DNA of 52,228 nt from Anaerolineae bacterium (lineage in GTDB: Bacteria; Chloroflexota; Anaerolineae; B4-G1; DUEL01): positions 1 to 52,228 of the forward strand of contig DAOTYD010000072.1 in assembly GCA_034435295.1 (NCBI GenBank). The letters are read 5' to 3'. The notes beneath the pieces were generated by a model. It was given only the letters and a program-made list of their open reading frames with translations, made no database searches and had not been told where the DNA came from. Numbering within the stretch: position 1 is the first letter of the stretch; the number at the start of each line of letters is the position of its first letter. Made by a program: the position numbers and the translations under genes. Below, in pieces: positions 1 through 52,228 of this stretch.

Positions 1-43
1 CCGGTGGGGGCCGCCGGGTCTGTGACCCGGCGGCCCCCACCGG
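1..43. repeat. Perfect palindromic REP-like hairpin (20-nt arms, 3-nt loop)
   Basis: ccggtgggggccgccgggtc / tgt / gacccggcggcccccaccgg. The arms are exact reverse complements. The same gggtctgtgacccggcggcccccaccgg module recurs at 41010-41039. Confidence 0.85.
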
Positions 44-49
44 CAGGGA

Positions 50-185
50 TCACAGGCCACGAAATCCGTGAAATCTGTGTAATCTGTGGCCAAAAACCGG
101 CGGCCCCCTGGCGGGGGTCACAGGCCACGAAATCCGTGAAATCTGTGTAATCTGTGGCCAAAAACCGGCGGCCCCCTGGCGGGGG
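50..185. repeat. Tandem duplication, 68-bp unit x2 (tcacaggccacgaaatccgtgaaatctgtgtaatctgtggccaaaaaccggcggccccctggcggggg)
   Basis: Copy 1 is 50-117 and copy 2 is 118-185, read directly. A single copy of the same unit is at 41045-41092. The tail module cagactcccgcc..gcgtcctgcttcgaaca (189-238) matches 41094-41144. Confidence 0.85.
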
Positions 186-256
186 TCACAGACTCCCGCC
201 GAGCAGGGGATGCCCCACGCCAGCGTCCTGCTTCGAACAGCCGCGCTGCAAAACGC

Positions 257-284
257 TTGCGCGATCGGTCGGCGCGAGTATAAT
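257..284 (+). promoter_or_regulatory. Sigma70-like promoter candidate for comEA (TTGCGC-N16-TATAAT)
   Basis: The -35 ttgcgc is at 257-262 and the -10 tataat at 279-284, about 35 nt upstream of the ATG at 319. Confidence 0.4.
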
Positions 285-318
285 AAGGGCACAACGCAGT
301 CAGCAATGGAGAACAAAC

Positions 319-915
319 ATGGAGACCCGTGTCGCTCGTCATCGCAGCCTGTTGATCCTCTGCTCTGTCCTGAGCCTTGTTGTCGGGGGGGCGATTGGCT
401 TTTTCACCCCTCATCCGCAGAGCCACGCCCTGACGGTCCTTACGCCGGAGCCTACGGCGACCCCCTTGCCTACCGCGACGCCGTCGCCCCTGCGCGTCTA
501 TGTCAGCGGGGCGGTGATGGCGCCGGCCGTCTATCGCCTGCTGCCGGGCAGCCTGGTGGAGGATGCCATACGCGCTGCCGGCGGGGCCACGGCGGAGGCT
601 GACCTGGAGCGGATCAACCTGGCCCAGGAGCTATACGACCAGCAGCAGGTGTATGTGCCGCGAGTTGGCGAGGGCAGTGCGCTGCCCGTCCTCGTTGGCG
701 GCGTCCCCCCCACCGCCCCCCTCCGCGTCAACCTCAACACGGCGACGGCTGCGGACCTGGAGACCCTGCCCGGCATCGGGCCGGCGACGGCCCAGCAGAT
801 CGTGGCCTATCGAGAGACCTATGGCCCTTTTCCTTCCATCGAGGCGCTGCTGGAGGTGCCGGGGATCGGGCCGGCGACGCTCGAAAAGATGCGGGAGTAT
901 CTGACTGTTGAATAG
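319..915 (+). CDS. comEA: ComEA-type DNA-binding competence protein (N-terminal TM, SLBB-like domain, tandem helix-hairpin-helix)
   Basis: The C-terminus LNTATAADLETLPGIGPATAQQIVAYRE..LLEVPGIGPATLEKM is a double HhH. A TM segment LLILCSVLSLVVGGAIGFF is present. The ORF-track start at 154 runs through the REP repeats, so the internal ATG at 319 (METRV) is preferred. Confidence 0.8.
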   Translation: METRVARHRSLLILCSVLSLVVGGAIGFFTPHPQSHALTVLTPEPTATPLPTATPSPLRVYVSGAVMAPAVYRLLPGSLVEDAIRAAGGATAEADLERINLAQELYDQQQVYVPRVGEGSALPVLVGGVPPTAPLRVNLNTATAADLETLPGIGPATAQQIVAYRETYGPFPSIEALLEVPGIGPATLEKMREYLTVE

Positions 916-917
916 AT

Positions 918-946
918 TTGACATTGCCGCTTTCTTGTGGTAATCT
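918..946 (+). promoter_or_regulatory. Near-consensus promoter TTGACA-N17-TAATCT
   Basis: ttgaca at 918-923, a 17-nt spacer, and taatct at 941-946. It lies upstream of the Roadblock gene, which has RBS aaggag at 1001-1006. Confidence 0.6.
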
Positions 947-1012
947 CTACACAGATTTCGTTCGCCAGTCCACTCTGTCGGCGCAGGGTGGTGAACTTTT
1001 AAGGAGCGTGGA

Positions 1013-1387
1013 ATGGCAGAGAGATCCCGTACCGAAAGAATGGTAGCCCGCCTACGCGAGTTGCAGATGAGCACTACCGATATTGAAGCGTCGGCGATCG
1101 TCAGCGTGGATGGTTTGAGCATGGCGTCCTCTCTACCGGCAGGGGTGGAAGAGGATCGGGTTTCGGCGATGTCTGCGGCGATGCTCTCGCTGGGCGAGCG
1201 CATCGCCAGCGAGTTGGGACGCGGAACGCTCGACGAAGTGTACGTAAAAGGCGAAGGCGGCTATGTTATCCTGACCGCTGTCGGTGAGGAAGCTGTCCTG
1301 ACCGTCCTCGCCCGCTCGGGCGCCAAATTGGGGCTGGTTTTCCTCGAAATGCGTCGCGCGGCTGAGGAACTGGCAGACATTCTTTAG
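1013..1387 (+). CDS. Roadblock/LC7 (MglB-like) domain protein
   Basis: 124 aa with the typical Roadblock pattern (IEASAIVSVDGLSMASSLP..EDRVSAMSAAMLSLGERI..GTLDEVYVKGEGGYVIL). RBS aaggag is present. Confidence 0.75.
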   Translation: MAERSRTERMVARLRELQMSTTDIEASAIVSVDGLSMASSLPAGVEEDRVSAMSAAMLSLGERIASELGRGTLDEVYVKGEGGYVILTAVGEEAVLTVLARSGAKLGLVFLEMRRAAEELADIL

Positions 1388-1410
1388 CATGACGGGACAG
1401 GAGGCTAGAC

Positions 1411-2046
1411 GTGAGACGAATCGAGCCCAGCGGTTATTACTACCCCAATAAACTGGCCCGTATCTACATCCTGGCCATCGAAGAGGTCATGGGAAAGAAC
1501 GGCCTCAACGCCATTCTCAACCTGGCCGGTCTGCAGCACCTGGTCGAGAATTATCCTCCCGACAACTTTGACAAAGAGTTCGACTTTTCGGACTTTTCGG
1601 CGCTCAACTGGGCGCTGGAGGAAATGTACGGTCCGCGCGGCGGGCGCGGCCTGCAATTGCGTGCTGGGCGGGCTGCCTTCGCCCTGGGCCTGCCTGGCTT
1701 CGGCCCTCTGGCCGGTGTGGGCGACCTGGCCTTCCGTGTTCTGCCCCTCAGCGCCAAGCTCAAGGCTGGCGCTCCGGCTCTGGCCAAAATCTTTACCCAG
1801 TTCAGCGACCAGGTCAGTCTGGTCGAGGACAAGGGGGACTATTACACCTACACCATGAACCCCTGCCCCTGTTGTTGGGGCCGCACGGCTGATCGGCCAA
1901 TCTGCTTCGCCGGCATGGGCGTGATCGAGGAGGGCCTGCACTGGGTCAGCGGCGGCAAAAAGTTCCGCGTGGACGAGATTTCCTGCCACGCCGTAGACCC
2001 GAGCCAGATCTGCACCTACGCCATTTATAAAGAGCCTATCGGCTAG
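1411..2046 (+). CDS. V4R (4-vinyl reductase) domain protein
   Basis: GTG start with RBS ggacaggagg. The C-terminal Cys-containing V4R-like core is YTMNPCPCCWGR..PICFAGMGVIEEGLHWVSGGK..EISCHA. Confidence 0.6.
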   Translation: MRRIEPSGYYYPNKLARIYILAIEEVMGKNGLNAILNLAGLQHLVENYPPDNFDKEFDFSDFSALNWALEEMYGPRGGRGLQLRAGRAAFALGLPGFGPLAGVGDLAFRVLPLSAKLKAGAPALAKIFTQFSDQVSLVEDKGDYYTYTMNPCPCCWGRTADRPICFAGMGVIEEGLHWVSGGKKFRVDEISCHAVDPSQICTYAIYKEPIG

Positions 2047-2074
2047 CGGCTGTATCCGTTCATCGAGGTAAGCT

Positions 2075-2947
2075 ATGACGCCGCAACAGCATATTCTCAT
2101 CGTCGAGGACGAGCCAAACACGGCTGAGATGCTGGCATCGTACTTCGAAGCCCAGGGGTACCAGGTGACCACGGTGGGCTGGGGGAACGATGCCCTTTCT
2201 TTTGTCAAAAAGGTCCTGCCCGACCTGGTGGTGCTGGACATCCGCCTGCCGGACATTGACGGCTATGAGGTCTGCCGCCGCCTGCGCAGCCACCGGCGCA
2301 CCGCCCGCATCCCGATCATCTTTCTCACCGAGCGGCGCGAGCGCATCGACCGGCTGGCCGGCCTGGAATTGGGGGCAGTGGACTATGTGACCAAGCCCTT
2401 CGACATCCAGGAACTGCGGCTGCGCGTGCGCAATGTGCTGCGCCGGGCTGATGCGTTGCCTGTCGCTCATCCGGTGACCGGCCTGCCCTTTTCCACCCTG
2501 GCCGAGGAACAGCTCTCCCTGCTGCTACAGGTGCAGACCCGCTGGGCGCTGCTGGCAGTATCAATCGACGGGTTGGAGCCATTTGCCGACGCCTACGGCT
2601 TTGTCGCCCGCGACGATGTCCTGCGCGCCGTGGCGCTGATGGTCAAGCGCACCGCTGAAGAAGGCGCTGGCGACAAGGAGCCTTTCGTCGGCCAACTGGA
2701 TGATGCGGGCTTTTTCATCATCGTCAGCCCGGAACACGTCCGGCGCATCCAGGAACAACTGTCTGCCCGTCTGAGGGAGGCGGTGGCCTTTTTCTACCCC
2801 CGCGCCGACTGGGAAGCCGGCAAGAGCAAAGGGGGCGAGCCGCTGCCCAGGCTCTCGATTCTCCTGGGCGCCATCAGGGGCCCCGGCTCCTATCACAATC
2901 TGGACGAGCTGCGCAGTGCGATCAAGAACTCGTTGGCGCCGGCCTGA
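2075..2947 (+). CDS. Response regulator: REC domain plus degenerate GGDEF-like domain
   Basis: REC features are ILIVEDE, VVLDIRLPDIDG and DYVTKPF. The GGDEF-fold part has HPVTGLP and LLAVSIDGLEPFADAYGF, but the GG(D/E)EF position reads LDDAGF, so it is probably not a cyclase. Confidence 0.8.
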   Translation: MTPQQHILIVEDEPNTAEMLASYFEAQGYQVTTVGWGNDALSFVKKVLPDLVVLDIRLPDIDGYEVCRRLRSHRRTARIPIIFLTERRERIDRLAGLELGAVDYVTKPFDIQELRLRVRNVLRRADALPVAHPVTGLPFSTLAEEQLSLLLQVQTRWALLAVSIDGLEPFADAYGFVARDDVLRAVALMVKRTAEEGAGDKEPFVGQLDDAGFFIIVSPEHVRRIQEQLSARLREAVAFFYPRADWEAGKSKGGEPLPRLSILLGAIRGPGSYHNLDELRSAIKNSLAPA

Positions 2948-2965
2948 CCTTTTTTGCCGCGCCGG

Positions 2966-3008
2966 GGTGTGGTCTGGCTTTTGCCCACGGCCACACCTTT
3001 TTGTTTTG
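2966..3008 (+). terminator. Intrinsic terminator candidate after the response-regulator gene
   Basis: Stem ggtgtgg (2966-2972) pairs with ccacacc (2991-2997), followed by tttttgtttt. Confidence 0.5.
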
Positions 3009-3019
3009 GCATCCTTGCG

Positions 3020-3757
3020 ATGAACGTAACGGTCGTGATCCCCACCTACAACGAGGCCGAGAACGTCGAGGCGATGGCCGAGGCGCTGTGGGGCCTGGGC
3101 ATCCCTGACCTGCACGTCCTCATCGTCGATGACGAATCGCCCGATGGGACCGGGGCCATCGCCGACCGGCTGGCAGAGGAAAACCCGGGCCGGCTGAGCG
3201 TGTTGCACCGCAGCGGACCGCGCGGCCTGGGCCGCGCCTATGTCGACGGCTTCCGCTGGGCCCTCCAGCACGGCGCCGACGCCATCGTGCAGATGGACTG
3301 CGACTTTTCCCACGCCCCCGCCGACGTGCCGCGCCTGCTGGCCCACCTCCCTGACTATGACGTCGTCATCGGTTCGCGCTATGTCAGGGGGGGGCGGACC
3401 GACGAAAAGTGGAGCTTTGGGCGGGTGCTGCTTTCGTGGTGGGCCAACTTTTACGCGCGGGTCATCCTGGGCTGCCGCGTGCGCGACATCACCGCCGGCT
3501 TCAAAGCCTGGCGGCGCCAGGCCCTGGCGGGCATCGACCTGGACTGCATTTTCTCGCAGGGCTATGTCTTCCAGGTCGAGATGATCTATGTCGCCGAGCG
3601 GCTGGGCTACCGCATCCTGGAGGTGCCCATCTACTTCGAAGACCGGCGCATCGGCCGTTCCAAGATGACCATGCCGGTCAAGTTCGAGGCGGCCTGGCGG
3701 GTATGGCAGGTGCGCTGGCGACACCGCCATCTGCAACCGCGCCACGGAGAGGTATGA
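3020..3757 (+). CDS. GT2 polyprenol-phosphate glycosyltransferase (dolichyl/undecaprenyl-phosphate mannosyl- or glucosyl-transferase type, Ppm1/GtrB/CsbB-like)
   Basis: [15 protein letters not shown].., VDDESPDGT and DCDFSHAP (DxD-type) motifs. The stop overlaps the next ATG (ATGA at 3754-3757). Confidence 0.8.
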
Positions 3758-6700
3758 TCCGCCGACTGCTTCCCACCGCCGTCGCCGCGCTCATCCTGCT
3801 GCTGCTGCCCCTGCTCCTCTTTGCCCCCGTCGCCCTGGGCAACCGCACGCTGCTTCCCGTCGACGCCCTCTTCCTCTTCGAGCCGTACCGCGCTGCCGCC
3901 GCTGAGCTGGGCGTGACGAGGGTGCAAAATGGCCTGGTTGCCGACCTGATCCTGGAAAACTATGCCTGGAAGCGCTTTATCCTGCAGGCGCTGCAGAACC
4001 ACGAGCTGCCGCTGTGGGATCCCTACATCTTTGCTGGCCATCCCTTTCTCGCCAACGGCCAGCACTCGGCCCTCTATCCGCTGAGCGTCGTCTTTTACGT
4101 CCTCCCGCTATGGCGGGCCTTTGGCGTGTTTGCCTGGCTGCAACTGGGGCTGGCCGGCCTGTGGACCTATCTCTTCGCCCGCGTGCTGGGCATCCGCCGG
4201 CTGGGCGCTCTGCTGGCCGGCATCGTCTTCCAGTTCAGCGGCTTTATGGTCGTGTCGGTGGTCCACCCCATGATCATCGCCGGGGCCTCGTGGCTGCCCT
4301 TTATCCTGGCGATGGTCGAACTGATCGTCCGCCAGCGCCCGGCGCTGGGCCAGCGACCGTCCAGCCTGCCCTGGGCGCTGCTGGGAGCGGTCGGCCTGGG
4401 CTGCCACATGCTTGCCGGGCACGCCGAGAACACCTACTTTGTCCTGCTGGTCACGGCGCTGTATGTGGCCTGGCGGCTGAGCGGGCTGTTCGTCGGCGCG
4501 CTGCGCGAGCACAGGGCCGCTGGCGCAGCGCGGCGGCTGGCGCGGCCGCTGTTCTGGCTGGCGCTGATGCTGATCCTGGGGCTGGCCCTCGGCGCGGTCC
4601 AGTTCATTCCCCTGTACGAGGTCGCGGCAGATAGCTTCCGCTCCGGCGAGGCAGCGGCGACGCTGGCGCAGGTGCGCGGCTGGGCTTATCCCCCCCGCCG
4701 CCTGATCACCTTTGGCATTCCCAACTTTTTCGGCAACCCGGCCCACCACAGTTACTTTGACCTTTTCCAGTGGCGCACCGTGCCCGTCACCACGAACGCC
4801 TACGACCACCCCATCGACAGCACCGACTGGGGGATCAAGAATTATGTCGAGGGCGGCGCCTACCTGGGACTGCTGCCATTGCTGCTGGCGGTGTTGTCTA
4901 TCGCGTATCGCCCATCGCTTATCGCTTATCGCCCATCGCTTATCGCTTATCGCAAATCACACATCGCGGCAAGCGATACGCGATATGCGATAGGCGATAC
5001 GCGATATGCCGTTCTCTTCTTCACCCTGCTCAGCCTCTTTTCCCTCGGCTGCATCTTTGGCACGCCGCTCTATGCCCTGGTCTATGCCCTGCCCTACATC
5101 AGCCAGTCGCACTCTCCCTTCCGTTGGGTCTTTCCGCTGACGCTCTCGGTGGCAGTGCTGGCGGGGTTCGGGGTCGAGGAGGTGCGCAGACGGAATGGGG
5201 CGCAAGGGGTAAGGAGTGAGGAGCAAGGGACAAAGGGCAAGGGACAGGGGACAGCGGGCAGGTGGTTTCTTCTCGGCGCGTCGCCCTCGCTGGTCAGCGC
5301 GTTGGCGGCGCTGGCGTTCTGGGGCGGCCTGCTGACGCTGGCGGGGCTGGCGCTCAGCCGGCTCTTTTTCGCCCAGATCGAGCCGCTGGTGGAGCGCCTC
5401 TTCCTCGGCCTGGCGCTGGCGCCCAACGCCTTCCCCGACCACCGCGCCTTTTATTCCTACGAGTTCAAATGGATCGCTCTCTTCGGCCTGTTGCTCGCCG
5501 GGACGGGCATCGTCCTGCGTCTCAGCCGCTGCCCGATCACCCTGAAGCGACGGCCGCTGTGGGAGTTTCTGGCGCTGGGCCTGCTGGTCGTCGATATGGT
5601 CTCGTTCGGCGCGGGATTCCACCCCGCTGTCGACCCGGCGCTGCTCGACTATACCCCGCCCGTGGTCGAATTTCTGCGCCAGGACACGACCCTCTGGCGC
5701 TATGCCACCTTCACCCCGCCCGGCACGACCAAGACGATGAACGCCAACACAGGGATGTTCTACAACCTGCAGGCCGTCAACGGCTACGACTCGCTCTTTT
5801 CGCGCCAGTACGCCGACTATATGGGCCTGATCGAGGAACAGGACGAGTTGCAGTACAACCGCATCGCCTCGTTCAGCGACTGGTCGAGCCTGGACAGCCC
5901 GCTCATGGACCTCCTCAACGTCAAGTACATCCTCAGCGAGGTCGAAATCCCCAACCCGGCCAAATACCGCCTGGTCTACCGCGACGAGTCGCTCTATGTC
6001 TACGAGAACCTGGCGGCGATGAGCCGTGCGTTCACCCTGCCGGCGTCGGCGGCGGTGGTCATGCAGGACGTGGCCACGGCGCTGCGCACGTATGACCCGC
6101 ACCAGTTTGTGGTCCTGGAGAGAGAAGCGCCAGCCGCGCCAGCCGCCCCCCAGCCGGCCACGGCAACTCCCCAGACGGTCGTCGAGTACACGATGGACCA
6201 GGTGACGGTCGACGCGACGCTGGCCGGGCCGGGCTGGCTGGTGCTGGGCGACTCGTACTTTCCCGGCTGGAAGGCGTTCGTGCGGCCACAGGGAGCCGGC
6301 CCAGAGGCCGAGCGGGAGGTCGAGATCCTCCGCGCCGACGGCAACTTTCGCGCCGTCTTTCTGGAGGCAGGCGCGTGGACCGTTCGTTTCAAGTACAGCC
6401 CCAACAGCGTCAAGGTTGGCGCCTTTGTCTCTTTCATCGCCGCGATGACGCTGCTCTTCTTGAGCGGCCTCTACCTGTGGCGCTTTTTCTACCGCGAGGA
6501 GGACGACGCCAGCACGGTGCGGCGCGTGGCCAAGAACTCGCTGGCGCCGATCGTGCTCAACCTGTTCAACCGCGCCATCGAGTTTGCCTTTGCCGCGCTG
6601 GCGGCGCGCATCCTGGGGCCGGTGGGCAACGGCCGCTTTGCCACGGCAGCCAACATCTACATCTGGTTCGACATTATCGCCAACTTTGGGCTGGACATGT

Positions 6701-7980
6701 ACCTGATGCGCGAGGTGTCCAGCGACCGCAGCCGCGCGCGGCGGCTGCTGGTCAATACGAGCGTCCTGCGCCTGCTGCTCTACCTGGCGGCGGCGCCCGT
6801 CCTGGCCGCCTTCCTGGGCGGCTGGCAGGGATTGGGCTCGCCGCTGGCCGACGAGACGCTGTGGACGGTGGCTCTGCTCTACATCGGCCTGCTGCCGAAC
6901 ACCTTTGCCTACGGACTGGCGGCCCTCTTCCGCGGTTTCGAGAAACACGAGATCCCCGCCGCCATTCAGACGGTGACGACAATTGTCAAGGTGACGCTGG
7001 GGGTGCTGGCGCTGGTCGCCGGGCTGGGCATCCGCGGCATCGCCGGCGCGTCGGTCCTGACCAACGGGACGACGCTGCTCATCCTGGCCGTGCTGGCGCG
7101 GCGGCTGATCTGGCCGCACCTGCCGCCAGCGCGGGAGCGCGTCGCCTGGCCGCTGCAGCGCCTGATGCTGGCCGAGAGCTGGCCGCTGATGGTCTCGTTT
7201 CTCCTGCAATACCTCTTCCCCGGCATCAACATCCTGCTCCTGCAGCGGCTGCAAGGCGACGCCGTGGTTGGCTGGTACGATGCCGCCCGCAAATGGGTCG
7301 ACGCGCTGAATCTGATCCCGTCGGTTTTTACCTTCGCCGTCTTTCCGGTCATCTCACAGCAAGCGGCGCATGACCGCCTCGCCATGCGCCGCACCTATCA
7401 CCTGTCGGCCAAGCTGCTGCTGATCGTGGCCCTGCCAGCGGCGGTGCTCGTCAGCCTGCTGGCGACGCCGCTGGTCGGCCTGCTCAGCGGGGCCGCCTTC
7501 CTACCCGACGGCGCCATCGCCCTGCGCCTGCTGATCTGGTCGATCCCCTTGGGCTGGATCAACAGCCTGACCAACTATGCGCTGATCGCGCTCAACCGCC
7601 AGCGCTACGTCCTGGTCGCTTCGGGGGCACGGGTCTTTTTTACCCTCGTGGCGAATCTGTTGCTGGTGCCGCGCTGGAGCTATACGGCCTCGGCGTGGAT
7701 CATGATCGGCGGCGAGTTGCTGCTGGCGATCCTCTTCTACCTCGGCCTGCGCCGCCAGACGGGGCCGGTGGCCTGGGGAGCGATTGGGGTCCGCCCTCTC
7801 CTGGCCGGCCTGGCGATGGCTGCCGTGGCCTGGCTGCTGGCTCCCGTCAGCCTGGCGCTGGCGCTGGTGGCGAGCGCGGCGATATATCCGCTCGCCCTGC
7901 TCCTCCTGCGCGCCCTGGACGCGGAGGAGCGGGCCGCGCTTTCCCCCCTGCTGCCCGCTCCCCTGCGCCGCGAACGCTGA
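3754..7980 (+). CDS. Fusion protein: YfhO-like GT-C membrane glycosyltransferase (about aa 1-920) fused to a MOP/Wzx-type polysaccharide flippase (about aa 920-1408)
   Basis: The N-terminus resembles YfhO ([23 protein letters not shown], many TM segments). From about 6510 the sequence is [38 protein letters not shown], typical of Wzx/RfbX. No stop codon lies between the two parts. The RBS is ggagagg. Two in-frame repeat tracts are inside (4899-5009 and 5202-5257). Confidence 0.7.
4899..5009. repeat. Heptamer tandem-repeat hairpin (atcgcNN x8, then inverted gcgatNN x5) inside the YfhO fusion CDS
   Basis: The left arm tatcgcgtatcgcc (4899-4912) is the exact complement of ggcgatacgcgata (4993-5006). 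Period 7 nt. It is translated as [38 protein letters not shown]. Confidence 0.85.
5202..5257. repeat. Purine-rich degenerate heptamer tract (8 x 7 nt) inside the YfhO fusion CDS
   Basis: gcaaggg gtaagga gtgagga gcaaggg acaaagg gcaaggg acagggg acagcgg, translated as [20 protein letters not shown]. Confidence 0.7.
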
Positions 7981-8012
7981 CCGCGGCGCGCAACAGCTCC
8001 AATTGTCGGCTC

Positions 8013-9230
8013 TTACTCCTCCGCCAGCAGTTCGACCTCGGCTACCAGCGCGTCGAAAGAGTGGCCGGAGGCATAGATCGTCATGACCTTGATCAGCGCC
8101 GGCGGTTCGTCAAAGACCTCGACCAGATTCTCCGAATCGAACGTTGCCCAGGTCTGGAAGGGCACTTCCTGCTCATAATCGTAGAGCACGTCGGGCGGGA
8201 CATGCGCCCGCCAGTAAAAGCCGTGATACCAGACGCGGTCGGTGCCGTAAATGTCCTTGTAGTCGATGCGCACCATGATGGGGCACTCGGTGCCCAGCGA
8301 ACCGCAGCCGGGCAGGCTCTGCTCGCGCACCTGGACGCTCATGTGGAGGACCAGCGAGGTGAAATCGCGCACGTCATAGTTGATCTCCTGGCGAATGCCC
8401 ACCTCGGCGTGGCCCAGCCCCGAACGGTAGAAGCGCGCCGCCTGACGGCCGGCCAGGTCGGTGATCTCCACTTCGCCAGCCGGCAGGCGCTGCTCGTCGT
8501 GATAGGCGCTCCAGCCCGTGCTCAGCGGCTCGCGAAAGTCGCCGTTGACCAGCAGATTGCGCTCGGCCGGCAGCGCCTCGGGCAGCGCCTGACCGGCCAG
8601 CACGCCGATGCGCTCCGAGTCGCCCAGGGTGACCGTCTCGCCAGAGGCCGAGACAACCTCTGCCTGACCGTAGCGCACGGTCAACTCCGAGGCATCCGAA
8701 CCGACGCGGACCTCGTAGCTGCCCTCCTCCAGGTGAGCGACCATGTGCGGCGTGCGCAGCTCTACCTTTGTGGGACGGTCGTCTACCGGCGATACCAGCA
8801 CGCGCACCCGCCCGGCCTGCACCTGCAAGACAACGCTGTGGGGCAGCGGACTGAGCGCAAAACGCGGCGAGTGGGCCGAGATCAGCCTGACCTCTGTGTC
8901 GCCGTAGATTTGCACGGTCACGGTCGTGTCGAGCTCGCCTTCGACGCGGGGGACATGCACGGTCAGCAACGCCTGGGCAAAGCGGTCCGTGGTCACCGCC
9001 GATGCCGCAGGCACATCCCATGTCGGCTCGACGAGAGCCAGGATCTCGCCGCGCCCGCGCCGTTGCAGGCCCGGCCGGCCCTGTTGCGGCTCCAGCAGGG
9101 CATCCTGCTCGACCCGCGCGGTGCGCAGAAAGGTGCGGATTCCCAGCGGCGTCCCCACAGCCAGGGCGACACAGAGAGCAAAAGAGACCAGGAGGATGAG
9201 CCAGGCCAGCCGCTCGCGGTTGTTGTTCAT
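8013..9230 (-). CDS. Membrane-anchored hypothetical protein (N-terminal TM, FecR-like beta region, C-terminal CBM/jelly-roll-like domain)
   Basis: The TM is [18 protein letters not shown]. The C-terminal [19 protein letters not shown] resembles starts of carbohydrate-binding modules. The ATG overlaps the acyP stop (ATGA at 9227-9230). Confidence 0.5.
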
Positions 9231-9529
9231 AGGCGGATCACGCCAAAGTCGGAGAATTCGCCGCTGGCTTTTTCCCAGCGGAACTCGACGTGCTGCACCC
9301 TGGCGGCGGGCGGCCCCTCGTGGAGGAAGGCCAGGAACGCTTCCAGGGCGGGCCGCGGACCCTCTGCGACGGTCTCGACCTTGCCATCCCAGCGGTTGGC
9401 GACCCAGCCGGTCAGCCCCAGCCGCCGCGCCTGATTCATCGTGAAATAGCGGAAATTGACCCCCTGCACCAGGCCCGAGATGACGGCGTGCAGGCGGAGC
9501 GTGTCGGGTTGTCTGGATTCTTCTCCCAT
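9227..9529 (-). CDS. acyP: Acylphosphatase
   Basis: 100 aa with [36 protein letters not shown] (the acylphosphatase V.G.VQGV.FR signature). The internal ATG at 9529 was chosen over the Arg/Pro-rich extension to 9829. Confidence 0.85.
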
Positions 9530-9557
9530 TGTGCTTTCCTTTTTTGCAGTGGAGTCT

Positions 9558-10499
9558 TTACCCAAAAAGCGCCCGTCGCGGCGCGCGCCGGTCGAAGCGG
9601 TGCAGGCCAGCCTCCCGCGCCTCGGCCATGGCTGCCTCGACTTCGGCGGCGGTGACCGGCCGGTCGAGCGGCGGGTGCTGCCGCGCCTTGTAGCACGGGC
9701 GGTACTGGTCCATGATGTTGATGTACGTGTCGGGCGAGACCTGGCGGGCCAGAAAACGGGCAATCTCGGCCGTGCCGGCCAGACCGCCTGGCAACACCAG
9801 ATGGCGCACCAGCAGCCCGCGCCGGGCAATCCCCCGCTCGTCCAGCACCAGATCCCCCACCTGTCGGTGCATCTCCTTCACCGCGGCCTGGTTGACCGTC
9901 GGATAGTCCGCGATGCCGGAAAGGCGTCGCCCCGTCTCGGCATCGGCGTACTTCATGTCGGGCATGTAAATGTCGACGACGCCGTCCAGCAGGCGCAGCG
10001 CCTCCAGCGAGTCATAGCCGCCCGTGTTCCAGACCAGGGGCAGGCGCAGCCCCGCCTGCGCGGCGACGAGCAGCGCCCCCAGGATCGGCGCGACGACGTG
10101 GGTGGGCGAGACCAGATTGATGTTGTGGCAGCCCAGCGATTGCAACTCGAGCATCATCGCCGCCAGCGCTGCCGGCTCTGTCTCCCGCCCGTGGCCCAAC
10201 TGGCTGATGTCATAGTTCTGGCAATAGAGACAGTTCAGGTTACACCAGGCAAAAAAGATCGTCCCCGAACCGCGATAGCCCCGCAGCGGGTCCTCCTCAC
10301 CCATATGGGGGCCGTAGCTGGAAACCAGCGCCTGCGTGCCGGTGCGGCATGCCCCTCGCTCTTTGTAGCGGTCGACGCCGCAGGCGCGCCCGCAGAAATC
10401 GCAGGCCGTCAGCCGTTCATAGGCCGCTTCGACCCGCCGCTTCAGCTCGCCCGACGCCAGCAGGGCCAGGTAGGCCGGCTCGAAGCCCGCGTTCACCAT
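9558..10499 (-). CDS. Radical SAM protein, PflX/pyruvate-formate-lyase-activase-like
   Basis: [15 protein letters not shown] CxxxCxxC motif follows an N-terminal Cys cluster ([18 protein letters not shown]). The start ATG at 10499 overlaps the upstream gene stop by 7 nt. Confidence 0.75.
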
Positions 10500-11026
10500 C
10501 GCACCGGCACCAGCCGCTCCCGCCAGGAGCGGTCCAGGATTTTGACATGGCCGTTCTGCCGGCCATAGTCGTAGACGCGCCAGGTGACCTCGACGTCGCG
10601 CCGGCAATAGTCGATCACTCGCTCGAGCTGGCCCTGGCGGAACCAGCGCACGGCGTCCAGCCCATCGCCGCTCTTGGCCAGGCCCAGCGTTGCCGCAGCC
10701 ACATCGTTCAGCTTGGGCCGCCAGCCGAGCCGGTCGGCCAGGTCGCGCAGCATGTCAACCGTCGGCAGGTCGTCCAACGGGTCGGCGGTATAGGCGCGGA
10801 GCACTTTATAGTCGAAGCCGTAGAGATTGTAGCCGACCACTTTGCGGGCAGCGCGCAGGTCGGCGATCAACCGGGCCACCTCGCCCTCGGTGTAGACACG
10901 GTAGCCATCCTGGGCAGGGCTGTAGGTGACGGCGACGGCCAGGCGCATGTCGCGGATGTGGCTCCAGCCGCCGACTTCGTCGGCCAGCTTTTGCGTCTCC
11001 AGGTCGAAAACCAGCAGACCTTCCAT
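10493..11026 (-). CDS. RNase H-fold 3'-5' exonuclease (DEDDy-type) domain protein
   Basis: The three Exo motifs are VFDLET, GYNLYGFDYKVL and YCRRDVEVT. The start is at MEGLL (cat at 11024-11026). Confidence 0.65.
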   Translation of the reverse strand: MEGLLVFDLETQKLADEVGGWSHIRDMRLAVAVTYSPAQDGYRVYTEGEVARLIADLRAARKVVGYNLYGFDYKVLRAYTADPLDDLPTVDMLRDLADRLGWRPKLNDVAAATLGLAKSGDGLDAVRWFRQGQLERVIDYCRRDVEVTWRVYDYGRQNGHVKILDRSWRERLVPVRW

Positions 11027-11031
11027 CGCCG

Positions 11032-12237
11032 TCAGGGCCTCCGGGGACGCCGCAGCGCGCCGGCGATCGGCAGCGCCAGCAGCAGACTCAGCGCCCACAA
11101 CAGCAGCCAGGGCAGGTGCTCGGATATCCAGGTCAGCCAGCCGCTCAGGCCGGCCAGGTCGGCCCGCCAGGCCTGGTCGAGCTGCTCCATCGTGACGCCC
11201 AGGGCAATCCGCACCCCTTCCTGACAGCCGGTGCCATCGGCGTAGGCTGCGAGCAGGGCGCGGATGCCCTCGCCGCCATAGCGCTGGCGGATGTAGCGCA
11301 CCAGGCTGGCGCTTTGGGCGTAGGCGAGAAGAGCACGCCGGGCATCTTCGGGGAAGGGCTGGCACAGTTGCGCGGGGGTGAACAGGGTCCCTTCCGAGCG
11401 GGCCTGTTCCAGCAGCGAGTCGAGCGTGGGGTCGCGCCGTGGTTCGTTGGCCGTCGCCAGCCCCTCATCCAGCCAGTCCGGTATGTGAGTGTAACCCTGT
11501 GCGCCGACGGAATCATAGACCAGCAGATGGCTCAGCTCGTGGCTGATGTCCCGCTCCATCTGCGCGTAATAATTGCCGCTGGGGGGGATCGCCACCAGCG
11601 CCACGCCCAGTTCGGGCCGCGCCTGACCGGCGATCCATTCGCGCCCGGCCATCTCCAGCGCTGCCTGCAGATCGGCCAGCGAGGGGTAGACATAGACATC
11701 GACCGGCCCGCTGACGGCAAGCTGGGGGTTGCCCAGTTCCCAGGCAATGCGGGCCAGGCTGGCCTGTGCCACCTCCAGCGCCGCCTGGCTATAGGCGGGG
11801 TCCTCCACGACGGTGTGGACAGATAGAGCGCCCGCGGTGTGGCTGCGCCAGCGGAAACGGTTGTCCACATAGTGCAGGGTGGCCGCCTCGTCCTCGAAGC
11901 GCCCGTCGTCGCCGTACCACACCTCCCACCACCAGCGCACCTGGCTGAAAGGGGGAAAGGGTTGCAGGCGCAGGTCGCGCCCGTACTCAGCCTGGACGGT
12001 CAGGGCCGGCTCAACGGCCAGGTGGACGACCTCACCCTGCCCGGTCGCGGCAATTTCCAGATGGAGGTACAGGTCGCGGACCGGTTCAGGGGCAGTGACA
12101 GTCACGGCAAAAACCGCCTGTTGGCCAAAGGTATGGTAGGCCGAGGCGGCAATTTCGACGGGAGGGCGTTCCTGCGCCCGGACGGGTATTGTCAGCAGCG
12201 CCGTGGCAAGCAGGACAAGCCCGGCGACTTTTCTCAC
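11032..12237 (-). CDS. Peptidase MA-like zinc metallopeptidase (signal peptide, C-terminal TM)
   Basis: HELSH (HExxH) plus a downstream EGLATANE glutamate. The N-terminal signal is VAGLVLLATALLTIPVRAQ. The GTG start overlaps the upstream stop (GTGA at 12234-12237). Confidence 0.65.
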   Translation of the reverse strand: MRKVAGLVLLATALLTIPVRAQERPPVEIAASAYHTFGQQAVFAVTVTAPEPVRDLYLHLEIAATGQGEVVHLAVEPALTVQAEYGRDLRLQPFPPFSQVRWWWEVWYGDDGRFEDEAATLHYVDNRFRWRSHTAGALSVHTVVEDPAYSQAALEVAQASLARIAWELGNPQLAVSGPVDVYVYPSLADLQAALEMAGREWIAGQARPELGVALVAIPPSGNYYAQMERDISHELSHLLVYDSVGAQGYTHIPDWLDEGLATANEPRRDPTLDSLLEQARSEGTLFTPAQLCQPFPEDARRALLAYAQSASLVRYIRQRYGGEGIRALLAAYADGTGCQEGVRIALGVTMEQLDQAWRADLAGLSGWLTWISEHLPWLLLWALSLLLALPIAGALRRPRRP

Positions 12238-13175
12238 CACGGGTCGTTTTCCTCTTCGTCCTCGTCGAAAAAGTCGAACATCAGAAAAGCGCCGATGTCG
12301 CCGTGGAGCAGTTCGAACTCGCGCAGCGCCTCGCGGGCAGCGGAGCGGACCGCCTCGTTTTCGGAGCGGCTGCAGGCAGTGAGCGTGCGACGGGCCTCCT
12401 CGCCGCCAATCTGTCCCAACGCCCAGATGGCGGCTTCCTGCACCTCGCTGTCCACGTCGTCGACCAGTTCGAGCAGCGTCGTGATGGCGGTTTCCAGCCC
12501 CAGTTCGCCGCAGGCCCGCGCCGCTTCGTAGCGCATGGCCGGGTTGGGATGGTAGAGCTCGCGCAGCGCCTCCGGCGCCCAGCGCTCGTCGGCGCTGCGG
12601 CCCATGGCAAAGACCGCGCTGACGCGCATCGATTCGTCCTCGTCCTGATAGGCCTGGCGGATCAGTTGGGCGACGGTCTCTTCCCCCGAATAGGCCAGCG
12701 ATTCGAGCACGCGCCGCCGCACAGCAGGAACTTCGTCGGCGACGGCGTAAGCGGCCAGCAGCGCCTGATAGGTCTGCTGGAACGGCTGCGGGCGGATCTT
12801 GCCCAGCTCGCCCAGCAGCATAAAGCGCCCCAGCGAGGTCGCCGCGGCGGCGCGGACCGAGGCATCGACATCCCGCAGGCGCGCGATCAGCGGCGGGATC
12901 AGGCGCACGTCCTCGTCTTCCCACAGCCCTTCCACGGCAACGCGGCGGACCTCGGCGCAGTCATCCTCCAGGGCCAGGCGGAAGAGCTCGCCAAAGTCGA
13001 CCTCGAAATCGCTCTCGGCCACCTCAACCATGCGCTCGACCAGGCGCAGGCGCACCTCGGGAGCAAAGGCAGAGATGGTAGCCCATGCTTCCTGTGCCTC
13101 CACCCGACTGAGGTTGGAAAGGCCATAGATGTCCGGCAGCGCGGCTTTTTTCGTTTCGTCCGCTAACTCGTTCAT
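12234..13175 (-). CDS. HEAT-repeat protein
   Basis: Repeated ..D.D..VR..A...LG.. units (DCAEVRRVAVEGL, DVDASVRAAAATSLG, DESMRVSAVFAMG, NPAMRYEAARACGELG, DSEVQEAAIWALGQIG, NEAVRSAAREAL). The ATG overlaps the rseP stop (ATGA). Confidence 0.75.
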   Translation of the reverse strand: MNELADETKKAALPDIYGLSNLSRVEAQEAWATISAFAPEVRLRLVERMVEVAESDFEVDFGELFRLALEDDCAEVRRVAVEGLWEDEDVRLIPPLIARLRDVDASVRAAAATSLGRFMLLGELGKIRPQPFQQTYQALLAAYAVADEVPAVRRRVLESLAYSGEETVAQLIRQAYQDEDESMRVSAVFAMGRSADERWAPEALRELYHPNPAMRYEAARACGELGLETAITTLLELVDDVDSEVQEAAIWALGQIGGEEARRTLTACSRSENEAVRSAAREALREFELLHGDIGAFLMFDFFDEDEEENDPW

Positions 13176-14482
13176 CGGCTCAACAAAGACCAGGGAATGA
13201 CCGGGTTGAAGATGTCCTGGGTGATGATCAGGAGAGAGAGAGCAAGCAAAACGATCATGCCAACCGCATGGATCTTGAACTCGAGCGCCGGGTCGATGCG
13301 CCGGCCGCGGATGGCTTCGATCAAGACGAAGAGAGCCCGCCCGCCGTCCAGCGCCGGCAGCGGCAGCAGGTTGGTGAAACCGATGGCAAAGCTGACCACG
13401 GCCAGGAACTGGAGAGCGGGATAGGCAACCCGCCATTCGACACTCTGTTTGAGGGCCAGCCCCAGCCATTGCAGGATGGCCGGGATGCCGGCAGGGCGAA
13501 TTTCGGCCGGCTGAACCTGGCCCGACGAGACCATACCTGGCAGGCGAAAAAGGTTGACAAAGAAGGCAGCGAAGCTTTGCAGGGCAAGCTGGCTGGCGTG
13601 GGGCAGGGAGTAGCGGACCAGGGAACTCGTGTCGGGATAGTCCAGCATGGCGATGCCCAGGAAGCCCTGGCCGTTCTCCGACTGGCGCGGCGTGGCGACG
13701 ATGGTCATGGGCGTGCCCTCTCGCAGGATGGACAGCTCGATCGGTTGGAGGGGCGAGGCCACGATGCGCGGGCGCAGGTCAGAGGGGCCTTGCCGCAGCA
13801 TCTCCCCGTCGACGGCGACGATGACATCGCCGGCCTGCAGGCCAGCCGCTTCGGCGGCCGTTTCCGGCACCACATCCTGCACCTGGACGAGAAAGTGCTC
13901 AGGGATGCCGGTCATGAAAGAGGCGGTCATGAACAGAAAGGCGGCGATCAGGTTCATCACGCTGCCGCCGAGGAGCGTCACCAGCCGCCAGCGCCTGGGC
14001 TGCGCGGCCAGGCTGCGCGGGTGGGTGGGGTCTTCCTCGCCCAGCAGGCGCACAAAAGCGCCCAGCGGCAACAGGTTGAGCGAATAGATCGTGCCTGGTT
14101 CGAGCACTTCCAGCCGGCCGCGCACCTGCACACCGTAAGGGATGTCCCGGCGGTACGGTTCGCCCTCTGACGGGGACAGGACGCTCACGCACAGTTCGCC
14201 CCTGTCGTTGTAGCGCGCCCGCGCCATAACCTGCTGCCCCTCTTCCAGGTTTTCGGGCAGCTTGAATCGGGGTGGCAGGACCATCCGTACCCCATTGATT
14301 TTGACCACGCCTTTGCTCTGTCGCAGCGTCAGCAGGCGCGGCGGCAGGCCCAGGCCAAACTCGATCACCCGTGCCCCGGCCAGCTTGCCAGGTATAAAGT
14401 GCCCCAGTTCGTGGAGCACGATCACCGGCCCCAGCAAAAAGACCAGGGCCAGGGCCAACCATTTCAGAATCTCAATCAGCAT
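13172..14482 (-). CDS. rseP: Site-2 protease, M50 family with PDZ domain (RseP-like)
   Basis: HELGHF is in the first TM segment. A PDZ-like segment is GLQAGDVIVAVDG. The NLLPLPALDGG motif lies near the C-terminus. Confidence 0.85.
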   Translation of the reverse strand: MLIEILKWLALALVFLLGPVIVLHELGHFIPGKLAGARVIEFGLGLPPRLLTLRQSKGVVKINGVRMVLPPRFKLPENLEEGQQVMARARYNDRGELCVSVLSPSEGEPYRRDIPYGVQVRGRLEVLEPGTIYSLNLLPLGAFVRLLGEEDPTHPRSLAAQPRRWRLVTLLGGSVMNLIAAFLFMTASFMTGIPEHFLVQVQDVVPETAAEAAGLQAGDVIVAVDGEMLRQGPSDLRPRIVASPLQPIELSILREGTPMTIVATPRQSENGQGFLGIAMLDYPDTSSLVRYSLPHASQLALQSFAAFFVNLFRLPGMVSSGQVQPAEIRPAGIPAILQWLGLALKQSVEWRVAYPALQFLAVVSFAIGFTNLLPLPALDGGRALFVLIEAIRGRRIDPALEFKIHAVGMIVLLALSLLIITQDIFNPVIPWSLLSR

Positions 14483-14500
14483 GCTCTTTCACCTGCGTTC

Positions 14501-14529
14501 ATTATACCGCAGGGGAGGGGTTATCGCAA
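14501..14529 (-). promoter_or_regulatory. Promoter candidate for the rseP operon (TTGCGA-N17-TATAAT on the minus strand)
   Basis: The reverse complement reads ttgcga (14529-14524), 17 nt, tataat (14506-14501). The ATG at 14482 follows about 18 nt after the -10. Confidence 0.5.
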
Positions 14530-14554
14530 CAACAGGGGCGGGTGGGCGTTCGTA

Positions 14555-14800
14555 GCAGAACGCCGGCGTGGAGCCCCCCATTGCTCGGCGGGGGTCTGTG
14601 ACCCCCGCCAGTGGGGCCGCCGCGTCACAGACCCGGCGGGAGCAGGGCGGGCGAGGCATTCTATCCTTTGGCTTCGAACACCCCGGCGCAGGACAGCTAC
14701 AAGCAGTTGTCCTACGAATCAGTGTCGCAACGAGACCCTTCGCTCCGCTCAGGGTGACATGGGTTTCGCTCAGGGTGACATCGCTCTTGCTTACCAGGAG
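14555..14800. repeat. Composite REP/MITE-like element (module a inverted, module b direct, relative to the 40708-40975 locus)
   Basis: 14555-14641 is about 85-90% identical by eye to the reverse complement of 40708-40802. 14691-14785 (ggacagctacaagcagttgtcctacgaa..gtgtcgcaacgagaccc..cgctcagggtgacatgggttt x1.7) matches 40815-40975. Confidence 0.8.
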
Positions 14801-14948
14801 CGAGACCCCTCGTCTCCTTGTGCCGGGTGAGCTGCCATTCAAAGCCCTACAGGCCGAAGGCCCAGAGCGGGGTACAGGCAAGGCGGCGCCTCGCCCCTTC
14901 AGTCGGTGTGGGCAGGCAGTTACCCTCCGATGTCTCGAAGACCTCGGA

Positions 14949-14986
14949 GGGTGCTGGGCGCGGTCTCCTGACCGCGCCCAGCACCC
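14949..14986 (-). terminator. 16-bp perfect hairpin 9 nt downstream of the saccharopine-DH-like gene stop
   Basis: gggtgctgggcgcggt (14949-14964), loop ctcctg, accgcgcccagcaccc (14971-14986). There is no clear U-tract, so it is either a terminator or a 3' stabiliser. Confidence 0.45.
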
Positions 14987-14994
14987 CCATACAG

Positions 14995-16200
14995 CTACAT
15001 TTCCTTCACCCGGCAGGGAAAGTCATACTGCTCTGTCAGCGCCATGAACGGGTCGGGGTCAAAGGCCTCCGGCCCCAGCACCCCCACGCCCTTCCAGGCG
15101 CCGCTGTTGAGCAGGTCCCAGGCGATGACCGGGTTGACCGCCGTCTGCCAGACCACCGCCTGCACGCCGTACTTGCGCATGCAGGTCTCGTTATCGGCCA
15201 CCTGGTAGATATAGACCTGGCGCGGCTTGCCGTCCTTGATGCCCTTGACCCAGGTGCCGGCGCAGGTCTTGCCGAACATCTTGTCGCCCAGGTGGGCCGG
15301 GTCGGGCAGGCAGGCGGCGACCACGTCGCGCGGGGCCACCATCACCCCCTTGACGTTGATCGGCTCCTTGTTGTCCAGGCCGAGCATCTTGATCGTCTTC
15401 AGCACGCCGATGAACTGGTCGCCCAGGCCGTACTTGAAGGTGACGCGCTTGCACCTGACCCAGCGCGGCACCAGCAGCACCTCCTCATGCTCGACGTTGA
15501 CGCACTCGACCGGGCCGATCCCTTCGGGGAACTCAAAGACCTCCGGTTCGGAGAAAGGCTCGGTGGTGAACCAGCCGCGATCCTTTTCCCAGATCACCGG
15601 TGGGTTGAGGCATTCCTCGATGGTCGTCCAGATCGAAAAGTTGGGGGCAAACTCGTAGCCGCGCACTTCCAGGTTGGCCCCGTCGCGCACGCCGATCTCC
15701 TCGATCTCGTCGAAGAGATGCTTCTCGGCGTAGCGGGCAAAGACATCCGCCAGGCCTGGCTCGACGCCCATCCCCAGCAGCGCCAGCAGCCCCTTCTTCT
15801 CCCACTGTTCGGCGCGCTCGAACTGGTAGTCCCCCAACTTGACCCCGCACTGGCGATAGGGATCGGTGGGATGGGGCTGCGAGAGGGTCATGGCCATATC
15901 CATGTAGGTGCAGCCGTATTCGAACGCCGCGTCAAAGATCGCCTCGTTGAACACCGGGTCAACGGCATTCATGATGAGGTCCACCTGATACTTGCGGGCC
16001 ATATCGATGATGAGTTGCCGGTCGCTGGCGTCAATCCACTCCTCCGGGAACTTGTCTGGCATGCCCAGTTTCTGGCCCACCTCGCGGACGCGCTCGCGAT
16101 TATAGTCGGCCAGGACGACTTTCTCCACCCACGGACGGTCCCTGGCGACGACGGCGATCGCCTCGCCCACACCGCCCACACCGACAAGCAGAACCTTCAT
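14995..16200 (-). CDS. Saccharopine dehydrogenase family NAD(P)-binding enzyme (also resembles carboxy(nor)spermidine dehydrogenase)
   Basis: MKVLLVGVGGVGEAIA Rossmann start, about 400 aa, with the architecture typical of the Sacchrp_dh N- and C-domains. The ATG overlaps the symporter stop (ATGA). Confidence 0.7.
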   Translation of the reverse strand: MKVLLVGVGGVGEAIAVVARDRPWVEKVVLADYNRERVREVGQKLGMPDKFPEEWIDASDRQLIIDMARKYQVDLIMNAVDPVFNEAIFDAAFEYGCTYMDMAMTLSQPHPTDPYRQCGVKLGDYQFERAEQWEKKGLLALLGMGVEPGLADVFARYAEKHLFDEIEEIGVRDGANLEVRGYEFAPNFSIWTTIEECLNPPVIWEKDRGWFTTEPFSEPEVFEFPEGIGPVECVNVEHEEVLLVPRWVRCKRVTFKYGLGDQFIGVLKTIKMLGLDNKEPINVKGVMVAPRDVVAACLPDPAHLGDKMFGKTCAGTWVKGIKDGKPRQVYIYQVADNETCMRKYGVQAVVWQTAVNPVIAWDLLNSGAWKGVGVLGPEAFDPDPFMALTEQYDFPCRVKEM

Positions 16201-17780
16201 TTGTCACCTCGTTTCCCCAGTTGGAACCCCAGCGGATTGCGCATATTCAGCGGGTTGCCATCCAGATCGGTCATCACCTTCGGCGGGTCGATCTTCTGGG
16301 TCAGCAGGGAGACAACGATCAGCATCACCACAGAGATGACGAACGCAGGGAACGAAGCGATGTAGACCGCATCCCAGGTGGCATCCTCGACAAAGCCCTC
16401 GCAGATTTCCAGAGTGATGGGATAGTAGGCGAAGGTCAGGATCACCCAGGAGACCGTGCCGACGATCATGGAGCTGAGCGCGCCGATGTGGTTGGCCTTT
16501 TTCCAGTACATGCCGATGATGTAGGGGGCGACCATGCCGACCAGGATCGCCGTGCAACTCAGCACGGCCAGCCGGTATATTGTCGCAGCGTACAGGGCGA
16601 TGAGCAGGCTGATGATGCCGGTCACCAGCAGGCTGAGCCGCGTCAGCCAGAGCTGGGTCTTGTCGGACAGGTCGGGCTTGAAGACCTTGACGATGTTTTC
16701 GGTGAACATCGTCGCCCCGGCAAGCATAGAACTGTCGGAGGTGCTCATCAGCGCCGAGGCCAGAGCGGCGATAAAGATGGCGACCAGGAGGGGCGGCAGG
16801 TACTGCATAGTCATGGAGACCAGCACGAACTCTGTCTGCTCGACCTCCAGATCCGGGCCGATCGCGCCGTAGGCGGCCACGCCGATCAGCGGCGGAAGGA
16901 TGCCAAAGATCAGGTAGAGGATCGCCGCCAGGTAGGTCGCCTTGACCGCCACCGACTCGTCCTGGGCGGCGCAGGTGCGCTGCAAATAGTCCTGCGCCGG
17001 GATGCTGCCCAGGCCGATGGCCATCCAGGCGGCCAGGTAGTAGAAGATGCCCAGGTAGCCAGTGTACCCCAGGTAGCCCTCGTCGCGGATGGGCCAGAGG
17101 GCAAAGGGTTGCGAGACCCCCTGCGCGCCGGCCAGCCCCAGAAACTCGCTCAGGCCGCCCACCCGGCTGACGATGATGCCGAAGGTCACTGCCAGGCCGA
17201 TGCAGATGAGGAACATTTGCAGGAAGTCGAGCGCGGTGTCGGCCCACAGGCCGCCCATCATCGTGTAGAGGGTGACCACGGTGCCGACCAGGATCATGCC
17301 GGCCTGAAGCGGCCAGCCCAGGAGGACGTGGAGGATGCTCCCGCCGGCGACGATCTGCGCCGCCGTCCAGCCGAAGTAGGTGATGATCTGGATCACCGCG
17401 CCGATGATGGACATCGTCTTGCCGAAGCGGCGCTCGTAAAAGTCCATCAGCGTCAGGTAGTTGGCCCGGCGCGCCAGGCGGACGACCAGGAAGCCGGAGA
17501 GGATCAGGCACAGCGCCGCCCCAAAGGGGTCGAACACCACGCCCTGGAAGCCGAAGCGGTAGGCGCTGGAGCTGGAGCCCATCAGCGTCTCGGCGGCGAA
17601 CCATGTGGCCATGATGGAGGGCCCGGCCATCCATATCGGCAACCGCCGGCCGGCGACCACATAATCTACCGTGGTCTCAACGCGCCGCGAGGCCCAGTAG
17701 CCGATGGCCAGCCGGACCAGGAGGATGACCACGATCCCTCCCACAATCAGGCCAGCATACTCATAGGTTGGTCCTGGCAT
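16197..17780 (-). CDS. Sodium:solute symporter family (SSF) transporter
   Basis: 527 aa with about 13 TM segments. The N-terminus ..GYWASRRVETTVDYVVAGRRLPIWM.. is typical of the PutP/PanF/SglT family. Confidence 0.8.
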   Translation of the reverse strand: MPGPTYEYAGLIVGGIVVILLVRLAIGYWASRRVETTVDYVVAGRRLPIWMAGPSIMATWFAAETLMGSSSSAYRFGFQGVVFDPFGAALCLILSGFLVVRLARRANYLTLMDFYERRFGKTMSIIGAVIQIITYFGWTAAQIVAGGSILHVLLGWPLQAGMILVGTVVTLYTMMGGLWADTALDFLQMFLICIGLAVTFGIIVSRVGGLSEFLGLAGAQGVSQPFALWPIRDEGYLGYTGYLGIFYYLAAWMAIGLGSIPAQDYLQRTCAAQDESVAVKATYLAAILYLIFGILPPLIGVAAYGAIGPDLEVEQTEFVLVSMTMQYLPPLLVAIFIAALASALMSTSDSSMLAGATMFTENIVKVFKPDLSDKTQLWLTRLSLLVTGIISLLIALYAATIYRLAVLSCTAILVGMVAPYIIGMYWKKANHIGALSSMIVGTVSWVILTFAYYPITLEICEGFVEDATWDAVYIASFPAFVISVVMLIVVSLLTQKIDPPKVMTDLDGNPLNMRNPLGFQLGKRGDK

Positions 17781-17819
17781 TTCTCGCTCCTTTCTCCTAT
17801 AGTGGGTTGTTATCCCTGG

Positions 17820-19097
17820 CTACGAGAGGCACTCCGCCAGGGCTTTTCCAAACGCAGCGACAGCCGTCTCGATCTGTTCTTGATTGACGATCAGCGGCGG
17901 GATCCAGCGGACGACGTTGTCATACGTGCCGCAGGTGAGCAACATCAACTGGTGCTTGAGGGCGGCCTTGACGGCAGACTTGGCCACGGCGGTGGCCGGC
18001 GCGCCGTCGGCCCCGGTGAACTCGGCACCGACCATCAGCCCCAGCCCGCGCACGTCGCCGATGATGGGAAACTCTGCCTGCAACGCCTGCAACCGCTCGA
18101 TGAGCAGCGCGCCCATGCGTTGCGCGTTCTCCAGCAGCCCCTCCTCGCGCATGACGCGGATGGTGGCGACAGCGGCGGCGCAGGCGACGGCGTTCCCGCC
18201 GTAGGTGCCGCCATGCGAGCCGGGAATCCACTTCTCCATCAGTTCCCGTCGCGCCGCCACGCCGGAGAGCGGCAGGCCAGAAGCCAGCCCTTTGGCCATC
18301 GTCATGATGTCCGGCACCACGCCAAAGTGCTCGAAGGCGAACCAGCGGCCGGTGCGCCCGAAACCGCACTGGATCTCATCGGCAATGAGCAGGATGCCGT
18401 GCTCGTCGCAGATGCGGCGCACCCCCTTGAGGAAACCCGGCGGCGGCACCAGGTAGCCCCCTTCCCCCACCACCGGCTCGATCAACATTGCCGCGGTCTC
18501 GAAGGGAGCAGTCTGGCTCTTCAGCAGGAACTCGAGTTCACGCAGGCAGAACCGTTCAGCCTCCTCTGGGCTCCAGCCGTAGCGGTAGTAGTAGGGATAG
18601 GGAGCGACAAAGACCCCCGCTGGCAGCGGCTGGTAGCCGGCGCGGTAGATGGTCTTGGAGGTGGTGAGGGCCATGGTCATGCCGGTGCGGCCGTGGAAGC
18701 TGCCCTGGAAGACGATGATGTTGGGCCGGCCGGTGGCGTGGCGAGCCAGTTTGACCGCTCCCTCGATGGCCTCCGCGCCGCTGTTGGAGAAGAAGAAGCA
18801 GTCGAGCGCTGGCGGCACGATAGTGCGCAGTTCGCGCACCAGCTCCAGCAGCGGCTTGTGGTAGACGATGTTGACCTGGCCGTGCAGCAGCTTCGCCGCC
18901 TGCTCCTGCACCGCCTGCACGACCTTTGGGTGGCAGTGGCCAGTGTTGGTCACGCCGATGCCGCAGGTAAAGTCCAGGTAGCGGCTGCCGTCCTGGTCAT
19001 AGACATAGGCCCCCTCCGCCCGCTCAGCGATGATGGGCGTGTAGCGGGGCCAGATGGGGGAGATGAGTTTCTCCACGTCGGGGGAGAGGTTGGTCAT
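17820..19097 (-). CDS. Class-III PLP aminotransferase, 4-aminobutyrate/omega-amino-acid type
   Basis: The motifs are GIGVTNTGHCHPKVV, LIADEIQCGFGRTG and the PLP lysine in DIMTMAKGLASG. The start is at MTNLS with RBS aaggagga. The upstream extension to 19145 is encoded by the octamer repeat. Confidence 0.85.
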   Translation of the reverse strand: MTNLSPDVEKLISPIWPRYTPIIAERAEGAYVYDQDGSRYLDFTCGIGVTNTGHCHPKVVQAVQEQAAKLLHGQVNIVYHKPLLELVRELRTIVPPALDCFFFSNSGAEAIEGAVKLARHATGRPNIIVFQGSFHGRTGMTMALTTSKTIYRAGYQPLPAGVFVAPYPYYYRYGWSPEEAERFCLRELEFLLKSQTAPFETAAMLIEPVVGEGGYLVPPPGFLKGVRRICDEHGILLIADEIQCGFGRTGRWFAFEHFGVVPDIMTMAKGLASGLPLSGVAARRELMEKWIPGSHGGTYGGNAVACAAAVATIRVMREEGLLENAQRMGALLIERLQALQAEFPIIGDVRGLGLMVGAEFTGADGAPATAVAKSAVKAALKHQLMLLTCGTYDNVVRWIPPLIVNQEQIETAVAAFGKALAECLS

Positions 19098-19117
19098 AGG
19101 TCCTCCTTGGAAAGTGT

Positions 19118-19165
19118 GCAAGTATGCAAGTATGCAAGTATGCAAGTATGCAAGTAAGCAAGTGG
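19118..19165. repeat. Octamer tandem repeat (gcaagtat x4, gcaagtaa, gcaagtgg)
   Basis: Read directly. It lies 20 nt upstream (minus sense) of the aminotransferase start codon. It shares the gcaagt core with the pheT in-frame repeat. Confidence 0.9.
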
Positions 19166-19367
19166 GGCGACGGATTGGGGCGAGGGTTGGGCGCGGTGCT
19201 GCTCGTGTTCCTGGGCCAGCCGCTGGAAGAGGCGGTAAACCCGGCGGATAGGCAGCCTGGCGGCAGCGCCGCCGGTCGGACGATGTAGTTCTTCAGCGTT
19301 CTGTATTCCACGACGATCCCCTCCTGGCGATGGACGCCAGCCCACAGACAACGAACCACGCGACACG

Positions 19368-19397
19368 CTTTACGTTTTACGTTTTACGCTTTACGTT
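19368..19397. repeat. Heptamer tandem repeat (ctttacg ttttacg ttttacg ctttacg)
   Basis: Read directly. It lies about 24 nt downstream of the stop of the 19421-20734 gene. Confidence 0.85.
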
Positions 19398-19420
19398 CCC
19401 CCTGTCCCCCTCCCGCTCGC

Positions 19421-20734
19421 CTATCCTCCCTCCGCGATCTCCAGAGCCTGGTCGATGAGCGCCAGCCCCTCTTCCAGTTGCTCGACGGTGATGCACAGCG
19501 GCGGGACGACAAAGATCACGCTGACGTTGAAGAAGGTGAAGAGGCCCTTCTCCCGCAGGAAAGCGGCGATGGCATTCATCTCGGCGCTCTTGCCTCCCCA
19601 CGGGACCAGCGGCTCCTTTGTCTCCCGGTTCTTGACCAGTTCGATGCCAGAGAAGAGGCCGATGTAGCGCACATCGCCCACCAATGGGTGACGGGCCTTG
19701 ATCTCCTCCAGCCGCCGCCCCAGCACCTCTCCCACCTTCGCGGCGTTCTCGATCAAGCCGTCCTCTTTGTAGACCTCCAGCGTGGCAACGCCAGCGGCGC
19801 AGGCCAGCGGATGGCCGCTGTAGGTCAGCCCGCCCCACAGCATATGGTCGTCGAAGTAGCGGGCGATCGGCTCCGAGACAATGACCGCCCCCAGCGGCAC
19901 GTAGCCAGAGGTAAGCCCCTTGGCGCAGGTGATGATGTCCGGCTGCACCCCCCAGTGGTCCACCGAGAACCACTTGCCTGTACGTCCAAAGCCGCTCATC
20001 ACCTCGTCAGAGACCAGGAGGATGCCATACCGGTCGCACAGCTCGCGCACGCGCGGCCAGTAGTCTGGCGGGGGGACGATCAGCCCGTTCGATCCCGTCA
20101 CGCCCTCGAGGAACAGCGCCGCGACGTTCTGCGGCCCCTCGAAGCGGATGACGTCCTCGATGTGGGTGATACATTCGCGGTGGCAGGTCTGCGGCGTCCA
20201 GCCGAAATGGCAACGGTAGCAGTAGGGGTCAAAGACGTGCACCACGCCGGGGATCGTCGGCTCGGCAGGCCAGCGACGGGGGTCGCCGGTGAGGGCCACT
20301 GCCCCGTGGGTCGCGCCGTGGTAGGAGCGGTAGCGGGCGATGATCTTGGGGCGCCCGGTGAAGGCGCGGGCGATCTTGATGGCGTTCTCGTTCGCGTCCG
20401 CGCCGCCCAGGCAGAAAAAGGCCTTCTTCATGTTGGCCGGGGCGACCTCGGTCAGCATCTGCGCCAGGCGTCCGCGTGGTTCCGTCGCCATCGCGGGGTG
20501 GGCGAAACAGAGCCGTGCCGCCTGCTCCTGGATGGCCCGCACCACCTTGGGGTGCTGGTGACCGATGTTGAGGTTCATCAGTTGAGAAGAAAAGTCGAGA
20601 TACCGTTTGCCGTTGGCATCCCAGAAGTATACCCCCTCCGCCCTGACCATCGGGATCGGGTCCACGGCGGACTGCACCGACCAGGAGTAGAGGGTATATT
20701 CGCGGTTCAGGCGGACAATCTCTGCGGCATCCAT
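19421..20734 (-). CDS. Class-III PLP aminotransferase, omega-amine:pyruvate (beta-alanine/taurine-pyruvate-like) type
   Basis: The motifs are NIGHQHPKVV, LVSDEVMSGFGRTG and the PLP lysine in DIITCAKGLTSGY. RBS aggag is present. Confidence 0.8.
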   Translation of the reverse strand: MDAAEIVRLNREYTLYSWSVQSAVDPIPMVRAEGVYFWDANGKRYLDFSSQLMNLNIGHQHPKVVRAIQEQAARLCFAHPAMATEPRGRLAQMLTEVAPANMKKAFFCLGGADANENAIKIARAFTGRPKIIARYRSYHGATHGAVALTGDPRRWPAEPTIPGVVHVFDPYCYRCHFGWTPQTCHRECITHIEDVIRFEGPQNVAALFLEGVTGSNGLIVPPPDYWPRVRELCDRYGILLVSDEVMSGFGRTGKWFSVDHWGVQPDIITCAKGLTSGYVPLGAVIVSEPIARYFDDHMLWGGLTYSGHPLACAAGVATLEVYKEDGLIENAAKVGEVLGRRLEEIKARHPLVGDVRYIGLFSGIELVKNRETKEPLVPWGGKSAEMNAIAAFLREKGLFTFFNVSVIFVVPPLCITVEQLEEGLALIDQALEIAEGG

Positions 20735-20755
20735 TTTTTTCTCCTGAGCTTGGCT

Positions 20756-22063
20756 CTAGCGCCGCACGGCGCGTACCGCGTCGGCCATGACGTTCAGCGT
20801 CTCGTCAATGTCGGCGTCGCTGTGCGAGTAAGAGAGGAACCACGGTTCGCGGGGGTCCATATCTGGCATAACCCCCCGCTCGATAGCCGCGGCGATCAGC
20901 CGCAGATAATAGTCCCGCTCACTGACCGCCCAGGAACGCTGGTCGGTCGGCTTCTGGTCAAGGCCGATGGAGAAGGAGAACATCGCCGGCTGGCCCGTGA
21001 ACACCACCGGCATGCCGGCCTCCTCAAAGATGCGTTGCAGTCCAGCCATGAGCCGCTGCCCGCGGCTGGCGATGCTCTCCAGGATGGGCTGGTTCTGCAG
21101 CAGTTCGAGCGTGGCGGCAGCAGCGTTCGCACCGACGACGTTGCCGGCATAGGTGCCGCCGCAGACCACCCCCACTCCGACGACGTCCATGATCTCCCGT
21201 CGCCCGCCGAAGGCGGCCACGGGATAGCCATTGCCCAGCGCTTTGGCGTAAGTGGCCAGGTCGGGCAATACCCCATAGACCTCCTGTGCCCCGCCGCGGG
21301 CGATGCGGAAGCCGGTCTTGACCTCGTCGAAGATGAGCACGATGCCGTACTCGCTGCACCGCTCGCGCAAGAGTTCCAGCCAGCCCGGCAGCGGCTCGAT
21401 GCCGGCGCAGTTGCCCAGCATCGGCTCGACGATGACCGCCGCCACGTCGTGCCAGGCGCGACGCACGGTAGCCTCAAAGACCTCGAAATCGTTGAAGGGC
21501 AGGGTGATGATCAGATCATGCAGACAGCGGGGAATGCCGGAAGTGGAGGGGGCCGGGATCGGGCTGCGGCGGTTGCCGTAGGACTTGACATCGGTGTAGG
21601 TGGAAAAGAGGACATAGTCCGACATGCCGTGGTACTGTCCTTCGAACTTGATGATCTTTTCCCGGCCGGTGTAGGCACGCGCCACGCGCAGGGCGTGCAG
21701 CACCGCTTCGGTGCCGGTGTTGGTCAGGCGCAGGGACTCTATCGCCGGGCACATTGCGGCGATGTGCTCCGCCACGGTGACCTCCACCGGGTTAGTCAGG
21801 GCATACACCACGCCGTTGCCGAGCGCCTCACGCACCCGGGCGTCCACGGCGTCGTAGGCGTGGCCCAGGATGACCGGGCCGAAACCCAGACGGTAGTCAA
21901 TGTAGCGATTGCCGTCTACGTCCCACACATAGGCGCCTTTCGCCCGCTGGGCAAAGATCGTCTCCTCCGGCCCCCAGAAGCGAAAGTTGGAGTTGACACC
22001 CAACGGCATCACTTGCGTGGCCCGTCGCCACATAGCCTGGCTGTTCTCGCGGTTGAGATTCAT
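20756..22063 (-). CDS. Class-III PLP aminotransferase, glutamate-1-semialdehyde aminomutase-like subgroup
   Basis: The motifs are GFGPVILGHAYDAV, TNTGTEAV, IFDEVKTGFR and the PLP lysine in DLATYAKALGNGY. RBS ggagg is present. Confidence 0.8.
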   Translation of the reverse strand: MNLNRENSQAMWRRATQVMPLGVNSNFRFWGPEETIFAQRAKGAYVWDVDGNRYIDYRLGFGPVILGHAYDAVDARVREALGNGVVYALTNPVEVTVAEHIAAMCPAIESLRLTNTGTEAVLHALRVARAYTGREKIIKFEGQYHGMSDYVLFSTYTDVKSYGNRRSPIPAPSTSGIPRCLHDLIITLPFNDFEVFEATVRRAWHDVAAVIVEPMLGNCAGIEPLPGWLELLRERCSEYGIVLIFDEVKTGFRIARGGAQEVYGVLPDLATYAKALGNGYPVAAFGGRREIMDVVGVGVVCGGTYAGNVVGANAAAATLELLQNQPILESIASRGQRLMAGLQRIFEEAGMPVVFTGQPAMFSFSIGLDQKPTDQRSWAVSERDYYLRLIAAAIERGVMPDMDPREPWFLSYSHSDADIDETLNVMADAVRAVRR

Positions 22064-22090
22064 GACTCCTCCAGAAAGAGCATTTGCGTC

Positions 22091-22519
22091 TCAGGGTTGA
22101 TCGGCGGCTTCCGACGGCTGGAAAGTGACCGCGCCGGGGTAACAGAAGCGGACGCACTGCGGGTCGCCGCCGCACAGGTCGCAGGCCAACGCCTTTTGCG
22201 TCGGCACGTCGAAGCACATCGCGCCGTAGGGGCAGGCCGGCACACAGGCCGGGTGGCCGCCGCAGCCGTCACACTTTTGCAGATCAATCACCAGCGGCTG
22301 GCGCGGCGCAGGGCGGGAGATCGCCCCCTGCGGACAGGCGGCGATGCAGGGCGCTTTGGGGCAGGAGAAGCAGGCGATCACCTCGCTCTTGCCCTGCAAA
22401 GGATGGTTGGAGACGCGGATGCGCGCCCGGGTGGGGGCGAACTCTTCAAAGTGTTGCGCCGAACAGATCATCTCACACAGGTGACATCCGGTGCACAGCG
22501 TGTTTTTGAACTTGAGCAT
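22091..22519 (-). CDS. Poly-[4Fe-4S] ferredoxin-domain protein (electron partner of AOR)
   Basis: Four Cys clusters: CTGCHLCEMIC, CFSCPKAPCIAACP, CDGCGGHPACVPACP and CDLCGGDPQCVRFC. The start is at MLKFK with RBS aggagg. Confidence 0.8.
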   Translation of the reverse strand: MLKFKNTLCTGCHLCEMICSAQHFEEFAPTRARIRVSNHPLQGKSEVIACFSCPKAPCIAACPQGAISRPAPRQPLVIDLQKCDGCGGHPACVPACPYGAMCFDVPTQKALACDLCGGDPQCVRFCYPGAVTFQPSEAADQP

Positions 22520-22537
22520 GGCTCCTCCTGACAGATA

Positions 22538-22607
22538 GGACGTGCTGCGTGCTCCGTGTTCCGTGACCCAGGCGCCACACAACACGTACCACGCATCACG
22601 CAGTATG
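22538..22607. repeat. Imperfect hairpin built from inverted heptamer arrays (cgtgNNN x4 / cacgNNN x4)
   Basis: acgtgct gcgtgct ccgtgtt ccgtgac .. cacacaa cacgtac cacgcat cacgcag. It fills the AOR-ferredoxin intergenic gap. Confidence 0.75.
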
Positions 22608-22609
22608 TT

Positions 22610-24394
22610 TCACACCAGCCCCTCCAACCCCAGGGCCGCCAGCTTCTCTGCCGTGGGCACGCCGTCCTCATCCCAGCCGCGCAGGCGATAGTACTCGCTC
22701 AGCGCGGCATCGTACTCGGCGCGGGTAAAGTTCTTGCCCGCCGCAGGCCCCTCCGGCAGCGCCCGGTCGAAGAGGGCCGCTGGAGGAATGTCATCCTTGC
22801 GCCGGAAGCCCTCGCGCACGTTAAAGATGCGCCCCAGGTTCCAGATGCGCTCGCCGACAACCAGCATGTCCTGCTCCGAGTAGTCACGGCCGGTGCCAGC
22901 CGAGGTCAATGCGGCGATGTCCTCCATGCTGATGGCCCAAAAGTCGCAAAAGATGCCGGTCCACTTGGCCGCGCTGGAGTTCTGGCCATTCATCACCATC
23001 TCCGCCTTGCCCTCCAACGTGAAGGGGTTCACGGTGCCAAAGGCCTCCTCCGCCACCGGGAAGGCGCGCATGTGGCAGCCGCCGCGGTCGGAAGTGCAGT
23101 AGGCCAGCGCCATGCCGTAGGAGCCGCGCGGGTCGTAGGCGGGGAACTCCAGTCCCTTGTTCTCCATCACCAGATGGGAGGCGCCGTATTTCTGGGCGAT
23201 GTAGCGCGCGCCGTTGGCCAGTTCTGCCCCCACGCCGCGCCGATAGGCGATCTCCTCCACCGCGTTCAGATACCCCTCCACGTCGCCGAAGCGCAGGCCA
23301 AAGTCATGGATGCCCTCCTGGGCCATCAGCATGGCCAGGCCGATGACGTTGCCGGTGGAGATGCTGTCCAGCCCCAGGTTATCGCAGAGGCGGTTGAAAG
23401 AGATCACCGCACTCAGGTCGCCCATGCCGCAGTTGGAACCGCCCAGGCCCAGCGTCTCGTACTCCGGGCCCTCCATCAGTCCCTCGGCGTTGCTGACCAG
23501 TTGGCCGCAGGCCAGGGGGCAGGTGGCACAGGCGCGGTTGCGGATCTTGCGCGCCTTGATCGCGTCGGAGTTGATTCCCTTTGCGCCGTCAAAGACCCCC
23601 TGGCTGAAGCCGCGCGTCGGCAGGAGGCCGGTGCACTGCGACAGCTCCACGATCATCGGCGTGCCCATATCGTAGGCCCAGGTGTTGGCTTCAGTGAGCA
23701 GGTGGTTGTGGAAAATGTCGTCGTAGAGGCGCATAAAGGCCGCCATGTCCGGCACGCGGACGGCGCCGGTGCCGCGTATCGCCACTGCCTTGAGGTTCTT
23801 GCTGCCAAAGACCGCGCCGGGTCCGCCTCGCCCGGCCTGGCGGTAGGCCTCCGAGGTCAGGCAGGCAAAGAGGACACCGTTCTCCCCCGCCGGGCCGGCG
23901 GTAAGGGAGACCAGGTGCTCATCATTTGCCTGCTCCTTCAGCCAGGTATCTGTCTCCCAGATGCCCTGTCCCCACACCGGCGTGGCGTCGCGCAGTTCGA
24001 CGCGATCGTCCTGGATGAGCAGGGCTGTAGGGCCGGGGGCCTTGCCGGTGATGACCACGCCGTCATAGCCGGCCAGTTTCATCTGCCAGGCGAACGCGCC
24101 GCCGACGTAAGAGTCCAGGATCGTGCCGGTAGCGGGGGAACGGGTGCAGACGACCGTGCGGGCGGTGGTGGCCACGCAGGTGCCGGCCAGCGCGCCGGAG
24201 AAGAGCACGAGTGCATTCTGCGGCGAGAGCGGATCGGTATGAGGGAGCAGCACATCGAAGAGGTAGCGGAAGCCCAACCCTTTGCCGCCCACAAAGTCCG
24301 CCGCCCACGCGGCGTTCAGCGGCTCCGTCTGCACCTTCCCACTCGTCAGGTCCACTCGCAAGACCTTGCCTGCATAACAGTTCTTTCTTTCCAT
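22610..24394 (-). CDS. aor: Aldehyde:ferredoxin oxidoreductase (tungstopterin AOR family)
   Basis: AOR N-terminal domain (YAGKVLRVDLTSGKV), EYETLG, the [4Fe-4S] ligand motif CATCPLAC, and DRGGCH. The start is at MERKN with RBS aaggagg. Confidence 0.85.
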   Translation of the reverse strand: MERKNCYAGKVLRVDLTSGKVQTEPLNAAWAADFVGGKGLGFRYLFDVLLPHTDPLSPQNALVLFSGALAGTCVATTARTVVCTRSPATGTILDSYVGGAFAWQMKLAGYDGVVITGKAPGPTALLIQDDRVELRDATPVWGQGIWETDTWLKEQANDEHLVSLTAGPAGENGVLFACLTSEAYRQAGRGGPGAVFGSKNLKAVAIRGTGAVRVPDMAAFMRLYDDIFHNHLLTEANTWAYDMGTPMIVELSQCTGLLPTRGFSQGVFDGAKGINSDAIKARKIRNRACATCPLACGQLVSNAEGLMEGPEYETLGLGGSNCGMGDLSAVISFNRLCDNLGLDSISTGNVIGLAMLMAQEGIHDFGLRFGDVEGYLNAVEEIAYRRGVGAELANGARYIAQKYGASHLVMENKGLEFPAYDPRGSYGMALAYCTSDRGGCHMRAFPVAEEAFGTVNPFTLEGKAEMVMNGQNSSAAKWTGIFCDFWAISMEDIAALTSAGTGRDYSEQDMLVVGERIWNLGRIFNVREGFRRKDDIPPAALFDRALPEGPAAGKNFTRAEYDAALSEYYRLRGWDEDGVPTAEKLAALGLEGLV

Positions 24395-24430
24395 TTGCCC
24401 TCCTTCTCTCCGCAACTCTGTATCTCGGAT

Positions 24431-25243
24431 TTATGCCCAGTCCGACACCTCGTTGTACCACGGCTTTTTTGTTCCCACCTGGGCGCGCCGCTTCCAACGG
24501 CCGGACTTGGGAGCGTCCTCGATGGCCCGGAGGATCAGGTCGGCCTTGGTGCTGATGATGGCCCGTTGTTCGTCGCTCAAGGCCGCCACGCCCGCCATCG
24601 CCGCCTTGACCCGTCCCAGGTTGGTGGTCGCCGTGTAGTAAAAGCCCCAGTCATCCGCCATGATCCTGGCCACGTAGCGGCGGTTGATCTGATCGCGGTC
24701 GTCGTCCCCCACCGGCGCGGCCAGCAGCAGAAGCATGCCATCCTTGAGGTCCTTGTCGTTGATCTGCACGATCTGCAATTTCTGCAGCAGCAGGTCCGTC
24801 AGCGAGACACAGTAGGGGTGGATCTCCAGGCGACCCTTGTAGTCCACGCAGTGGTTCATGTCCAGCCGGTCGAAGAAGACATCGATCATCGGGATGCGCT
24901 CGCTGAAATAGATGTGGCGGTTCTGGCCGAAGAGCATCATCGTGCGCCGGTCATAGTCGTACCCCTGGGACTGGAAGAAGCCGACCAGTTTGCCCCGGTG
25001 CTTGCCGTAAGCAGCATAGTCGATGTCGGTAAAGACCCGCTCGCCGAGCCGTTCCATGCGCTGGTAGAGGTCCACATAGTCGGGAAAGTAGTAATGCAGG
25101 GCGATGGGGCCCATCACGCGCAGGATCAGCCCCTGCTGTTGCGCCGCCTCGATCAACCGGCGTGCCTCCTCCAGATAGGTCTCCGGTTTGGGATACTCCT
25201 CCAGCGGAATATCTTTGGGTAGCCTGAACTTCCTTTCAGCCAT
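24431..25243 (-). CDS. Hypothetical protein, possible nucleotidyltransferase-fold (NTP_transf_5-like)
   Basis: 270 aa. LRVMGPIALHYY....ERVFTDIDYAAY resembles a G[GS]-x(n)-D.D NTase motif. The assignment is weak and made only by eye. Confidence 0.35.
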   Translation of the reverse strand: MAERKFRLPKDIPLEEYPKPETYLEEARRLIEAAQQQGLILRVMGPIALHYYFPDYVDLYQRMERLGERVFTDIDYAAYGKHRGKLVGFFQSQGYDYDRRTMMLFGQNRHIYFSERIPMIDVFFDRLDMNHCVDYKGRLEIHPYCVSLTDLLLQKLQIVQINDKDLKDGMLLLLAAPVGDDDRDQINRRYVARIMADDWGFYYTATTNLGRVKAAMAGVAALSDEQRAIISTKADLILRAIEDAPKSGRWKRRAQVGTKKPWYNEVSDWA

Positions 25244-25270
25244 ATCATGCTCCGTGCGGTGTACTTTGTC

Positions 25271-25340
25271 TTTCGTGTTGCGTGTTGCGTGGTGCGTGAC
25301 GCGTGCCACCACGGAACACGCACCACGCAACACGTCACCC
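25271..25340. repeat. Heptamer-array hairpin with an 18-bp stem
   Basis: gtgttgcgtggtgcgtg (25282-25298) is the exact reverse complement of cacgcaccacgcaacac (25317-25333), plus one flanking C-G pair. The arms are tgcgtgN / cacgcaN heptamers. Confidence 0.9.
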
Positions 25341-25343
25341 ACA

Positions 25344-26273
25344 TCAGCCCGAGGTGAACACATAGTCCTTCAGTTTGCCCTTCTGCATGATCAACACCAC
25401 ACCCTTGAGGATGCCCTCCGAGTACTCGCTGCCGGGGTTGACGATGGTCGTGCGGCCGATCTTCTGAACACCCCGCGACTCGTGGATGTGGCCGTGAAGG
25501 CCGAGGAGGGGCTGGTATTTCTGGATCATCCTGGCCACCGCCCGGCTGCCCACGTGGATCTTGCGGTCCGCCGCCTGTACCAGGTCCTTGGTCAGCTCTG
25601 GAGCCAGGTCGAGCGCATAGCCATAGGGCGGGGCGTGGAAGTTGAAGATAGAGTTGGGTACGTTCTTGATCTGCGCGATCAGCGCCTCCAACATCGGCTC
25701 CAGTTCCTCATCGGGCTTCTCCCGCGGCGTGTCCCACGGCGTCGGGTTGGTCCAGGCGAAGGTGGCCATCTCGTGCTCGCCGACCATCACCACGCGGTCG
25801 TTGCAGTTGACGATGGCCGCCGAGTCGGAGATGACGTCGTCCACTTCCAGATGGTCATCGTTGCCCGGAGCCATGTACACCTTGAACGGGCTGCCAGCCA
25901 GCCGCTCGTCGGCCAGGGCGATCCATTCCTTCAGACGGGCCAGCATCAGTTGTTTGAACAGCTCGTCCTGGGCCTGCTGGTCGACCTTGAGCGCGTGGAA
26001 CTCGTCGGGGGTCAGGTGGACCCAGTAATAGCCCACCATCTCGATGGTCTTTTTCAGTTTCGCCAGTTCCTCTTCGGTCTCCACCTGCATCGGCGAGCCC
26101 ATGAAGGTGGTCTCCCACCCCCCGCCGGCCCGCTCTACCAGGGGAATGAGCATCTTCCCGGTCAGGTCGCCGAGCAGGATGCCCACGTCCACCTGGTAGA
26201 TGCGCAGGGCGTTGAGGAACTTGCGGTAGCAGACGTTCGAGCCGTGAATATCCGTGACGAAGAATATCCGCAT
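25344..26273 (-). CDS. Calcineurin-like metallophosphoesterase
   Basis: MRIFFVTDIHGS, LLGDLTGK, GNDD, NFHAPPYG and GLHGHIHES are the canonical MPE motifs I-V. Confidence 0.8.
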   Translation of the reverse strand: MRIFFVTDIHGSNVCYRKFLNALRIYQVDVGILLGDLTGKMLIPLVERAGGGWETTFMGSPMQVETEEELAKLKKTIEMVGYYWVHLTPDEFHALKVDQQAQDELFKQLMLARLKEWIALADERLAGSPFKVYMAPGNDDHLEVDDVISDSAAIVNCNDRVVMVGEHEMATFAWTNPTPWDTPREKPDEELEPMLEALIAQIKNVPNSIFNFHAPPYGYALDLAPELTKDLVQAADRKIHVGSRAVARMIQKYQPLLGLHGHIHESRGVQKIGRTTIVNPGSEYSEGILKGVVLIMQKGKLKDYVFTSG

Positions 26274-26289
26274 CAGGCTTGTCCCCCTC

Positions 26290-27924
26290 TCACTCCGGCG
26301 GCAACTCGCCGTAGGTCATGCTCACGTCAACCCCCACTTGCCTGTTGCGCGCCTTCCAGAAATAATACCAGGCGATGCCCAGACCCCAGATGACGATGTA
26401 AAAGATCAGCGAGCCGATGGTCAGCCCCTCCAGGTCGGGCATGACGATGAAGAAGTAGAACAGGATCGCCAGGTAGATCAGGTTCACCACCGCCCCGATG
26501 GTGACCGCCGGGATGCCCAGGACGCGCCAGTGGCGATAGGGAGAGGCCTCCCAGATGTGGCGCGCCTTTTTGACGAAGGGGAAAAGCAGCGCGGCGATGG
26601 CCGTCACGCCAAAGACGGAAACGATCTCCATGCCGGTGACCGACAGCCCGCTCATCTGCTCCTGCCACAGAGAGTAGAGCAGGATGCCGATCTCTCCCAG
26701 CACGAAACACAGGATGTGGTTCTTCACCGGCGTGGCCCAGCGAGGATGGATGTCGGTGAACCACTTTGGCCCCATGCGGTCCATCCCCCAGGCAAAGAGG
26801 ATGCGCGGGAAGGCCATGTAGGACAGGGCCACCCACCACAGGTTGAAAAGGATGAAGGAGAGGGCCATCAGGAAGAGGACGATAAAGCGCAGCAGCGGGC
26901 TGGACAGGGTGTAGGTGACCACCGCCGCCAGGCCGACGAAATGCGGCGACCAGGGGAGCGCGTAACCGGCCAGTTCACCGCCCAGGGTCTCGTCCACATA
27001 GGCAGTGGCGCTCAGGAACTGGAAGCCGACAGTGCGGTAGAGGACAATGGACAGCCAGAGCATGAAAAAGGCCGGCACCAGGATGGCAAACAGATTGCCC
27101 AGGATGATGGATTTGTCCGGCCGCTTGACCTCGCCAGCGATGAAGGTGATGCAGTAGCTGTAGGCGAAGAGCCATGACCCCGCCACCATCACCCCCAACG
27201 TGTCGAACCAGTTCCAGGTGACCGGCAGCACATCCCCCGCCTCCTCCATCGCCGACCGCACCGCTGCCAGGAAGGAGTTATAGTCCAGCGAGCCGAACTG
27301 AGCCGACACGCCGTTCCACGCCTGGACGAACTGATCGTGCGAGGTGAAGGTAAAGACCAGCAGGATGACCAGCGCGCCCAGGATACCCAGGGCCATGATC
27401 ACCTTCTGCACGCGGGCGAAGAACTTGATGCCAAAGATCAGGAAAAGGAGCGCGATAAAGTTGACCAGGCTGGCGATCAGGAACAGCGCCCACGGCTGCG
27501 AGAGGAACTCTGTGGCGCGGTCCCAGCCGAGGAACTGGCACAACATCACCAGACCAGGGTCCACCGTCCAGGGGGCCAGGACGTAAATCCACATGATCCA
27601 GACAAAGGCGTTGCCAAAACTCTCGGCGATGCCGATCAGCGGGCTGATGATGCGCGAGTTGTAGATGTACTCGCCGCCGCTGCGCGGCATGCTCCCCCCC
27701 AGGATGCCCCACACCAGCGAGAAGCCGATGCCGCACATCACCGCCGAAAGAAGGGTGGCGATGATCAGGTTCCCTCCCGTATAGACCGACAGGCCCAGGC
27801 TGATCATCACCCACATGCTGGGGGTCAGTCCCTGATTCATAAAGCCAACACCAAAGGCGTCCAATAAGGACAGCCCCCGTACCAGGCCGCTCGCTTTACG
27901 GGCAAACACTCTTTCCTCAGCCAT
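26290..27924 (-). CDS. APC-superfamily amino acid/polyamine permease
   Basis: 544 aa and multi-TM. The APC N-terminal signature is FGVGFMNQG..GGSMPRSGGEYIY. The start is at MAEER with RBS ggaaggagg. Confidence 0.75.
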   Translation of the reverse strand: MAEERVFARKASGLVRGLSLLDAFGVGFMNQGLTPSMWVMISLGLSVYTGGNLIIATLLSAVMCGIGFSLVWGILGGSMPRSGGEYIYNSRIISPLIGIAESFGNAFVWIMWIYVLAPWTVDPGLVMLCQFLGWDRATEFLSQPWALFLIASLVNFIALLFLIFGIKFFARVQKVIMALGILGALVILLVFTFTSHDQFVQAWNGVSAQFGSLDYNSFLAAVRSAMEEAGDVLPVTWNWFDTLGVMVAGSWLFAYSYCITFIAGEVKRPDKSIILGNLFAILVPAFFMLWLSIVLYRTVGFQFLSATAYVDETLGGELAGYALPWSPHFVGLAAVVTYTLSSPLLRFIVLFLMALSFILFNLWWVALSYMAFPRILFAWGMDRMGPKWFTDIHPRWATPVKNHILCFVLGEIGILLYSLWQEQMSGLSVTGMEIVSVFGVTAIAALLFPFVKKARHIWEASPYRHWRVLGIPAVTIGAVVNLIYLAILFYFFIVMPDLEGLTIGSLIFYIVIWGLGIAWYYFWKARNRQVGVDVSMTYGELPPE

Positions 27925-28006
27925 TCCTCCTTCCCTCCTGTCTTTATAGATGGAATCTGGATATATCACTCACAGGGGAACTGTAACGGAGAAAGCACAG
28001 ATCACC

Positions 28007-28495
28007 TCATACTCCCTCCTCACTGACTACTGACTCAGGAATGCCCCAGTCCTGGATGTCTTTCACAATGACAGGGACAAGGATCGTGCTGGTGCGGCGC
28101 ACTCCAGGCACCTTGCCCACAACCTCGGTGACAAAGTGATAGAGGGACTCGTTGTCTCGCGCCTGCACCTGGATGCTCAGATCGCGGTCGCCCGTGGAGC
28201 AGGCGACGTAGGAGACTTGGGGGAACTCGGCCATCTTCCGCGCCACTTCCAACACGCGGCCCGGCTCGATCTCCAGCCACACATCGGCGCAGACGGGGAA
28301 ACCGATCGCCTTGGGGTTCACCAGCGCGCTGACGCGCAACACCCCACTCTCCACCATCCGGCGGATGCGGTGCCCCACGCCGCGCGCCGTGATCCGCCCC
28401 CCCAGGCGACGGGCAATGTCCGCACAGGACATCCGCCCATCCTCGATCAGCAGCGCCACAATTTCCCGGTCCAGCCGGTCAACCTTATGGCCCAT
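28007..28495 (-). CDS. Lrp/AsnC family transcriptional regulator
   Basis: The HTH is LDREIVALLIEDGRMSCADIARRLG, followed by a C-terminal RAM/AsnC_trans_reg fold (VWLEIEPG..YVACSTGDRDLSIQV). Confidence 0.85.
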   Translation of the reverse strand: MGHKVDRLDREIVALLIEDGRMSCADIARRLGGRITARGVGHRIRRMVESGVLRVSALVNPKAIGFPVCADVWLEIEPGRVLEVARKMAEFPQVSYVACSTGDRDLSIQVQARDNESLYHFVTEVVGKVPGVRRTSTILVPVIVKDIQDWGIPESVVSEEGV

Positions 28496-28527
28496 ACCTC
28501 TCCCCCGGAGCGCCGTTTATGCCGCGT

Positions 28528-28556
28528 ATTATAAGAAACTCTTCCGAAAATGTCAA
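28528..28556 (-). promoter_or_regulatory. Consensus sigma70 promoter TTGACA-N17-TATAAT for the Lrp gene
   Basis: The minus strand reads cTTGACAttttcggaagagtttctTATAATacg. The -35 is at 28556-28551 and the -10 at 28533-28528. The ATG at 28495 has RBS gggggagagg. Confidence 0.75.
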
Positions 28557-28557
28557 G

Positions 28558-28584
28558 CTTTGTGTTCTTTGTGTCCTTTGTGGT
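28558..28584. repeat. Three direct 9-nt repeats (ctttgtgNN) abutting the -35 box of the Lrp promoter
   Basis: ctttgtgtt ctttgtgtc ctttgtggt, read directly. Confidence 0.85.
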
Positions 28585-28722
28585 AGAGGAAAACGCGCCA
28601 CGCTATGCAGAAGATGCCCACGGCAAGCATTTACCCCAGATCAAGACAAACCGGTCCAGGGAGCTGTCAAGTACCTCTTCGCCGGGGGCGAGAGGAAGGA
28701 GACAAGGGGAGAGAGGCGGTTG

Positions 28723-29532
28723 TCAGGGAAAGAGGGGTGGGGCAGAGATGAGGGTGCCGGGGGCGAAGGAGGGATCGACCAGGGCGCGTCGCACCAGGTC
28801 AGGCTCCAGGCCAGAGAAGATGCGCACGCAGAGGGCGGGGTAGCGCTCGACCAGGGCGACCATACGCGCCACTTTGTCGGCCATGCCGCCGGTGACGTCG
28901 ACGCTGGCCGAGCCGCCAAGGACGGCGCGGAGCGCGCTCAGGCTCGCCGGAGAGATGTGCGCGACCGTCCGGCCCTGGCCGTCGAGCACGCCGGCCTCGG
29001 CGCCGACCAGCAGAATGCGCTGCGGGCCCAGCACATCGGTCAGGTAGACAAAGAGGTCTTCTGTGGAGATGATCGTCCCGCCGCGCACGCTGTCGAAAGC
29101 GACGTCGCCATAGACCAGCGGCACCAGGCCGTGGTCGAGGGCCTCATAGATCGGTTCGATGGCCAGGTGGCGCAGGACGCCATCCCGGCAGCGGGCCGAG
29201 GCGGAGGGCTGGATGCTGAGCACGGGCACGCCAGCCTCCAGGAGGACATCGGTCACGATGCGGTTGAGGCGGGCCGCCGCCGCTGCGACGTGAGCATAGC
29301 CGCGCCACTGGTCGGCGCTGTGCACGCCCTGGCGGGTGCCATAGGGCGCTGCCGCCTGATGGCCGAAGGAACCCGACCCGTGGCCCACCAGCAGACGCAG
29401 GTCGGGCCGCCCGGCCAGGGCCTGGGCGATCTCGGCGGCCAGACGCTGCAGGTGCTCAGGGCGCGCCGTGTAGGGACGGGCTTTGTCCGTAATGAGCGAG
29501 CCGCCCAGCTTGAGAAAGGCCAGTTCGGACAT
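28723..29532 (-). CDS. Isopentenyl phosphate kinase (amino-acid-kinase fold)
   Basis: The motifs are FLKLGGSLITDK, VGHGSGSFGH and VTGGMADKV. Confidence 0.75.
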   Translation of the reverse strand: MSELAFLKLGGSLITDKARPYTARPEHLQRLAAEIAQALAGRPDLRLLVGHGSGSFGHQAAAPYGTRQGVHSADQWRGYAHVAAAAARLNRIVTDVLLEAGVPVLSIQPSASARCRDGVLRHLAIEPIYEALDHGLVPLVYGDVAFDSVRGGTIISTEDLFVYLTDVLGPQRILLVGAEAGVLDGQGRTVAHISPASLSALRAVLGGSASVDVTGGMADKVARMVALVERYPALCVRIFSGLEPDLVRRALVDPSFAPGTLISAPPLFP

Positions 29533-29536
29533 GGTC

Positions 29537-30460
29537 TCAGACCACCGTCGTCGGGATCACCCGGGCGGCGACCGCTTCCAGCGCCGCCTGCACCGCAGCG
29601 GCCCGCTCCGGCTGCACCAGGGCGACGACCGAGCCGCCGCCGCCAGCGCCGGAGAGCTTGGCCCCGCAGGCGCCGGCCTGCCGCGCCGCCTGCACCAGGC
29701 CATCGAGCTCCGGCGTCGAGACGCCCATCTCCTGCAGCAGGGCGTGGTTGCGGTCCATCAGCGCCCCCAGCGCGGCGACCAGGCCGGCCTCGATGGCCTG
29801 GCGGGCCTGCTCGACCAGGCCGCCGATCTGGTCGAAGAGCGCCTCGTAGTGAGCCGGGTCAGCCTGCCAGCGCTGACGCACGCCGCCGACGACCTGACGG
29901 GTGGAGCTGGGAATGCCGCTGTCGGCGATCAGCAGCGAAAGCGGCGCGCCGACGGCAAAGGTCTGCGGCGGTTGCTGGCGCAAAAAATAGACGGGCTGCT
30001 CGTAGACGACGACGGTGTTGTCGATGCCGCTGGGGGTGCCGTGGTGGAGTTTTTCCACCTCCAGCACCAGGCTGCTGATCTCGGCTGGCGACAGCTCGGC
30101 GCCGACAAAGGCGACCAGGGCGCGGACGATGGCGGCAGCGACCGCCGCGCCGCTGCCCATCCCGCCGGCGATGGGGATGGTCGAACGGACCGTGACCAGC
30201 CCATCCAGCCCGGCCAGGTCGAGGTGGGCCAGGGTGTGATAGGCTGCTGCCGCCAGCGGGTCGTCCAGCGGCGCCTCGCCCAGGCGCGCCGTGCGCCCCA
30301 GGTCGAGCGCCACCAGCGTCAGGCCGCTGCCCGGCGGGAGCGGCTCGACGGTGGCCGTGGCCCGCACCTGCGAGACCGGCACGGCAATGGCCGGCCGCCC
30401 GTAGACGACGGCATGCTCACCCAACAGGATCACTTTTCCCGGCGCCGAAGCCTGAACCAT
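29537..30460 (-). CDS. mvk: Mevalonate kinase (GHMP family)
   Basis: The motifs are APGKVILLGEHAVVYG, the GHMP motif IPIAGGMGSGAAVAAA, and KLSGAGGGG. Confidence 0.85.
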   Translation of the reverse strand: MVQASAPGKVILLGEHAVVYGRPAIAVPVSQVRATATVEPLPPGSGLTLVALDLGRTARLGEAPLDDPLAAAAYHTLAHLDLAGLDGLVTVRSTIPIAGGMGSGAAVAAAIVRALVAFVGAELSPAEISSLVLEVEKLHHGTPSGIDNTVVVYEQPVYFLRQQPPQTFAVGAPLSLLIADSGIPSSTRQVVGGVRQRWQADPAHYEALFDQIGGLVEQARQAIEAGLVAALGALMDRNHALLQEMGVSTPELDGLVQAARQAGACGAKLSGAGGGGSVVALVQPERAAAVQAALEAVAARVIPTTVV

Positions 30461-30467
30461 CTCTGTC

Positions 30468-31337
30468 CTAGAAAAGATACATCGTCAACACCACGGCCAG
30501 GGCCCACAACAGCACAGTCGCTTGCAGTGGCCGGTCGTGCAGGACGATCTCTTCCGGCTCGCCGCCCAGCCCCTTCACCTGGACCAGGTAAAGGTAGCGA
30601 AAGACGGCATAGAGAACGAAAGGGATGGTCAGCATCATCAGGTGGTTGGCCGGCAGGTTGGGGGCGGAGAAGGTGTAGAAGGCATAGGAGACCAGCGTCG
30701 CCGCGCTGACGATGCCCAGGAGCTGGTCCAGCAGCGGCAGGCTGTACTCTTGCAGGCTCTCGCGGTGGCTGTTGGCGTTTTCCTGGAGCAGCGCCAGCTC
30801 GTGGCGGCGCTTGGCAAAGCCGAAAAGGAGGGACAGCAGGGCCATGCAGATGTACATCCAGGGCGAGAAGCGCTCGGCGTCGACGAGGGGGACGCCGGCG
30901 GCCACGCGCAGCACAAAGCCGGCGGCGATGACAAAGACGTCGAGAATGACCAGGTTCTTGAGCCAGAAAGAGTAGCCGATCTGGATGAGCAGATAGAGGG
31001 TGAGGATGACGCCAAAGGCGGGGTCGAGCAGAAAGCCCAGCGGCAGGCCGATCAGGAGGAACAGGGCGGCAGCGGCGAGGGCAATGCTGCGGGGGAGGCG
31101 GCCTGCGGCAATGGGGCGGTTCCGTTTGCGCGGATGCTGGCGGTCCTTCTCGGCATCGACCAGGTCGTTGATGATGTAGACGGTGCCCGAGATCAGACAG
31201 AGCAGCAGCAACCCCAGCACCGTGCGGCCTACGTAGGTCACCTGGCCCAGTTTGTGGTCGAAGACAAGCGGGGCAAAAACGACGACGTTCTTGACCCATT
31301 GCCTGGGGCGCATGGTTTTGAGCAGATCGATGAGCAT
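30468..31337 (-). CDS. UbiA-family prenyltransferase, decaprenyl-phosphate phosphoribosyltransferase-like
   Basis: MRPRQWVKNVVVFAPLVF and YIINDLVDAEKDRQHPRKRNRPIAAG (NDxxDxxxD). The start at MLIDLL was chosen because the longer ORF would overlap the divergent promoter. Confidence 0.7.
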   Translation of the reverse strand: MLIDLLKTMRPRQWVKNVVVFAPLVFDHKLGQVTYVGRTVLGLLLLCLISGTVYIINDLVDAEKDRQHPRKRNRPIAAGRLPRSIALAAAALFLLIGLPLGFLLDPAFGVILTLYLLIQIGYSFWLKNLVILDVFVIAAGFVLRVAAGVPLVDAERFSPWMYICMALLSLLFGFAKRRHELALLQENANSHRESLQEYSLPLLDQLLGIVSAATLVSYAFYTFSAPNLPANHLMMLTIPFVLYAVFRYLYLVQVKGLGGEPEEIVLHDRPLQATVLLWALAVVLTMYLF

Positions 31338-31346
31338 CACAGGGAA

Positions 31347-31375
31347 ATCATACCAGAAAGGGGCAGTTTGAGCAA
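31347..31375 (-). promoter_or_regulatory. Promoter candidate (TTGCTC-N17-TATGAT) 9 nt upstream of the ubiA-like ATG (near-leaderless geometry)
   Basis: The minus strand reads ttgctc aaactgcccctttctgg tatgat ttccctgtg ATG. Confidence 0.4.
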
Positions 31376-31393
31376 ACGGGGCAAGGGATACGC

Positions 31394-31422
31394 TTGACAA
31401 TCTTTCCCTTTTGCGGCATAAT
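31394..31422 (+). promoter_or_regulatory. Promoter TTGACA-N17-CATAAT driving the T-box leader
   Basis: ttgaca at 31394-31399, a 17-nt spacer, and cataat at 31417-31422. Confidence 0.7.
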
Positions 31423-31444
31423 CGCGTCAACAACCGGATCATGA

Positions 31445-31725
31445 CAAAGGCTGTGACGGAGAGAGTGGGCGGGACCTTTGGGACGCCAGGGAGGTGGGGC
31501 CTGAGACTGGAAGCCTCACCCGAACAAAGCCGCTGAAGTTCGCTCCCGAGCCGACGGGTGAAACCGCGTTGGCGGCAAGTAGCCCGCTCCGCAGGCCCGG
31601 CGTTATCGGGGCAGCCGATTGCGGTCCGACCGCCGTCGGCGCAAAGAGGGCTCGATACGAGCCAGGCGGGGTGGTACCGCGGGAGCCAGCGCTCTCGTCC
31701 CCACGGGCGAGGGCGCTTCTGTTAT
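31445..31725 (+). promoter_or_regulatory. T-box leader (tRNA-sensing riboswitch), specifier UUC = Phe
   Basis: gtga K-turn region at about 31453, AGAGAGU at 31460-31466, CUGAGA distal loop at 31501-31506, specifier GAAG-UUC-G (UUC at 31539-31541), F-box-like gcgttat, T-box core ggGGTGGTACCGCGGga at 31668-31684, and a terminator stem 31688-31699/31706-31717 followed by tctgttattc. Confidence 0.8.
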
Positions 31726-31762
31726 TCGAGAAGACAATATCGCCATAGGAGAAAGAGCTACC

Positions 31763-32307
31763 ATGTACCTGGCCTACCTTGATGAGTCGGGAGACACTGG
31801 CTTGGTGAACAGCCCAACGGCCTATTTTGTCTTGAGCTGCGTCCTGGTTCACGAGTCGAACTGGCTTGAGTCCCTGAATTGCAAAAAGGAGCAGCCGAAA
31901 AAGGATGGGAAGCCCGTTATGCCGCCTGGACGTTTGCGTTACAGCGCATCAATCGCTTCTGCGAAGGTCAGGAATGGGCCATGATTTTCCCTGACCAGGG
32001 ACACGGTTTCTTTATCCGCAGAAGGTTACGTCACATGCGCCGGTATCACAACGTGCCTCGCCATTGGGGAGGCGGGACGATAGCATTCCCCATCCACAGG
32101 ATCGTCGAGGACCCAAATGAGCGAGAGTCACAAGACTCCTATTTCATCCAACTGGCGGATTGGAACGCTTACGCCGCATTCCATTCCCAATATGTTTCGC
32201 CTATTCGGAGCGTGCCCGCTGACCTCTGGGACGAACTGGGTAACCTGTTTGTAAAAGAGGTGAACGCAGTCCGAGGCGGCCCGCCGGGTATCGTGCTATA
32301 CCCCTAA
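31763..32307 (+). pseudogene. DUF3800-family gene interrupted by a +1/-1 frameshift
   Basis: The N-terminal part MYLAYLDESGDTG..FVLSCVLV is in frame 2 (31763-31984). The C-terminal part ..SQDSYFIQLADWNAYAAF is in frame 1 (31870-32307). The switch is near the A5 runs at about 31883-31903. GC is visibly lower than the flanks. Confidence 0.6.
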
Positions 32308-32321
32308 ATAGGCAAAGAAAT

Positions 32322-32341
32322 GCTCCCGGTCAGCCGGGAGC
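32322..32341 (+). other. 8-bp GC hairpin (gctcccgg tcag ccgggagc) between DUF3800 and pheS
   Basis: Read directly. There is no U-tract, so terminator function is uncertain. Confidence 0.4.
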
Positions 32342-32468
32342 GGGGGAGCAGTCCTACCCCACGGCATCGGCCGGGATCAGACTGCACTCATATTGTATAG
32401 CAAGTCGAACACATTGTCAATACTGTGGATTACCATGTGCACCTTACCGATACAAGGAACAATGCAAG

Positions 32469-33491
32469 ATGGATGAGAAGCTAACACAAATCCAGGATCA
32501 GGCTTTATCCGCTTTGGAAGCAGTCCAACACGCCGACGCGCTGGCCGAGTGGCACCGCCGCTACCTGGGCAAAAAAGGCGAACTGACCCAACTGCTCCGT
32601 TCGGTCAAGGACCTGCCGCCCGAGCAGCGTCCCGCCTTTGGCCAGGCCGCCAATGAAGCCAAGGCAGTGCTGGAAGCCGCCTATCAGGCCCGCCTTGAGG
32701 CGCTGCGCCAGGAGGAACTGATGGAGGAACTGCAGCGCGGCGCCCTCGACGTCACCCTGCCCGGCCGCACCACGCCCCCCGGCCACCTCCACATCACCAC
32801 CCAGACGCTGCGCCAGATCTATGCCATCTTTGCCGAGATGGGCTTTCAGGTCTATGAAGCGCCCGACGTGGAGACCGACGAGCTCAACTTTGGCCTGCTC
32901 AACATGCCTCCCCACCACCCGGCCCGCGATATGTGGGACACCTTCTGGATCAGCGAGGGGGTGCTGCTGCGCACGCACACCTCGCCGGGCCAGATCCGCG
33001 TCATGCGCGAGCGCTGCCCCGAACCCATCCGCGTCATCCTCCCCGGCAAGTGCTACCGCTACGAGCAGATCACAGCCCGCTCCGAACACCAGTTCTACCA
33101 GGTCGAAGGGCTGGCGGTAGGCCACAACATCACCATGACCGACCTGATCGGCACGCTGAGCCAGTTTGCCCGCCGCTTTTACCGCACCGAAGGGCGCCTG
33201 CGCATCCGCAGCTCCTACTTCCCCTTCACCGAGCCCAGCATCGAAGCGGACATCGACTGCATCCTCTGCGGCGGCAAGGGCTGCCGCGTCTGCAAATACT
33301 CCGGCTGGCTGGAAATCGCCGGCGCGGGAATGGTGCATCCGGTGGTGCTCGAAAACGGCGGCTATGACCCCGCCGAATGGAGCGGCTTTGCCTTCGGCCT
33401 GGGCGTCGAGCGCCCCGCCATGCTCAAGTACGACATCGACGACATCCGCCTCTTTTACGACAACGACCTGCGCTTCCTGCGCCAGTTCTGA
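32469..33491 (+). CDS. pheS: Phenylalanine--tRNA ligase alpha subunit
   Basis: 340 aa with the class II aaRS motifs HPARDMWDTF, LLRTHTSPGQIR and GAGMVHP..FAFGLGVERPAML. Confidence 0.95.
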   Translation: MDEKLTQIQDQALSALEAVQHADALAEWHRRYLGKKGELTQLLRSVKDLPPEQRPAFGQAANEAKAVLEAAYQARLEALRQEELMEELQRGALDVTLPGRTTPPGHLHITTQTLRQIYAIFAEMGFQVYEAPDVETDELNFGLLNMPPHHPARDMWDTFWISEGVLLRTHTSPGQIRVMRERCPEPIRVILPGKCYRYEQITARSEHQFYQVEGLAVGHNITMTDLIGTLSQFARRFYRTEGRLRIRSSYFPFTEPSIEADIDCILCGGKGCRVCKYSGWLEIAGAGMVHPVVLENGGYDPAEWSGFAFGLGVERPAMLKYDIDDIRLFYDNDLRFLRQF

Positions 33492-33512
33492 CACGGCAGA
33501 AGGAGACAAGCA

Positions 33513-36116
33513 ATGAAAATCCCCCTGTCCTGGCTCAAAGAATACGTCGACATCGACCTGCCCATCCCCGCCCTGGCCGAACGGCTGACGCTGGCCGGCC
33601 TGGAAGTGGAAACGGTCAACTATATCGGCCTGCCGGGCGCGGCGCTGCCGTGGGACCCCGACAAGATCGTCATCGGCGAGGTCGTCGCCGTCCATCCGCA
33701 CCCCGAAGCCGACCGCCTGGTGCTGGCCGAGGTGAACTATGGCGGCCCCGAAACCGAGGTGGTCGTCTCCGGCCCGCCCAGCCTGAAGCGGATCGAAGGG
33801 CAGAGCGGGCTGCACCTCAAAGTGGCCTTTGCCTTCGAGGGCGCCCGCCTGTGGGACCCCTATTCCGCCGAGCCGCAGATCAAGACGCTGAAAAAGTCCA
33901 AAATCCGTGGCGTCGTCTCGCGGGCGATGGTCTGCTCGGAAAAAGAGCTGGGCCTCTCCGACGAGCACGAGGACATCATCTACCTGCCCGACGACGCGCC
34001 GGTCGGCATGCCGCTGGTCGATTACCTGGGCGACGCGGTGCTCGAGTTCGACATCAAGGGGCCGTTTGCCCATCTCTACTCGGTCGTCGGCGTGGCCCGC
34101 GAGGTGGCAGCGCTGCTGGGCGTGCCGCTGCGACGCGACGCGCTGGAGGTGCTGGAGCGCCACCCGGCCGGGTTGACCGCTACCCCCTCTTTCATCGAAC
34201 TGGAGATCGCCGATCCCGACCTCTGCCCGCGCTACTCGGCAGCGATGATCCGCGGCGTGACGGTGCGCCCATCGCCGCTGTGGATGCAGATGCGCCTGCG
34301 TTATGCCGGCATGCGCCCGATCAACAACATCGTCGACGTCACCAACTATGTGATGCTCGAACTGGGCCAGCCGCTGCACGCCTTCGACTACCACGTCCTG
34401 CGGGCGCGACCGGGGGCAGAGACGCCCGCCATCATCGTCCGCCGCGCCCGCCCCGGCGAGCAGATGCGCACGCTCGACGGCGAGCTGCGCACCTTCGACA
34501 GCGAAATGCTGCTCATCACCGACGGCGGCGGGCCGGTGGCAGTGGCCGGCGTCATGGGCGGCCTGGAAAGCGAGATCACCGACGCCACAACCGACATCCT
34601 GCTCGAATCGGCCAACTTTCACTTCCTCAGCATCCGCCGCACCTCGCGCCTGCTGGGGCTGGCCAGCGAGTCGAGCGTGCGCTTTGGCCGGCGGGTCGAC
34701 CCCGAGCTGACGGTCAAAGCAGCCGCCCGCGCCGCTCACCTCATGGTCGAACTCGGCGGCGGCACGGTCGTCCCCCTCATCGGCGACCTCTACCCCGGCC
34801 GCCAGCCGCAGCGGGTCATCGAGCTCGACCCCGCCTACGTCGCCCGCATCCTGGGCATCGAGATACCGGTCGAGGAGATAACGCGCATCCTCACCTCGCT
34901 GGAGTTCGAAGTGGGCAAGGAGGCAAGTGAGCAAGTGGGCAAGGAGGCAAGTGAGCAAGTGGGCAAGTCGGCAAGTACGCAAGAACCTGCAAACTTGCAG
35001 ACTTGCAAACTTGCAAACATCCCCGCGTCTCCCCCTCTCCGCGTCTCCATTCCCTCCCACCGCCAGGACGTCACCCGCCCGGTGGACCTGATGGAGGAAG
35101 TGGGGCGCATCTGGGGCTATGACCGCTTCCCGGCGACGCTCATCCGCGACGAGATGCCGCCGCAACGGGCCAATCCTCGCCTGGAAGGGATCGAACGGCT
35201 GCGCGACCTGCTGGTCGGCCTGGGCCTTGACGAGGTCATCACCTATTCGCTGGTTGACGCCGAAGAGGAGCGTCCCTTCCATCCCCCCGCCGCGCCCTTC
35301 GACGCAGAGAGATACCTGCGCCTGCGCAACCCCCTCTCCAGCGACCGCTCCGCCCTGCGCCAGACGCTGCTGCCTTCGCTGCTGCACGTCGCGCGCAAAA
35401 ACCTGCGCTTCCTCGACCGCGTCGCCGTGTTCGAGATCGCCGCGGTCTATCTGCCGGTGGAGGGACAGACCCTGCCCGAAGAGCCGCGCCGGCTGGGCAT
35501 CGTCATGACCGGCCCCCGCGAGGAGCGTTCGTGGATCGCCGGGCAGGACCGCTCGCCGATGGGCTTTTACGAGCTGAAGGGCGTGGTCGAGACGCTGCTG
35601 GCGCGCCTGGGGGTGGAGGGGACGTTCGTTCCGCACCAGCACCCGGCTTTCCACCCCGGCCGCTGCGCCCGGCTGCACATCGGTGAGCAGACGCCCGGCG
35701 TGATGGGCGAGCTTCATCCGCAGGTGCGAGAAGCTTTCGGCCTGCCCTCCCAGCCCGTCTGCGCCCTCGAGTTCGATCTGGAGGAGCTGTTGGCCGCCGG
35801 CGACCGGGCGCGCAAGATGAAGCCCATTTCCACCCATCCGCCGGTCTACGAGGACCTGGCGGTGGTGGTGGACGAGGCGCTGCCGGCGGCGAGTGTGTAC
35901 CGGGTCATCATGCAGGCTGGCGGCGCGTTGCTCCGTTCGGCCGAACTGTTCGATGTCTACCGTGGCGAGCAGATCGGCGCCGGGCGCAAGAGCCTGGCTT
36001 ACCGCCTCACCTACCAGGCCGACGACCGCACCCTGACCGATCAGGACGCCAGCAAATTGCGCGCCAGGATCGTGCGCACGCTGGAGCGCGAGCTGGGCGC
36101 AGCGCTGCGCGGCTAG
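33513..36116 (+). CDS. pheT: Phenylalanine--tRNA ligase beta subunit (with an in-frame repeat insertion)
   Basis: MKIPLSWLKEYVD.., tRNA-binding, B3/4, B5 and FDX-ACB domains are recognisable (IPSHRQDVTRPVDLMEEVGRIWGYD; KSLAYRLTYQ). RBS aggaga is present. Confidence 0.95.
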   Translation: MKIPLSWLKEYVDIDLPIPALAERLTLAGLEVETVNYIGLPGAALPWDPDKIVIGEVVAVHPHPEADRLVLAEVNYGGPETEVVVSGPPSLKRIEGQSGLHLKVAFAFEGARLWDPYSAEPQIKTLKKSKIRGVVSRAMVCSEKELGLSDEHEDIIYLPDDAPVGMPLVDYLGDAVLEFDIKGPFAHLYSVVGVAREVAALLGVPLRRDALEVLERHPAGLTATPSFIELEIADPDLCPRYSAAMIRGVTVRPSPLWMQMRLRYAGMRPINNIVDVTNYVMLELGQPLHAFDYHVLRARPGAETPAIIVRRARPGEQMRTLDGELRTFDSEMLLITDGGGPVAVAGVMGGLESEITDATTDILLESANFHFLSIRRTSRLLGLASESSVRFGRRVDPELTVKAAARAAHLMVELGGGTVVPLIGDLYPGRQPQRVIELDPAYVARILGIEIPVEEITRILTSLEFEVGKEASEQVGKEASEQVGKSASTQEPANLQTCKLANIPASPPLRVSIPSHRQDVTRPVDLMEEVGRIWGYDRFPATLIRDEMPPQRANPRLEGIERLRDLLVGLGLDEVITYSLVDAEEERPFHPPAAPFDAERYLRLRNPLSSDRSALRQTLLPSLLHVARKNLRFLDRVAVFEIAAVYLPVEGQTLPEEPRRLGIVMTGPREERSWIAGQDRSPMGFYELKGVVETLLARLGVEGTFVPHQHPAFHPGRCARLHIGEQTPGVMGELHPQVREAFGLPSQPVCALEFDLEELLAAGDRARKMKPISTHPPVYEDLAVVVDEALPAASVYRVIMQAGGALLRSAELFDVYRGEQIGAGRKSLAYRLTYQADDRTLTDQDASKLRARIVRTLERELGAALRG
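34915..35017. repeat. Octamer tandem-repeat hairpin (gcaagNNN x9, then NNNcttgc x3-4) inside pheT
   Basis: An exact 24-nt duplication (34911-34934 = 34935-34958). The inverted arm is cctgcaaacttgcagacttgcaaacttgcaaa. It is translated as GKEASEQVGKEASEQVGKSASTQEPANLQTCKLAN. Confidence 0.9.
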
Positions 36117-36129
36117 AGGCGGCGATCCG

Positions 36130-37386
36130 ATGGGCCGCATCTGGCGCTGGTTCTGGCGGAGGCTCGACCTCTGGCTCGTGTTGTTGCTGCTCCTCTTCCT
36201 TCTCCAGGCGGAGGGGCCGCCGCCGGGCGCGCTCTCTACACGGCTGGATCGTTTTACCGCTGACCTGCGCTTCAACTTCTGGAGTTGGGAGGCGGAGGCG
36301 CTGGCGGGCAAGCTGGCCCACTGGCTGGTGCAGCCGCAGCGCTACATGAGCGAAGCCGACCGCACCGCCTTTGTGCGCGATTACGCTGCCCAGATCGAGC
36401 AGATCTGGTCGCTCCAGCGGCAGATCGAGACGATCTATGCCGATCCGGCAGTCGCCGATCCCGACGTTCAGGCGGCCGATCTGCGCCAGGCGCTGGAGGA
36501 GCTGCGCGCGCGGATGGCATGGCGGCAGCCGGTCTTTGAGGCGATCATCGAGGAGCAGGTCAGTGTTGCCCTGGCCGACGAGGGCCTGGACATCCTGGGC
36601 CAGCCCTTCCCGCCCGTGGGGGCGCGCTTTACGCCGCTGCCCTACGCCCTCATCGTCTCCCCCCGCGAGCGCATCGAGACGATCTACAGCCAGCACCTGC
36701 AGCACGGGCTGGACGCGGCCCAGCAGACGGCAATCGAGTCGCGCATCGATGAGACTTTCGACGTCTCATCCTACGTGACCGCCATCGGCGGCCTGTCGGC
36801 CTGGCCGGCGATGATGCTGGAGCATTCGTACCTGCCGTGGGTGATGGAGGTCGCCGCCCACGAGTGGACGCACCACTATCTCTACCTTCACCCCCTGGGC
36901 TGGCGCTACGACCGCAGCCAGGAAGCGCGGACGATCAACGAGACAACGGCCTCCATCGTGGGCAAGGAGGTTGGACGGGCGGTCGTGGCGCGCTACTATC
37001 CCGACCTGCTGCCGCCGGAGGAGACGGCCACGCCGCAGCAGCCACAGGAGCCGCCGGCTTTTGACTTTCGCCGCGAGATGCACCTGACGCGGGTGGAGGT
37101 GGACCGGCTGCTGGCCGAGGGCCGGATCGAGGAGGCCGAGGCGTATATGGAAGCGCGGCGTCTCTTTTTCTGGGAGAACGGCTACCGCCTGCGCAAGCTC
37201 AACCAGGCCTATTTCGCCTTCCACGGCTCGTATGCCGACGAGCCGGGCGCGGCGGGCGAGGACCCGGTCGGCCCGGCGGTGCAGCGCCTGCGGGCGCAGA
37301 GCGCCTCTCTGCGCGCCTTTCTGACGCGCATCGACGCGATCACGTCGCTGGCGGAGCTGGAGGCGATGCTGGCAGAAGCGCCGTAG
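36130..37386 (+). CDS. Hypothetical membrane-anchored protein with HExxH motif (putative metallopeptidase)
   Basis: The N-terminal TM is LWLVLLLLLFLL and the motif is AAHEWTHHY. It lies 13 nt downstream of pheT. Confidence 0.45.
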   Translation: MGRIWRWFWRRLDLWLVLLLLLFLLQAEGPPPGALSTRLDRFTADLRFNFWSWEAEALAGKLAHWLVQPQRYMSEADRTAFVRDYAAQIEQIWSLQRQIETIYADPAVADPDVQAADLRQALEELRARMAWRQPVFEAIIEEQVSVALADEGLDILGQPFPPVGARFTPLPYALIVSPRERIETIYSQHLQHGLDAAQQTAIESRIDETFDVSSYVTAIGGLSAWPAMMLEHSYLPWVMEVAAHEWTHHYLYLHPLGWRYDRSQEARTINETTASIVGKEVGRAVVARYYPDLLPPEETATPQQPQEPPAFDFRREMHLTRVEVDRLLAEGRIEEAEAYMEARRLFFWENGYRLRKLNQAYFAFHGSYADEPGAAGEDPVGPAVQRLRAQSASLRAFLTRIDAITSLAELEAMLAEAP

Positions 37387-37407
37387 GACGGCGCTTGCGG
37401 GGCTGCC

Positions 37408-38904
37408 TTACTGCCAGCCGCGGACGAACTCGATCAGCAGGCGCACGCCAAAACCGGATGCCTTCCCTCTGGCGATGTAGGGATGTTCCTTTTCCCCCAC
37501 CGCCATGCCCGCCATGTCGATGTGCGCCCAGGGGTAAGAGACAAAGCGCTTGAGGAACGTCGCCGACGCCCCGACGCCGGGGAACTTTTCCCTGCTGCTG
37601 TTGACCACATCGGCGGTGTCCGACTCGATCATCTTCTCGTATTCGGGAAAGAGCGGCAGCGGCCAGAGCCGTTCTGCCGTCCTGGCTGAGGCGGCCAGCA
37701 GCGCGTCGCGCAGGGCGTCGTCGTTGCTGAACAGCCCGGCAGCGACGCCGACGCCCAGGGCGGTCATGCACGCGCCGGTCAATGTGGCAATGTCAACCAC
37801 GGCAGTGGGCTGGAAGCGCGCGGCATAGACGAGGGCATCGGCCAGCAGCAACCGCCCCTCGGCGTCGGTGCTGACAACCTCGATGGTGGTGCCGTTGCTG
37901 GCGGTGATGACTTCCTGCGGGCGGTAGGCGCGGCTGCCGATCATGTTGTCGGCGGCCGGCGCCAGGCCGACGACGTGGAGGGGCAGGTCGAGCGCGGCGA
38001 CCGCCTGCATCGCGCCGATGACGGCGGCGGCCCCGGCCATGTCCACCTTCATGTTCGCCATCCCTTCCCGCGTCTTGAGGTCATAGCCGCCCGTGTCAAA
38101 AGTCACCCCTTTGCCGACAAGGACGACGGTCTTGAGGTCGGCGGCGCGGTCGGCGTTGTGTTCGAGGACGATAAAGCGGGGCGGCGTGTCGCTGCCCTGG
38201 GCCACGGCCAGCAGCGCGCCCATCTTGAGCGCCTCCATCTGCTTGCGCTCCAGCACCTCGACGCGCAGGCCGCTCTGCTGCGCCATCTCGACGGCGACCT
38301 GGGCCAGGTAAGCGGGCGTGCAGATGTTGGGCGGCAGGTTGACCAGGTCGCGGGTCAGGGCGACGGCGGTGGCAACGACCTGCCCTCTGGCGGCGCCCTC
38401 CGCTGCAGCAGCCATCTCGGCCTCGTCCGACGCCATCAGTTCCAGGCTCTGCGGCAGAGCTGGCGGCGGGGGAGCGGTCTTTTGGCCGTGGTAGCTATAG
38501 AGCCCCAGCTCGCTCCCCTCCACCGTCGCCTGAGCGGCCTGTTCAGCGGGGAGCTTGCCGGTGCCGTGCAGGACGGAAGCCAGGCGGGAGACTTGGAGCT
38601 CGCGGGCCTTTTTGGCAGCGACGGCGGCCGCCTGGCGGACAGCGTCGGCGTCGAATGTTTCCGCCGCGCCCAGGCCGACCAGGATGACGCGGCGGGCGGG
38701 GATGGCGCCGCGTGGGTAGAGCACGGCGATCTGTTGGGCCTTGCCGCCGAAATCGCCGCTGGCGATCAGCCCGGCGACGGCACCTCCCAGCGCCTCATCT
38801 ACAGCTTTGACAGCGCCTTCGAGCGGTGCGCCCTCGAACAGGCTCAGCACGATCCCGTCGGCATCGCTGGCCTGGATGGGGCCGTAGAGGACCTCGATTT
38901 GCAT
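37408..38904 (-). CDS. pepA: Leucyl aminopeptidase (M17)
   Basis: The motifs are VLVGKGVTFDTGGYDLK, NMKVDMAGAAAV and VSTDAEGRLLLADAL (M17 signature). Confidence 0.9.
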   Translation of the reverse strand: MQIEVLYGPIQASDADGIVLSLFEGAPLEGAVKAVDEALGGAVAGLIASGDFGGKAQQIAVLYPRGAIPARRVILVGLGAAETFDADAVRQAAAVAAKKARELQVSRLASVLHGTGKLPAEQAAQATVEGSELGLYSYHGQKTAPPPPALPQSLELMASDEAEMAAAAEGAARGQVVATAVALTRDLVNLPPNICTPAYLAQVAVEMAQQSGLRVEVLERKQMEALKMGALLAVAQGSDTPPRFIVLEHNADRAADLKTVVLVGKGVTFDTGGYDLKTREGMANMKVDMAGAAAVIGAMQAVAALDLPLHVVGLAPAADNMIGSRAYRPQEVITASNGTTIEVVSTDAEGRLLLADALVYAARFQPTAVVDIATLTGACMTALGVGVAAGLFSNDDALRDALLAASARTAERLWPLPLFPEYEKMIESDTADVVNSSREKFPGVGASATFLKRFVSYPWAHIDMAGMAVGEKEHPYIARGKASGFGVRLLIEFVRGWQ

Positions 38905-38944
38905 AGAACGACTCCCTTGCGTCGATAGCTTTCAAAAGCATCTT

Positions 38945-38973
38945 ATTATAACCCGCCGTGGCAACGGTGGCAA
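38945..38973 (-). promoter_or_regulatory. Promoter TTGCCA-N17-TATAAT for pepA
   Basis: The minus strand reads cTTGCCAccgttgccacggcgggtTATAATaag. The -35 is at 38973-38968 and the -10 at 38950-38945. Confidence 0.6.
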
Positions 38974-39075
38974 GCGAGGATTTCCAACAGTGGGGCTGCG
39001 ATAGCTTTCCTCTTTCCCGCAAACTATGCTATACTATATCACGAAACCAACTCCCAGAAGGTGTGTTTCGTGTCG

Positions 39076-39897
39076 ATGAATATAACAGAATTAGGCCCCA
39101 GAGAAGCCGAGTTCCTCTCCCGGCTGGCCGGCGAGGGGCGGTCGGTCTTTACCGTCAGGCAGGCGCGCCGTTTCTGGGGCAACCCGGCCTATACGACCAA
39201 CGTGCTGGGCCGCCTGGAAAACAAGGGCTGGCTGCGCCGCCTGGAACGCGGCACGTACCTGATCATCCCACTGGAGGCCGGCCCCACCCGTGACTGGTCG
39301 GAGAGCGCGCTCGTGCTCGCGCCGTACCTGATCCAGCCAGCCGCTATCGCCTATTGGTCGGCGCTGCACTTTTGGAACATGACCGAGCAGATCCCCGACA
39401 CGTTCTTTGTCCAGTCCACCCGCCGCAAGCACCGCCGCCAGATCGAGGTGCTGGGTGTGCCCTTCCGCTTCGTCACCATCCCCGAGGCCCGTTTCTTTGG
39501 CGTGGCCCAGCGCACCCTCGACGGCAAGTCGATCTACGTCACCGATCGCGAAAAGACTCTGCTCGACGCTGCCGACCGCCCCGACTTGAGCGGCGGAATC
39601 GGCCAACTGGCACACGCGCTGCGCGCGGCCTGGAGCGACGTGGACTGGCCGCGGCTCGACGAGTACCTGGCCCGTTGGGGCATGGGCAGCCTGGTCAAGC
39701 GACTGGGCTACCTGGTCGAAACGCTGGAACTGCCGCTGCCCGACCGCGAGGAGCGGCTGGCCCGCTGGCAATCGGCGCTGACCGCCGGCATCGCGCTGCT
39801 CGAAAGCCGCAGCGGTCACAGCGGCCGCATCGTGACGCGCTGGCGGCTGCGCGTGAACGTGGCCGAGACCTGGCGCGGCGGGGAGGCCGGGCCATGA
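39076..39897 (+). CDS. abiEi: AbiEi-family type IV toxin-antitoxin antitoxin / transcriptional regulator
   Basis: The N-terminal wHTH-like part is FLSRLAGEGRSVFTVRQARRF..VLGRLENKGWLRRLERGTY, and the C-terminal AbiEi_4-like part is IAYWSALHFWNMTEQIP. In-frame GTG starts at 39061 or 39070 are also possible. An extended -10 (tgctatact) is at 39027-39035. Confidence 0.7.
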   Translation: MNITELGPREAEFLSRLAGEGRSVFTVRQARRFWGNPAYTTNVLGRLENKGWLRRLERGTYLIIPLEAGPTRDWSESALVLAPYLIQPAAIAYWSALHFWNMTEQIPDTFFVQSTRRKHRRQIEVLGVPFRFVTIPEARFFGVAQRTLDGKSIYVTDREKTLLDAADRPDLSGGIGQLAHALRAAWSDVDWPRLDEYLARWGMGSLVKRLGYLVETLELPLPDREERLARWQSALTAGIALLESRSGHSGRIVTRWRLRVNVAETWRGGEAGP

Positions 39898-40631
39898 TCA
39901 GCGAGGCCGAACTGCGCCGCCTGGCGGCGCGCTGGGGCGTCGACCCGATGGTGGTCGACCTGGATTATAGCCTGGGCTGGTTCATCGCCGCGCTCTACAG
40001 CGCCAACGCGCTCGCCGATCGGCTGTGCTTCAAAGGCGGCACCGCCCTGCGCAAGTGCTATTTCGCCGATTATCGCTTTTCCGAGGACCTGGATTTTACC
40101 GCGCTGGCGCGCGTCGAACCCGACCAACTCCTGAGATGGGTCGAGCGCGCCGCGCGCTGGGCTGCGGAAGCGAGCGGCCCTGACTATCGCGCCGCCCCGC
40201 CGCGCCTGGAGGTCCTCCGCGACGAATACGGCAGCGAGAGCTACCAGGTGCGCGTCTATTACCGCGGGCCGCTGCACTGGAGCGGCGACCCGCGGGCGAT
40301 CCGTCTGGACGTGACCCGCGAGGAACGGCTGCTGCTACCGCCTACGACATCTACCGCCTGGTTCGATCCGGCGTGACGGCCGCCGACGTCGCGCCGCTGC
40401 TGGAGCAAGTTCCAGGCGCGCGGCCTGGACGTCGAGACCATGGCTGTCGAACCGCTCGCCGCCCGGCGCGCGGCCTTTGAGGACGACTGGGCGCGCCGCC
40501 TCAGTCACCTGGTGCGCGACGCCAACGCTGTGACTTTCGAGACCGCCTGGCAGACAGCCGTGACGCTGCTGCAACAGGCAGTGGAACGCCTGGGCCTGCC
40601 GCCCGACCCACAGGAGGCGAACCGCCCATGA
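39894..40631 (+). pseudogene. abiEii: AbiEii-family nucleotidyltransferase toxin, internally deleted and frameshifted
   Basis: The N-terminus is intact (CFKGGTALRKCYFADYRFSEDLDF) up to a stop at 40374. The YDIYRLVRSGVTAADVAPLLEQ segment is in another frame (from 40343). The C-terminal fragment MAVEPLAARRAAFEDDW is again in the first frame (40440-40631). It starts by ATGA overlap with abiEi. Confidence 0.65.
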
Positions 40632-40707
40632 CCCACCCAGACGACCTTGCCGCTTTTCTCGCCCGCCCCTACGACCCCGCCACGGACGACTGCCGCCACC
40701 CGCCCTG

Positions 40708-41150
40708 CTCCCGCCGGGTCTGTGACCCCCGCCGGGCCTCCACTGGCGGGGGTCGCAGATCCCTGCCGGGCAAGGGATGCCCCACGTCGGCGTTCTGCTA
40801 CACCCCCCTGGTGTAGGACAACTGCTCGCAGTTGTCCTACGAACTGTGCGGGTCACAGAGCCGGCGGGAGCGGGGAGTCATCCGTGTCGCAACGAGATCC
40901 TTCGCTTCGCTCAGGATGACATGGGTTTCGCTCAGGGTGACATGGGTTTCGCTCAGGGTGACATGGGTGTTCGTGGCAAAAAGGTAGAGCGCCCCCCGTC
41001 CTGTTCCCGCCGGGTCTGTGACCCGGCGGCCCCCACCGGCGGCGGTCACAGGCCGCGAAATCCGTGAAATCTGTGTAATCTGTGGCCAAAAAACAGACTC
41101 CCGCCGGGCAAGGGTTGTCCCACGTCGGCGTTCTGCTCCGAACACCCTTC
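40708..41150. repeat. Composite REP/MITE-like array (modules a, b and c)
   Basis: Module a (40708-40802) equals the reverse complement of 14555-14641. Module b is the hairpin gtaggacaactgc/gcagttgtcctac (40813-40841) plus a 21-nt unit cgctcagggtgacatgggttt x3 (40908-40970). Module c (41005-41144) equals 17-43, one 68-bp unit, and 189-238 of the window start. Confidence 0.85.
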
Positions 41151-41226
41151 CAAGAAGGCGACTTGCGAAGAATCAGAGTCGTGGTAGAATATCAATCAGT
41201 AAAAATAGCAGGAACAACGTTAACCC

Positions 41227-41300
41227 GCCGAGGTAGCTCAGCCTGGTAGAGCACCTGACTGAAAATCAGGGAGTCGCCAGTTCAAATCTGGCCCTCGGCA
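41227..41300 (+). tRNA. tRNA-Phe (anticodon GAA)
   Basis: Complete cloverleaf read by hand: acceptor gccgagg/cctcggc, D arm gctc/gagc, anticodon stem cctga/tcagg with loop ctGAAaa, T arm gccag/ctggc with ttcaaat, and discriminator A. The 3' CCA is not encoded (the next bases are cct). Confidence 0.95.
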
Positions 41301-41311
41301 CCTGGTCGCTG

Positions 41312-41342
41312 GCGGCCCGGCCTGCAAAGCCGGGCCGCTTTG
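41312..41342 (+). terminator. Intrinsic terminator after tRNA-Phe
   Basis: gcggcccggc (41312-41321), loop ctgcaaa, gccgggccgc (41329-41338), then tttg. Confidence 0.6.
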
Positions 41343-41374
41343 CACGAGAGGCCGGACCTCCCCCCAACCCCGAC

Positions 41375-41403
41375 TTGCGCAGAACGGCGTCCCAAGGCAT
41401 AAT
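41375..41403 (+). promoter_or_regulatory. Promoter TTGCGC-N17-CATAAT immediately upstream of pgeF (leaderless-type geometry)
   Basis: The -10 ends at 41403. Candidate ATGs are at 41407 and 41413, only 3-9 nt downstream, and no RBS is present. Confidence 0.5.
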
Positions 41404-41406
41404 GGG

Positions 41407-42189
41407 ATGGGCATGCACAGGGAAAACCACGACGGCGTTGTTTTATACCGCTTCGAAGGACTGGCAGGGGCGGGAGTCACCCATGCCGCCTTCACCCGCC
41501 TGGGTGGGGTGAGCCAGGGGCCGTTCGCCACGCTCAATCTGGGCAGCACGGTCGGCGATGACCCCGAAGCGGTGAAGGAAAACCACCAGCGGGCGCTGAA
41601 GGCGCTGGGCCTGCGCCGCGAGCAGACGGTCAGCCCCTACCAGGTGCACTCGGCCAACGTGCGACGGGTGGGCCGCGCTGAGCTGGGCACCATCCAGCAG
41701 GAGACGGACGGCCTGCTGACCGCCGAGCCGGGGGTGGCCCTCCTCTTTCGCTTCGCCGACTGCGCGCCGCTGATTCTCTTCGATCCCGTGCGCCGGGCGG
41801 TGGGACTGCTCCACGCTGGCTGGCGCGGGGCCGCCAACGGCGTCGCTCGCGCTGGCGTGCAGGCCTTTGTCGAGCACGTCGGCAGCCGGCCCGCTGACCT
41901 GTGGGTCGGCATCGGCCCGACCATTGGCCCCTGCTGCTACCAGGTGGGAGCAGAGGTCGCCCAGGCGGTCGAGAGAGCCTGCCCCGCCGGCGCCCAGGTG
42001 GTGCAGCGGCAGGACGGCGCGCTCTACCTCGATCTGCCCGCCGCGCTGAAGGCGCAGCTCCTGGCGGCGGGCGTGGAGACGGTGGAGCTTTCCGGCCTCT
42101 GCACTGCCTGCCGCACCGACGAGTGGTTCTCCCATCGCGGCGAGAGGGGCAGGACCGGGCGCTTTGGCGTGGTCGTGATGCTGGAATAG
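41407..42189 (+). CDS. pgeF: Peptidoglycan editing factor PgeF (YfiH/YlmD, DUF152 laccase-domain protein)
   Basis: The motifs are HAAFTRLGGVS..PFATLNLG, ADCAPLILFDP, HAGWRG and GPCCYQVG. The start may be the ATG at 41413. Confidence 0.85.
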   Translation: MGMHRENHDGVVLYRFEGLAGAGVTHAAFTRLGGVSQGPFATLNLGSTVGDDPEAVKENHQRALKALGLRREQTVSPYQVHSANVRRVGRAELGTIQQETDGLLTAEPGVALLFRFADCAPLILFDPVRRAVGLLHAGWRGAANGVARAGVQAFVEHVGSRPADLWVGIGPTIGPCCYQVGAEVAQAVERACPAGAQVVQRQDGALYLDLPAALKAQLLAAGVETVELSGLCTACRTDEWFSHRGERGRTGRFGVVVMLE

Positions 42190-42198
42190 GGTGACAGG

Positions 42199-42927
42199 TT
42201 GATCGCTCAGAACCTGAAACAGGTCCAAAATCGCATTGCCGAGGCCGCGCTGCGCGCCGGGCACGATCCCGCCGCCATAACCCTGGTGGCGGTGACCAAA
42301 ACCTTTCCGGTAGAGGTGATCCTGGAAGGCTATGCCGTCGGCCTGCGCCACTTTGGCGAAAACCGTCCCGAAGAGGGCGCAGCCAAGGTGCCGCAGGTCA
42401 ATGCGTCCGTGGACGGGCCGCGCCCCACCTGGCACATGATCGGCCACATCCAGAGCCGCAAGGCGGACCTGGCGCTGGCCCATTTCGACATCGTTCATTC
42501 GATCGACCGACCCAAGATCGCCCGGCGGCTGAGCCGCCTGGCGGTCGAGGCCGCGCGGGAGCTGCCGGTGCTGCTGGAGTGCAACGTCAGCGGCGAGGCG
42601 ACCAAGTTCGGTTTCGCCGTCGACCGCTGGGCGTCCGACGCGGCGCAGCGTCAGGCGTTCTTCGCCGCCTGCGCCGAGGTGCTGGCCCTGCCGGGCCTGC
42701 GGGTGGAAGGGCTGATGACCCTGGCCCCCTTTGTCGATGACCCGCAGACAGTCCGCCCGGTCTTTGCCAGCCTGCGCGCGCTGCGCGACGCGCTGGCGGA
42801 GCAGTTCCCCGCCGTCGCCTGGCGGCATCTGTCGATGGGCATGAGCGACGATTTCGAGGTCGCCGTCGAAGAAGGCGCGACGATGGTGCGCATCGGTCGC
42901 GCCCTGTTTGGAGAAAGAGTCGAATGA
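42199..42927 (+). CDS. yggS: YggS/YlmE-family pyridoxal-phosphate homeostasis protein
   Basis: TTG start. The motifs are LVAVTKTFPVE, HFGENRPEE, WHMIGHIQSRK and LSMGMSDDFEVAVEEGATMVRIG. Confidence 0.85.
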   Translation: MIAQNLKQVQNRIAEAALRAGHDPAAITLVAVTKTFPVEVILEGYAVGLRHFGENRPEEGAAKVPQVNASVDGPRPTWHMIGHIQSRKADLALAHFDIVHSIDRPKIARRLSRLAVEAARELPVLLECNVSGEATKFGFAVDRWASDAAQRQAFFAACAEVLALPGLRVEGLMTLAPFVDDPQTVRPVFASLRALRDALAEQFPAVAWRHLSMGMSDDFEVAVEEGATMVRIGRALFGERVE

Positions 42928-43193
42928 TCGCAACCGTTCTGACGTGGTCGATCCGTGCCGCCTTCAACGTCTATGTGCTGTTCCTCATCGCGCGGGCAGT
43001 GCTGCCGATGCTCGGCGTGAGCTATGCCCATCCGGTGATGCGCTTCCTGTGGAACGTCACCGAGCCGCTGCTGGCGCCGCTGCGCCGACGGCTGCCCCTC
43101 GCCGGCCCGCTCGATTGGAGCCCGCTGGTGCTGATCTTCCTCCTCTGGGTCGCCGAAGGATTGCTATTGGCTTTGGTGCAATGGGCGCTGTAG
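42924..43193 (+). CDS. yggT: YggT/YlmG-family membrane protein
   Basis: 89 aa with YVLFLIARAVLPML.....TEPLLAPLRR. ATGA overlap with yggS. Confidence 0.8.
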   Translation: MIATVLTWSIRAAFNVYVLFLIARAVLPMLGVSYAHPVMRFLWNVTEPLLAPLRRRLPLAGPLDWSPLVLIFLLWVAEGLLLALVQWAL

Positions 43194-43495
43194 GACGGTT
43201 CGAGATCGCAGAAACGGCGGGGGGCTGCACCTTCCGCGTCCACGTCGCGCCGCGCAGCCACCGCGACGCGGTGGCAGGTCTGCACGGCGACGCGCTCAAG
43301 GTGCGCCTCAAGGCCCCGCCAGTCGAAGGCCAGGCCAACCAGGCGCTGCAAAGTCTGCTGGCCGACCTGTTGGGCGTGTGCCGAGACGACGTCGAGATCG
43401 TCGCCGGGCACACTTCCCGCAGCAAGACCGTGCGCGTGGCCGGGGTGCAGGCCGCCCAGGTCCGTGCCCTGCTGGAAGGAACGGACGCAGAATAG
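43181..43495 (+). CDS. DUF167 (YggU-like) protein
   Basis: 104 aa with FRVHVAPRSHRDAVAGLHGDALKVRLKAPPVEGQANQAL..LL. It overlaps the yggT end by 13 nt. Confidence 0.75.
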   Translation: MGAVGRFEIAETAGGCTFRVHVAPRSHRDAVAGLHGDALKVRLKAPPVEGQANQALQSLLADLLGVCRDDVEIVAGHTSRSKTVRVAGVQAAQVRALLEGTDAE

Positions 43496-43541
43496 CCTGG
43501 CGGGCCCTGCTTTTGGAACGGTCAGGGGGCGAGGGGAGAGC

Positions 43542-44294
43542 ATGAGCAGAATCATCGGCGTCCTGAATTACAAGGGCGGCACGGGCAAGACGACCACGGT
43601 GGTCAACGTGGCCGCCGGGCTGGCGATGCGCGGGGCGCGCGTGCTGTGCATCGATCTGGACGCCCAGGGCGGGCTGGCGCTGAGCCTGGGCACGCGCTAC
43701 CTCTACACCCTCACCGACCTGTTGCTGGGCCGCGCCGAGCCGGAGGACTGTGTCGTCCGCGCGCGGCACAACCTGGACATCATCGCCAGCGACCGCAGCC
43801 TGCTCGCCGCCGAGGGTGAACTGTGGCGCATGGGCGACGAAAAGGCCGCCCGTCGCCGCCTGGCCGACGGCATGCGCGACATCCGGGGGTATGACTATAT
43901 CCTGCTCGATTTTTCACCCTCGGTCAACATCGTCAGCGAGAACGGGCTGCTCTTTACCGAGGAAATGATCGTGCCGGTGGCGACGGACTATATGGCCCTG
44001 GCCGGCACGCGCCAGGTGATCGATACGCTCAAGTCGGTCTATTGGGAAATGCAGCACTATATCAAGCTCTACCTGGTGCTGCCTTCGTTCTACTACGAAC
44101 AGCGGCGCAAAGATCGTGAAGTGATCGAGTTGTTGCAACGCTATTTTGGCAACCGTGTGGCCGAACCGATCCGGGCCAACGTCCGTCTGGCCGAGGCGCC
44201 AGGTTTTGGCCAGACGATCTATGAGTACGACCCTCGTTGCTCCGGAGCGGAGGACTATGGCCGCCTGGTGGAGAGGATTGTAAAAGATGGATAA
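43542..44294 (+). CDS. ParA/MinD-superfamily ATPase (orphan ParA-like)
   Basis: Deviant Walker A NYKGGTGKTTT, CIDLDAQG, and Walker B YDYILLDFSP. RBS gaggggagag is present. Confidence 0.85.
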   Translation: MSRIIGVLNYKGGTGKTTTVVNVAAGLAMRGARVLCIDLDAQGGLALSLGTRYLYTLTDLLLGRAEPEDCVVRARHNLDIIASDRSLLAAEGELWRMGDEKAARRRLADGMRDIRGYDYILLDFSPSVNIVSENGLLFTEEMIVPVATDYMALAGTRQVIDTLKSVYWEMQHYIKLYLVLPSFYYEQRRKDREVIELLQRYFGNRVAEPIRANVRLAEAPGFGQTIYEYDPRCSGAEDYGRLVERIVKDG

Positions 44295-45522
44295 CGAGTT
44301 CAGCACCTTCGGACGTGACCCTTTCGAAGGCATGGAGTGGCCCTTCGAGCCAGGGGAGCCGCCGCCAGCCGGGCCTGCGGCGGTCGGCACCCCTGCGCCA
44401 GTTGGCCGCCTGCGCGGCAAAGGGGTCTGGCTGTTCGACTCGGGCGACGTCGACATGGCGATCGAGATGGCCCTGGCCATCGGCGCGACGCACGTCTTTT
44501 ATCGCGCTGGCCACCGCGGCATGTTCTTTGTCGATGCGACGCGGCGAGTCTGCGCGCGCCTGCAACAGGCAGGGCTGGTGCCCTTTGCCTGGTTCCAGGC
44601 CCGCTGCGACGATCCCAACGCCGAGGCGGCGCTGGTCACCAAGTCGCTGCGGGCGGGCTGCCAGGGCGTCGTCCTGGAGGTGGGGCCTTTGGCAGCAGGA
44701 AAGACGGTGGGCGCGGCTGCCCTCGGCCGCCGGCTGGGCGAGGCCGGCGTAGACCCCGAACAGCTCTACTACGCCTCGCTGCCCAACATCTGGCAGCACC
44801 TGGACCTTCCCTACCGCGAGATGAACGCGTTTTGCCAGGGCGGCTTTATGCCCCAGTGTTTCCCCAGCCACGGGCGCACGCCGCGCACGGTGATCGGCAA
44901 GTGGGCCTATGGCGAACACGCCCGCTGGTCTGCCGAGTGGGGCGGCATGCCGCCGCTCTACCCGGTGCTGGCAGCGCACAAGGATGAGCGCGGCACGCCG
45001 CTGAGCGCGCCCGAGTTCGTGGAGTGGGCCGAGGCGCTGGCGGCCTATGATCCGCCCTTCTTCAGCGTCTATCACACCCGCACCACACCTTCCGAGCTGT
45101 GGGCGATCCTGGCGTCGATGGGCAGGCCGCCGGCAGCGCCAGCCGAAGCCGTTCAGCCGCCGTCGGTCGTCGAGGTCGTGCCGCCGCCCATTGAAGCCGT
45201 CCTGCCGCCGCCGCCCGTGGAGGCCCGCCCGGCGCCACTCGCGGCGCCCGTCGAGAGCGAGCCGGCGCCAACGCGCGCGCCTGCCACTGCCGCCCCCGCA
45301 CCGCGACCTGCCGCTGCGCCGCCCCCGGCTCCCGCGGCGGCCGCCGAGCCCGCTGTTGTCTACCACCAGGTCACAGTCAACGACTCGGTGTGGAACATCT
45401 GCGAGCGCTATGGCATCAGCCGCGACCAGTTCTGGGAGTGGAACGGTCACCTGTGGGACGAGCACGGCCTGCCCCGCGACGGCCTCTATATGCAGGAAGG
45501 CTGGCGGCTGCGGGTGGGATAG
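44287..45522 (+). CDS. Hypothetical protein: unassigned about 270-aa N-terminal domain (possibly TIM-barrel/glycosidase-like), Pro/Ala-rich linker, C-terminal LysM domain
   Basis: The C-terminus YHQVTVNDSVWNICERYGISRDQFWEWNG...GWRLRV fits LysM. The start overlaps the ParA stop by 8 nt. Confidence 0.55.
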   Translation: MDNEFSTFGRDPFEGMEWPFEPGEPPPAGPAAVGTPAPVGRLRGKGVWLFDSGDVDMAIEMALAIGATHVFYRAGHRGMFFVDATRRVCARLQQAGLVPFAWFQARCDDPNAEAALVTKSLRAGCQGVVLEVGPLAAGKTVGAAALGRRLGEAGVDPEQLYYASLPNIWQHLDLPYREMNAFCQGGFMPQCFPSHGRTPRTVIGKWAYGEHARWSAEWGGMPPLYPVLAAHKDERGTPLSAPEFVEWAEALAAYDPPFFSVYHTRTTPSELWAILASMGRPPAAPAEAVQPPSVVEVVPPPIEAVLPPPPVEARPAPLAAPVESEPAPTRAPATAAPAPRPAAAPPPAPAAAAEPAVVYHQVTVNDSVWNICERYGISRDQFWEWNGHLWDEHGLPRDGLYMQEGWRLRVG

Positions 45523-45523
45523 C

Positions 45524-45552
45524 TTGAAAGCACAGCCGTTTTGTGCTATGAT
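45524..45552 (+). promoter_or_regulatory. Promoter TTGAAA-N17-TATGAT
   Basis: ttgaaa at 45524-45529, a 17-nt spacer, and tatgat at 45547-45552, about 30 nt upstream of the ATG at 45583. Confidence 0.6.
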
Positions 45553-45582
45553 TCGCCCACTCTGAACATACGAGGCTGACGG

Positions 45583-45942
45583 ATGTATCCAGAAAGTGAG
45601 ATTCTGTTTCCGCCGCGTTGCATCCCGCTCCTGCGCGACCTGCGCGGCAAGGAGTGGGCCGCGCTGATCGACCGCCTGAGCGCCCTGCCCGACGAGCACG
45701 AGGACGTGCTGGCGTTCTCGCTGATGATGATCAACATGAGCAGTTGCCTGACCTGCGACCTGGATTCCTACCGCGCGTCGCTGGGCTGCTGCACCTGCGC
45801 CCGCCGCACCGTCGGCGGCTTTAAGGGATCGGACGCCGAGACGATGGCGCTCTTCGAGGGCGCCCGCGAGCAGGTGCGGGCCTACCTGGCCCAGGGCAAC
45901 CTCCCGCCAGGGGTGGCGGCGCTCGTCGGCGCGGCGAAATAG
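45583..45942 (+). CDS. Hypothetical small Cys-rich protein
   Basis: 119 aa with a CLTC-x11-CCTC motif. RBS gagg is present and codon usage is consistent with neighbours. No family was recognised. Confidence 0.45.
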   Translation: MYPESEILFPPRCIPLLRDLRGKEWAALIDRLSALPDEHEDVLAFSLMMINMSSCLTCDLDSYRASLGCCTCARRTVGGFKGSDAETMALFEGAREQVRAYLAQGNLPPGVAALVGAAK

Positions 45943-45954
45943 AGCGCCGTAACC

Positions 45955-47664
45955 GTGCACAAATCCGCCGCCAGACTGCTGAGCTGCCTGCTCCTCCTGA
46001 CGCTCGCTGGCTGCACAGCCAACCCCCTCTTTGCCTGGACGGGCGAGGACGACCTGAGCAGCCAGCTCTACGGCCTGTTCCAACTGGCGGGCAATCCCCT
46101 GCGCCCCCAGCCGCGCACCGCCCGCTACTCCCCCGTCGACAACGCCGGGGTCAATCCCTTTGGCATCAACGTCTTTCTCGAACAAGAGGTCGAGCCGGAG
46201 AAGCGGGCGCAGACGCTGCAGATGATCGCCGCGGCTGGCTTCCACTGGATCCGCCAGGAGTTCCCCTGGGAGGACATCGAGATCCACGGGCGGGGCGATT
46301 TCGTCGACCGGCGCAACGATCTGGACGGCGACGGTCAGGCCGACGCCGTGGACGCCTGGGCCAAGTACGACCAGATCGTCGCCCTGGCCGAGGAATATAG
46401 GCTGGAGATCATCGCCCGCCTGAGCAACCCTCCGGCCTGGTCGCGCGCCGACGGCAACGAGCGCGGCACCTACGCCCCGCCCGATGACCTGAACGACTAT
46501 GGCAACTATGTCCACACCGTCGCCGCGCGCTACCGTGGCCGCATCCGCTACTACCAGGTCTGGAACGAACCCAACATCTACCCCGAATGGGGGGAGCAGC
46601 CGGTCGACCCGGAGGCCTACACCGAACTGCTCTGCCTGGCCTATCGGCGGATCAAGGAGGCTGACCCGCAGGCAGTGGTCATCAGCGGCGCGCTGGCGCA
46701 GACGATCGAGCTGAGCGGGCGCGATCTGAACGACCTGATCTTTTTGCAGCGCATGTACGACGCCGGGGCAGCGGACTGTTTCGACGTCCTGGCCGTCAAC
46801 GCCTATCTGCTCTGGTCCGGCCCCACCGACCGCCGCCTGCAGCCGCTTTATGTCAACTACAGCCGCCCGCTCTACCTGCGCGACATCATGGTCGCCAACG
46901 GCGATGCCCACAAGCCCATCTGGATCAGCGAGATGAACGCCAACGCCGTGCCCAACGACCCCGCCATCCGCGGCCTGGGCAGCTATGGACAGGTCACCCT
47001 GGAGCAACAGGCCCGCTACGTCCCCCTGGCCTACCAGCGAGCGATGGAAGAGTGGCCCTGGGTCGGCGTGGTCAGTTTCTGGTTCTTCAAGCGGGCCTCC
47101 GACACCGAGCGGGACCAGTCGTGGTACTATTTCCGCATGGCCGAGCCGGATTTCACGCCCATGCCTGTCTACGAGTCCATGCGCGCCTACATCGCCAGCG
47201 TCACACCGACCCTCTACCCCGGCGTGCACCAGGAGAGCCACTGGGCGCTGGCTTACGAAGGGGAGTGGGAGACCGTAGGGGACGAGCGGGCTGTGCTGGG
47301 CGCTTTTCGTCGCGCCCGCGCCGGGGCGGCGGTCGCCTTTCTGTTCGAAGGGCAGCAGCTCGTGCTCGATCCCGGGCCCGTGCAGGGCGCGATCGAGGTG
47401 ACGATCGACGACGGGCGGCCACGGCGCATCGTGCTGGATGGGCAGCCGGTGCGCCTCTACAGCGGCTGGCGGACGGCGCGCCATCAGGTGCGCATCGTGG
47501 TGAGGGAGGGCAGCGCCGGCATCGACAGCCTCACCGTCCGCCGGCCGGATGGAGGCCGATGGGCGCTGTTGGGCATCGGCCTGCTCGTCCTGGGCGGGCT
47601 GATTTACGCGGCGCGGCGCCAGCGCCGCTCGGCGGGGCGGCCGTCGCCGACGCGCAGGGCATAG
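45955..47664 (+). CDS. Lipoprotein, clan GH-A-like TIM-barrel glycoside hydrolase with C-terminal TM anchor
   Basis: GTG start. The lipobox is LLLTLAGC. The candidate acid/base is YYQVWNEPN and the candidate nucleophile IWISEMN. The family is not assigned. Confidence 0.6.
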   Translation: MHKSAARLLSCLLLLTLAGCTANPLFAWTGEDDLSSQLYGLFQLAGNPLRPQPRTARYSPVDNAGVNPFGINVFLEQEVEPEKRAQTLQMIAAAGFHWIRQEFPWEDIEIHGRGDFVDRRNDLDGDGQADAVDAWAKYDQIVALAEEYRLEIIARLSNPPAWSRADGNERGTYAPPDDLNDYGNYVHTVAARYRGRIRYYQVWNEPNIYPEWGEQPVDPEAYTELLCLAYRRIKEADPQAVVISGALAQTIELSGRDLNDLIFLQRMYDAGAADCFDVLAVNAYLLWSGPTDRRLQPLYVNYSRPLYLRDIMVANGDAHKPIWISEMNANAVPNDPAIRGLGSYGQVTLEQQARYVPLAYQRAMEEWPWVGVVSFWFFKRASDTERDQSWYYFRMAEPDFTPMPVYESMRAYIASVTPTLYPGVHQESHWALAYEGEWETVGDERAVLGAFRRARAGAAVAFLFEGQQLVLDPGPVQGAIEVTIDDGRPRRIVLDGQPVRLYSGWRTARHQVRIVVREGSAGIDSLTVRRPDGGRWALLGIGLLVLGGLIYAARRQRRSAGRPSPTRRA

Positions 47665-48344
47665 GCGCGCAGGCGCTTCCCCATTTCTTCCACGTCAGGC
47701 CAAAAAGAGCTGATCTGCGAGCGGTAGCAGGCCACCGCTTCGCTCCTGGCGGTCAGCGCCTCTTCATCCAGCAGGACGAGCTCTGCCGTCCAGCCCGGCC
47801 CCACCACTGTCTCGACCGCTGACGGATCCTCGGCGTAGGGATACTCTTCGTAGAAAACGAGGGCCCGGCCGCTCGCCTCGGCTGCCCGGCGCAGCAGGCG
47901 GTGGTCGACATGGCTGCCGGCGCCCAGCGGCGCATAGAGCGCGTCGGCTGTTGGCAGGGCGGCGATCCGCTGCGCCAGCGGTTCGACCAGCCTTTCGTCG
48001 GCCGGGTGGATGGCCCCCCACAGCGCCTCGTAGCCGGCATAGAGCGGCGCGTCGGCCGCGTCGCAGCGGTAGATGCAGTCGGGCAGTTCCCAGTGCAGGG
48101 CGACCGCTCCCAGCCGCGCCAGGGCGGCCAGGTCCTCTGCCCGCCGGGCGGCTGGGGCGTCGTCGCCCAGCTCCCAGCGCTGGTGCAAGGCCCGAGCGAA
48201 GGGCGAGAGCGGCCCGGGCGGGTCACCGGCAAAGACAGTGACCACCCAGACGCGGCTGCCCGTCCGCGTCTGCAGCGCGATCTGCCCGCCGCAGGAGAGC
48301 GCAGCGTCGTCCAGATGAGGGGAGAGGTAGACAAAGTGTGCCAT
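47604..48344 (-). CDS. PIG-L/LmbE-family N-acetylglucosaminyl deacetylase
   Basis: The N-terminus MAHFVYLSPHLDDAALSCGG is the family signature, with a downstream HVDH. Confidence 0.8.
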   Translation of the reverse strand: MAHFVYLSPHLDDAALSCGGQIALQTRTGSRVWVVTVFAGDPPGPLSPFARALHQRWELGDDAPAARRAEDLAALARLGAVALHWELPDCIYRCDAADAPLYAGYEALWGAIHPADERLVEPLAQRIAALPTADALYAPLGAGSHVDHRLLRRAAEASGRALVFYEEYPYAEDPSAVETVVGPGWTAELVLLDEEALTARSEAVACYRSQISSFWPDVEEMGKRLRAYALRVGDGRPAERRWRRAA

Positions 48345-48354
48345 GGGGAAGATT

Positions 48355-48420
48355 CTCGCTTCTCGCTTCTCGCTTATCGCTTATCGCGTATCGCGTATCG
48401 CGTATCGCGTATCGCGTATT
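48355..48420. repeat. Heptamer tandem repeat (ctcgctt x3, atcgctt x1, atcgcgt x5) flanked by a 30-34 bp direct duplication
   Basis: The repeat was read directly. The flanks 48321-48354 and 48421-48450 are identical except for a 4-nt indel (gaca), and both contain the ccat that is the PIG-L start codon. Confidence 0.9.
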
Positions 48421-48490
48421 GGAGAGGTAAAGTGTGCCATGGGGAAGATTATACCGCAAATCGGGCGCAGGGACATCTCTGCCTTTCTGG

Positions 48491-48731
48491 GCGCGGACGT
48501 CCCGTCCGCCGCCCTGGGAGCGCGGATGTCCCGTCCGCCGCCCTGGGAGCGCGGACGTCCCGTCCGCCGCCCTGGGAGCGCGGACGTCCCGTCCGCGCCG
48601 TCCGCGCTGCCGGCGGGCGGGGACGCCCGCGATCCCAGGAAACAGGGACGTCCCGTCCGCCGCCCTGGGAGCGCGGACGTCCCGTCCGCGCTGTCCGCGC
48701 TGCGGCGGGCGGGGACGCCCGCGATCCCAGG
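48491..48731. repeat. 29-nt head-to-tail tandem repeat (about 3.6 copies) ending in two long imperfect hairpins
   Basis: The unit gcgcggacgtcccgtccgccgccctggga starts at 48491, 48520, 48549 and 48578. Hairpins cctgggagcgcggacgtcccgtccgc / gcgggcggggacgcccgcgatcccagg lie at about 48571-48638 and about 48663-48731. Confidence 0.85.
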
Positions 48732-48778
48732 CCAGGGAACGCGGATGTGCCGTTCATAGCAGAATGCGCGGCAGGTGA

Positions 48779-48807
48779 TTCGCACATTCCAGCAATCGAT
48801 GTATAAT
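48779..48807 (+). promoter_or_regulatory. Promoter candidate TTCGCA-N17-TATAAT
   Basis: tataat at 48802-48807. This placement argues against the TTG at 48809 as the start codon. Confidence 0.4.
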
Positions 48808-48835
48808 CTTGTTATCATTCGGGGAGTATGCCGCT

Positions 48836-49660
48836 TTGTCGATCGTACGTGCCCTGATCCCCTACCTGCGCTGGGGAGCCATCGCGCTATTTGGCTTGGC
48901 TGCAGTAGCCCTGACGGTAGGCGTGCTCTACTTCCGGCGCGCCCGCCGCGCGCCCTACTATGTGCTGCGCGAAACGGCGCGCCGCCGTGGGGTGATTTGG
49001 TCAGCAGTGGCCTTGGGTTTGCTGCTCGTCGGGGCGCTTCTGTCACTGCTGCGGGCCATCGTTCCTGCGCCGGTTGTGGTCGCGCCGACGCAGCCTTCAC
49101 CCACAGAGACGGCCACGGCCGTTGTCCCGCCGACGCTGGCCCTCACCGTCATGCCGACGGCGACGCCGACGCCTATGCCTACCGCCACGGCGACACGCCG
49201 TCCTACGGCCACACCGCCGCTCATCCCCACGCCGACCCCTGCTGTCCCCCTGCCGGCAGACGCCGTGGCGCGCCTGCCGGACGCCGTTCCCGCCCCTGCC
49301 GATGCCCGCATCACCTTCATCGCCTTTGCCACCGAGGAGCGCAACGGCGCGCCGGTCGATCCCGGCGTCGAGTTTGCGCCAGGCGACCACCGCGTCTATT
49401 TCTTTTTCCAGTACGAGGGCATGACAAGAGGCGTCACCTGGACCTATCGCTGGTGCACAAACGGCGAATGCAGCGATGGATTGACGTGCCTGTGGGGCAT
49501 TCGCCAGGGTGAGTGTCCCGTTGTTTCGACCGCTTCCGGCAGCACCTATCTCTTCTTCAAGCCCATCAATGGCTACCAGCCCGGCCTCTACGAGGTCCGC
49601 GTCTGGATCGAAGACCGCCTGCAGGTCGCCGAGCCGTTTGTCATCCGCCAGACGCCTTGA
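48836..49660 (+). CDS. Hypothetical membrane protein with PT-rich linker and C-terminal beta-rich domain
   Basis: Two TM segments, a TPTATP-type linker, and a Cys-containing C-terminal domain. The TTG at 48836, preceded by ggggag, is preferred and the start is uncertain (the ORF-track start is 48809). Confidence 0.5.
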   Translation: MSIVRALIPYLRWGAIALFGLAAVALTVGVLYFRRARRAPYYVLRETARRRGVIWSAVALGLLLVGALLSLLRAIVPAPVVVAPTQPSPTETATAVVPPTLALTVMPTATPTPMPTATATRRPTATPPLIPTPTPAVPLPADAVARLPDAVPAPADARITFIAFATEERNGAPVDPGVEFAPGDHRVYFFFQYEGMTRGVTWTYRWCTNGECSDGLTCLWGIRQGECPVVSTASGSTYLFFKPINGYQPGLYEVRVWIEDRLQVAEPFVIRQTP

Positions 49661-49674
49661 AGATCCTAAAGGTC

Positions 49675-49702
49675 TTGTGCACGACAAAAATCAGGGTATA
49701 AT
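49675..49702 (+). promoter_or_regulatory. Promoter TTGTGC-N16-TATAAT
   Basis: ttgtgc at 49675-49680 and tataat at 49697-49702, upstream of the GNAT gene. Confidence 0.5.
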
Positions 49703-49750
49703 CAGTTTTGTAAAGGGCATAATGGAAGCAGAGGCTTGGAGACAGAATCG

Positions 49751-50254
49751 ATGGCCCAGGTTGCAGAAATCCGCGTTCGGCGCGCTCGACCCTCTGACGC
49801 AGAGCAGATCGCTGCTTTCGTGAACCAGGTCCGCCCCCAGGGGCCAGCGGTGACCCGTGAGGCTGTGCTACAACGGCTGGGGGTGGTCGGCTTTCTTATC
49901 GCCGAGGTGGAGCAAGAAATCGTCGGCTTGCTGGGGTGGCAGGTGGAAAATCTGGTCGTGCGGGTGGCCGATTTTCTGATCTACCCCCATCGCTATCGGG
50001 TCAGCGCGGGGCGCGCTCTGCTGAACGAGATGGAAAAGGCGGCGCAAGAACTGCAGGCCGAGGCAGCCATCTTGTTCATGCCGGCCAACACGCCGCAGGA
50101 AGTCATCGAGTTCTGGGAAGCCTTCGGTTATGGGTTCAGAGAAGTGGCCAGCCTGCCCAAAGCCTGGCGGGAGGCCGCTCGCGAGGCCAACCCCGCTGCA
50201 GAGTGGGTTGTGCTCAAACAACTGCGTGCCGACCGCGTGGTCAGGCCGCTCTAG
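49751..50254 (+). CDS. GNAT-family N-acetyltransferase
   Basis: IRVRRARPSDAEQIAAFV.., the acetyl-CoA-binding region R.SAGRALLNEMEKAA, and FWEAFGY. The ATG at 49751 follows ggaga. Confidence 0.65.
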   Translation: MAQVAEIRVRRARPSDAEQIAAFVNQVRPQGPAVTREAVLQRLGVVGFLIAEVEQEIVGLLGWQVENLVVRVADFLIYPHRYRVSAGRALLNEMEKAAQELQAEAAILFMPANTPQEVIEFWEAFGYGFREVASLPKAWREAAREANPAAEWVVLKQLRADRVVRPL

Positions 50255-50278
50255 GCTCTGTGGATGCGCGAGGTGAGT

Positions 50279-50497
50279 ATGGCGGTGCTGATGAACTGGA
50301 TGAAACGGCATCCTCGCCTGACCGCCTGGTTTGTCCTGGCGGTGGGCATGGTCGTGATCCTGATCTTTTCGGCGCGTAACGTGGGGCTGGAAGTGAGCCA
50401 ATGGATTGCGCTGATCGTCGCCACCATCGGCCTGGCCGGCCTGTGCGTCTGGATCATCGGCTGGGAAGACGAGGACACAGAAAAAGCCCAGCCATAG
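50279..50497 (+). CDS. Small two-TM membrane protein, hypothetical
   Basis: MAVLMNWMKRHPRLTAWFVLAVGMVVILIF...WIALIVATIGLAGLCVWIIGW. RBS gaggtga is present. An in-frame ATG at 50264 is also possible. Confidence 0.45.
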   Translation: MAVLMNWMKRHPRLTAWFVLAVGMVVILIFSARNVGLEVSQWIALIVATIGLAGLCVWIIGWEDEDTEKAQP

Positions 50498-50502
50498 AGC
50501 CA

Positions 50503-50531
50503 AACGGCCCCTGTTAGAAACAGGCGCCGTT
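50503..50531. terminator. Bidirectional terminator-like hairpin between convergent genes
   Basis: aacggcccctgt (50503-50514), loop tagaa, acaggcgccgtt (50520-50531), with 11 of 12 bp paired. Confidence 0.5.
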
Positions 50532-50550
50532 GACATGTGCCTTGTTCTCC

Positions 50551-51543
50551 TCAATACCAGGGGACGAAAAAGGTCTCGGCCGTCAAAGTGCGCCCGTCGG
50601 GCGTCACAACCGTCACATTGATGAGGATTTTGCGCCCCACCAGCAGCGAGTCGAAGGAAAAAGTTGTGCTGGCAATGCCACGTTGGTCTGACGGCCCCGC
50701 TGGATAAACCACTGTCCCCCATGGAAAGTACACCGTCACCGTTGCTGTGACGCCTTCAACGGGCTGGCGGTTGCTGTCGACCAGATAGACAAAGACAGTT
50801 TGCTCCCCTTCACGTCCAGTGATCATGCTACGGACATAGGCCGAAATGCGCGCCAGGTTGGCCGAAGTCTGAGGGCGGGGTGGTTCTGGCTCAGGCACCA
50901 GGTACTCTGGCGGGACCATCGACAGGAACTGTACCCCCAGAGAGCCCAAGACGACCCGGTCATCCCGCGGGCGTTCGGCATGCCACTCCATCCGCGCGCG
51001 CTGGAAATACTGCACAACGCGGTTGTTTTCTATGAACGGTTCCGTGATCGGATAGCCAAAGATATCCAGGGCGCCATTGTTGTCGTAAAAGGTCAGAAAA
51101 GCGAACGAGACCACATGGCCCGTTTCGGGAAAATAGCGGCGGAGGGGGTTGCCCAAGGGGACCTGGTTGCTGGGAATGGGCGGCATGCGCATCCCCAGTT
51201 CTTCCCCTAACAGGCCAAGCTGGACCCTGTAGGGTTCGGGGTTAGAGGGGTGCCACTCCATCCGCACGTTGTCGAAATACTGCACCCAAAGACCCAGCCT
51301 GGCATCGTAATAGAGACGCGAGCGCGGATAACCAAAGATGCGATAGCCACCGCGGGCGTTGTAGAAATCCAGAAAGGGCCCCCTGACAACGAACCCTGTC
51401 TGGGGAAAGCGTTGATTCGGCTCATCAGGAGGAGGCGGAGGTTGCTGCCGCAGCATGGCCCCTGCGGGAGAGGAGAGAACAGCGGCAAGGAAAATGATGC
51501 CAATGACACAGCTCAGTAGCAGCTTGCGTGCTGACGATTTCAT
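50551..51543 (-). CDS. Secreted hypothetical protein with two LGFP-like internal repeats and a C-terminal Ig-like/beta domain
   Basis: A signal/TM segment LLLSCVIGIIFLAAVLSSPAGA. The duplicated module is F..FY...GG..IFGYP......VQYF...RMEWH (aa about 45-115 and 140-210). Confidence 0.55.
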   Translation of the reverse strand: MKSSARKLLLSCVIGIIFLAAVLSSPAGAMLRQQPPPPPDEPNQRFPQTGFVVRGPFLDFYNARGGYRIFGYPRSRLYYDARLGLWVQYFDNVRMEWHPSNPEPYRVQLGLLGEELGMRMPPIPSNQVPLGNPLRRYFPETGHVVSFAFLTFYDNNGALDIFGYPITEPFIENNRVVQYFQRARMEWHAERPRDDRVVLGSLGVQFLSMVPPEYLVPEPEPPRPQTSANLARISAYVRSMITGREGEQTVFVYLVDSNRQPVEGVTATVTVYFPWGTVVYPAGPSDQRGIASTTFSFDSLLVGRKILINVTVVTPDGRTLTAETFFVPWY

Positions 51544-51622
51544 GGTTCACCCCAACCTGCCAAGAACCTCATTGCTGCCATTTATTCATTATACTCGATT
51601 TTCTCTCCTATAGCAATGGGCA

Positions 51623-51690
51623 AAAACGGCTAATCGCTTATCGCATATCGCTTATCGCTTATCGCTTGTCGCTTGTCGCTTGTCGCATAA
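51623..51690. repeat. Heptamer tandem repeat (atcgctt/atcgcat x5, gtcgctt x2, gtcgcat)
   Basis: Read directly. It shares the unit family with 4899-5009 and 48355-48420. A partial inverted copy cagcgataagcgat is at about 51917-51930. Confidence 0.85.
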
Positions 51691-51953
51691 TCGGCAAAGT
51701 GCGGAGATTGCGCCCAAACCTGCGGGAGGGCAGGCGGTTACACCAAGAGCTGTTCATCTCTACAAAATATAGAGAAAATCTGGCTATTTGGCAAAGTTCT
51801 GATAGGGAAAGGTAAAAACTCTCAATCAGGCATGCTCTGGCCTGGGTGTTCCGCTCAAACCTGCGGCGGTGGATATTTGCAGCTCATCGCTTATTGCATC
51901 ATCGGCAAAGCGTGTACGAGGGTCAGCGATAAGCGATCATGTCTTCAGCCGCT

Positions 51954-52228
51954 TCAGCGCAGCGCGGCCTCCAGCAGCGCCTGGCCGAGTTCGGCGGCGC
52001 GAGGGGGGGCAGCGGCGTGCTCCAGCAGTACCACGACGGCGTAGCGCGGCTCTTCCGCCGGCGCCACGCCGAGGAACCACCTGTGCGGCGGGCGGCCCTG
52101 CCCGGCGACGGCGAGTCCCTCGTGTCCCAGCACAGCAGGGCTATAGCTCTGCCAGCTCGACAGGATACGGCGGGCCAGCTCGGGCGAGAGCACCAGGCGT
52201 GATTCGCCCCTCGGCTGCAGCTCCCGCC
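51954..52228 (-). CDS. Penicillin-binding protein transpeptidase, C-terminal end (partial, continues beyond the window)
   Basis: HRWFLGVAPAEEPRYAVVVLLEH....AAELGQALL matches the conserved PBP2/FtsI C-terminal block (HAWF.GFAP...P..AV.V..E). The frame is open to the window edge. Confidence 0.6.
   Translation of the reverse strand, partial: RELQPRGESRLVLSPELARRILSSWQSYSPAVLGHEGLAVAGQGRPPHRWFLGVAPAEEPRYAVVVLLEHAAAPPRAAELGQALLEAALR

Follow-up and report, generated by a model that had tools for sequence, protein, structure and literature searches.

Two in-frame heptamer repeat tracts in a YfhO::Wzx fusion gene and the wider array population of its lineage

Two heptamer tracts within a YfhO-like::Wzx-like gene

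The window, meaning the whole 52,228-nt stretch of Anaerolineae DNA that was analyzed, carries on its plus strand a gene encoding fused YfhO-like and Wzx-like domains, inside which two heptamer-repeat tracts are translated. The gene and the tracts were delimited as follows, with the evidence for each given in brackets.

3754..7980, plus strand: YfhO-like::Wzx-like host gene (ORF and translation, Pfam and NCBIfam matches, fusion kept in homologues)
4899..4968, plus strand: left arm of the hairpin, (T)ATCGCN, 8 clean and 2 degenerate units (TRF, pattern search, translation)
4973..5009, plus strand: right arm of the hairpin, GCGATAN in 5 units, reverse-complementary to the left arm (TRF, inverted repeats, folds)
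5202..5257, plus strand: decayed heptamer array, purine-rich with unit RCARGGG, in the predicted cytoplasmic loop that follows (lag-7 identity, homologue arrays)

The host gene likely starts at the ATG at 3754, and its 1408-aa product has the same length as the protein recorded for the contig (P0121). A YfhO-like polytopic membrane domain of the GT-C type is followed by a Wzx/MOP-type flippase domain. The protein gave a partial Pfam match to YfhO (PF09586; E = 7.8e-10, 38.2 bits versus a cut-off of 28.5) and a match to Polysacc_synt (PF01943; E = 1.2e-25, 91 bits versus a cut-off of 28.2). The YfhO/Wzx fusion was found in >100 Anaerolineae proteins and, together with the Pfam matches, this conservation bears out the gene assignment made in an initial sequence-only reading of the window.

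The first tract (4899-5009; 111 nt, 37 codons) consists of 8 to 10 copies of ATCGCNN followed by an inverted copy of five units. TRF returned 7.9 copies of TATCGCN at 4899-4953, with two degenerate units extending the left arm to 4968, and 4.9 copies of GCGATAN at 4973-5006. The left arm also has a higher-order period of 21 nt, repeated 2.6 times at 97% (TRF) and encoding S/P-LIAYR repeats, while the right arm encodes DTRYAIG repeats. Positions 4899-4912 (TATCGCGTATCGCC) are the exact reverse complement of 4993-5006, and arms of 34 nt are 91% complementary; the fold was calculated at -59.6 kcal/mol for RNA (z = -6.7) and -36.7 kcal/mol for DNA (z = -5.9). Three successive ATCGCNN units were matched at 20 places across the window, where 0.01 would be expected by chance. 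No duplication was seen to flank the tract at 4899/5009.

The second tract was parsed into eight units (GCAAGGG, GTAAGGA, GTGAGGA, GCAAGGG, ACAAAGG, GCAAGGG, ACAGGGG, and ACAGCGG). Its identity at lag 7 was 0.73, compared with ~0.3-0.4 at other lags (p<5e-5; 0 of 20,000 shuffles), and the 19 encoded residues follow the periodic peptide GVRSEEQ.... At default stringency TRF detected just the last three units, hence "degenerate" is an apt description, and homologues hold fresher arrays at the same site, with the units GCAGGAG, GGCAAGA, GAGGCAG, and GCAGAGGA. The anatomy proposed from the letters alone was confirmed for both tracts: sequence reading and TRF recovered an ATCGCNN hairpin of 8 direct and 5 inverted units with a 14-bp perfect outer stem, and the parse, lag-7 test, and TRF recovered a degenerate purine-rich tract of 8 units.

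Loop position, reading frame, and variation among relatives

Both tracts sit between hydrophobic helices, in two hypervariable segments bordered by near-invariant sequence. The YfhO part matched no solved structure when searched by sequence against the PDB, so the topology is drawn from hydropathy, charge, and a weak model. The AlphaFold model, built from a 30-sequence alignment, was poor (mean pLDDT 58, pTM 0.55) and was used only for low inter-helix confidence, with pLDDT <50 at residues 385-414 and 487-499 (both loops). The two loops are K/R-rich (5 and 7 K+R versus 2 D+E), and when helices are counted backwards from a KRR loop and the 261-aa C-terminal soluble domain, both are predicted to be cytoplasmic. 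Topology and homologue alignment, together with the low pLDDT, agree with the earlier suggestion that the tracts occupy loops of a membrane protein. Diversification of surface loops against phage was considered and rejected, as both loops come out cytoplasmic.

Among homologues from Anaerolineae/Thermoflexales-like genomes, the two loops were hypervariable and held differing 7- or 8-nt arrays. Heptamer or octamer arrays occupied loop 1 in 18 and loop 2 in 10 of a first set of 82 loci, and in deep branches lacking arrays the loops were non-periodic and of similar length. One homologue (L002) retains a single hairpin arm, many others hold just one array, a different unit, or no array, and the arrays of two (L029 and L007) contain blocks of identical neighboring units, compatible with slippage. 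Repeat-less homologues encoding the same peptide, a finding that the sequence-only reading had named as refuting it, were not seen; loop peptides track the DNA repeat of each homologue. Arrays outside the gene were also denser in loci with loop arrays than in loci without (1.50 versus 0.20 per 10 kb; 7.5-fold, p = 2.6e-7).

Both tracts are in frame and stop-free within the ORF, and its translation gives the 7-aa periodic peptides that had been proposed. Three database proteins from independent assemblies (P0123-P0125) are >=99.86% identical and carry identical tracts, so the frame is not an assembly artifact. The L083 DNA, from one of these assemblies, has one substitution (5033) between the tracts and none inside either, and it agrees with these proteins that the frame is unbroken in the true sequence. 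Across 4-5 independent assemblies at ~99.8% identity the arrays were identical. In the sister lineage (protein 95% identical), the hairpin is longer by exactly 21 nt, or three units, in its right arm, and this was the sole indel >1 nt in a 14.3 kb alignment at 95.8% identity; the unit-number polymorphism for which a comparison of genomes had been suggested thus exists. All three strain-level indels fell in tandem repeats. A 21-nt repeat at 14745 accounts for two of them, and the octamer array at 19116 for the third, in strain L165 (+24 nt, a whole-unit gain of three octamers). Most indels of >=3 nt relative to the sister lineage touched arrays or other tandem repeats, and an ACGTAAA array differed in length by 11 nt between lineages.

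In silico, gain or loss of one or two units led to stops at aa 411-491, with half of YfhO and all of Wzx lost. ORFs were intact in 118 loci, and a tblastn frame check of 156 related loci gave 0 frameshifts at the loops in consensus assemblies, from which low-frequency frameshift variants could escape. The single multi-frame tblastn match (L155) reflected the loop peptide matching unrelated arrays and was not a frameshifted allele. The frame and the stop-free state are kept across homologues despite variable length, as translation of the arrays would predict, and ribosomal bypass or removal of the hairpin was rejected on this ground.

Heptamer and octamer arrays in the window and related genomes

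Whereas the initial reading had treated the tracts as peculiar to this gene, they are one instance of a genome- and lineage-wide array population. The window holds 10 period-7 and 5 period-8 arrays, compared with ~0.3-0.65 per shuffle (~0.4 for period 7). Period 7 also dominates in 1.86 Mb of related loci, with 260 arrays, whereas period 6 has 64 and period 9 has 96. Array loci elsewhere in the window include the following.

19112..19163, minus strand: octamer array (CUUGCAUA in mRNA sense) that stops 6 nt short of an aminotransferase gene's AAGGAGG SD
22541..22600, minus strand: palindromic CGTG/CACG heptamer array, filling an intercistronic spacer and ending 13 nt before the SD
25254..25339, minus strand: palindromic heptamer array with units of a different family, CGTGNTG x4 and CACGCAN x4, in an intercistronic spacer
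34909..35048, plus strand: octamer hairpin in frame in pheT, GCAAGTNN x9 and CTTGCAAA x4, then CCGCGTCT x3
48353..48419, minus strand: ATCGC-family single-arm array (GCGAUAC in mRNA sense) within a minus-strand gene's 5' leader
51629..51686, minus strand: ATCGC-family single-arm array ~85 nt upstream of a minus-strand gene start

Intergenic copies of the unit family had been reported at 48355-48420 and 51623-51690. Both copies are present, but the first lies within the 5' leader of its gene rather than in plain intergenic sequence, and the start of that gene is duplicated over 22-31 nt, with one copy on either side of the array. The 81-nt block (25254-25334) holding one of the palindromic arrays is cleanly absent from the sister lineage and from a more distant relative, and the 22541 hairpin is kept in the sister lineage (~5% divergence) with its unit number unchanged. 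In pheT, the octamer hairpin inserts ~34 aa into a B5-domain loop that spans 5-10 aa in ordinary PheT and is length-variable in relatives.

Most window arrays lie in 5' leaders, all seven non-coding ones being upstream of co-directional genes, and in at least six independent cases arrays of differing unit families run up to the SD and stop 13-16 nt short of the start codon. Different organisms share the unit cores ATCGC+NN, GCAAGT+NN, CACG+NNN, and CCAATC+N, which turn up repeatedly at sites that are not homologous. In long ATCGC arrays the core is constant and positions 6-7 are almost random, a pattern that is inflated by array picking and suggestive only. Palindromes of direct and inverted arrays made up 9 of 29 adjacent pairs. 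Every one of nine ATCGC palindromes has the arrangement 5'-(ATCGCNN)n(NNGCGAT)m-3', and single arms beside start codons read GCGAUNN in mRNA sense.

Array copies share the 7-nt unit only, their arms ranging from 4 to 31 units and their central loops and ends not being conserved. Target-site duplications in the 50-nt flanks of 292 arrays exceeded the null in one case, the 48353 array, and a transposon-like origin was therefore rejected as a general rule. BLAST of the 111-nt hairpin and the 81-nt indel against 1.9 Mb of sequence gave unit-level matches only and no donor copy. An Rfam scan of the window matched no family to the arrays, the sole hit being a tRNA at 41227-41300.

Origin of the arrays and comparison with known repeat systems

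The tracts are probably slippage-prone microsatellite hairpins that permissive cytoplasmic loops can accommodate and whose frame purifying selection maintains. They belong to a population of 7- and 8-nt arrays, often a direct followed by an inverted copy, typical of genomes of the Anaerolineae/Thermoflexales-like clade, in which replication slippage may lengthen or shorten the arrays and strand switching may yield the inverted arm. Arrays would persist only in unconstrained sequence, chiefly 5' leaders and intercistronic spacers and also a few permissive protein segments, and the two short, basic, poorly conserved loops of YfhO::Wzx, predicted to be cytoplasmic, would act as sinks for them. 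Given that 7 is not a multiple of 3, only three-unit changes (21 nt, 7 aa) preserve the essential downstream frame, so purifying selection would filter array lengths to multiples of 21 nt and purge stop-creating variants. The 7-aa periodic peptide that is translated (SLIAYRP..., DTRYAIG..., GVRSEEQ...) would be a presumably neutral filler. Counting against neutral slippage, and suggestive in this respect, are the recurrent unit cores with near-random positions 6-7, which it does not predict. The fixed palindrome arrangement, the GCGAUNN single arms, and the SD-abutting arrays also remain unexplained by this reading, as do, by stepwise slippage, the one-step 81-nt indel and the duplication-flanked 48353 array.

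The arrays could instead be functional, sequence- and strand-specific RNA or DNA hairpins read by a dedicated factor, such as 5'-leader stabilizers, RNase III or other processing sites, or binding arrays for translational regulators, and the YfhO::Wzx copy would then act on its own mRNA (stability, processing, or a pause after a membrane helix) or be a tolerated stray. We consider this unlikely, although cores that sites and species have in common while positions 6-7 are hypervariable, the arrangement shared by all nine palindromes, the SD-abutting ends in several unit families, and the consistent location upstream of co-directional genes all speak for it. The unchanged unit number of the 22541 hairpin over ~5% divergence and the very stable stem do so too, and a precedent has been proposed for TAACTGA heptamers upstream of start codons (PMC4679880). 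However, the hairpin structure is not conserved in this gene, where L002 has one arm and other homologues a single array, another unit, or none, and unit numbers and sequences turn over between close lineages. No Rfam match or candidate factor was identified, and the orientation and SD-abutting ends could reflect selection stopping expansion into functional sequence. It is similarly doubtful that the clade holds a dedicated system writing and reading palindromic 7/8-nt arrays (cores ATCGC, GCAAGT, CACGC, and CCAATC), whose hairpins would arise in one step and act as strand-specific, SD-abutting 5'-leader RNA elements, with the new loop peptides of YfhO::Wzx and PheT as a by-product. Under such a system, the 81-nt gain at 25254-25334 and the duplication-flanked array at 48353 would perhaps come from templated break repair or strand-switch synthesis and, if true, the system would be a natural generator of loop innovation in conserved, even essential, proteins.

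Insertion of the 111-nt hairpin, in frame, as a mobile palindromic element of the MITE or Rickettsia palindromic element (RPE) kind appears very unlikely. A ~100-nt palindromic in-frame loop insert does recall RPEs (PMC10969869), the ATCGC family is found at more than one non-homologous site both here and in other genomes, and in-frame insertion at tolerant sites of unrelated proteins was observed (YfhO::Wzx loops, PheT B5 loop). Clean presence/absence of the 81-nt palindromic array between sister lineages and the direct duplication flanking the 48353 array point the same way. Yet what the copies have in common is the 7-nt unit, on arms of 4 to 31 units with unrelated ends and central loops and no whole-length consensus; flanking duplications are lacking at 4899/5009 and in 291 of 292 arrays, and neither a full-length donor or second copy in 1.9 Mb nor an associated transposase was found. 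Least probable, and remote in our judgment, is the contingency locus raised by the sequence-only reading, in which gain or loss of one or two heptamers would frameshift YfhO::Wzx off and make envelope glycosylation or export phase-variable. In its favor, phase variation typically targets genes for envelope polysaccharides, a unit of 7 nt does not preserve the frame, one- and two-unit changes truncate the protein in silico, no indel >1 nt other than that in the array separates the sister lineage over 14.3 kb, and intergenic arrays vary between strains. Against this stand arrays that are identical in 4-5 independent assemblies ~99.8% identical, a sole variant that is in frame (+3 units), and the absence of frameshifts at the loops of 156 related loci, as judged from consensus assemblies that rare variants could escape. 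Variant positions, moreover, interrupt the units to give the 21-nt super-period (97% match), which favors in-frame slippage, and a like array lies in the essential pheT, where on/off switching would be lethal.

Since the 1990s-2000s, heptanucleotide repeats (STRR, long SSRs) have been recognized as statistically odd features of bacterial genomes. The clade offers unusually clean material: several unit families coexist, palindromes are common, arrays recur in frame at the same YfhO::Wzx loops and in PheT, and natural presence/absence and unit-number variants are available between lineages 92-99.9% identical. Array origin, translational regulation, and protein tolerance of repeat-derived filler are testable on existing metagenomes and cultured Thermoflexus-like isolates. 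Arrays also inflate apparent protein divergence and create spurious "repeat proteins" in databases, tblastn with the loop peptide having matched unrelated intergenic arrays, and they are likely trouble spots for assembly and gene calling.

An excess of heptanucleotide SSRs and the slippage hypothesis are established (Mrazek, Guo and Shah 2007, via PMC4679880, PMC4692102), and translated repeats whose unit is not a multiple of 3 are regarded in that literature as disfavored in proteins. The arrays described here resemble the prokaryotic long heptanucleotide SSRs, as summarized there, in being 7-nt tandems above chance, mostly intergenic and length-polymorphic, for which slippage is proposed. 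Among the repeats that PMC4692102 touches on, the Xanthomonas GGGAATC repeats share the inverted arrangement of two arrays. Both tracts consist of a head-to-tail 5-11-nt unit in >=3 copies beyond chance, which is how heptanucleotide long SSRs are defined. Unlike those SSRs, the present arrays occur in a Chloroflexota clade, comprise several unit families and octamers, are commonly palindromic, and are repeatedly translated in conserved proteins. No relevant description of heptamer or tandem repeats emerged from literature searches on Chloroflexi, Anaerolineae, or Thermoflexus.

The STRR units described by Mazel et al. in 1990 reportedly include CCCCA(A/G)T, TT(G/T)GTCA, and CAACAGT in heterocystous cyanobacteria. 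Cyanobacterial STRR (Calothrix/Nostoc) are likewise dispersed heptamer arrays in filamentous bacteria, and STRR-like (CCCCAAT)n arrays occur in some relatives, e.g. L048, L077, L032, and L033. The tracts themselves differ in phylum and in forming in-frame loop inserts, STRR being described as intergenic, and their ATCGCNN unit and Anaerolineae-like host set them outside STRR, going by that unit list. Nostoc GGGGA(T/C)T repeats also form heptamer arrays (PMC4692102).

In marine Beggiatoaceae, TAACTGA heptamer direct repeats lie directly upstream of start codons, where a role in translational regulation was proposed, not shown (MacGregor 2015, PMC4679880). They share with the present arrays the position of heptamers upstream of starts, and their translation when inside ORFs was considered (PMC4679880). 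In contrast to that single unit, for which inverted copies are almost absent (one indirect repeat), there are here several families, frequent palindromes, and in-frame copies in conserved genes. RPEs and intragenic MITEs are similar in being ~100-150-nt in-frame palindromes in unrelated housekeeping genes, their peptide falling at tolerant positions (PMC10969869), but RPEs are discrete elements with a whole-length consensus, whereas these are variable-unit arrays that lack conserved ends, a conserved center, or target duplication. With contingency loci the tracts share an in-ORF SSR whose unit is not a multiple of 3, such that a one-unit change truncates the protein in silico. They differ from such loci in that no out-of-frame alleles were seen and in that the arrays are interrupted, carry a 21-nt super-period, and are stable among near-identical strains.

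Anatomy and position of the YfhO::Wzx tracts

Both heptamer tracts were in frame and stop-free within the long YfhO::Wzx ORF, whose length agreed with that of the protein on record:

3754-7980 (+): YfhO::Wzx gene, 1408 aa, its start overlapping the stop of the upstream glycosyltransferase gene
4899-5009: hairpin, (T)ATCGCN x8, two degenerate units, a short turn, then GCGATAN x5 (reverse complement)
5202-5257: second tract, ~190 nt downstream of the hairpin, eight units of the type RCARGGG

The hairpin is 111 nt (37 codons) long. Inverted-repeat analysis recovered the perfect outer 14-nt stem noted in the sequence-only reading, with 34-nt arms that were 91% complementary, and the predicted fold of the 131-nt hairpin region was -59.6 kcal/mol as RNA (z = -6.7) and -36.7 kcal/mol as DNA (z = -5.9). 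The tandem-repeat finder (TRF) reported a 21-nt super-period in the left arm (97% match) and, in the second tract, the last three units alone. Lag-7 identity across the second tract was 73% versus 30-40% at other lags, a value equaled in 0 of 20,000 shuffles; this tract is a decayed heptamer array. A pattern search for triple-unit ATCGCNN returned 20 occurrences in the window against 0.01 expected. Taken as a whole, the observation of repeat tracts was confirmed. Since three more database proteins from independent assemblies (at least 99.86% identity; L083 is the DNA of one) carried exactly the same tracts, the reading frame is not an assembly error.

Pfam matched YfhO in part and Polysacc_synt (Wzx-type) in full, and the fusion was kept in >100 Anaerolineae proteins. 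Alignments placed both tracts in hypervariable segments, loop 1 and loop 2, separated by near-invariant blocks in the order (L/F)LA, loop 1, ...QSHSPFRW...LAGFG, loop 2, LL..SPSLV...AFWGG. Helices flanked each loop on both sides by hydropathy, and both loops were basic (K+R = 5 and 7 versus D+E = 2). The C-terminal soluble domain of the YfhO part (261 aa here) is normally extracellular; a helix count running back from this domain and from the KRR loop predicts that both loops are cytoplasmic. A sequence search found no solved structure matching the YfhO part, and the AlphaFold model was weak (mean pLDDT 58), with helices bordering both segments and pLDDT <50 at residues 385-414 and 487-499. 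ORF, alignments, and hydropathy together bear out the earlier proposal that the tracts are translated in loops of a polytopic membrane protein.

Arrays across the window and related loci

The tracts are not peculiar to the YfhO::Wzx gene. The window contained 10 period-7 and 5 period-8 arrays, versus about 0.3-0.65 per shuffled window, and in several a direct array preceded its inverted copy. Palindromic arrays included:

22541-22600: palindromic array
25274-25339: palindromic array, CGTGTTG / CACGCAA
34909-35018: palindromic octamer array, part of the pheT hairpin in the next line
34909-35048: octamer hairpin, in frame in pheT (33513-36113, +); GCAAGTNN x9, CTTGCAAA x4, then CCGCGTCT x3

The last inserts ~34 aa (EVGKEASEQVGKEASEQVGKSASTQEPANLQTCKLANIPASPP) into a B5-domain loop of PheT, an essential protein; solved structures and ordinary homologs have 5-10 aa in this loop, and its length varies among Anaerolineae relatives. 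All seven non-coding arrays lay upstream of co-directional genes, several stopping a few bases ahead of the Shine-Dalgarno (SD) site. Among 292 arrays searched, only the GCGAT-type array at 48353-48419 (region 48333-48449) had a flanking duplication: AAAGTGTGCCATGGGGAAGATT, which includes the ATG of the neighboring minus-strand gene, lies on each side of it (exact over 22 nt, extending to ~31 nt if a 3-nt gap is allowed). The upstream copy, which now starts a 19-codon uORF (MAHFTSPIRDTRYAIRDTR, then stop), lies 7 nt past a TATAAT box, which suggests that the mRNA of this gene was formerly leaderless.

Other repeats were also present. Adjoining the 48353 array is a GC-rich tandem repeat (48491-48731; periods 29 and 93 nt, GCGCGGACGTCCCGTCCGCCGCCCTGGGA..., 6.7 copies), rejected as a CRISPR because it has no spacers. 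A 9-mer array (28533-28582, minus strand; GACACAAAG x2.8) sits directly upstream of the perfect TTGACA-17-TATAAT promoter of an AsnC-type regulator gene, a region with several small indels relative to the sister lineage (relatives ~95% identical in the YfhO::Wzx protein). A REP-like dispersed element of ~68 nt, in which three GAAATC(C/T)GT 9-mers and CCAAAAA come after a GC-rich palindrome (CCGGCGGCCCCC..GGGGGTCACAG), occurred at 27-191, 14543-14700, and 41023-41095; a tRNA gene (41227-41300) adjoins one copy, and ~370 nt of such repeats (14543-14950) were missing from sister-lineage locus L001. Pfam calls on an identical strain contig (L162, 16608-17908) placed an AbiEi/AbiEii toxin-antitoxin pair at ~39076-40376.

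The comparison drew on 80 representative-genome loci and 79 metagenomic ones. In the window's clade (~60% identity or more), both loops very often held heptamer or octamer arrays of differing units. Loop 1 units included TCACGTT, GACCACG, GTCATAC, ACGCAAC, CTCAGTC, CAGCAAAT, and AAGCGAGA; loop 2 units included GCAGGAG, GGCAAGA, GCCATTC, CCCAATC, and TCCGCAG. Even loops that had not scored as periodic bore decayed 7-nt phasing (e.g., L004). The loops of deep branches (~50% identity) were of similar length and non-periodic. A linker near aa 790 and one Wzx loop were further hot spots. Given that homologous loop arrays differ in unit sequence, the peptide follows the DNA repeat and not the reverse; loop peptides tracked their own DNA repeats, and no repeat-free homologs encoding the same peptide were found. 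Outside the gene, array density was 1.50 per 10 kb at loci with loop arrays versus 0.20 at others (p = 2.6e-7), and across 1.86 Mb of related loci period 7 was commonest with 260 arrays (period 6, 64; period 8, 86; period 9, 96). The loop arrays are one local expression of a property that is genome-wide and specific to the lineage. Four loci (L048, L077, L032, and L033) carried (CCCCAAT)n arrays in loop 2, a heptamer shared with the classical STRR1 of cyanobacteria and the Nostoc GGGGATT repeats.

Length variation and proposed origin

At strain level (99.5-99.9% nt identity, ~50 kb), all three indels fell within tandem repeats. L165 (99.5% identical) had 24 nt, or three octamers, more at 19116, within the 5'-leader octamer array of an aminotransferase gene (19112-19163), and the 21-nt repeat at 14745 had one extra unit (+21 nt) in two near-identical strains, L164 and L165, and differed by a further unit in the sister lineage. 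This 21-nt tandem repeat, CGCTCAGGGTGACATGGGTTT, occupies two loci, 14746-14785 and 40906-40973. The coding hairpin and other hairpins were unchanged at this level. In the sister lineage (95% aa identity), the right hairpin arm had exactly three additional units, the sole indel >1 nt across 14.3 kb, and substitution in both loops had far outpaced that elsewhere in the protein. An ACGTAAA array (19365-19397) neighboring the leader octamers differed there by 11 nt; another window hairpin was conserved. An 81-nt block (25254-25334), the complete CGTG/CACG palindrome plus a tail, was present in four assemblies of the window lineage and cleanly missing from the sister lineage and a more distant relative (L168, L170, and L167 compared), where the genes are 15-30 nt apart. 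The hairpin was gained or lost whole, in a single step. The two lineages also differed by a non-orthologous replacement in otherwise collinear DNA, the window carrying an SSF-family transporter gene (16200-17819) where L168 has an amino-acid permease gene (14254-15903).

The array population, homolog, and dynamics data are most simply fitted if slippage-prone arrays are tolerated in unconstrained loops, filtered for frame, and translated as filler, an account we consider probable and for which we infer both slippage and neutrality. Arrays with units of 7 or 8 nt would arise throughout these genomes, strand switching producing the inverted arm, and would survive solely where sequence is unconstrained, as in the two cytoplasmic YfhO::Wzx loops. 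As 7 cannot be divided evenly by 3, selection would pass 21-nt steps alone, and the left arm's 21-nt super-period may be the footprint of this filter. Phase variation is conceivable on paper, given that ±1 or ±2 units introduced in silico gave a stop at aa 411-491 and ±3 units kept full length. The unit-number polymorphism for which the sequence-only reading had proposed a check did appear, as three units in the sister lineage, but evidence for its possible contingency locus did not: none of 156 related loci checked was frameshifted at the loops, and phase variation, unsupported by the available data, is very improbable.

Regularities beyond slippage and known systems

The tolerated-array account explains the single locus as a microsatellite. 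It does not explain several regularities of the lineage-wide pattern: recurring cores, fixed arm order, start-codon spacing, the one-step 81-nt indel, and the 48353 duplication. The same few unit cores turned up again in different organisms and at sites that are not homologous. Unrelated metagenome contigs (L155-L161) held palindromes of ATCGCNN (12+31 units at most) and of GCAAGTNN as well as CACGCAN arrays, all intergenic, the long palindromic arrays being:

L155: 1665-1851, 3187-3291, 4717-4841
L156: 3006-3190
L160: 3042-3354
L161: 258-354

Several stopped at an SD site or start codon, including those at an IscU-like gene (L156) and at rnc (L160, the ATG coming from the last unit). The core of long arrays was constant and positions 6-7 nearly free, a result biased by the choice of arrays. 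The ATCGC arm lay 5' of the GCGAT arm in 9/9 ATCGC palindromes, single arms beside starts read GCGAUNN in mRNA sense, and start codons fell 13-16 nt past the array end in six or more independent cases. Together with the 81-nt indel and the 48353 duplication, these points leave some room for a functional, strand-specific element family, which we regard as rather unlikely, and, more speculatively, for "array writing", for instance by templated break repair. An origin as mobile elements is disfavored as very improbable: copies share neither ends nor centers, target duplications were absent in 291/292 arrays, and no donor copies were found in the 1.9 Mb of sequence searched. These regularities merit a dedicated genome-scale study.

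No description of such arrays was found in the literature on Chloroflexota. The nearest described arrays are the cyanobacterial STRRs, the G-rich heptamers of Xanthomonas and Nostoc, which include one inverted pair (PMC4692102), and the TAACTGA repeats of Beggiatoaceae, located upstream of start codons (PMC4679880). Both articles credit the prokaryotic heptanucleotide SSR excess and the polymerase-slippage idea to Mrazek et al. 2007. The closest case of in-frame palindromic DNA inside housekeeping genes is that of the Rickettsia palindromic elements (PMC10969869). The window tracts share their array nature with the former group and their in-frame outcome with the latter. Unlike either, they occur in a different host phylum, with several unit families and octamers coexisting, palindromic arrays frequent, and non-triplet arrays repeatedly translated at the same loops of conserved proteins.

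What the first reader, a model, noticed from the sequence alone, without database searches (positions are those of the whole stretch)
14995..28556. Lrp-controlled cluster pairing three different class-III aminotransferases with a tungsten-type aldehyde:ferredoxin oxidoreductase: a candidate ferredoxin-linked amine catabolic pathway
Twelve co-directional genes are tightly spaced or overlapping. In order they are an Lrp/AsnC regulator with a perfect consensus promoter, an APC permease, a metallophosphoesterase, an NTase-like protein, AOR, a 4-cluster ferredoxin, a GSA-aminomutase-like aminotransferase, an omega-amine:pyruvate-like aminotransferase, a GabT-like aminotransferase, a Na+/solute symporter, and a saccharopine/carboxyspermidine-dehydrogenase-like enzyme.

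Transaminating primary amines or omega-amino acids yields aldehydes, and AOR oxidises aldehydes to acids with ferredoxin as acceptor. A saccharopine-DH-type enzyme could open a secondary amine such as a polyamine or an opine-like compound.

Known putrescine, GABA and lysine routes use NAD(P)-dependent aldehyde dehydrogenases. I am not aware of a characterised route with this exact gene set. The substrate cannot be read from the sequence.
Basis: inference. Interest (0 to 1): 0.7.

Follow-up and report, generated by a model that had tools for sequence, protein, structure and literature searches.

The report
Amine-breakdown operon using tungsten aldehyde oxidoreductase
An uncultured Chloroflexota bacterium carries an 11-gene operon that most likely breaks down polyamines and related amines, but oxidises the aldehyde intermediates with a tungsten-type, ferredoxin-linked enzyme instead of the usual NAD-dependent dehydrogenases; in relatives that enzyme's iron-sulfur subunit is fused to one of the aminotransferases.

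Summary
The cluster is real, at 14995-28556 on the minus strand. It has 11 genes, not 12. They are Lrp/AsnC (behind a 12/12 TTGACA-N17-TATAAT promoter), an APC permease, a metallophosphoesterase, an NTase-fold protein with no Pfam family, an AOR with all catalytic and cofactor residues, a 4x[4Fe-4S] ferredoxin (together a "Class II WOR"), three different class-III aminotransferases, an SSS symporter and a carboxyspermidine-dehydrogenase-like enzyme.

- The same orthologous modules recur, shuffled, in many Chloroflexota contigs.
- Where AOR-ferredoxin sits here, relatives have an NAD-type aldehyde dehydrogenase after AT1-AT2.
- All 5 AOR-anchored orthologue contexts have a class-III aminotransferase after the ferredoxin. 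An outgroup at 52% identity has none.
- In at least 8 protein clusters the ferredoxin is fused in frame to the AT1 orthologue.
- Related clusters carry PotABCD-like transporters, a PatA-like putrescine aminotransferase, an agmatinase-like protein and a glutarate/succinate-type CoA-transferase. This points to di- and polyamines.

None of the aminotransferases reaches the HemL or ArgD score cut-offs. I found no published description.

Substrate, direction, co-transcription and metal content remain inferred. I rate it a new variant of a known kind, interest about 0.65.

The parts
28528..28556 (-). Sigma-70-type promoter TTGACA-N17-TATAAT upstream of the Lrp gene
   Evidence: 12/12 consensus match. 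It is the only perfect match in 14000-29500 and was read directly.
28558..28582 (.). 9-bp tandem repeat (CTTTGTGTC x2.8) abutting the -35 box. It could be an operator or UP-like element, or just one of the genome's many intergenic microrepeats.
28007..28495 (-). Lrp/AsnC-family regulator, first gene of the cluster
   Evidence: HTH_AsnC-type plus AsnC_trans_reg. An orthologue (47-67% identity) heads the related clusters.
26290..27924 (-). APC-superfamily permease (544 aa), presumed importer
   Evidence: AA_permease_2. Always followed by MPE and UNK in relatives, at 63-92% identity.
25344..26273 (-). Metallophosphoesterase (309 aa), role unknown
   Evidence: Metallophos. Motifs DIH / GD / GNDD / H / GHIHE are present. 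Orthologues are 71-91% identical.
24431..25243 (-). NTase-fold protein (270 aa) with no Pfam family, role unknown
   Evidence: No Pfam hit at E<=10. There are 1449 homologues; every source name shown among the listed hits is 'hypothetical protein'. AF2 pLDDT 91.2. Foldseek top hits are ANT(2'')-Ia, MenT and LnuA. G45, D73 and D75 are invariant.
22610..24394 (-). Aldehyde:ferredoxin oxidoreductase large subunit (WorL, 594 aa)
   Evidence: AFOR_N plus AFOR_C. Scores 461 bits to 9mqx and 411 bits to PfAOR 1aor. PfAOR Thr243, Glu313, Tyr427, His448 and Cys288/291/295/494 are all aligned and conserved.
22091..22519 (-). Four-cluster [4Fe-4S] ferredoxin-like small subunit (WorS, 142 aa)
   Evidence: Four CxxCxxCxxxC-type motifs. 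Fer4_9/7/11. Fused to the AT1 orthologue in L091 and L092 and in P0241-P0248.
20756..22063 (-). AT1: class-III aminotransferase of the GSA-aminomutase-like subfamily. Proposed diamine/polyamine aminotransferase that feeds aldehyde to AOR.
   Evidence: NCBIfam GntE model 622.8 against cut-off 525; hemL 370 against 527. PDB best hits are GSAM. Neighbours elsewhere include PotABCD-like, Aldedh and AOR2.
19421..20734 (-). AT2: class-III omega-aminotransferase. Proposed beta-alanine/taurine-type aminotransferase.
   Evidence: PRK06062 602.5 against cut-off 472. 47.5% identical to B. kashiwanohense taurine:2-oxoglutarate aminotransferase 6jix.
19098..19420 (.). 323-bp intergenic gap with two short tandem-repeat arrays. 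Possible internal regulatory region or rearrangement scar.
   Evidence: No Rfam hit. In the nearest relative, L084, AT1 is followed directly by AT3.
17820..19097 (-). AT3: GabT/PuuE-like class-III aminotransferase (425 aa)
   Evidence: PRK08117 565 against 574; GABAtrnsam 421 against 507; argD 367 against 410. PDB best hits are PuuE and GabT. Adjacent to an AOR-family gene in L008, L017, L086, L088 and L089.
16197..17780 (-). Sodium:solute symporter (527 aa)
   Evidence: SSF; TIGR00813 187 against 184. Its stop overlaps the SDH start by 4 bp.
14995..16200 (-). Carboxy(nor)spermidine-dehydrogenase-like Sacchrp_dh-family enzyme (401 aa). Proposed to open or make a secondary amine.
   Evidence: Sacchrp_dh_NADP plus Sacchrp_dh_C. 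The only NCBIfam hit is carboxynorspermidine synthase, 198 bits against cut-off 800. Aligns full length to 4ina, 4rl6 and 8deb. Orthologues (73-92%) always lie next to a transporter, and often next to the PatA-like AT4.

Best explanation
This is a catabolic operon for imported di- or polyamines and the omega-amino acids derived from them. Primary amino groups are removed by three non-redundant class-III aminotransferases. The resulting aldehydes are oxidised to acids by one two-subunit tungsten-type aldehyde oxidoreductase (AOR plus a four-cluster ferredoxin subunit, 'Class II WOR'). That enzyme passes electrons to ferredoxin and takes the place of the NAD(P)-dependent aldehyde dehydrogenases of the classical PatA-PatD-GabT-GabD type route.

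Working scheme (inferred, not shown):
1. The substrate enters through the APC and/or SSS transporter.
2. The carboxyspermidine-dehydrogenase-like enzyme cleaves a secondary amine of the spermidine/norspermidine type into a diamine and an amino-aldehyde.
3. AT1 transaminates the diamine.
4. AOR converts 3-aminopropanal and 4-aminobutanal to beta-alanine and GABA.
5. AT2 (beta-alanine/taurine type) and AT3 (GabT type) transaminate these.
6. AOR oxidises the resulting semialdehydes to malonate and succinate.

AT1 probably docks on the ferredoxin subunit, to which it is covalently fused in relatives, so that reactive amino-aldehydes pass directly to the tungsten site. The Lrp/AsnC protein is the likely local regulator.

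The metallophosphoesterase and the NTase-fold protein belong to the conserved Lrp-APC unit, but their role is unknown.
For: What the sequence shows directly
- The AOR keeps all catalytic and cofactor residues (residue list from PMC13328260).
- The ferredoxin has four cluster motifs.
- The cluster encodes no FAD/NAD subunit and no Aldedh-family gene.

Co-conservation
- The orthologous modules recur in L005, L007-L009, L084 and L086-L094.

Non-orthologous displacement
- AT1-AT2 is followed by an Aldedh gene in L005, L007, L008, L009, L088 and L089.
- AT1 is preceded by AOR-FER in the window, L091 and L092.

Unbiased test from the AOR side
- 5 of 5 AOR-anchored orthologues carry a class-III AT after FER, as does L087, which was reached through UNK.
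- In L087, L093 and L094 the pair is PatA-like (584-586 bits against a 612 cut-off) then GabT-like. That is the putrescine route with the dehydrogenases missing.
- The outgroup at 52% identity has no AT.

Fusion
- FER is fused in frame to AT1 in two independent contigs.
- Eight 90%-identity protein clusters, spanning 67-100% identity, show the same fusion.

Polyamine markers in related clusters
- PotA passes its NCBIfam cut-off, and PotB/C/D are the best hits for their neighbours.
- An agmatinase-like protein scores 173.8 against 174.3.
- A CoA-transferase has succinate--glutarate CoA-transferase as its best model, below cut-off.
- MoeA genes lie next to one related cluster.

Placement of the aminotransferases
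- The ATs are below the HemL and ArgD cut-offs.

Literature
- FOR of P. furiosus has long been proposed to oxidise glutaric semialdehyde (PMC12096430).
- Only 5 of 92 WOR clades have a defined role, and aminotransferases are not mentioned in that survey (PMC13328260).
Against: - There is no expression or biochemical evidence.
- The window itself has no Pot transporter and no PatA-like AT4, so the polyamine assignment is borrowed from relatives.
- AT1's substrate is unknown. Its best HMM is a guanitoxin transaminase model and its nearest structures are GSA aminomutases.
- AT2 is closest to a taurine aminotransferase.
- The SDH-like enzyme is far below the CANSDH cut-off (198 against 800), and no enzyme of this family is known to me to work catabolically.
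- The nearest relative (86-92% identity) lacks AOR-FER here, so the pairing is modular rather than fixed.
- The 323-bp gap may split the cluster into two transcripts.
- Most loci were reached through AT1 or UNK, which biases the adjacency counts (17 of 28 AOR-family genes directly next to an AT).
- AORs can also run in reverse.
- Two conserved genes (MPE, UNK) are unexplained by the model.
Confidence: 0.6

Rival explanations
1. Catabolism of basic amino acids (lysine or ornithine) rather than polyamines. The Sacchrp_dh enzyme would act as a saccharopine dehydrogenase, or an aminotransferase as a lysine-epsilon or ornithine-delta aminotransferase. AOR would oxidise aminoadipate, glutamate or glutarate semialdehyde, and the other aminotransferases would handle 2-aminoadipate or 5-aminovalerate.
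For: - APC and SSS transporters commonly carry amino acids.
- AT3 has sizeable scores to the 2-aminoadipate transaminase and LysJ models.
- An ornithine-cyclodeaminase-family gene lies next to a Sacchrp_dh paralogue in L091.
- A glutarate-type CoA-transferase is found in L087 and L092.
- FOR has been proposed to oxidise glutaric semialdehyde (PMC12096430).
Against: - The SDH matches only carboxy(nor)spermidine-dehydrogenase-type structures and models. No saccharopine reductase structure appears at E<=0.001.
- No lysine-ketoglutarate reductase (AlaDH-type) partner is present.
- Relatives carry PotABCD-like, PatA-like and agmatinase-like genes.
Confidence: 0.12
2. A mosaic 'amine island' without one common pathway. 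Several independent small modules (Lrp-APC-MPE-UNK; AT plus aldehyde oxidiser pairs; SSS-SDH) happen to be packed together. AOR would act as a broad aldehyde detoxifier for whatever the aminotransferases produce, mainly to scavenge nitrogen from diverse amines, including taurine/hypotaurine via AT2.
For: - Module order is shuffled between genomes, and each module occurs without the others.
- The nearest relative lacks AOR-FER at this site.
- AT2 is 48% identical to a taurine:2-oxoglutarate aminotransferase that is used for nitrogen assimilation.
- Characterised Class I and IV WORs are assigned detoxification roles (PMC13328260).
- The 323-bp repeat-filled gap looks like a rearrangement scar.
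Against: - The FER-AT1 fusion argues for a dedicated rather than incidental partnership.
- The modules nevertheless stay within one neighbourhood across 47-92% sequence divergence.
- All genes are co-directional behind one strong promoter.
Confidence: 0.15
3. The pathway runs in the reductive, biosynthetic direction. AOR, driven by reduced ferredoxin, reduces a carboxylic acid to an aldehyde. The fused or adjacent aminotransferase aminates it. The carboxyspermidine-dehydrogenase-like enzyme then condenses aldehyde and amine into a polyamine-like product that is exported.
For: - From established knowledge, AORs reduce acids in acetogens and in biocatalysis.
- GntE, the best HMM for AT1, works from aldehyde to amine (own knowledge of guanitoxin biosynthesis).
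- CASDH and CANSDH are biosynthetic reductive condensers.
- A fusion would equally help capture a scarce aldehyde.
Against: - The position can be filled by an NAD-type Aldedh, which is essentially irreversible towards the acid.
- Uptake-type PotABCD systems with a binding protein are present in relatives.
- No carboxyspermidine decarboxylase is present.
- Three aminotransferases, one of them GabT-like, fit stepwise degradation better.
Confidence: 0.07

Closest known systems
Putrescine transaminase pathway of E. coli (PatA/YgjG, PatD/YdcW, GabT or PuuE, GabD)
   Same: The logic is the same: amine to aldehyde by a class-III aminotransferase, aldehyde to acid, then a second transamination and a second oxidation. 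There is a GabT/PuuE-like AT3. In relatives a PatA-like aminotransferase directly follows AOR-FER.
   Different: The window cluster has no NAD(P) aldehyde dehydrogenase. One tungsten-type AOR with a poly-ferredoxin subunit stands in its place. PatA itself is absent from the window. The window has two further aminotransferase types (GSAM-like AT1 and Toa-like AT2) and a CASDH-like enzyme.
Class II tungsten oxidoreductases (WorL plus WorS), e.g. P. furiosus ASOR/WOR5 and C. bescii GOR; also the AorAB core of the Aromatoleum aromaticum AOR
   Same: A large subunit with conserved tungstopterin and [4Fe-4S] residues, plus an adjacent small subunit with four [4Fe-4S] motifs (PMC13328260).
   Different: The sequence is closest to the AOR clade (9mqx, 1aor, 8c0z), not to WOR5 (194 bits). 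The gene context is aminotransferases. In relatives WorS is fused to a PLP enzyme, an architecture not listed among Classes I-V of PMC13328260. No FAD subunit (AorC/WorN) is present.
P. furiosus formaldehyde:ferredoxin oxidoreductase (FOR)
   Same: A WOR-family enzyme whose proposed natural substrates are C4-C6 semialdehydes or dialdehydes from amino-acid or amine breakdown (PMC12096430).
   Different: FOR is a homotetramer without WorS and has no defining gene context. The window AOR scores lower to FOR (334 bits) than to AORs (411-461 bits).
Carboxyspermidine / carboxynorspermidine dehydrogenase (CASDH/CANSDH; PDB 8deb, 4ina, 4rl6)
   Same: Full-length homology and the same two Pfam domains. 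It is the only NCBIfam hit.
   Different: The score is far below the family cut-off (198 against 800). No carboxyspermidine decarboxylase partner is present. The gene always lies next to transporters, aminotransferases and an Lrp regulator, which suggests a different, possibly cleaving, reaction.
Taurine:2-oxoglutarate aminotransferase Toa of Bifidobacterium kashiwanohense (6jix)
   Same: AT2 is 47.5% identical over 427 residues.
   Different: No sulfoacetaldehyde reductase, Xsc or isethionate genes are nearby. Beta-alanine, the carboxylate analogue of taurine, fits the context equally well.

Membership tests
AOR/WOR family, Class II (WorL+WorS) sensu PMC13328260 | Large subunit with AFOR N-terminal and C-terminal domains | tested here: met
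   PF02730 at 236 bits and PF01314 at 397 bits.
AOR/WOR family, Class II (WorL+WorS) sensu PMC13328260 | Conserved second-shell residues (PfAOR Thr243, Glu313, Tyr427, His448) and the four Cys ligands of the [4Fe-4S] cluster | tested here: met
   All are aligned and identical in the phmmer alignment to 1aor. The residue list comes from PMC13328260. The Cys numbering is from my own knowledge of 1aor.
AOR/WOR family, Class II (WorL+WorS) sensu PMC13328260 | Adjacent small subunit with four [4Fe-4S] motifs, and no NAD/FAD or bifurcating subunits | tested here: met
   There are four Cys motifs in the 142-aa protein that starts 90 bp downstream of AOR. No flavoprotein gene is in the cluster.
AOR/WOR family, Class II (WorL+WorS) sensu PMC13328260 | Tungsten (not molybdenum) in the cofactor, and ferredoxin as electron acceptor | not testable with these tools
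   This needs metal analysis and enzyme assays.
Putrescine transaminase pathway (PatA-PatD-GabT-GabD) | PatA-type putrescine aminotransferase | tested here: not met
   None of the three window ATs is of this type. The PatA-like AT4 (584-586 bits against a 612 cut-off) is present only in relatives.
Putrescine transaminase pathway (PatA-PatD-GabT-GabD) | NAD(P)-dependent aminobutyraldehyde and succinate-semialdehyde dehydrogenases | tested here: not met
   No Aldedh-family gene lies in 14995-28556. Relatives have one after AT1-AT2.
Putrescine transaminase pathway (PatA-PatD-GabT-GabD) | GabT-type 4-aminobutyrate aminotransferase | tested here: inconclusive
   AT3's best PDB hits are PuuE and GabT (339 and 328 bits). 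It is nevertheless below the TIGR00700 cut-off (421 against 507) and just below PRK08117 (565 against 574).
Glutamate-1-semialdehyde 2,1-aminomutase (HemL) | Score at or above the equivalog cut-off | tested here: not met
   AT1 scores 370.1 against 527.3 for TIGR00713, and 393.9 against 398 for PRK00062. Its context is Lrp, transporters and aldehyde oxidisers rather than haem genes.
Guanitoxin transaminase GntE | HMM score above cut-off AND membership of a gnt biosynthetic cluster | tested here: not met
   The HMM criterion is met (622.8 against 525). No other guanitoxin-type genes occur in the window or in about 90 related loci. The name is probably an over-annotation; PGAP already applies it to P0342.
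Acetylornithine aminotransferase (ArgD) | Score at or above the TIGR00707 cut-off | tested here: not met
   AT3 scores 367.4, AT2 268.4 and AT1 167.2, against a cut-off of 410.05.
Carboxy(nor)spermidine dehydrogenase | Score above the NF043000 cut-off, and an adjacent carboxy(nor)spermidine decarboxylase | tested here: not met
   The score is 197.8 against 800. No decarboxylase is in the cluster. Homology is clear and full length.
Pol-beta-type nucleotidyltransferase fold (for the 270-aa protein) | Fold match plus the G...DxD catalytic signature | tested here: inconclusive
   Foldseek probability is 1.00, but E is 5.6e-4 and TM only 0.32-0.54 to ANT(2'')-Ia, LnuA and MenT. G45, D73 and D75 are invariant in 31 homologues. 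There is no Pfam match.
Lrp/AsnC regulators | N-terminal AsnC-type HTH plus C-terminal ligand-binding RAM domain | tested here: met
   PF13404 and PF01037. No equivalog cut-off is reached, so its specific effector is unknown.

The most novel reading that the evidence does not exclude
The aminotransferase, the poly-ferredoxin subunit and the tungsten subunit form one physical complex. In some Chloroflexota the first two are covalently fused. This would be a PLP-FeS-tungsten 'amine:ferredoxin oxidoreductase' that channels toxic amino-aldehydes from the PLP site to the tungsten site. It would be a sixth architectural class of tungsten oxidoreductase. It would also give a physiological role, semialdehyde and amino-aldehyde oxidation in polyamine or omega-amine catabolism, to at least three so far uncharacterised AOR paralogue groups (AOR1, AOR2, AOR3) that sit next to class-III aminotransferases.
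Probability: 0.35. Interest if true: 0.8.

Novelty: new variant of a known kind. Interest (0 to 1): 0.65.

Why it matters
- Only five of the 92 clades of tungsten oxidoreductases have a defined physiological role (PMC13328260). The 25-year-old suggestion that some of them oxidise semialdehydes from amine or basic-amino-acid breakdown has never had a genetic context.
- This cluster and its relatives supply that context. They also supply a natural aldehyde-dehydrogenase to AOR swap and a ferredoxin-aminotransferase fusion, which make the idea directly testable.
- If correct, abundant uncultured Chloroflexota of hot springs, sediments and bioreactors conserve low-potential electrons (reduced ferredoxin) from polyamine degradation. 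That would matter for their energy budget and would tie nitrogen-rich necromass turnover to tungsten availability.
- A naturally coupled transaminase-AOR pair is also of interest to biocatalysis, where cascades between amines and acids are engineered.
- Two database names for AT1 orthologues, 'GSA aminomutase' and 'guanitoxin GntE', appear to be misleading.

Tried and rejected
- HemL or ArgD identity for the aminotransferases: rejected on curated HMM cut-offs and on context.
- True saccharopine dehydrogenase for the last gene: no such structure is matched; only CASDH-type ones are.
- Riboswitch or known RNA in the 323-bp gap or elsewhere: Rfam found only tRNA-Phe.
- Defence-system identity for the NTase-fold/phosphoesterase pair: there is no PADLOC hit for the NTase-fold protein and only a weak one (PDC-S10, 37 bits) for the phosphoesterase. 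Their fixed position after an APC permease inside catabolic clusters argues against it.
- Structure of the metallophosphoesterase from a single sequence: useless (pLDDT 43), so no fold search was made. PDB sequence search gave only a marginal hit.
- A twelfth gene: the small ORFs at 19024-19366 overlap the repeat-filled gap, have no Pfam hit, and were not called on the public contig.
- Tungstate transport or cofactor genes in the window: none found. MoeA genes are present next to one related cluster.
- Literature: seven full-text searches found no paper that links AOR-family enzymes to class-III aminotransferases or to polyamine catabolism. The 2026 WOR classification does not mention aminotransferases.
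- My GC3-based gene caller mis-picked some antisense ORFs, so I relied on the public gene calls instead.

Full report
**Origin and observation**

The window has 65% G+C. It is identical to a public metagenome contig (ENA ERZ505355 NODE_423, also found in two JGI metagenomes).

The nearest relatives of its genes are uncultured Chloroflexota, labelled Anaerolineae or 'Chloroflexia' MAGs.

The count of twelve is a slip.

The TTGACA-N17-TATAAT promoter upstream of the Lrp gene is a 12/12 match and the only one in 15.5 kb.

Most junctions are 16-39 bp, or overlap (SSS and SDH share ATGA). Three are 82-100 bp. The AT2-AT3 junction is 323 bp and is filled with 7-8-bp tandem repeats. No credible terminator lies inside the cluster. 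Flanking genes are housekeeping.

**The parts**

*Regulator and transporters.* The regulator has both Lrp/AsnC domains. The transporters are an APC-superfamily permease and an SSS symporter.

*AOR and ferredoxin.*
- The AOR is a bona fide member of the AOR clade. It scores 461 bits to 9mqx, 411 to P. furiosus AOR and 389 to the Aromatoleum AOR, against 194 to WOR5.
- Thr243, Glu313, Tyr427, His448 and the four cluster cysteines (PfAOR numbering) are all conserved (residue list from PMC13328260).
- The next gene encodes a 142-aa protein with four Cys motifs for [4Fe-4S] clusters.
- The pair is therefore what Putumbaka et al. 2026 call a Class II WOR (WorL plus WorS, ferredoxin as carrier). Metal content and acceptor cannot be tested here.

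*The three aminotransferases* belong to different subfamilies.
- AT1 is GSA-aminomutase-like. It is below the HemL cut-off (370 against 527) but above the cut-off of the NCBIfam 'GntE' model (623 against 525).
- AT2 passes PRK06062 and is 47.5% identical to the taurine:2-oxoglutarate aminotransferase of B. kashiwanohense.
- AT3 is GabT/PuuE-like. It is below the ArgD cut-off and just below PRK08117.

*The last enzyme* aligns over its full length with carboxyspermidine-dehydrogenase-type structures and with nothing else in the PDB. Its only NCBIfam hit is carboxynorspermidine synthase, far below cut-off.

*The two unexplained genes.*
- The 309-aa metallophosphoesterase keeps its metal-binding motifs.
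- The 270-aa protein has no Pfam family even at E<=10. It has 1449 homologues. The 120 listed are 71-99% identical, and every source name shown for them is 'hypothetical protein'.
- It gives a confident AF2 model (pLDDT 91). The best structural matches of that model are Pol-beta-type nucleotidyltransferases, with modest TM-scores.

**Co-conservation**

I fetched 80 GTDB loci through AT1 and further contigs through the NTase-fold protein. All were compared with the window proteins by tblastn. The genes fall into orthologous modules that recur in shuffled order:

| Module | Composition | Identity to window |
|---|---|---|
| A | Lrp-APC-MPE-UNK | APC, MPE, UNK 63-92%; Lrp 47-67% |
| B | AT1(-AT2) plus an aldehyde oxidiser | |
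| C | AT3 plus an AOR-family gene | |
| D | SDH next to a transporter, and often next to a fourth, PatA-like aminotransferase (AT4) | |

The closest relative (L084, 86-92% identity) has APC-MPE-UNK-AT1-AT3-SSS-SDH without AOR-FER. It pairs AT2 with a second AOR paralogue (AOR2, 631 aa, about 33% identical) in a divergent two-gene unit.

A third paralogue (AOR3, about 577 aa) accompanies an Aldedh gene and a small Ferritin_2-like gene in L087, L093 and L094.

Of 28 AOR-family genes in all the loci, 17 are directly next to a class-III aminotransferase and 22 lie within 3 kb. These counts are biased by how the loci were chosen.

**An unbiased test from the AOR side**

I searched with the AOR itself and looked up five orthologues of 63-77% identity, plus one homologue of 52% from Bacillota.
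- All five orthologues are followed by the four-cluster ferredoxin and then a class-III aminotransferase. In L090 an agmatinase-like gene lies in between.
- Four of the five are preceded by Lrp-APC-MPE-UNK.
- The outgroup sits among FAD-oxidase, ETF and molybdopterin genes, with no aminotransferase.
- In L087, L093 and L094 the order is AOR-FER-AT4-(CoA-transferase)-AT3. AT4 scores 584-586 bits on the E. coli putrescine aminotransferase model (cut-off 612), and AT3 is the GabT-like enzyme. That is the textbook putrescine to GABA to succinate route with both dehydrogenases missing and an AOR in their place.

**Two further lines of evidence**

*Displacement.* AT1-AT2 is followed by an NAD-type aldehyde dehydrogenase in L005, L007, L008, L009, L088 and L089. 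In the window, L091 and L092, AOR-FER precedes AT1 and no Aldedh gene is present in the unit. This non-orthologous displacement says that an aldehyde-oxidising step belongs with these aminotransferases.

*Fusion.* In L091 and L092, the gene after the AOR is a single uninterrupted ORF of 587-592 aa. Residues 3 to about 139 are 77-78% identical to the window ferredoxin. Residues from about 155 to the end are 77% and 68.5% identical to AT1 over its full length.

A database search with this protein found eight distinct 90%-identity clusters that carry both Fer4 and Aminotran_3 Pfam domains. They span 67-100% identity and come from NCBI, JGI, ENA and Logan assemblies. The fusion is therefore real and has been kept through considerable divergence. 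It implies that AT1 works in physical contact with the electron-transfer subunit of the AOR.

**Which amines**

The window alone does not say. Related clusters point to di- and polyamines:
- AT1 is next to a PotABCD-like ABC transporter in more than ten Anaerolineae loci. PotA passes the polyamine-ATPase subfamily cut-off (384 against 356), and PotB, PotC and PotD are the best models for their neighbours.
- In those loci it sits together with an Aldedh gene, a DAO-family flavoprotein, a Sacchrp_dh paralogue and AOR2.
- Also present in relatives are the PatA-like AT4, an agmatinase-like protein (173.8 against 174.3) and a CoA-transferase whose best model is succinate--glutarate CoA-transferase.
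- The window's own last enzyme is CASDH/CANSDH-like.

**Working model**

This scheme is inferred, not shown.
1. A spermidine/norspermidine-type compound is imported.
2. The SDH-like enzyme opens it to a diamine plus an amino-aldehyde.
3. AT1 transaminates the diamine.
4. AOR oxidises 3-aminopropanal and 4-aminobutanal to beta-alanine and GABA.
5. AT2 and AT3 transaminate these.
6. AOR oxidises the semialdehydes.

The scheme uses all five enzymes and explains why three different aminotransferases accompany a single aldehyde oxidiser.

There is also a chemical rationale. Transamination of amines to aldehydes is poorly favoured, and amino-aldehydes are toxic. Coupling to the very exergonic aldehyde oxidation, which has a low enough potential to reduce ferredoxin, pulls the reaction. 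This reasoning rests on established knowledge of these enzyme classes.

**What remains open**

- The substrates, the direction of flux, co-transcription across the 323-bp gap, and control by Lrp are all untested.
- Tungsten content and ferredoxin as acceptor cannot be tested here.
- The roles of the phosphoesterase and the NTase-fold protein are unknown. These two are the most conserved genes of the whole island.
- Rival readings are listed with their evidence: lysine or ornithine catabolism; a mosaic of independent nitrogen-scavenging modules with AOR as a general detoxifier; and a reductive acid-to-amine route.

**Comparison with the known, and novelty**

The logic is that of the known transaminase routes for putrescine and GABA. 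The AOR is an ordinary-looking member of a known family. What differs is the combination:
- a Class II tungsten-type AOR replaces the NAD(P) dehydrogenases;
- the pairing recurs with three AOR paralogues;
- the WorS subunit is fused to a PLP aminotransferase.

The 2026 survey of 4,064 WOR neighbourhoods defines five classes, none with a PLP partner. It states that only five of 92 clades have a defined role, and it does not mention aminotransferases or amines. A 2025 review records only the old proposal that FOR oxidises glutaric semialdehyde. Seven full-text searches found no description of this association.

I therefore rate it a new variant of a known kind, interest about 0.65.

Noticed in passing
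L091:10800-12578 and L092:10808-12571 (relatives); corresponds to window 20756-22519: The four-cluster ferredoxin and the AT1 aminotransferase, separate genes 27 bp apart in the window, form one in-frame fusion protein of 587-592 aa in relatives. Eight distinct protein clusters with this Fer4 plus Aminotran_3 architecture were found (P0241-P0248).
   Followed up: yes
window 24431-25243 and 25344-26273: An NTase-fold protein with no Pfam family (about 1450 homologues; the 120 listed are 71-99% identical) and a metallophosphoesterase with intact metal motifs always follow the same APC permease. They are the most conserved genes of the island. Their role in an amine pathway is unexplained.
   Followed up: partly
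window 19112-19163, 19365-19397, 25274-25339, 28558-28582, 4899-5006, 48353-48419, 51629-51686: Short tandem repeats with 7-9-bp units fill many intergenic gaps of this genome. One array abuts the -35 box of the consensus promoter. Two arrays lie in the AT2-AT3 gap, just upstream of the AT3 ribosome-binding site.
   Followed up: partly
window 34909-35018 (inside the pheT ORF 33513-36116): Tandem repeats with 24-bp and 8-bp units lie inside the phenylalanyl-tRNA synthetase beta-chain ORF, between the B3_4 and B5 domains. They may be an in-frame low-complexity insertion.
   Followed up: no
window 20756-22063 and its orthologues (e.g. P0342): AT1 orthologues are named 'guanitoxin biosynthesis transaminase GntE' by PGAP and 'glutamate-1-semialdehyde 2,1-aminomutase' by JGI. 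Neither fits the gene context. The NCBIfam GntE equivalog model appears to be too broad.
   Followed up: partly
L084:3736-5631, L093:1909-3642 and many other loci: Two further AOR paralogue groups also sit next to class-III aminotransferases in Chloroflexota. AOR2 is about 631-640 aa, with a ThiS-like gene nearby in one locus (L088). AOR3 is about 575-580 aa and comes with an Aldedh gene and a small Ferritin_2-like gene.
   Followed up: partly
window 48491-48731 and 27-191: There are longer direct-repeat arrays near the window ends: a 29/93-bp unit, GC-rich, with about 6.7 copies, and a 68-bp unit with 2.4 copies. Their nature is unknown.
   Followed up: no
window 28723-31299: Directly upstream of the cluster, on the same strand, lie an amino-acid-kinase-family gene (probable isopentenyl phosphate kinase), a GHMP kinase (mevalonate-kinase-like) and a UbiA prenyltransferase. 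This is a small isoprenoid unit unrelated to the finding.
   Followed up: no
window 39061-39897: A gene with an AbiEi_4 antitoxin-type HTH domain lies near tRNA-Phe (41227-41302). It may be a remnant of a toxin-antitoxin or mobile element.
   Followed up: no

Follow-up and report, generated by a model that had tools for sequence, protein, structure and literature searches.

Results

Organization of the pheST locus

The window, by which we mean the entire 52,228-nt stretch of Anaerolineae DNA analysed here, carries on its plus strand the synthetase genes pheS (32469-33491; Pfam E = 1e-91) and pheT (33513-36116; identified by Pfam and in the list of open reading frames), both of which are also called as genes in the related loci L099 and L100. 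A gene for tRNA-Phe(GAA) lies further along the same strand (41227-41302); it ends in ...GGCA, with A73 as the discriminator base. Ahead of pheS lie a promoter, a T-box leader with its terminator, two remnants of a DUF3800 gene and, on the minus strand, a small RNA gene.

The leader promoter (31394-31422, plus strand) is of the sigma-70 type and consists of a -35 box TTGACA (31394-31399), a 17-nt spacer and a -10 box CATAAT (31417-31422), with 11 of 12 positions matching the consensus. Transcription would start near position 31429. In an alignment, the promoter (CTTGACA...TGCGGCATAAT) is kept in L006, L016 and L025, and L089 has the closely similar form CTTGACA...CTGCGGCATAAT; the promoter recognized by an earlier sequence-only reading of this DNA is thus borne out by its consensus matches and by its retention in relatives.

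The leader itself (31444-31705) matches the T-box family RF00230 from end to end of the model (positions 1-219 of 219), including Stem I, the specifier loop and the T-box core, with 58.5 bits and E = 6.5e-12 in a local scan, or E = 3e-10 when the whole window is scanned. The landmarks named by the sequence-only reading are all where it had placed them: AGAGAGU at 31460-31466, the specifier loop GAAG-UUC-G at 31535-31542 with the Phe codon UUC at 31539-31541, the core GGGGUGGUACCGCGG at 31668-31682, within which the T-box sequence GGGUGGUACCGCG with its UGGU bulge occupies 31669-31681, and an intrinsic terminator (31688-31727) made of a 13-bp stem (31688-31717) and a U-rich tail. In an alignment of six leader loci the UUC segment does not vary, and by a strict pattern GAAG-UUC-G occurs in about 39-40 of 60 related leaders; all 60 have U at the variable position of UGGN. 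As the sequence-only reading had proposed, this U is complementary to A73 of the tRNA-Phe(GAA) encoded in the window. Folding gives -32.9 kcal/mol for the terminator form, and once the 3′ half of the terminator is withheld, an antiterminator forms at about 31668-31702 with a 7-nt UGGUACC bulge. The two structures compete for CUCUCGUCCCC, which is common to both, and are therefore mutually exclusive. Judged from its sequence, the leader is a classical transcription-attenuating T-box specific for tRNA-Phe, for which tRNA-dependent antitermination is predicted. The leader differs between the window and L090 at only 3 of 274 nt (1.1%), as against about 5% across the region.

The proposal that a T-box covariance model would recognize the leader proved right as to a significant full-length match; the score is nevertheless under the Rfam gathering score, which is 93 for RF00230. 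With default settings, an Rfam scan of the window accordingly reports only the tRNA, because 58.5 bits is below that score, and E-value thresholds are needed to bring out the T-box. Rescoring of five relatives and another two cassette loci gave 31-83 bits, all below 93, and since the full-length pheS leaders of relatives reach no more than 63-83 bits, we conclude that the Rfam cut-off under-detects Anaerolineae pheS leaders.

The distance from the T-box to pheS is unusual. Of 80 related loci, 60 have a T-box core ahead of pheS, and in these the pheS start codon follows the core at a median distance of about 113 nt, with 43 of the 60 distances at most 160 nt; in the window, with pheS starting at 32469, the distance is 787 nt, and the earlier remark that pheS starts late is fully supported. 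The GC content of the insert is 0.535, compared with 0.69 for the leader and 0.64 for pheS, which upholds the observation of a low-GC insert and supports its foreign origin.

Other long T-box-to-pheS spacers of the Anaerolineae/Thermoflexales group (Chloroflexota), to which the window is assigned, likewise hold accessory modules. For example, ParE/Phd toxin-antitoxin pairs are encoded on the opposite strand in the spacers of L009 and L079, a Sir2 gene is located in that of L063, and L006 has a tandem-repeat array there. With unrelated modules in the same spacer of relatives, the spacer looks like a permissive landing site.

A 202-nt deletion in the DUF3800 gene

A Shine-Dalgarno sequence, AGGAG (31747-31751), precedes the N-terminal DUF3800 remnant (31763-31882), which encodes residues 1-40 with the DESGD motif and aligns with PF12686 positions 1-43. 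The C-terminal remnant (31883-32307) is in another frame and encodes residues ~107-248, ending with TAA at 32305-32307; PF12686 positions 57-148 are matched in the frame of 31879-32307. Against a Pfam cut-off of 21 bits, the C-terminal remnant scores 30.5 bits and the N-terminal remnant 19.1, just under the cut-off, and when the two are joined they match 248-aa homologs at E = 1e-91. The C-terminal remnant is 78% identical to residues 108-248 of the homolog P0001. The PF12686 search of both frames thus substantiates the identification of a DUF3800 gene split over two frames. Homologs are almost uniformly 248 aa in length, and the window lacks residues ~40-106.

The nature of the lesion is evident from L090, a metagenome contig whose DNA is approximately 95% identical to that of the window along a stretch exceeding 10 kb and whose PheS is 97% identical. 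L090 has an intact DUF3800 gene of 248 aa and is colinear with the window up to 31882; at the junction 31882-31883, where CTGAATTGC is followed by AAAAAGGAGCAG in the window, L090 has an additional 202 nt, the only large difference between the two within the insert. Because 202 = 3×67+1, one deletion accounts for both the missing residues and the +1 shift of frame. A simple frameshift at an A5 run, as the sequence-only reading had it, was abandoned once L090 was aligned and its 202 extra nucleotides were apparent; the A-run only marks the junction. The alignment of the window with L090 did not establish any microhomology at the ends of the deletion.

That the gene is broken, and not merely misread, holds up. 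The same junction is found in L098, L099 and L100, which come from other samples and assemblers and are 99.8-99.9% identical to the window, each with 3-7 substitutions. Because the junction is common to three independent assemblies, we consider the lesion real and fixed in the window lineage. The closest matches of the window are metagenome contigs and MAGs, as for an apparently uncultured organism, which might suggest an assembly or sequencing artefact concealing an intact gene in the real genome; however, given an identical junction in assemblies that carry substitutions of their own, and a clean 202-nt loss that is unlike a homopolymer error, we regard an artefact as extremely unlikely.

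There is no intact frame encoding the whole DUF3800 domain in the window, and on its reading frames the gene is a dead one, classed as a pseudogene of the family and not as a functional member. Differences between the C-terminal remnant and L090 are distributed 18:5:3 over codon positions 3:2:1, and this third-position bias indicates that most of the divergence arose under purifying selection and that the inactivation is recent.

An intact homolog was modelled confidently by AlphaFold (pLDDT 90.5). The best fold matches of the model are RNase HII and HIII, and these are weak (E ~1e-3, TM 0.41-0.48, about 10% identity); the protein has a putative type-2 RNase H-like fold. This is in line with Altae-Tran et al. 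(2023, PMC10910872), who also assign an RNase H fold to DUF3800. A PDB sequence search gave no sequence relative with a solved structure, and DUF3800 had no PADLOC match. In terms of the model, the deletion takes most of the helix at residues 31-52, the helices within 62-96 and nearly all of the strand at 100-107, that is, three helices, most of a fourth and almost an entire core strand. Six invariant residues are lost with them (R45, E59, K61, R82, F102 and A105).

A convergent small RNA gene

On the minus strand, converging on the DUF3800 stop codon, lies a gene for a small structured RNA. Its promoter (32392-32420) has the -35 box TTGACA (32420-32415) and the -10 box TACAAT (32397-32392), with 11 of 12 matches. 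The structured core (32343-32389) is matched at 69.8 bits by the covariance model R1, which we built from these small RNAs; in it an outer stem (32385-32379 paired with 32354-32348) encloses a conserved internal loop (UGAU / GGGUA) and an inner stem with a bulged U and a CGAU loop. An intrinsic terminator follows (32312-32341), composed of an 8-bp stem (32341-32322) and then AUUUCUUU, and ends 4 nt from the DUF3800 stop codon. The transcript would be about 73 nt long, with a putative start at 32385 and a putative end at about 32313. The hairpin at 32322-32341 noted by the sequence-only reading is therefore present, but it is the terminator of a minus-strand RNA and has no T-run on the plus strand. 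There it is followed by GGGGGAGC and not by a U-tract, so that sense transcription is expected to pass it.

The same unit of promoter, hairpin and terminator converges on the stop codon in all 12 loci of the DUF3800 subfamily, 7 of which are non-pheS loci in unrelated genomic contexts. The -35 hexamer is kept throughout (as TCGACA in L087 and TTGACG in L088), the -10 box ranges from TATAAT or TACAAT to weaker variants, with TATAAT in three pheS-linked loci, and the hairpin with its U-rich tail is present in every locus with differing stem sequences. The promoter spacer is 17 nt long (18 in L086), and in the other pheS-linked loci it has diverged in sequence while the hexamers are retained. Soon after the DUF3800 stop codon, a block of 41 nt between the small RNA promoter and its terminator hairpin shows 100% identity among the window, L081, L086 and L090, compared with about 70-75% identity for the coding DNA, and between the window and L090 there is not one difference across 32305-32403, which comprises the small RNA and its -10 box.

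Covariation supports the structure. Over 11 distinct sequences, a small sample, the 13 base pairs are paired in 99.3% of instances and 8 of the 13 show compensatory changes; none of 500 shuffles reached the observed value, and slid controls gave 0-1 compensatory pairs. One U·G pair is invariant and fits the minus strand only, as do four further wobble pairs (three U·G and one G·U). The unpaired UGAN, CGAU and GKGUA segments are conserved, which suggests that they may serve as a recognition surface.

Model R1 gave 12 matches of 62-70 bits, all beside DUF3800 genes, and nothing credible away from such genes in 706 kb. Rfam 15, which contains at least DUF3800-I and DUF3800-IX, yielded no match to the small RNA at E ≤ 10 for the window or at E ≤ 1 for eight other loci. 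The small RNA block was not found in the viral contigs scanned, and upstream of DUF3800 in the non-pheS loci there is no third gene shared by the cassettes, except for a homolog between two related loci. The small RNA is thus the constant partner of the DUF3800 subfamily examined, being present in 12 of 12 loci.

The same arrangement in other lineages

The order T-box, intact DUF3800 gene, pheS recurs in four other lineages, namely L090 and the more distant L081, L086 and L089, all of which retain the T-box hallmarks and the UUC specifier. Comparison of relatives for an intact gene in this position therefore gives a divided answer: the gene is intact in these four, yet a tblastn search found no DUF3800 sequence in 80 representative related pheS loci. 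A 108-aa protein of L081, P0112, had been considered as an orthologous pseudogene and proved to be a gene-calling artefact; the full 248-aa frame is open. The recurrence of the layout with an intact gene in four lineages means that the arrangement is maintained, and the view of the insert as mere debris does not hold.

The four pheS-linked DUF3800 proteins form one clade, with 76-87% mutual identity and 67-77% identity to those of cassettes elsewhere. Between the window and L081, PheS identity is 68%, and between L090 and L081 that of DUF3800 is 82%, while closer PheS relatives (84% identity) have no cassette. Divergent PheS together with similar DUF3800 implies either one old insertion that was lost many times or lateral spread by recombination. 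The cassette is a horizontally acquired two-gene unit, consisting of the DUF3800 gene and the convergent small RNA gene.

Discussion

Transcription of pheST

The central question raised by this locus is how an essential synthetase operon is transcribed when a foreign cassette separates it from its riboswitch. We propose the following scenario. When tRNA-Phe is uncharged, its anticodon would pair with the UUC specifier and its acceptor end with UGGU, so that the antiterminator forms. RNA polymerase would then read on for about 0.75 kb (about 0.95 kb in the relatives) to pheS and pheT, crossing the DUF3800 remnant and, in antisense orientation, the small RNA gene. In relatives the intact DUF3800 gene would be the first cistron of the T-box-controlled transcript, translated from its own ribosome-binding site, and the small RNA would be transcribed convergently from its own strong promoter and end near the DUF3800 stop codon. 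In the window lineage, a recent 202-nt deletion would have removed the core of DUF3800 and left the T-box, the RNA gene and pheST intact. We hold this explanation as a whole, a Phe T-box operon that acquired a DUF3800/RNA cassette, underwent the deletion and is read through to pheST, with good confidence.

The sequence-only reading had posed two alternatives, namely that pheST relies on read-through beyond a riboswitch that now gates a pseudogene, or that pheST has gained a new promoter and escaped tRNA-Phe sensing. We favour the former. A scan for sense-strand promoters matching at least 9 of 12 consensus positions between the small RNA gene and pheS gave none in the window, L090, L081, L086 or L089, the scan being for the sigma-70-type consensus only, such that weak promoters or those for other sigma factors would escape it. 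In the same five loci the antisense promoter of the small RNA scores 11-12 of 12. Only about 49 nt separate the small RNA -35 box from the pheS ATG. Because of the lack of such a sense promoter, the short gap and the constraint on the T-box in all cassette lineages, it is most likely that pheST depends on T-box read-through across the cassette. An escape, in which a promoter located 3′ within the cassette or in the spacer 32386-32468 would drive pheST and the riboswitch would gate DUF3800 alone, dead in the window and live in the relatives, would fit the great core-to-pheS distance, the strong convergent promoter in between and the restriction of the scan to one promoter type; it is, however, difficult to reconcile with a T-box under constraint in every lineage that has the cassette, and with a sense strand that has nothing conserved in this region besides the boxes of the RNA promoter, in addition to the negative scan and the 49-nt gap. 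We therefore consider escape unlikely, and the new-promoter alternative is disfavoured.

A different possibility concerns the placement of the cassette rather than the transcription of pheST: the DUF3800/RNA module might be wired to tRNA-Phe charging, with the RNA or convergent transcription tuning pheST. T-box read-through would then switch on an RNase H-like protein together with an antisense transcript that titrates its partner RNA. Each DUF3800 gene has a Shine-Dalgarno sequence and is located 45-70 nt past the T-box terminator, and there is no obvious promoter for the gene itself, from which DUF3800 in the relatives is probably the first T-box-controlled cistron; moreover, a sense transcript is necessarily fully complementary to the small RNA, and the pheS-linked clade is under purifying selection and occupies the same position in four lineages. 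On the other hand, the same cassette exists in unrelated contexts that have no T-box, no compensating change is visible in the window lineage after its loss of the protein, and the spacers of other relatives hold ParE/Phd, Sir2 or repeats. The permissive landing site that these spacers suggest argues that the placement of the cassette is incidental and not functional, although purifying selection on the pheS-linked clade leaves room for a functional link. On balance we find a functional placement very unlikely, and return to read-through across an incidentally placed cassette as the preferred explanation.

We note that read-through might be hindered by the strong promoter that faces it 50-80 nt ahead of pheS, which would be odd for an essential operon. 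One may speculate that the convergent promoter attenuates pheST, or that the small RNA forms a duplex with the read-through transcript.

Comparison with known systems

T-box riboswitches are normally read as direct sensors located just ahead of amino-acid-related genes. The leader described here resembles other T-box leaders (RF00230) in that the Stem I specifier matches the synthetase, UGGN is complementary to the discriminator, the terminator and antiterminator are mutually exclusive, and a promoter is directly upstream. It is unlike the usual leaders in that the synthetase gene begins 787 nt past the core, beyond a foreign gene and a convergent RNA gene, and in that the first regulated cistron in the relatives, DUF3800, has no known role in amino-acid metabolism. 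It also departs from RF00230 members in scoring below the gathering cut-off, as do all of the Anaerolineae pheS leaders that we rescored.

In type I toxin-antitoxin systems with 3′ overlap, a small RNA with its own promoter is convergent with a protein gene and abuts its 3′ end. The cassette has a similar geometry, and mRNA that reads through would be complementary to the small RNA. Membership in this class was rejected, however, because its toxins are small toxic peptides, usually hydrophobic and membrane-bound, whereas the partner here is a 248-aa soluble RNase H-like protein. In addition, unlike type I antisense RNAs, the small RNA combines conservation in its loops with covariation in its stems, which suggests that it acts through its structure and not through antisense pairing only.

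The small RNA is of the same kind as the RNAs described beside DUF3800 genes. Weinberg et al. (2017, PMC5737381) described 11 dissimilar DUF3800-associated RNAs of unknown function, several of them with terminators. The motifs DUF3800-I to -XI share with our small RNA an occurrence as structured RNA only beside DUF3800, on the opposite strand and followed by a terminator. The small RNA has both a consistent DUF3800-adjacent location (12 of 12 loci) and a covarying structure (8 of 13 pairs). In comparison with these motifs it stands out as a simple hairpin of two stems, with its conserved internal loop and the loop CGAU, that always abuts and converges on the stop codon and has a recognizable sigma-70 promoter. 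The absence of a match refers to the families of Rfam 15, among them at least DUF3800-I and DUF3800-IX. As for the protein, the best structural matches of the DUF3800 model are RNase HII and HIII, at a level that should be taken as a weak resemblance.

Implications

What is new here is a T-box operon that carries a DUF3800 gene and a convergent partner RNA absent from Rfam, assembled from parts of known kinds. The T-box gates, or must be read through, a mobile gene and a convergent RNA gene before the essential synthetase is reached, and inference of a regulon from the first open reading frame after the riboswitch would be wrong at such loci. There is a further consequence for annotation, as the Rfam cut-off misses Anaerolineae pheS leaders.

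We have also considered whether DUF3800 and the RNA might constitute a two-part RNase H-like ribonucleoprotein module that in one clade is under direct tRNA-Phe control and activated by translational stress, with the spacer as a selected niche. We think this quite unlikely. If it were true, the window lineage, with the RNA kept and the protein lost, would amount to a natural knockout, and the T-box-to-synthetase spacer would be an Anaerolineae integration niche for small defence or addiction modules (DUF3800-RNA, ParE/Phd and Sir2).

Finally, the DUF3800 subfamily gains a well-defined RNA partner, with promoter, terminator and a hairpin that covaries. The window type, in which the protein is lost and the RNA kept, and the L090 type, in which both are intact, are 95% identical and provide a natural comparison pair, one that would be informative on the interdependence of protein and RNA and on the expression of pheST.

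Results

The spacer between the Phe T-box and pheS is an insertion site that has been used recurrently. Two related loci with long spacers have a ParE-toxin/Phd-antitoxin pair at this position, on the strand opposite to the pheS leader (L009, 3427-3913; L079, 2340-2827), and a third has a Sir2-family gene of 260 aa on the same strand (L063, 3059-3841). These modules are all unrelated to the cassette of a DUF3800 gene and a small RNA gene.

The T-box matches of L006, L009, L063, L079, L081 and L089 and that of the window (31444-31705) were rescored against the Rfam T-box model, RF00230. All of these full-length Anaerolineae/Thermoflexales pheS T-boxes scored 58-83 bits, below the gathering score of 93, and default Rfam annotation would therefore overlook these pheS leaders entirely. 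Near the leader promoter of the window there is a weaker promoter-like site on the minus strand (TTGTCA-18-GATTAT, 31418-31447; 9/12 matches). It is oriented toward the UbiA-family gene (30468-~31337) and away from the T-box promoter, an arrangement of motifs suggesting that the promoter region of the leader may be divergent.

In L081, a more distant cassette lineage, a tandem pair of pheS genes is located between the cassette and pheT (5494-7734), with products of 341 aa and 357 aa that share only 52% identity, and a Phd/PIN toxin-antitoxin pair lies immediately upstream of the T-box promoter. In two syntenic loci where the cassette is not linked to pheS, an RNase P RNA gene is found downstream of it (L087, 2084-2537; L091, 6539-6747); in L087 that gene starts only ~250 nt past the promoter of the cassette small RNA.

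The pheT gene of the window contains in-frame tandem repeats at 34909-35018, consisting of a 24-nt unit (x3.1) followed by AACTTGCA (x4.4), and the encoded peptide includes GKEASEQVGKEASEQVGKSAS. This region is longer than in the 95%-identical contig L090 by a net 42 nt, and the length of the array is therefore variable among close relatives. Within the pheS-pheT intergenic region, at window positions 33496-33500, L090 contains about 81 additional nt. In L006, a tandem array of ~260 nt (3730-3990), with units like TTGCAAGT/ATGCAAGT, occupies the T-box-to-pheS spacer. Its units, which are similar to the AACTTGCA repeat in the pheT of the window, may represent an expanding repeat that is specific to the lineage.

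Discussion

Finally, we note that in L098, an assembly nearly identical to the window, window-type sequence is fused, within positions 1-600, to a 5′ half that comes from another Phe T-box leader. That other leader is 68% identical and has its own promoter and an upstream HTH gene, and the fusion point is exactly the conserved T-box core. This segment is probably a k-mer assembly chimera; alternatively, it could be a genuine recombinant, and if real it would illustrate a possible route by which the cassette is transferred between lineages.

Follow-up and report, generated by a model that had tools for sequence, protein, structure and literature searches.

The pheT gene of an uncultivated Anaerolineae bacterium (Chloroflexota) is interrupted, in frame, by an array of eight-nucleotide repeats and an inverted arm. 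This tract is most likely a hypermutable, slippage-prone short-tandem-repeat hairpin that is tolerated in a permissive loop of the B5 domain. It lies in a window of 52,228 nt, the term used here for the whole stretch of DNA analysed, and the features discussed are collected in Table 1.

Table 1. Features of the pheT tract, its host gene and other repeat arrays in the window
Feature	Position	Strand	Basis and remarks
pheT (phenylalanine--tRNA ligase beta subunit), host of the tract, 867 aa	33513-36116	+	ORF, translation, Pfam, homologues
B5 domain, residues ~434-534, interrupted by the tract between strands LEFEV and RVSIP	34812-35114	+	Pfam, AF2, Foldseek, alignment
Recombinant block with the tract, L004-like; rest of pheT L002-like	34836-35090	+	Informative sites, nucleotide and protein windows
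5' arm, nine gcaagNNN octamers, 24-nt (3-unit) super-period	34915-34986	+	TRF, repeat analysis, lag identity
3' arm, about four inverted NNacttgc units, complementary to 5' arm	34987-35018	+	TRF, inverted repeats I1-I7, fold
Direct duplication tccccgcgtctcc / tctccgcgtctcc, 16-nt spacing	35020-35048	+	Repeat family D4; conserved in L002 and L004
Intergenic gcaagt-core array, (gcaagtat)x6.5 on the + strand, (acttgcat)n on the sense strand	19112-19163	-	TRF, pattern scan
Second in-frame repeat hairpin, (tatcgct)x8 and inverted (gcgatac)x5	4899-5006	+	In YfhO/Polysacc_synt membrane-protein ORF 3409-7980
Intergenic heptamer hairpin, cgtgttg x3.6 / cacgcaa x3.6	25274-25339	.	TRF; comparison with L002

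The tract and its host protein

pheT is an essential gene. The product found here carries the Pfam domains B3_4, B5, tRNA_synthFbeta, FDX-ACB and tRNA_bind, and a search returned 7998 PheT homologues, the nearest of which, beyond its own 90% cluster, share about 75% identity and are named Thermoflexia, Anaerolineae or Chloroflexota. The B5 domain was assigned to PF03484 by sequence (E = 1.4e-18, with the match split by the tract into two stretches) and by a fold match to solved PheRS structures: the best 30 PDB matches of the B5 model in Foldseek were all PheRS beta chains, with a Foldseek probability of 1.00 for 4p71, 2rhs, 1pys and 2iy5. In an alignment with P. aeruginosa PheT, the gap opposite the tract falls at P. 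aeruginosa residues 438-445. A preliminary description had placed the tract 'just before' B5, but it lies inside the domain. A full-length AF2 model from 22 close sequences was poor (pLDDT 42.5), and a model of B5 only (residues 425-556) was used instead. Its B5 core has a pLDDT of 87-94 and the insert about 48-52, without secondary structure, and the tract is predicted to sit at the tip of a beta-hairpin, the 'wing' of the domain.

The 5' arm, read from 34915, runs gcaaggag, gcaagtga, gcaagtgg, gcaaggag, gcaagtga, gcaagtgg, gcaagtcg, gcaagtac, gcaagaac. TRF assigns it a period of 24 with 3.1 copies and 92% matches (34909-34983), and its self-identity is 0.92 at lag 24 versus 0.77 at lag 8. 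The 3' arm is recorded by TRF as 4.4 copies of AACTTGCA with period 8 (34984-35018). Inverted arms at 34946-34981 and 34988-35023 are 36 nt each, 75% complementary and 6 nt apart. The pattern GCAAGN3GCAAGN3GCAAG has 12 matches in the window versus 0.00 expected from 100 dinucleotide shuffles, all within the pheT tract or 19118-19162. Thus far the preliminary description holds: it had listed nine gcaagNNN octamers, an exact 24-nt duplication (34911-34934 = 34935-34958), an inverted NNNcttgc arm (four NNacttgc units, ending at 35018) and an in-frame addition of about 35 residues, for which we count about 34. The mRNA folding that it proposed gives -46.7 kcal/mol for 34900-35030 (z = -2.6).

The tract is translated as GKEASEQVGKEASEQVGKSASTQEPANLQTCKLAN within an otherwise intact PheT, whereas its +1 frame has stop codons. 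GC3 is 0.54 in the tract versus 0.89 in the rest of pheT. Native sequence reaches into the repeats at the upstream side, where the first unit, gaagtggg, is formed by the native EV codons and overlaps the codons of EF(E/Q)V; downstream, the second copy of the direct duplication encodes the native LRVS strand. The insert peptide is probably a hydrophilic, unstructured surface loop without specific function.

Variation of the loop and exchange of the B5 block

Near-identical strains differ in the length of the tract. Contig L090/L001 shows four mismatches and one 24-nt gap across 4530 nt relative to the window, and its PheT (P0124) has 859 aa rather than 867 and is identical elsewhere. The only strain-level change seen is thus a loss of exactly three units, which keeps the reading frame. 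More distant relatives extend the series: L002 and L003 (94-95% amino-acid identity) retain one degenerate unit and a short inverted arm, whereas L004, a 75% relative, has 15 octamers and four inverted units, although the copy number of its near-perfect unit-level repeat of about 124 nt may be uncertain in a short-read assembly. Unit counts in relatives are 2, 6, 9 and 15. Every variant of the tract translates to full-length PheT, and no frameshifted pheT was found among the contigs recovered.

The loop is variable across the close clade, with lengths from 9 (P0070) to 66 aa, and in many members it is basal or still shorter. At least eight unrelated repeat units occupy this same B5 loop, some as hairpins and some as direct repeats only; the unit families include gcaagtNN, caggtttc/gaaacctg, ggtaaatt/aatctacc, gtcgcag/ctgcgac, ccaagtta, cagtcac(c), 15-mers and caaatcag. 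In L009 and L029, the array spans from the native QV to the native QVT. No peptide is conserved in the loop clade-wide, where GKEASEQV, PSPST, QSTNLPIY and VTQSP are all found, and the B5 wing loop tolerates almost any length. In most distant Chloroflexota, the homologous loop is a plain 13-14 aa without repeats, and a homologous peptide encoded by non-repetitive DNA was not found in distant relatives. Both the lineage or strain specificity and the copy-number variation anticipated earlier are therefore borne out. In a neighbour-joining tree built from 124 PheT sequences, the loop classes are intermixed; this tree has a star-like shape and lacks robustness, and the number of independent repeat origins was therefore not drawn from it.

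The tract has also moved together with its surroundings. Nineteen informative sites in succession (34836-34908) are L004-like, and those that follow are mostly so, until the L004-like stretch ends somewhere between 35027 and about 35140, which delimits a block some 260 nt long that includes the tract. In residue windows 421-511, the gene matches L004 at 0.84-0.99 of all nucleotides and at 0.80-1.0 of third positions, compared with 0.79 gene-wide, and protein windows repeat the nucleotide pattern. Judged from these sequence patterns, the array-bearing B5 block is shown to have been exchanged with the 75% lineage through homologous recombination, the only movement of the tract that is demonstrated.

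Repeat arrays elsewhere in the window and clade

The gcaagt core also forms an intergenic array, as was noted earlier with slightly different limits (19118-19165). About 10 nt separate the end of this array from the downstream Shine-Dalgarno sequence of an aminotransferase gene (17820-19100, minus strand). A second in-frame hairpin (4899-5006) encodes a 38-residue peptide between two hydrophobic stretches that are probably transmembrane segments, and in orthologues of its ORF the loop is hypervariable and filled with other repeat peptides. Its self-identity is 0.97 at lag 21 versus 0.83 at lag 7. The intergenic heptamer hairpin (25274-25339) is missing from the 95%-identical L002; the two relatives differ by this entire 85-nt hairpin, and no seed is visible in the empty site. 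Wherever the alignment of the window with L002 breaks, the break coincides with an array, an intergenic segment or a single 2.2-kb insertion.

Outside pheT, the close clade carries about 100 arrays of 7-8-nt units per Mb, mostly intergenic. The GC3-based gene caller labelled some intergenic arrays as intragenic, with first start codons too far upstream, and its labels at window 22541, window 25274 and L004 5939 were fixed by eye. The comparison of GCAAGTNN array loci covered the 52-kb window and the recovered pheT loci of relatives. Two gcaagt and three tatcgc loci occur in the 52 kb of the window and two gcaagt loci in L004, one of them a 260-nt hairpin with the gcaagt core in the pheS leader (5940-6197), just after a T-box-like terminator. 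The units gcgataN, cacgcaa and accaatct likewise turn up at unrelated loci in more than one genome.

The two coding arrays of the window both show super-periods (24 or 21 nt), which its intergenic arrays lack, and a three-unit super-period is also found in coding arrays of L004, L018 and L025. Over all arrays, however, an association of this super-period with coding arrays is not significant (Mann-Whitney p = 0.55). The array of L007, whose units lack stop codons, stays homogeneous.

Origin of the tract and alternative explanations

Lineage and strain specificity, copy-number change, a composition like that of non-coding DNA (the low GC3) and the lack of a clade-wide peptide together indicate a DNA repeat, not an evolved protein domain, as the preliminary description had proposed. 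Like tandem repeats of the SSR/VNTR type in coding regions, the tract has head-to-tail units, varies between strains by whole units and keeps the frame. It appears to be part of a population of 7-8-nt arrays that occurs throughout this lineage of Anaerolineae/Thermoflexia-like genomes. The array may have started from the native (c/g)aagtN codons of EF(E/Q)V or fused with them, and it may gain and lose units through replication slippage or unequal exchange, as the length variants suggest. In an essential gene such as pheT, a length change would survive only if divisible by three, and three unit variants, each stop-free in its own frame, would thereby be selected. For example, gcaagGAG appears at a position where gcaagTGA would yield a TGA stop. 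The peptide itself would be a tolerated passenger, neutral or slightly costly. Counter to slippage, lineages whose PheT has diverged by 25% still carry the tract, although an 8-nt repeat in an essential gene should impose a frameshift load; this is a hint that slippage is rare or that the tract brings some advantage.

The idea that a discrete element had 'landed' in pheT fares less well. Such an element would be non-autonomous, a MITE, a palindrome like those of Rickettsia or a tandem-repeat hairpin moved by an enzyme, and we regard this origin as unlikely. The hairpin architecture, the AT-shifted composition relative to the genome, the gcaagt core at window 19112 and in the L004 pheS leader, a small unit vocabulary common to unrelated loci of several genomes and the all-or-none presence of 25274-25339 between 95% relatives would all suit it. 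However, there is neither a constant length (52 to 260 nt, without a full-length consensus of fixed size) nor a conserved terminus, and only a 6-nt core is held in common. Arm lengths differ greatly from each other and from array to array (9/4, 15/4 and 10/22 units), the first unit shares bases with native codons, and no target-site duplication flanks 4899-5006, 25274-25339 or 34911-35018 or is seen at the empty site of L002. No transposase-like domain was found by Pfam among the 13 window ORFs scanned. At least eight units at one loop would require repeated independent insertions at one codon, and their concentration in exactly this loop points instead to expansion in place at a permissive hot spot. 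Nevertheless, with gcaagt-core arrays at non-homologous sites and other units recurring, purely local slippage does not account for the common vocabulary, and the copies at window 19112 and L004 5940-6197 may reflect a sequence-directed or mobile component.

A stronger version of this last point, in which arrays of a small 7-8-nt vocabulary are built and propagated by a sequence-directed process in these Chloroflexota, seems rather doubtful. Arrays would then spread into 5' leaders, where they would typically stop shortly before the ribosome-binding site, as well as into permissive protein loops, and would travel between species on recombining blocks. With the same unit behind the T-box terminator and within pheT in L004, the two pheST sites could be coupled at the RNA level.

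It is less probable still that the insert is adaptive, either because its peptide forms a new PheRS surface for interaction or localisation or because the hairpin, as mRNA or DNA, has a regulatory effect on pheT, by pausing translation, altering mRNA decay or pairing with the gcaagt array of the pheST leader. The retention across diverged lineages, the spread of the tract-bearing block by recombination, the hairpin form in four unit families at the loop (fold z -2.3 to -7.3) and the gcaagt unit shared by the pheS leader and pheT of L004 are consistent with it. On the other hand, the loop peptide is not conserved, near-identical strains differ in its length, many clade members have basal or shorter loops, and the insert is disordered in the AF2 model. 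Arrays with direct repeats only (L007, L009 and L029) show no tendency to fold (z > 0). Among 25 pairs in the caggtttc/gaaacctg hairpins of six sequences, a single one is compensatory (covariation term +0.75), which lends no support to a selected RNA structure. A promoter and terminator scan of the tract gave no such signal, and no Rfam family was found in it at the gathering threshold.

That the tract is a mis-assembled or chimeric repeat is hardly credible and already contradicted: short-read assemblies are error-prone at repeats and several related contigs end within arrays (e.g. L129), but two other contigs (JGI/ENA data, P0123) give an 867-aa protein with one residue different, inside the array, other assemblies hold ordered variants, the perfect repeat is just 48 nt and presumably shorter than typical reads, the reading frame is unbroken and the flanking sequences are collinear.

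The slippage-prone tract was compared with several known systems. Among these are the STRR heptamers of cyanobacteria, reportedly treated by Mazel in 1990 and Elhai in 2008, and the Rickettsia palindromic elements (RPEs), on which Ogata is said to have reported in 2000. In Chloroflexus aurantiacus, (GATAGRA)n is found at 22 loci (PMC6749651), and TAACTGA repeats adjoin start codons (PMC4679880). As in other prokaryotic SSR/VNTRs of 6-9 nt, the arrays described here have head-to-tail units, an apparent recurrence of one unit at several loci of a genome, copy-number variation and a mostly intergenic location, often just upstream of a ribosome-binding site. Unlike these, the pheT tract lies in an essential gene, in frame via a three-unit super-period and with an inverted arm. 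Repeat units in coding regions are usually divisible by three (literature summarised in PMC4679880). In Borg elements, nucleotide tandem repeats create amino-acid tandem repeats (PMC9879509) that likewise lie within ORFs, are fast-evolving, recent, frame-keeping and recurrent in homologous proteins, and give rise to disordered regions. However, the pheT unit has 8 nt (7 nt at 4899), and only three-unit blocks, the 24-nt super-unit, are divisible by three and stay in frame; the tract also has an inverted arm, and it resides on a bacterial chromosome, in the gene of an essential enzyme.

RPEs are selfish palindromic DNA found in frame in protein-coding genes (PMC10969869). Like them and MITEs of this kind, the tract is a DNA palindrome that is read in frame where the protein tolerates an insertion; as in RPEs, hairpin DNA of non-coding type is translated at surface-exposed sites of housekeeping proteins in a lineage-specific manner. 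RPEs, however, have 100-150 bp, a conserved full-length consensus and many copies, whereas the tract has a 6-nt core, a fluid length and arms made of tandem arrays. Multicopy elements of Geobacter metallireducens include four tandem heptanucleotides, within and between genes, and sets of three tandem repeats that are paired in inverted orientation (PMC2700814). Short tandem units in and between genes, with direct and inverted sets paired on opposite strands, are common to both systems, but the Geobacter elements have a fixed 3-5 units and are proposed regulator-binding sites, and neither copy-number variation nor in-frame translation in an essential gene is described in that report (PMC2700814). 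REP/REPIN sequences do not match, as the arms are tandem 8-mers without a conserved REP sequence, and no Y1 transposase (RAYT) was found among the 13 window ORFs scanned. Nor is the tract a phase-variable contingency locus: its host is pheT, with a full-length PheRS beta, and not a dispensable surface or restriction-modification gene. A literature search for such repeats in Anaerolineae returned nothing specific.

In summary, disordered loops are made here from raw, non-coding-like DNA repeats within an essential and otherwise highly conserved enzyme, with intermediates of 2, 6, 9 and 15 units preserved in related strains. An essential gene can retain a repeat unit whose length is not divisible by three, with selection presumably filtering changes to three-unit steps and shaping stop-free variants. 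The B5 wing of PheT is a natural permissive site that could serve engineered insertions. In metagenomics, the arrays account for contig breaks, and they provide a fast-evolving strain marker for a poorly known Anaerolineae/Thermoflexia group. If a dedicated mechanism does underlie the common unit vocabulary, it would represent a new kind of bacterial repeat propagation.

Repeat architecture and position in the PheT protein

The octamer-repeat hairpin reported inside pheT in the preliminary description is confirmed. Nine octamers start at 34915 (gcaaggag, gcaagtga, gcaagtgg, gcaaggag, gcaagtga, gcaagtgg, gcaagtcg, gcaagtac, gcaagaac), the 24-nt duplication is exact (34911-34934 = 34935-34958), and an inverted arm is present (34946-34981 / 34988-35023; 36 nt, 75% complementary, 6-nt gap). 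Tandem Repeats Finder resolves the direct part, 34909-34983, into 3.1 copies of a 24-nt period (92% matches), followed at 34984-35018 by 4.4 copies of the octamer AACTTGCA. At the RNA level, 34900-35030 has a folding energy of -46.7 kcal/mol (z = -2.6). The pattern GCAAGN3GCAAGN3GCAAG has 12 matches in the window, against 0.00 expected from 100 dinucleotide-preserving shuffles, all confined to the tract or to 19118-19162. The latter matches the intergenic gcaagt array noted earlier, a gcaagtat array at 19112-19163 that stops about 10 nt upstream of a minus-strand aminotransferase gene's ribosome-binding site.

The host ORF has thousands of PheT homologues; the nearest outside its own 90% cluster are ~75% identical and named Thermoflexia, Anaerolineae or Chloroflexota. 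The insert had been placed just before the B5 block, a position that needs correction, as the tract breaks the Pfam B5 match into two stretches. In a structure model of residues 425-556 (47 aligned sequences), the B5 core is confident (pLDDT 87-94) and the insert lacks secondary structure (pLDDT about 48-52), in the order strand, helix, helix, strand (LEFEV), insert, strand (RVSIP), helix. Every one of the best 30 PDB matches from Foldseek is a PheRS beta chain, and alignment to P. aeruginosa PheT opens a gap between its residues 438 and 445. Together, these results place the tract within B5 itself, where it caps a beta-hairpin, and not simply upstream of the domain. Further in-frame, GC-rich palindromic inserts occur in other PheT orthologues (L006 about 6018, L007 about 1112, L009 about 10628 and 10943), such as PALSDAEGP from cctgccctgagcgatgccgaagggcc and ALSKVEGLGGTEGG, which suggests that several permissive PheT sites were colonised by a different repeat class.

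Features of the window and repeat units at the tract's site in relatives (L, pheT-locus contigs; P, PheT protein)
Feature	Position	Strand	Description
tatcgct/gcgatac hairpin	4899-5006		In frame in YfhO/Polysacc_synt membrane-protein ORF 3409-7980
cgtgttg/cacgcaa hairpin	25274-25339		Intergenic; absent from L002
T-box leader of pheST	31444-31705	+	RF00230, 58.5 bits (below gathering score 93), E = 2.9e-12, full model coverage
pheT ORF	33513-36116	+	Tract in frame; all five PheT Pfam domains
caggtttc + inverted gaaacctg	pheT loop		L005, L010, L012, L015, L151, L091; DNA
ggtaaatt + aatctacc	pheT loop		L018, L025; DNA
gtcgcag + ctgcgac	pheT loop		L099, L124; DNA
ccaagtta x7, direct-only	pheT loop		L007; DNA
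cagtcac(c)	pheT loop		L009, L029; DNA
15-mers	pheT loop		L006, L098; DNA
caaatcag (QISKSANQQIS)	pheT loop		P0074; protein alone

Variation of the loop and of arrays elsewhere

The segment is lineage-specific and its copy number varies among strains, which answers the checks proposed earlier. Between SLEF and PSHR, most distant Chloroflexota have a short loop of 13-14 residues (e.g. EVEEQGEMLRVTV), and the close clade (PheT identity of about 67% or more) has 9 to 66. For example, aligned to 33386-37915, contig L090 has 4 mismatches and one gap of 24 nt, the loss of a three-unit block; its protein, P0124, is 859 residues long instead of 867 and shows no other difference. P0123, encoded on two further contigs, is unchanged in length, with one substitution within the array. 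L002 and L003 (94-95% protein identity) keep no more than one degenerate unit plus a short inverted arm, and L004 (75%) carries 15 octamers and four inverted units. In other relatives, alternative units occupy exactly the same site. Hairpin-class arrays fold well (z -2.3 to -7.3), direct-only arrays do not (z > 0), and the loop peptides are hydrophilic with otherwise nothing in common. Judged from these sequences, the B5 loop is a hot spot for repeats.

The window as a whole is rich in 7-8-nt arrays, three of which are hairpins. All but the tract and the 4899 hairpin are intergenic. The YfhO/Polysacc_synt loop that holds this hairpin is hypervariable and repeat-rich in orthologues, with other repeat peptides such as SKSANLQISKSANQQIS; a gggacag x3 array (5241-5262) lies within the same ORF. 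Outside the pheT loop, array density is about 100 per Mb in the close clade (~400 kb) and 54 per Mb in more distant Chloroflexota loci, mostly intergenic despite 83% of the DNA being called coding by a crude gene caller. Against L002 (95% identical), the alignment breaks only at arrays, intergenic segments and a 2.2-kb insertion. This last segment, 38985-41201, is probably an integrated element. It adjoins a tRNA gene (41227-41300) and holds an AbiEi-antitoxin-like gene (39061-39897), a 21-mer x3.2 (40906-40973) and 9-mer repeats (41053-41084). The window also has GC-rich tandem repeats of 29/93 nt, a repeat of 68 nt with gaaatctgt 9-mers and, in intergenic DNA, two more tatcgc-type heptamer arrays (48491-48731, 27-191, 48353-48419 and 51629-51686). 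Contigs and predicted proteins often stop at or in arrays and are annotated 'partial' (L129, L124, many YfhO homologues); arrays appear to break short-read assemblies.

Origin and spread of the tract

Several features point to a DNA-level origin of the tract and to selection on its frame. GC3 is 0.54, against 0.89 in the remaining pheT (window G+C, 65%). The native EV codon pair that follows the conserved EF serves as the first unit, gaagtggg, and in L009 and L029 the arrays span the loop from native QV to native QVT codons. Downstream, tccccgcgtctcc / tctccgcgtctcc form a 16-nt-spaced duplication, and the native LRVS strand is encoded by the second copy. Successive 8-nt units fall into all three frames in rotation; the one in the aag-NNN frame is gcaagGAG (gcaagTGA would put a stop there), and its L004 equivalent is gcaagTAT. 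In line with this three-frame reading and stop-avoiding variants, self-identity is higher at an offset of 24 than of 8 (0.92 vs 0.77; L004, 1.00 vs 0.84), as it is at 21 over 7 in the heptamer array at 4899 (0.97 vs 0.83). In the window's intergenic arrays, regularity peaks at the unit period. Over all arrays the super-period contrast was not significant (p = 0.55), and units that are stop-free in every frame, e.g. that of L007, remain homogeneous. The tract is probably a short-tandem-repeat hairpin that is prone to slippage, has no specific function and is tolerated by a permissive loop in an essential enzyme, where selection lets only in-frame steps pass.

Between 34836 and about 35090, the window agrees with L004 instead of its close relative L002, which the remaining pheT resembles. 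Nineteen consecutive informative sites at 34836-34908 are L004-like, nucleotide identity of the block to L004 is 0.84-0.99 (third positions, 0.80-1.0) against 0.79 gene-wide, and protein windows agree. Around 34050-34180 a second, smaller stretch is also L004-like. L003 and L004 share one source sample. By sequence comparison, the B5 block is recombinant. Transposition is thus not needed for the tract to pass from one lineage to another, since homologous exchange of the block can carry it.

A discrete mobile element that landed in pheT, as first proposed, is unlikely. In its favour, whole elements can be present or absent, the gcaagt core is not limited to pheT, and gcgataN, cacgcaa, accaatct and tcacgtt units recur at unrelated loci in different genomes; this common vocabulary is the main point favouring a directed or mobile component. 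However, termini, target duplications and a fixed length are lacking, native codons are overlapped, and many different units sit at one codon.

In L004, the T-box terminator is kept (5880-5925), and a 260-nt gcaagt hairpin (5940-6197; 10 direct and about 22 inverted octamers) lies between this T-box-like terminator and the ribosome-binding site of pheS. That leader array, with the persistence of the tract, speaks for an adaptive peptide or RNA hairpin, yet length varies at strain level, the peptide is not conserved, relatives carry non-folding arrays and covariation is absent, leaving this reading improbable. An assembly artefact is contradicted by independent assemblies and can practically be dismissed. 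Around pheS, a DUF3800 gene separates the leader from pheS both in the window (31879-32307), where it is truncated to 142 aa, and in L002 (248 aa). The pheS-pheT spacer of L004 (7231-7266) is filled by (ggagacac)x4.5; that of L002 (9902-9989) has an 87-nt insert, absent from the window, that contains two GC-rich hairpins.

Relation to known repeat systems

A literature search for such repeat hairpins in Anaerolineae found no description. The tract mixes features of several known systems: dispersed heptamer-derived satellites in Chloroflexus aurantiacus (PMC6749651), heptamer arrays adjoining start codons in Beggiatoaceae and cyanobacteria (PMC4679880), heptanucleotide elements in and between genes of Geobacter metallireducens, with paired inverted tandem sets (PMC2700814), in-frame repeats of Borg elements that yield disordered regions, every intragenic unit being divisible by three (PMC9879509), and selfish palindromic DNA in frame in Rickettsia (PMC10969869). 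Unlike these, it combines a non-triplet unit and an inverted arm within an essential aminoacyl-tRNA synthetase gene, where a single loop is occupied recurrently and the tract is transferred via a recombining block.
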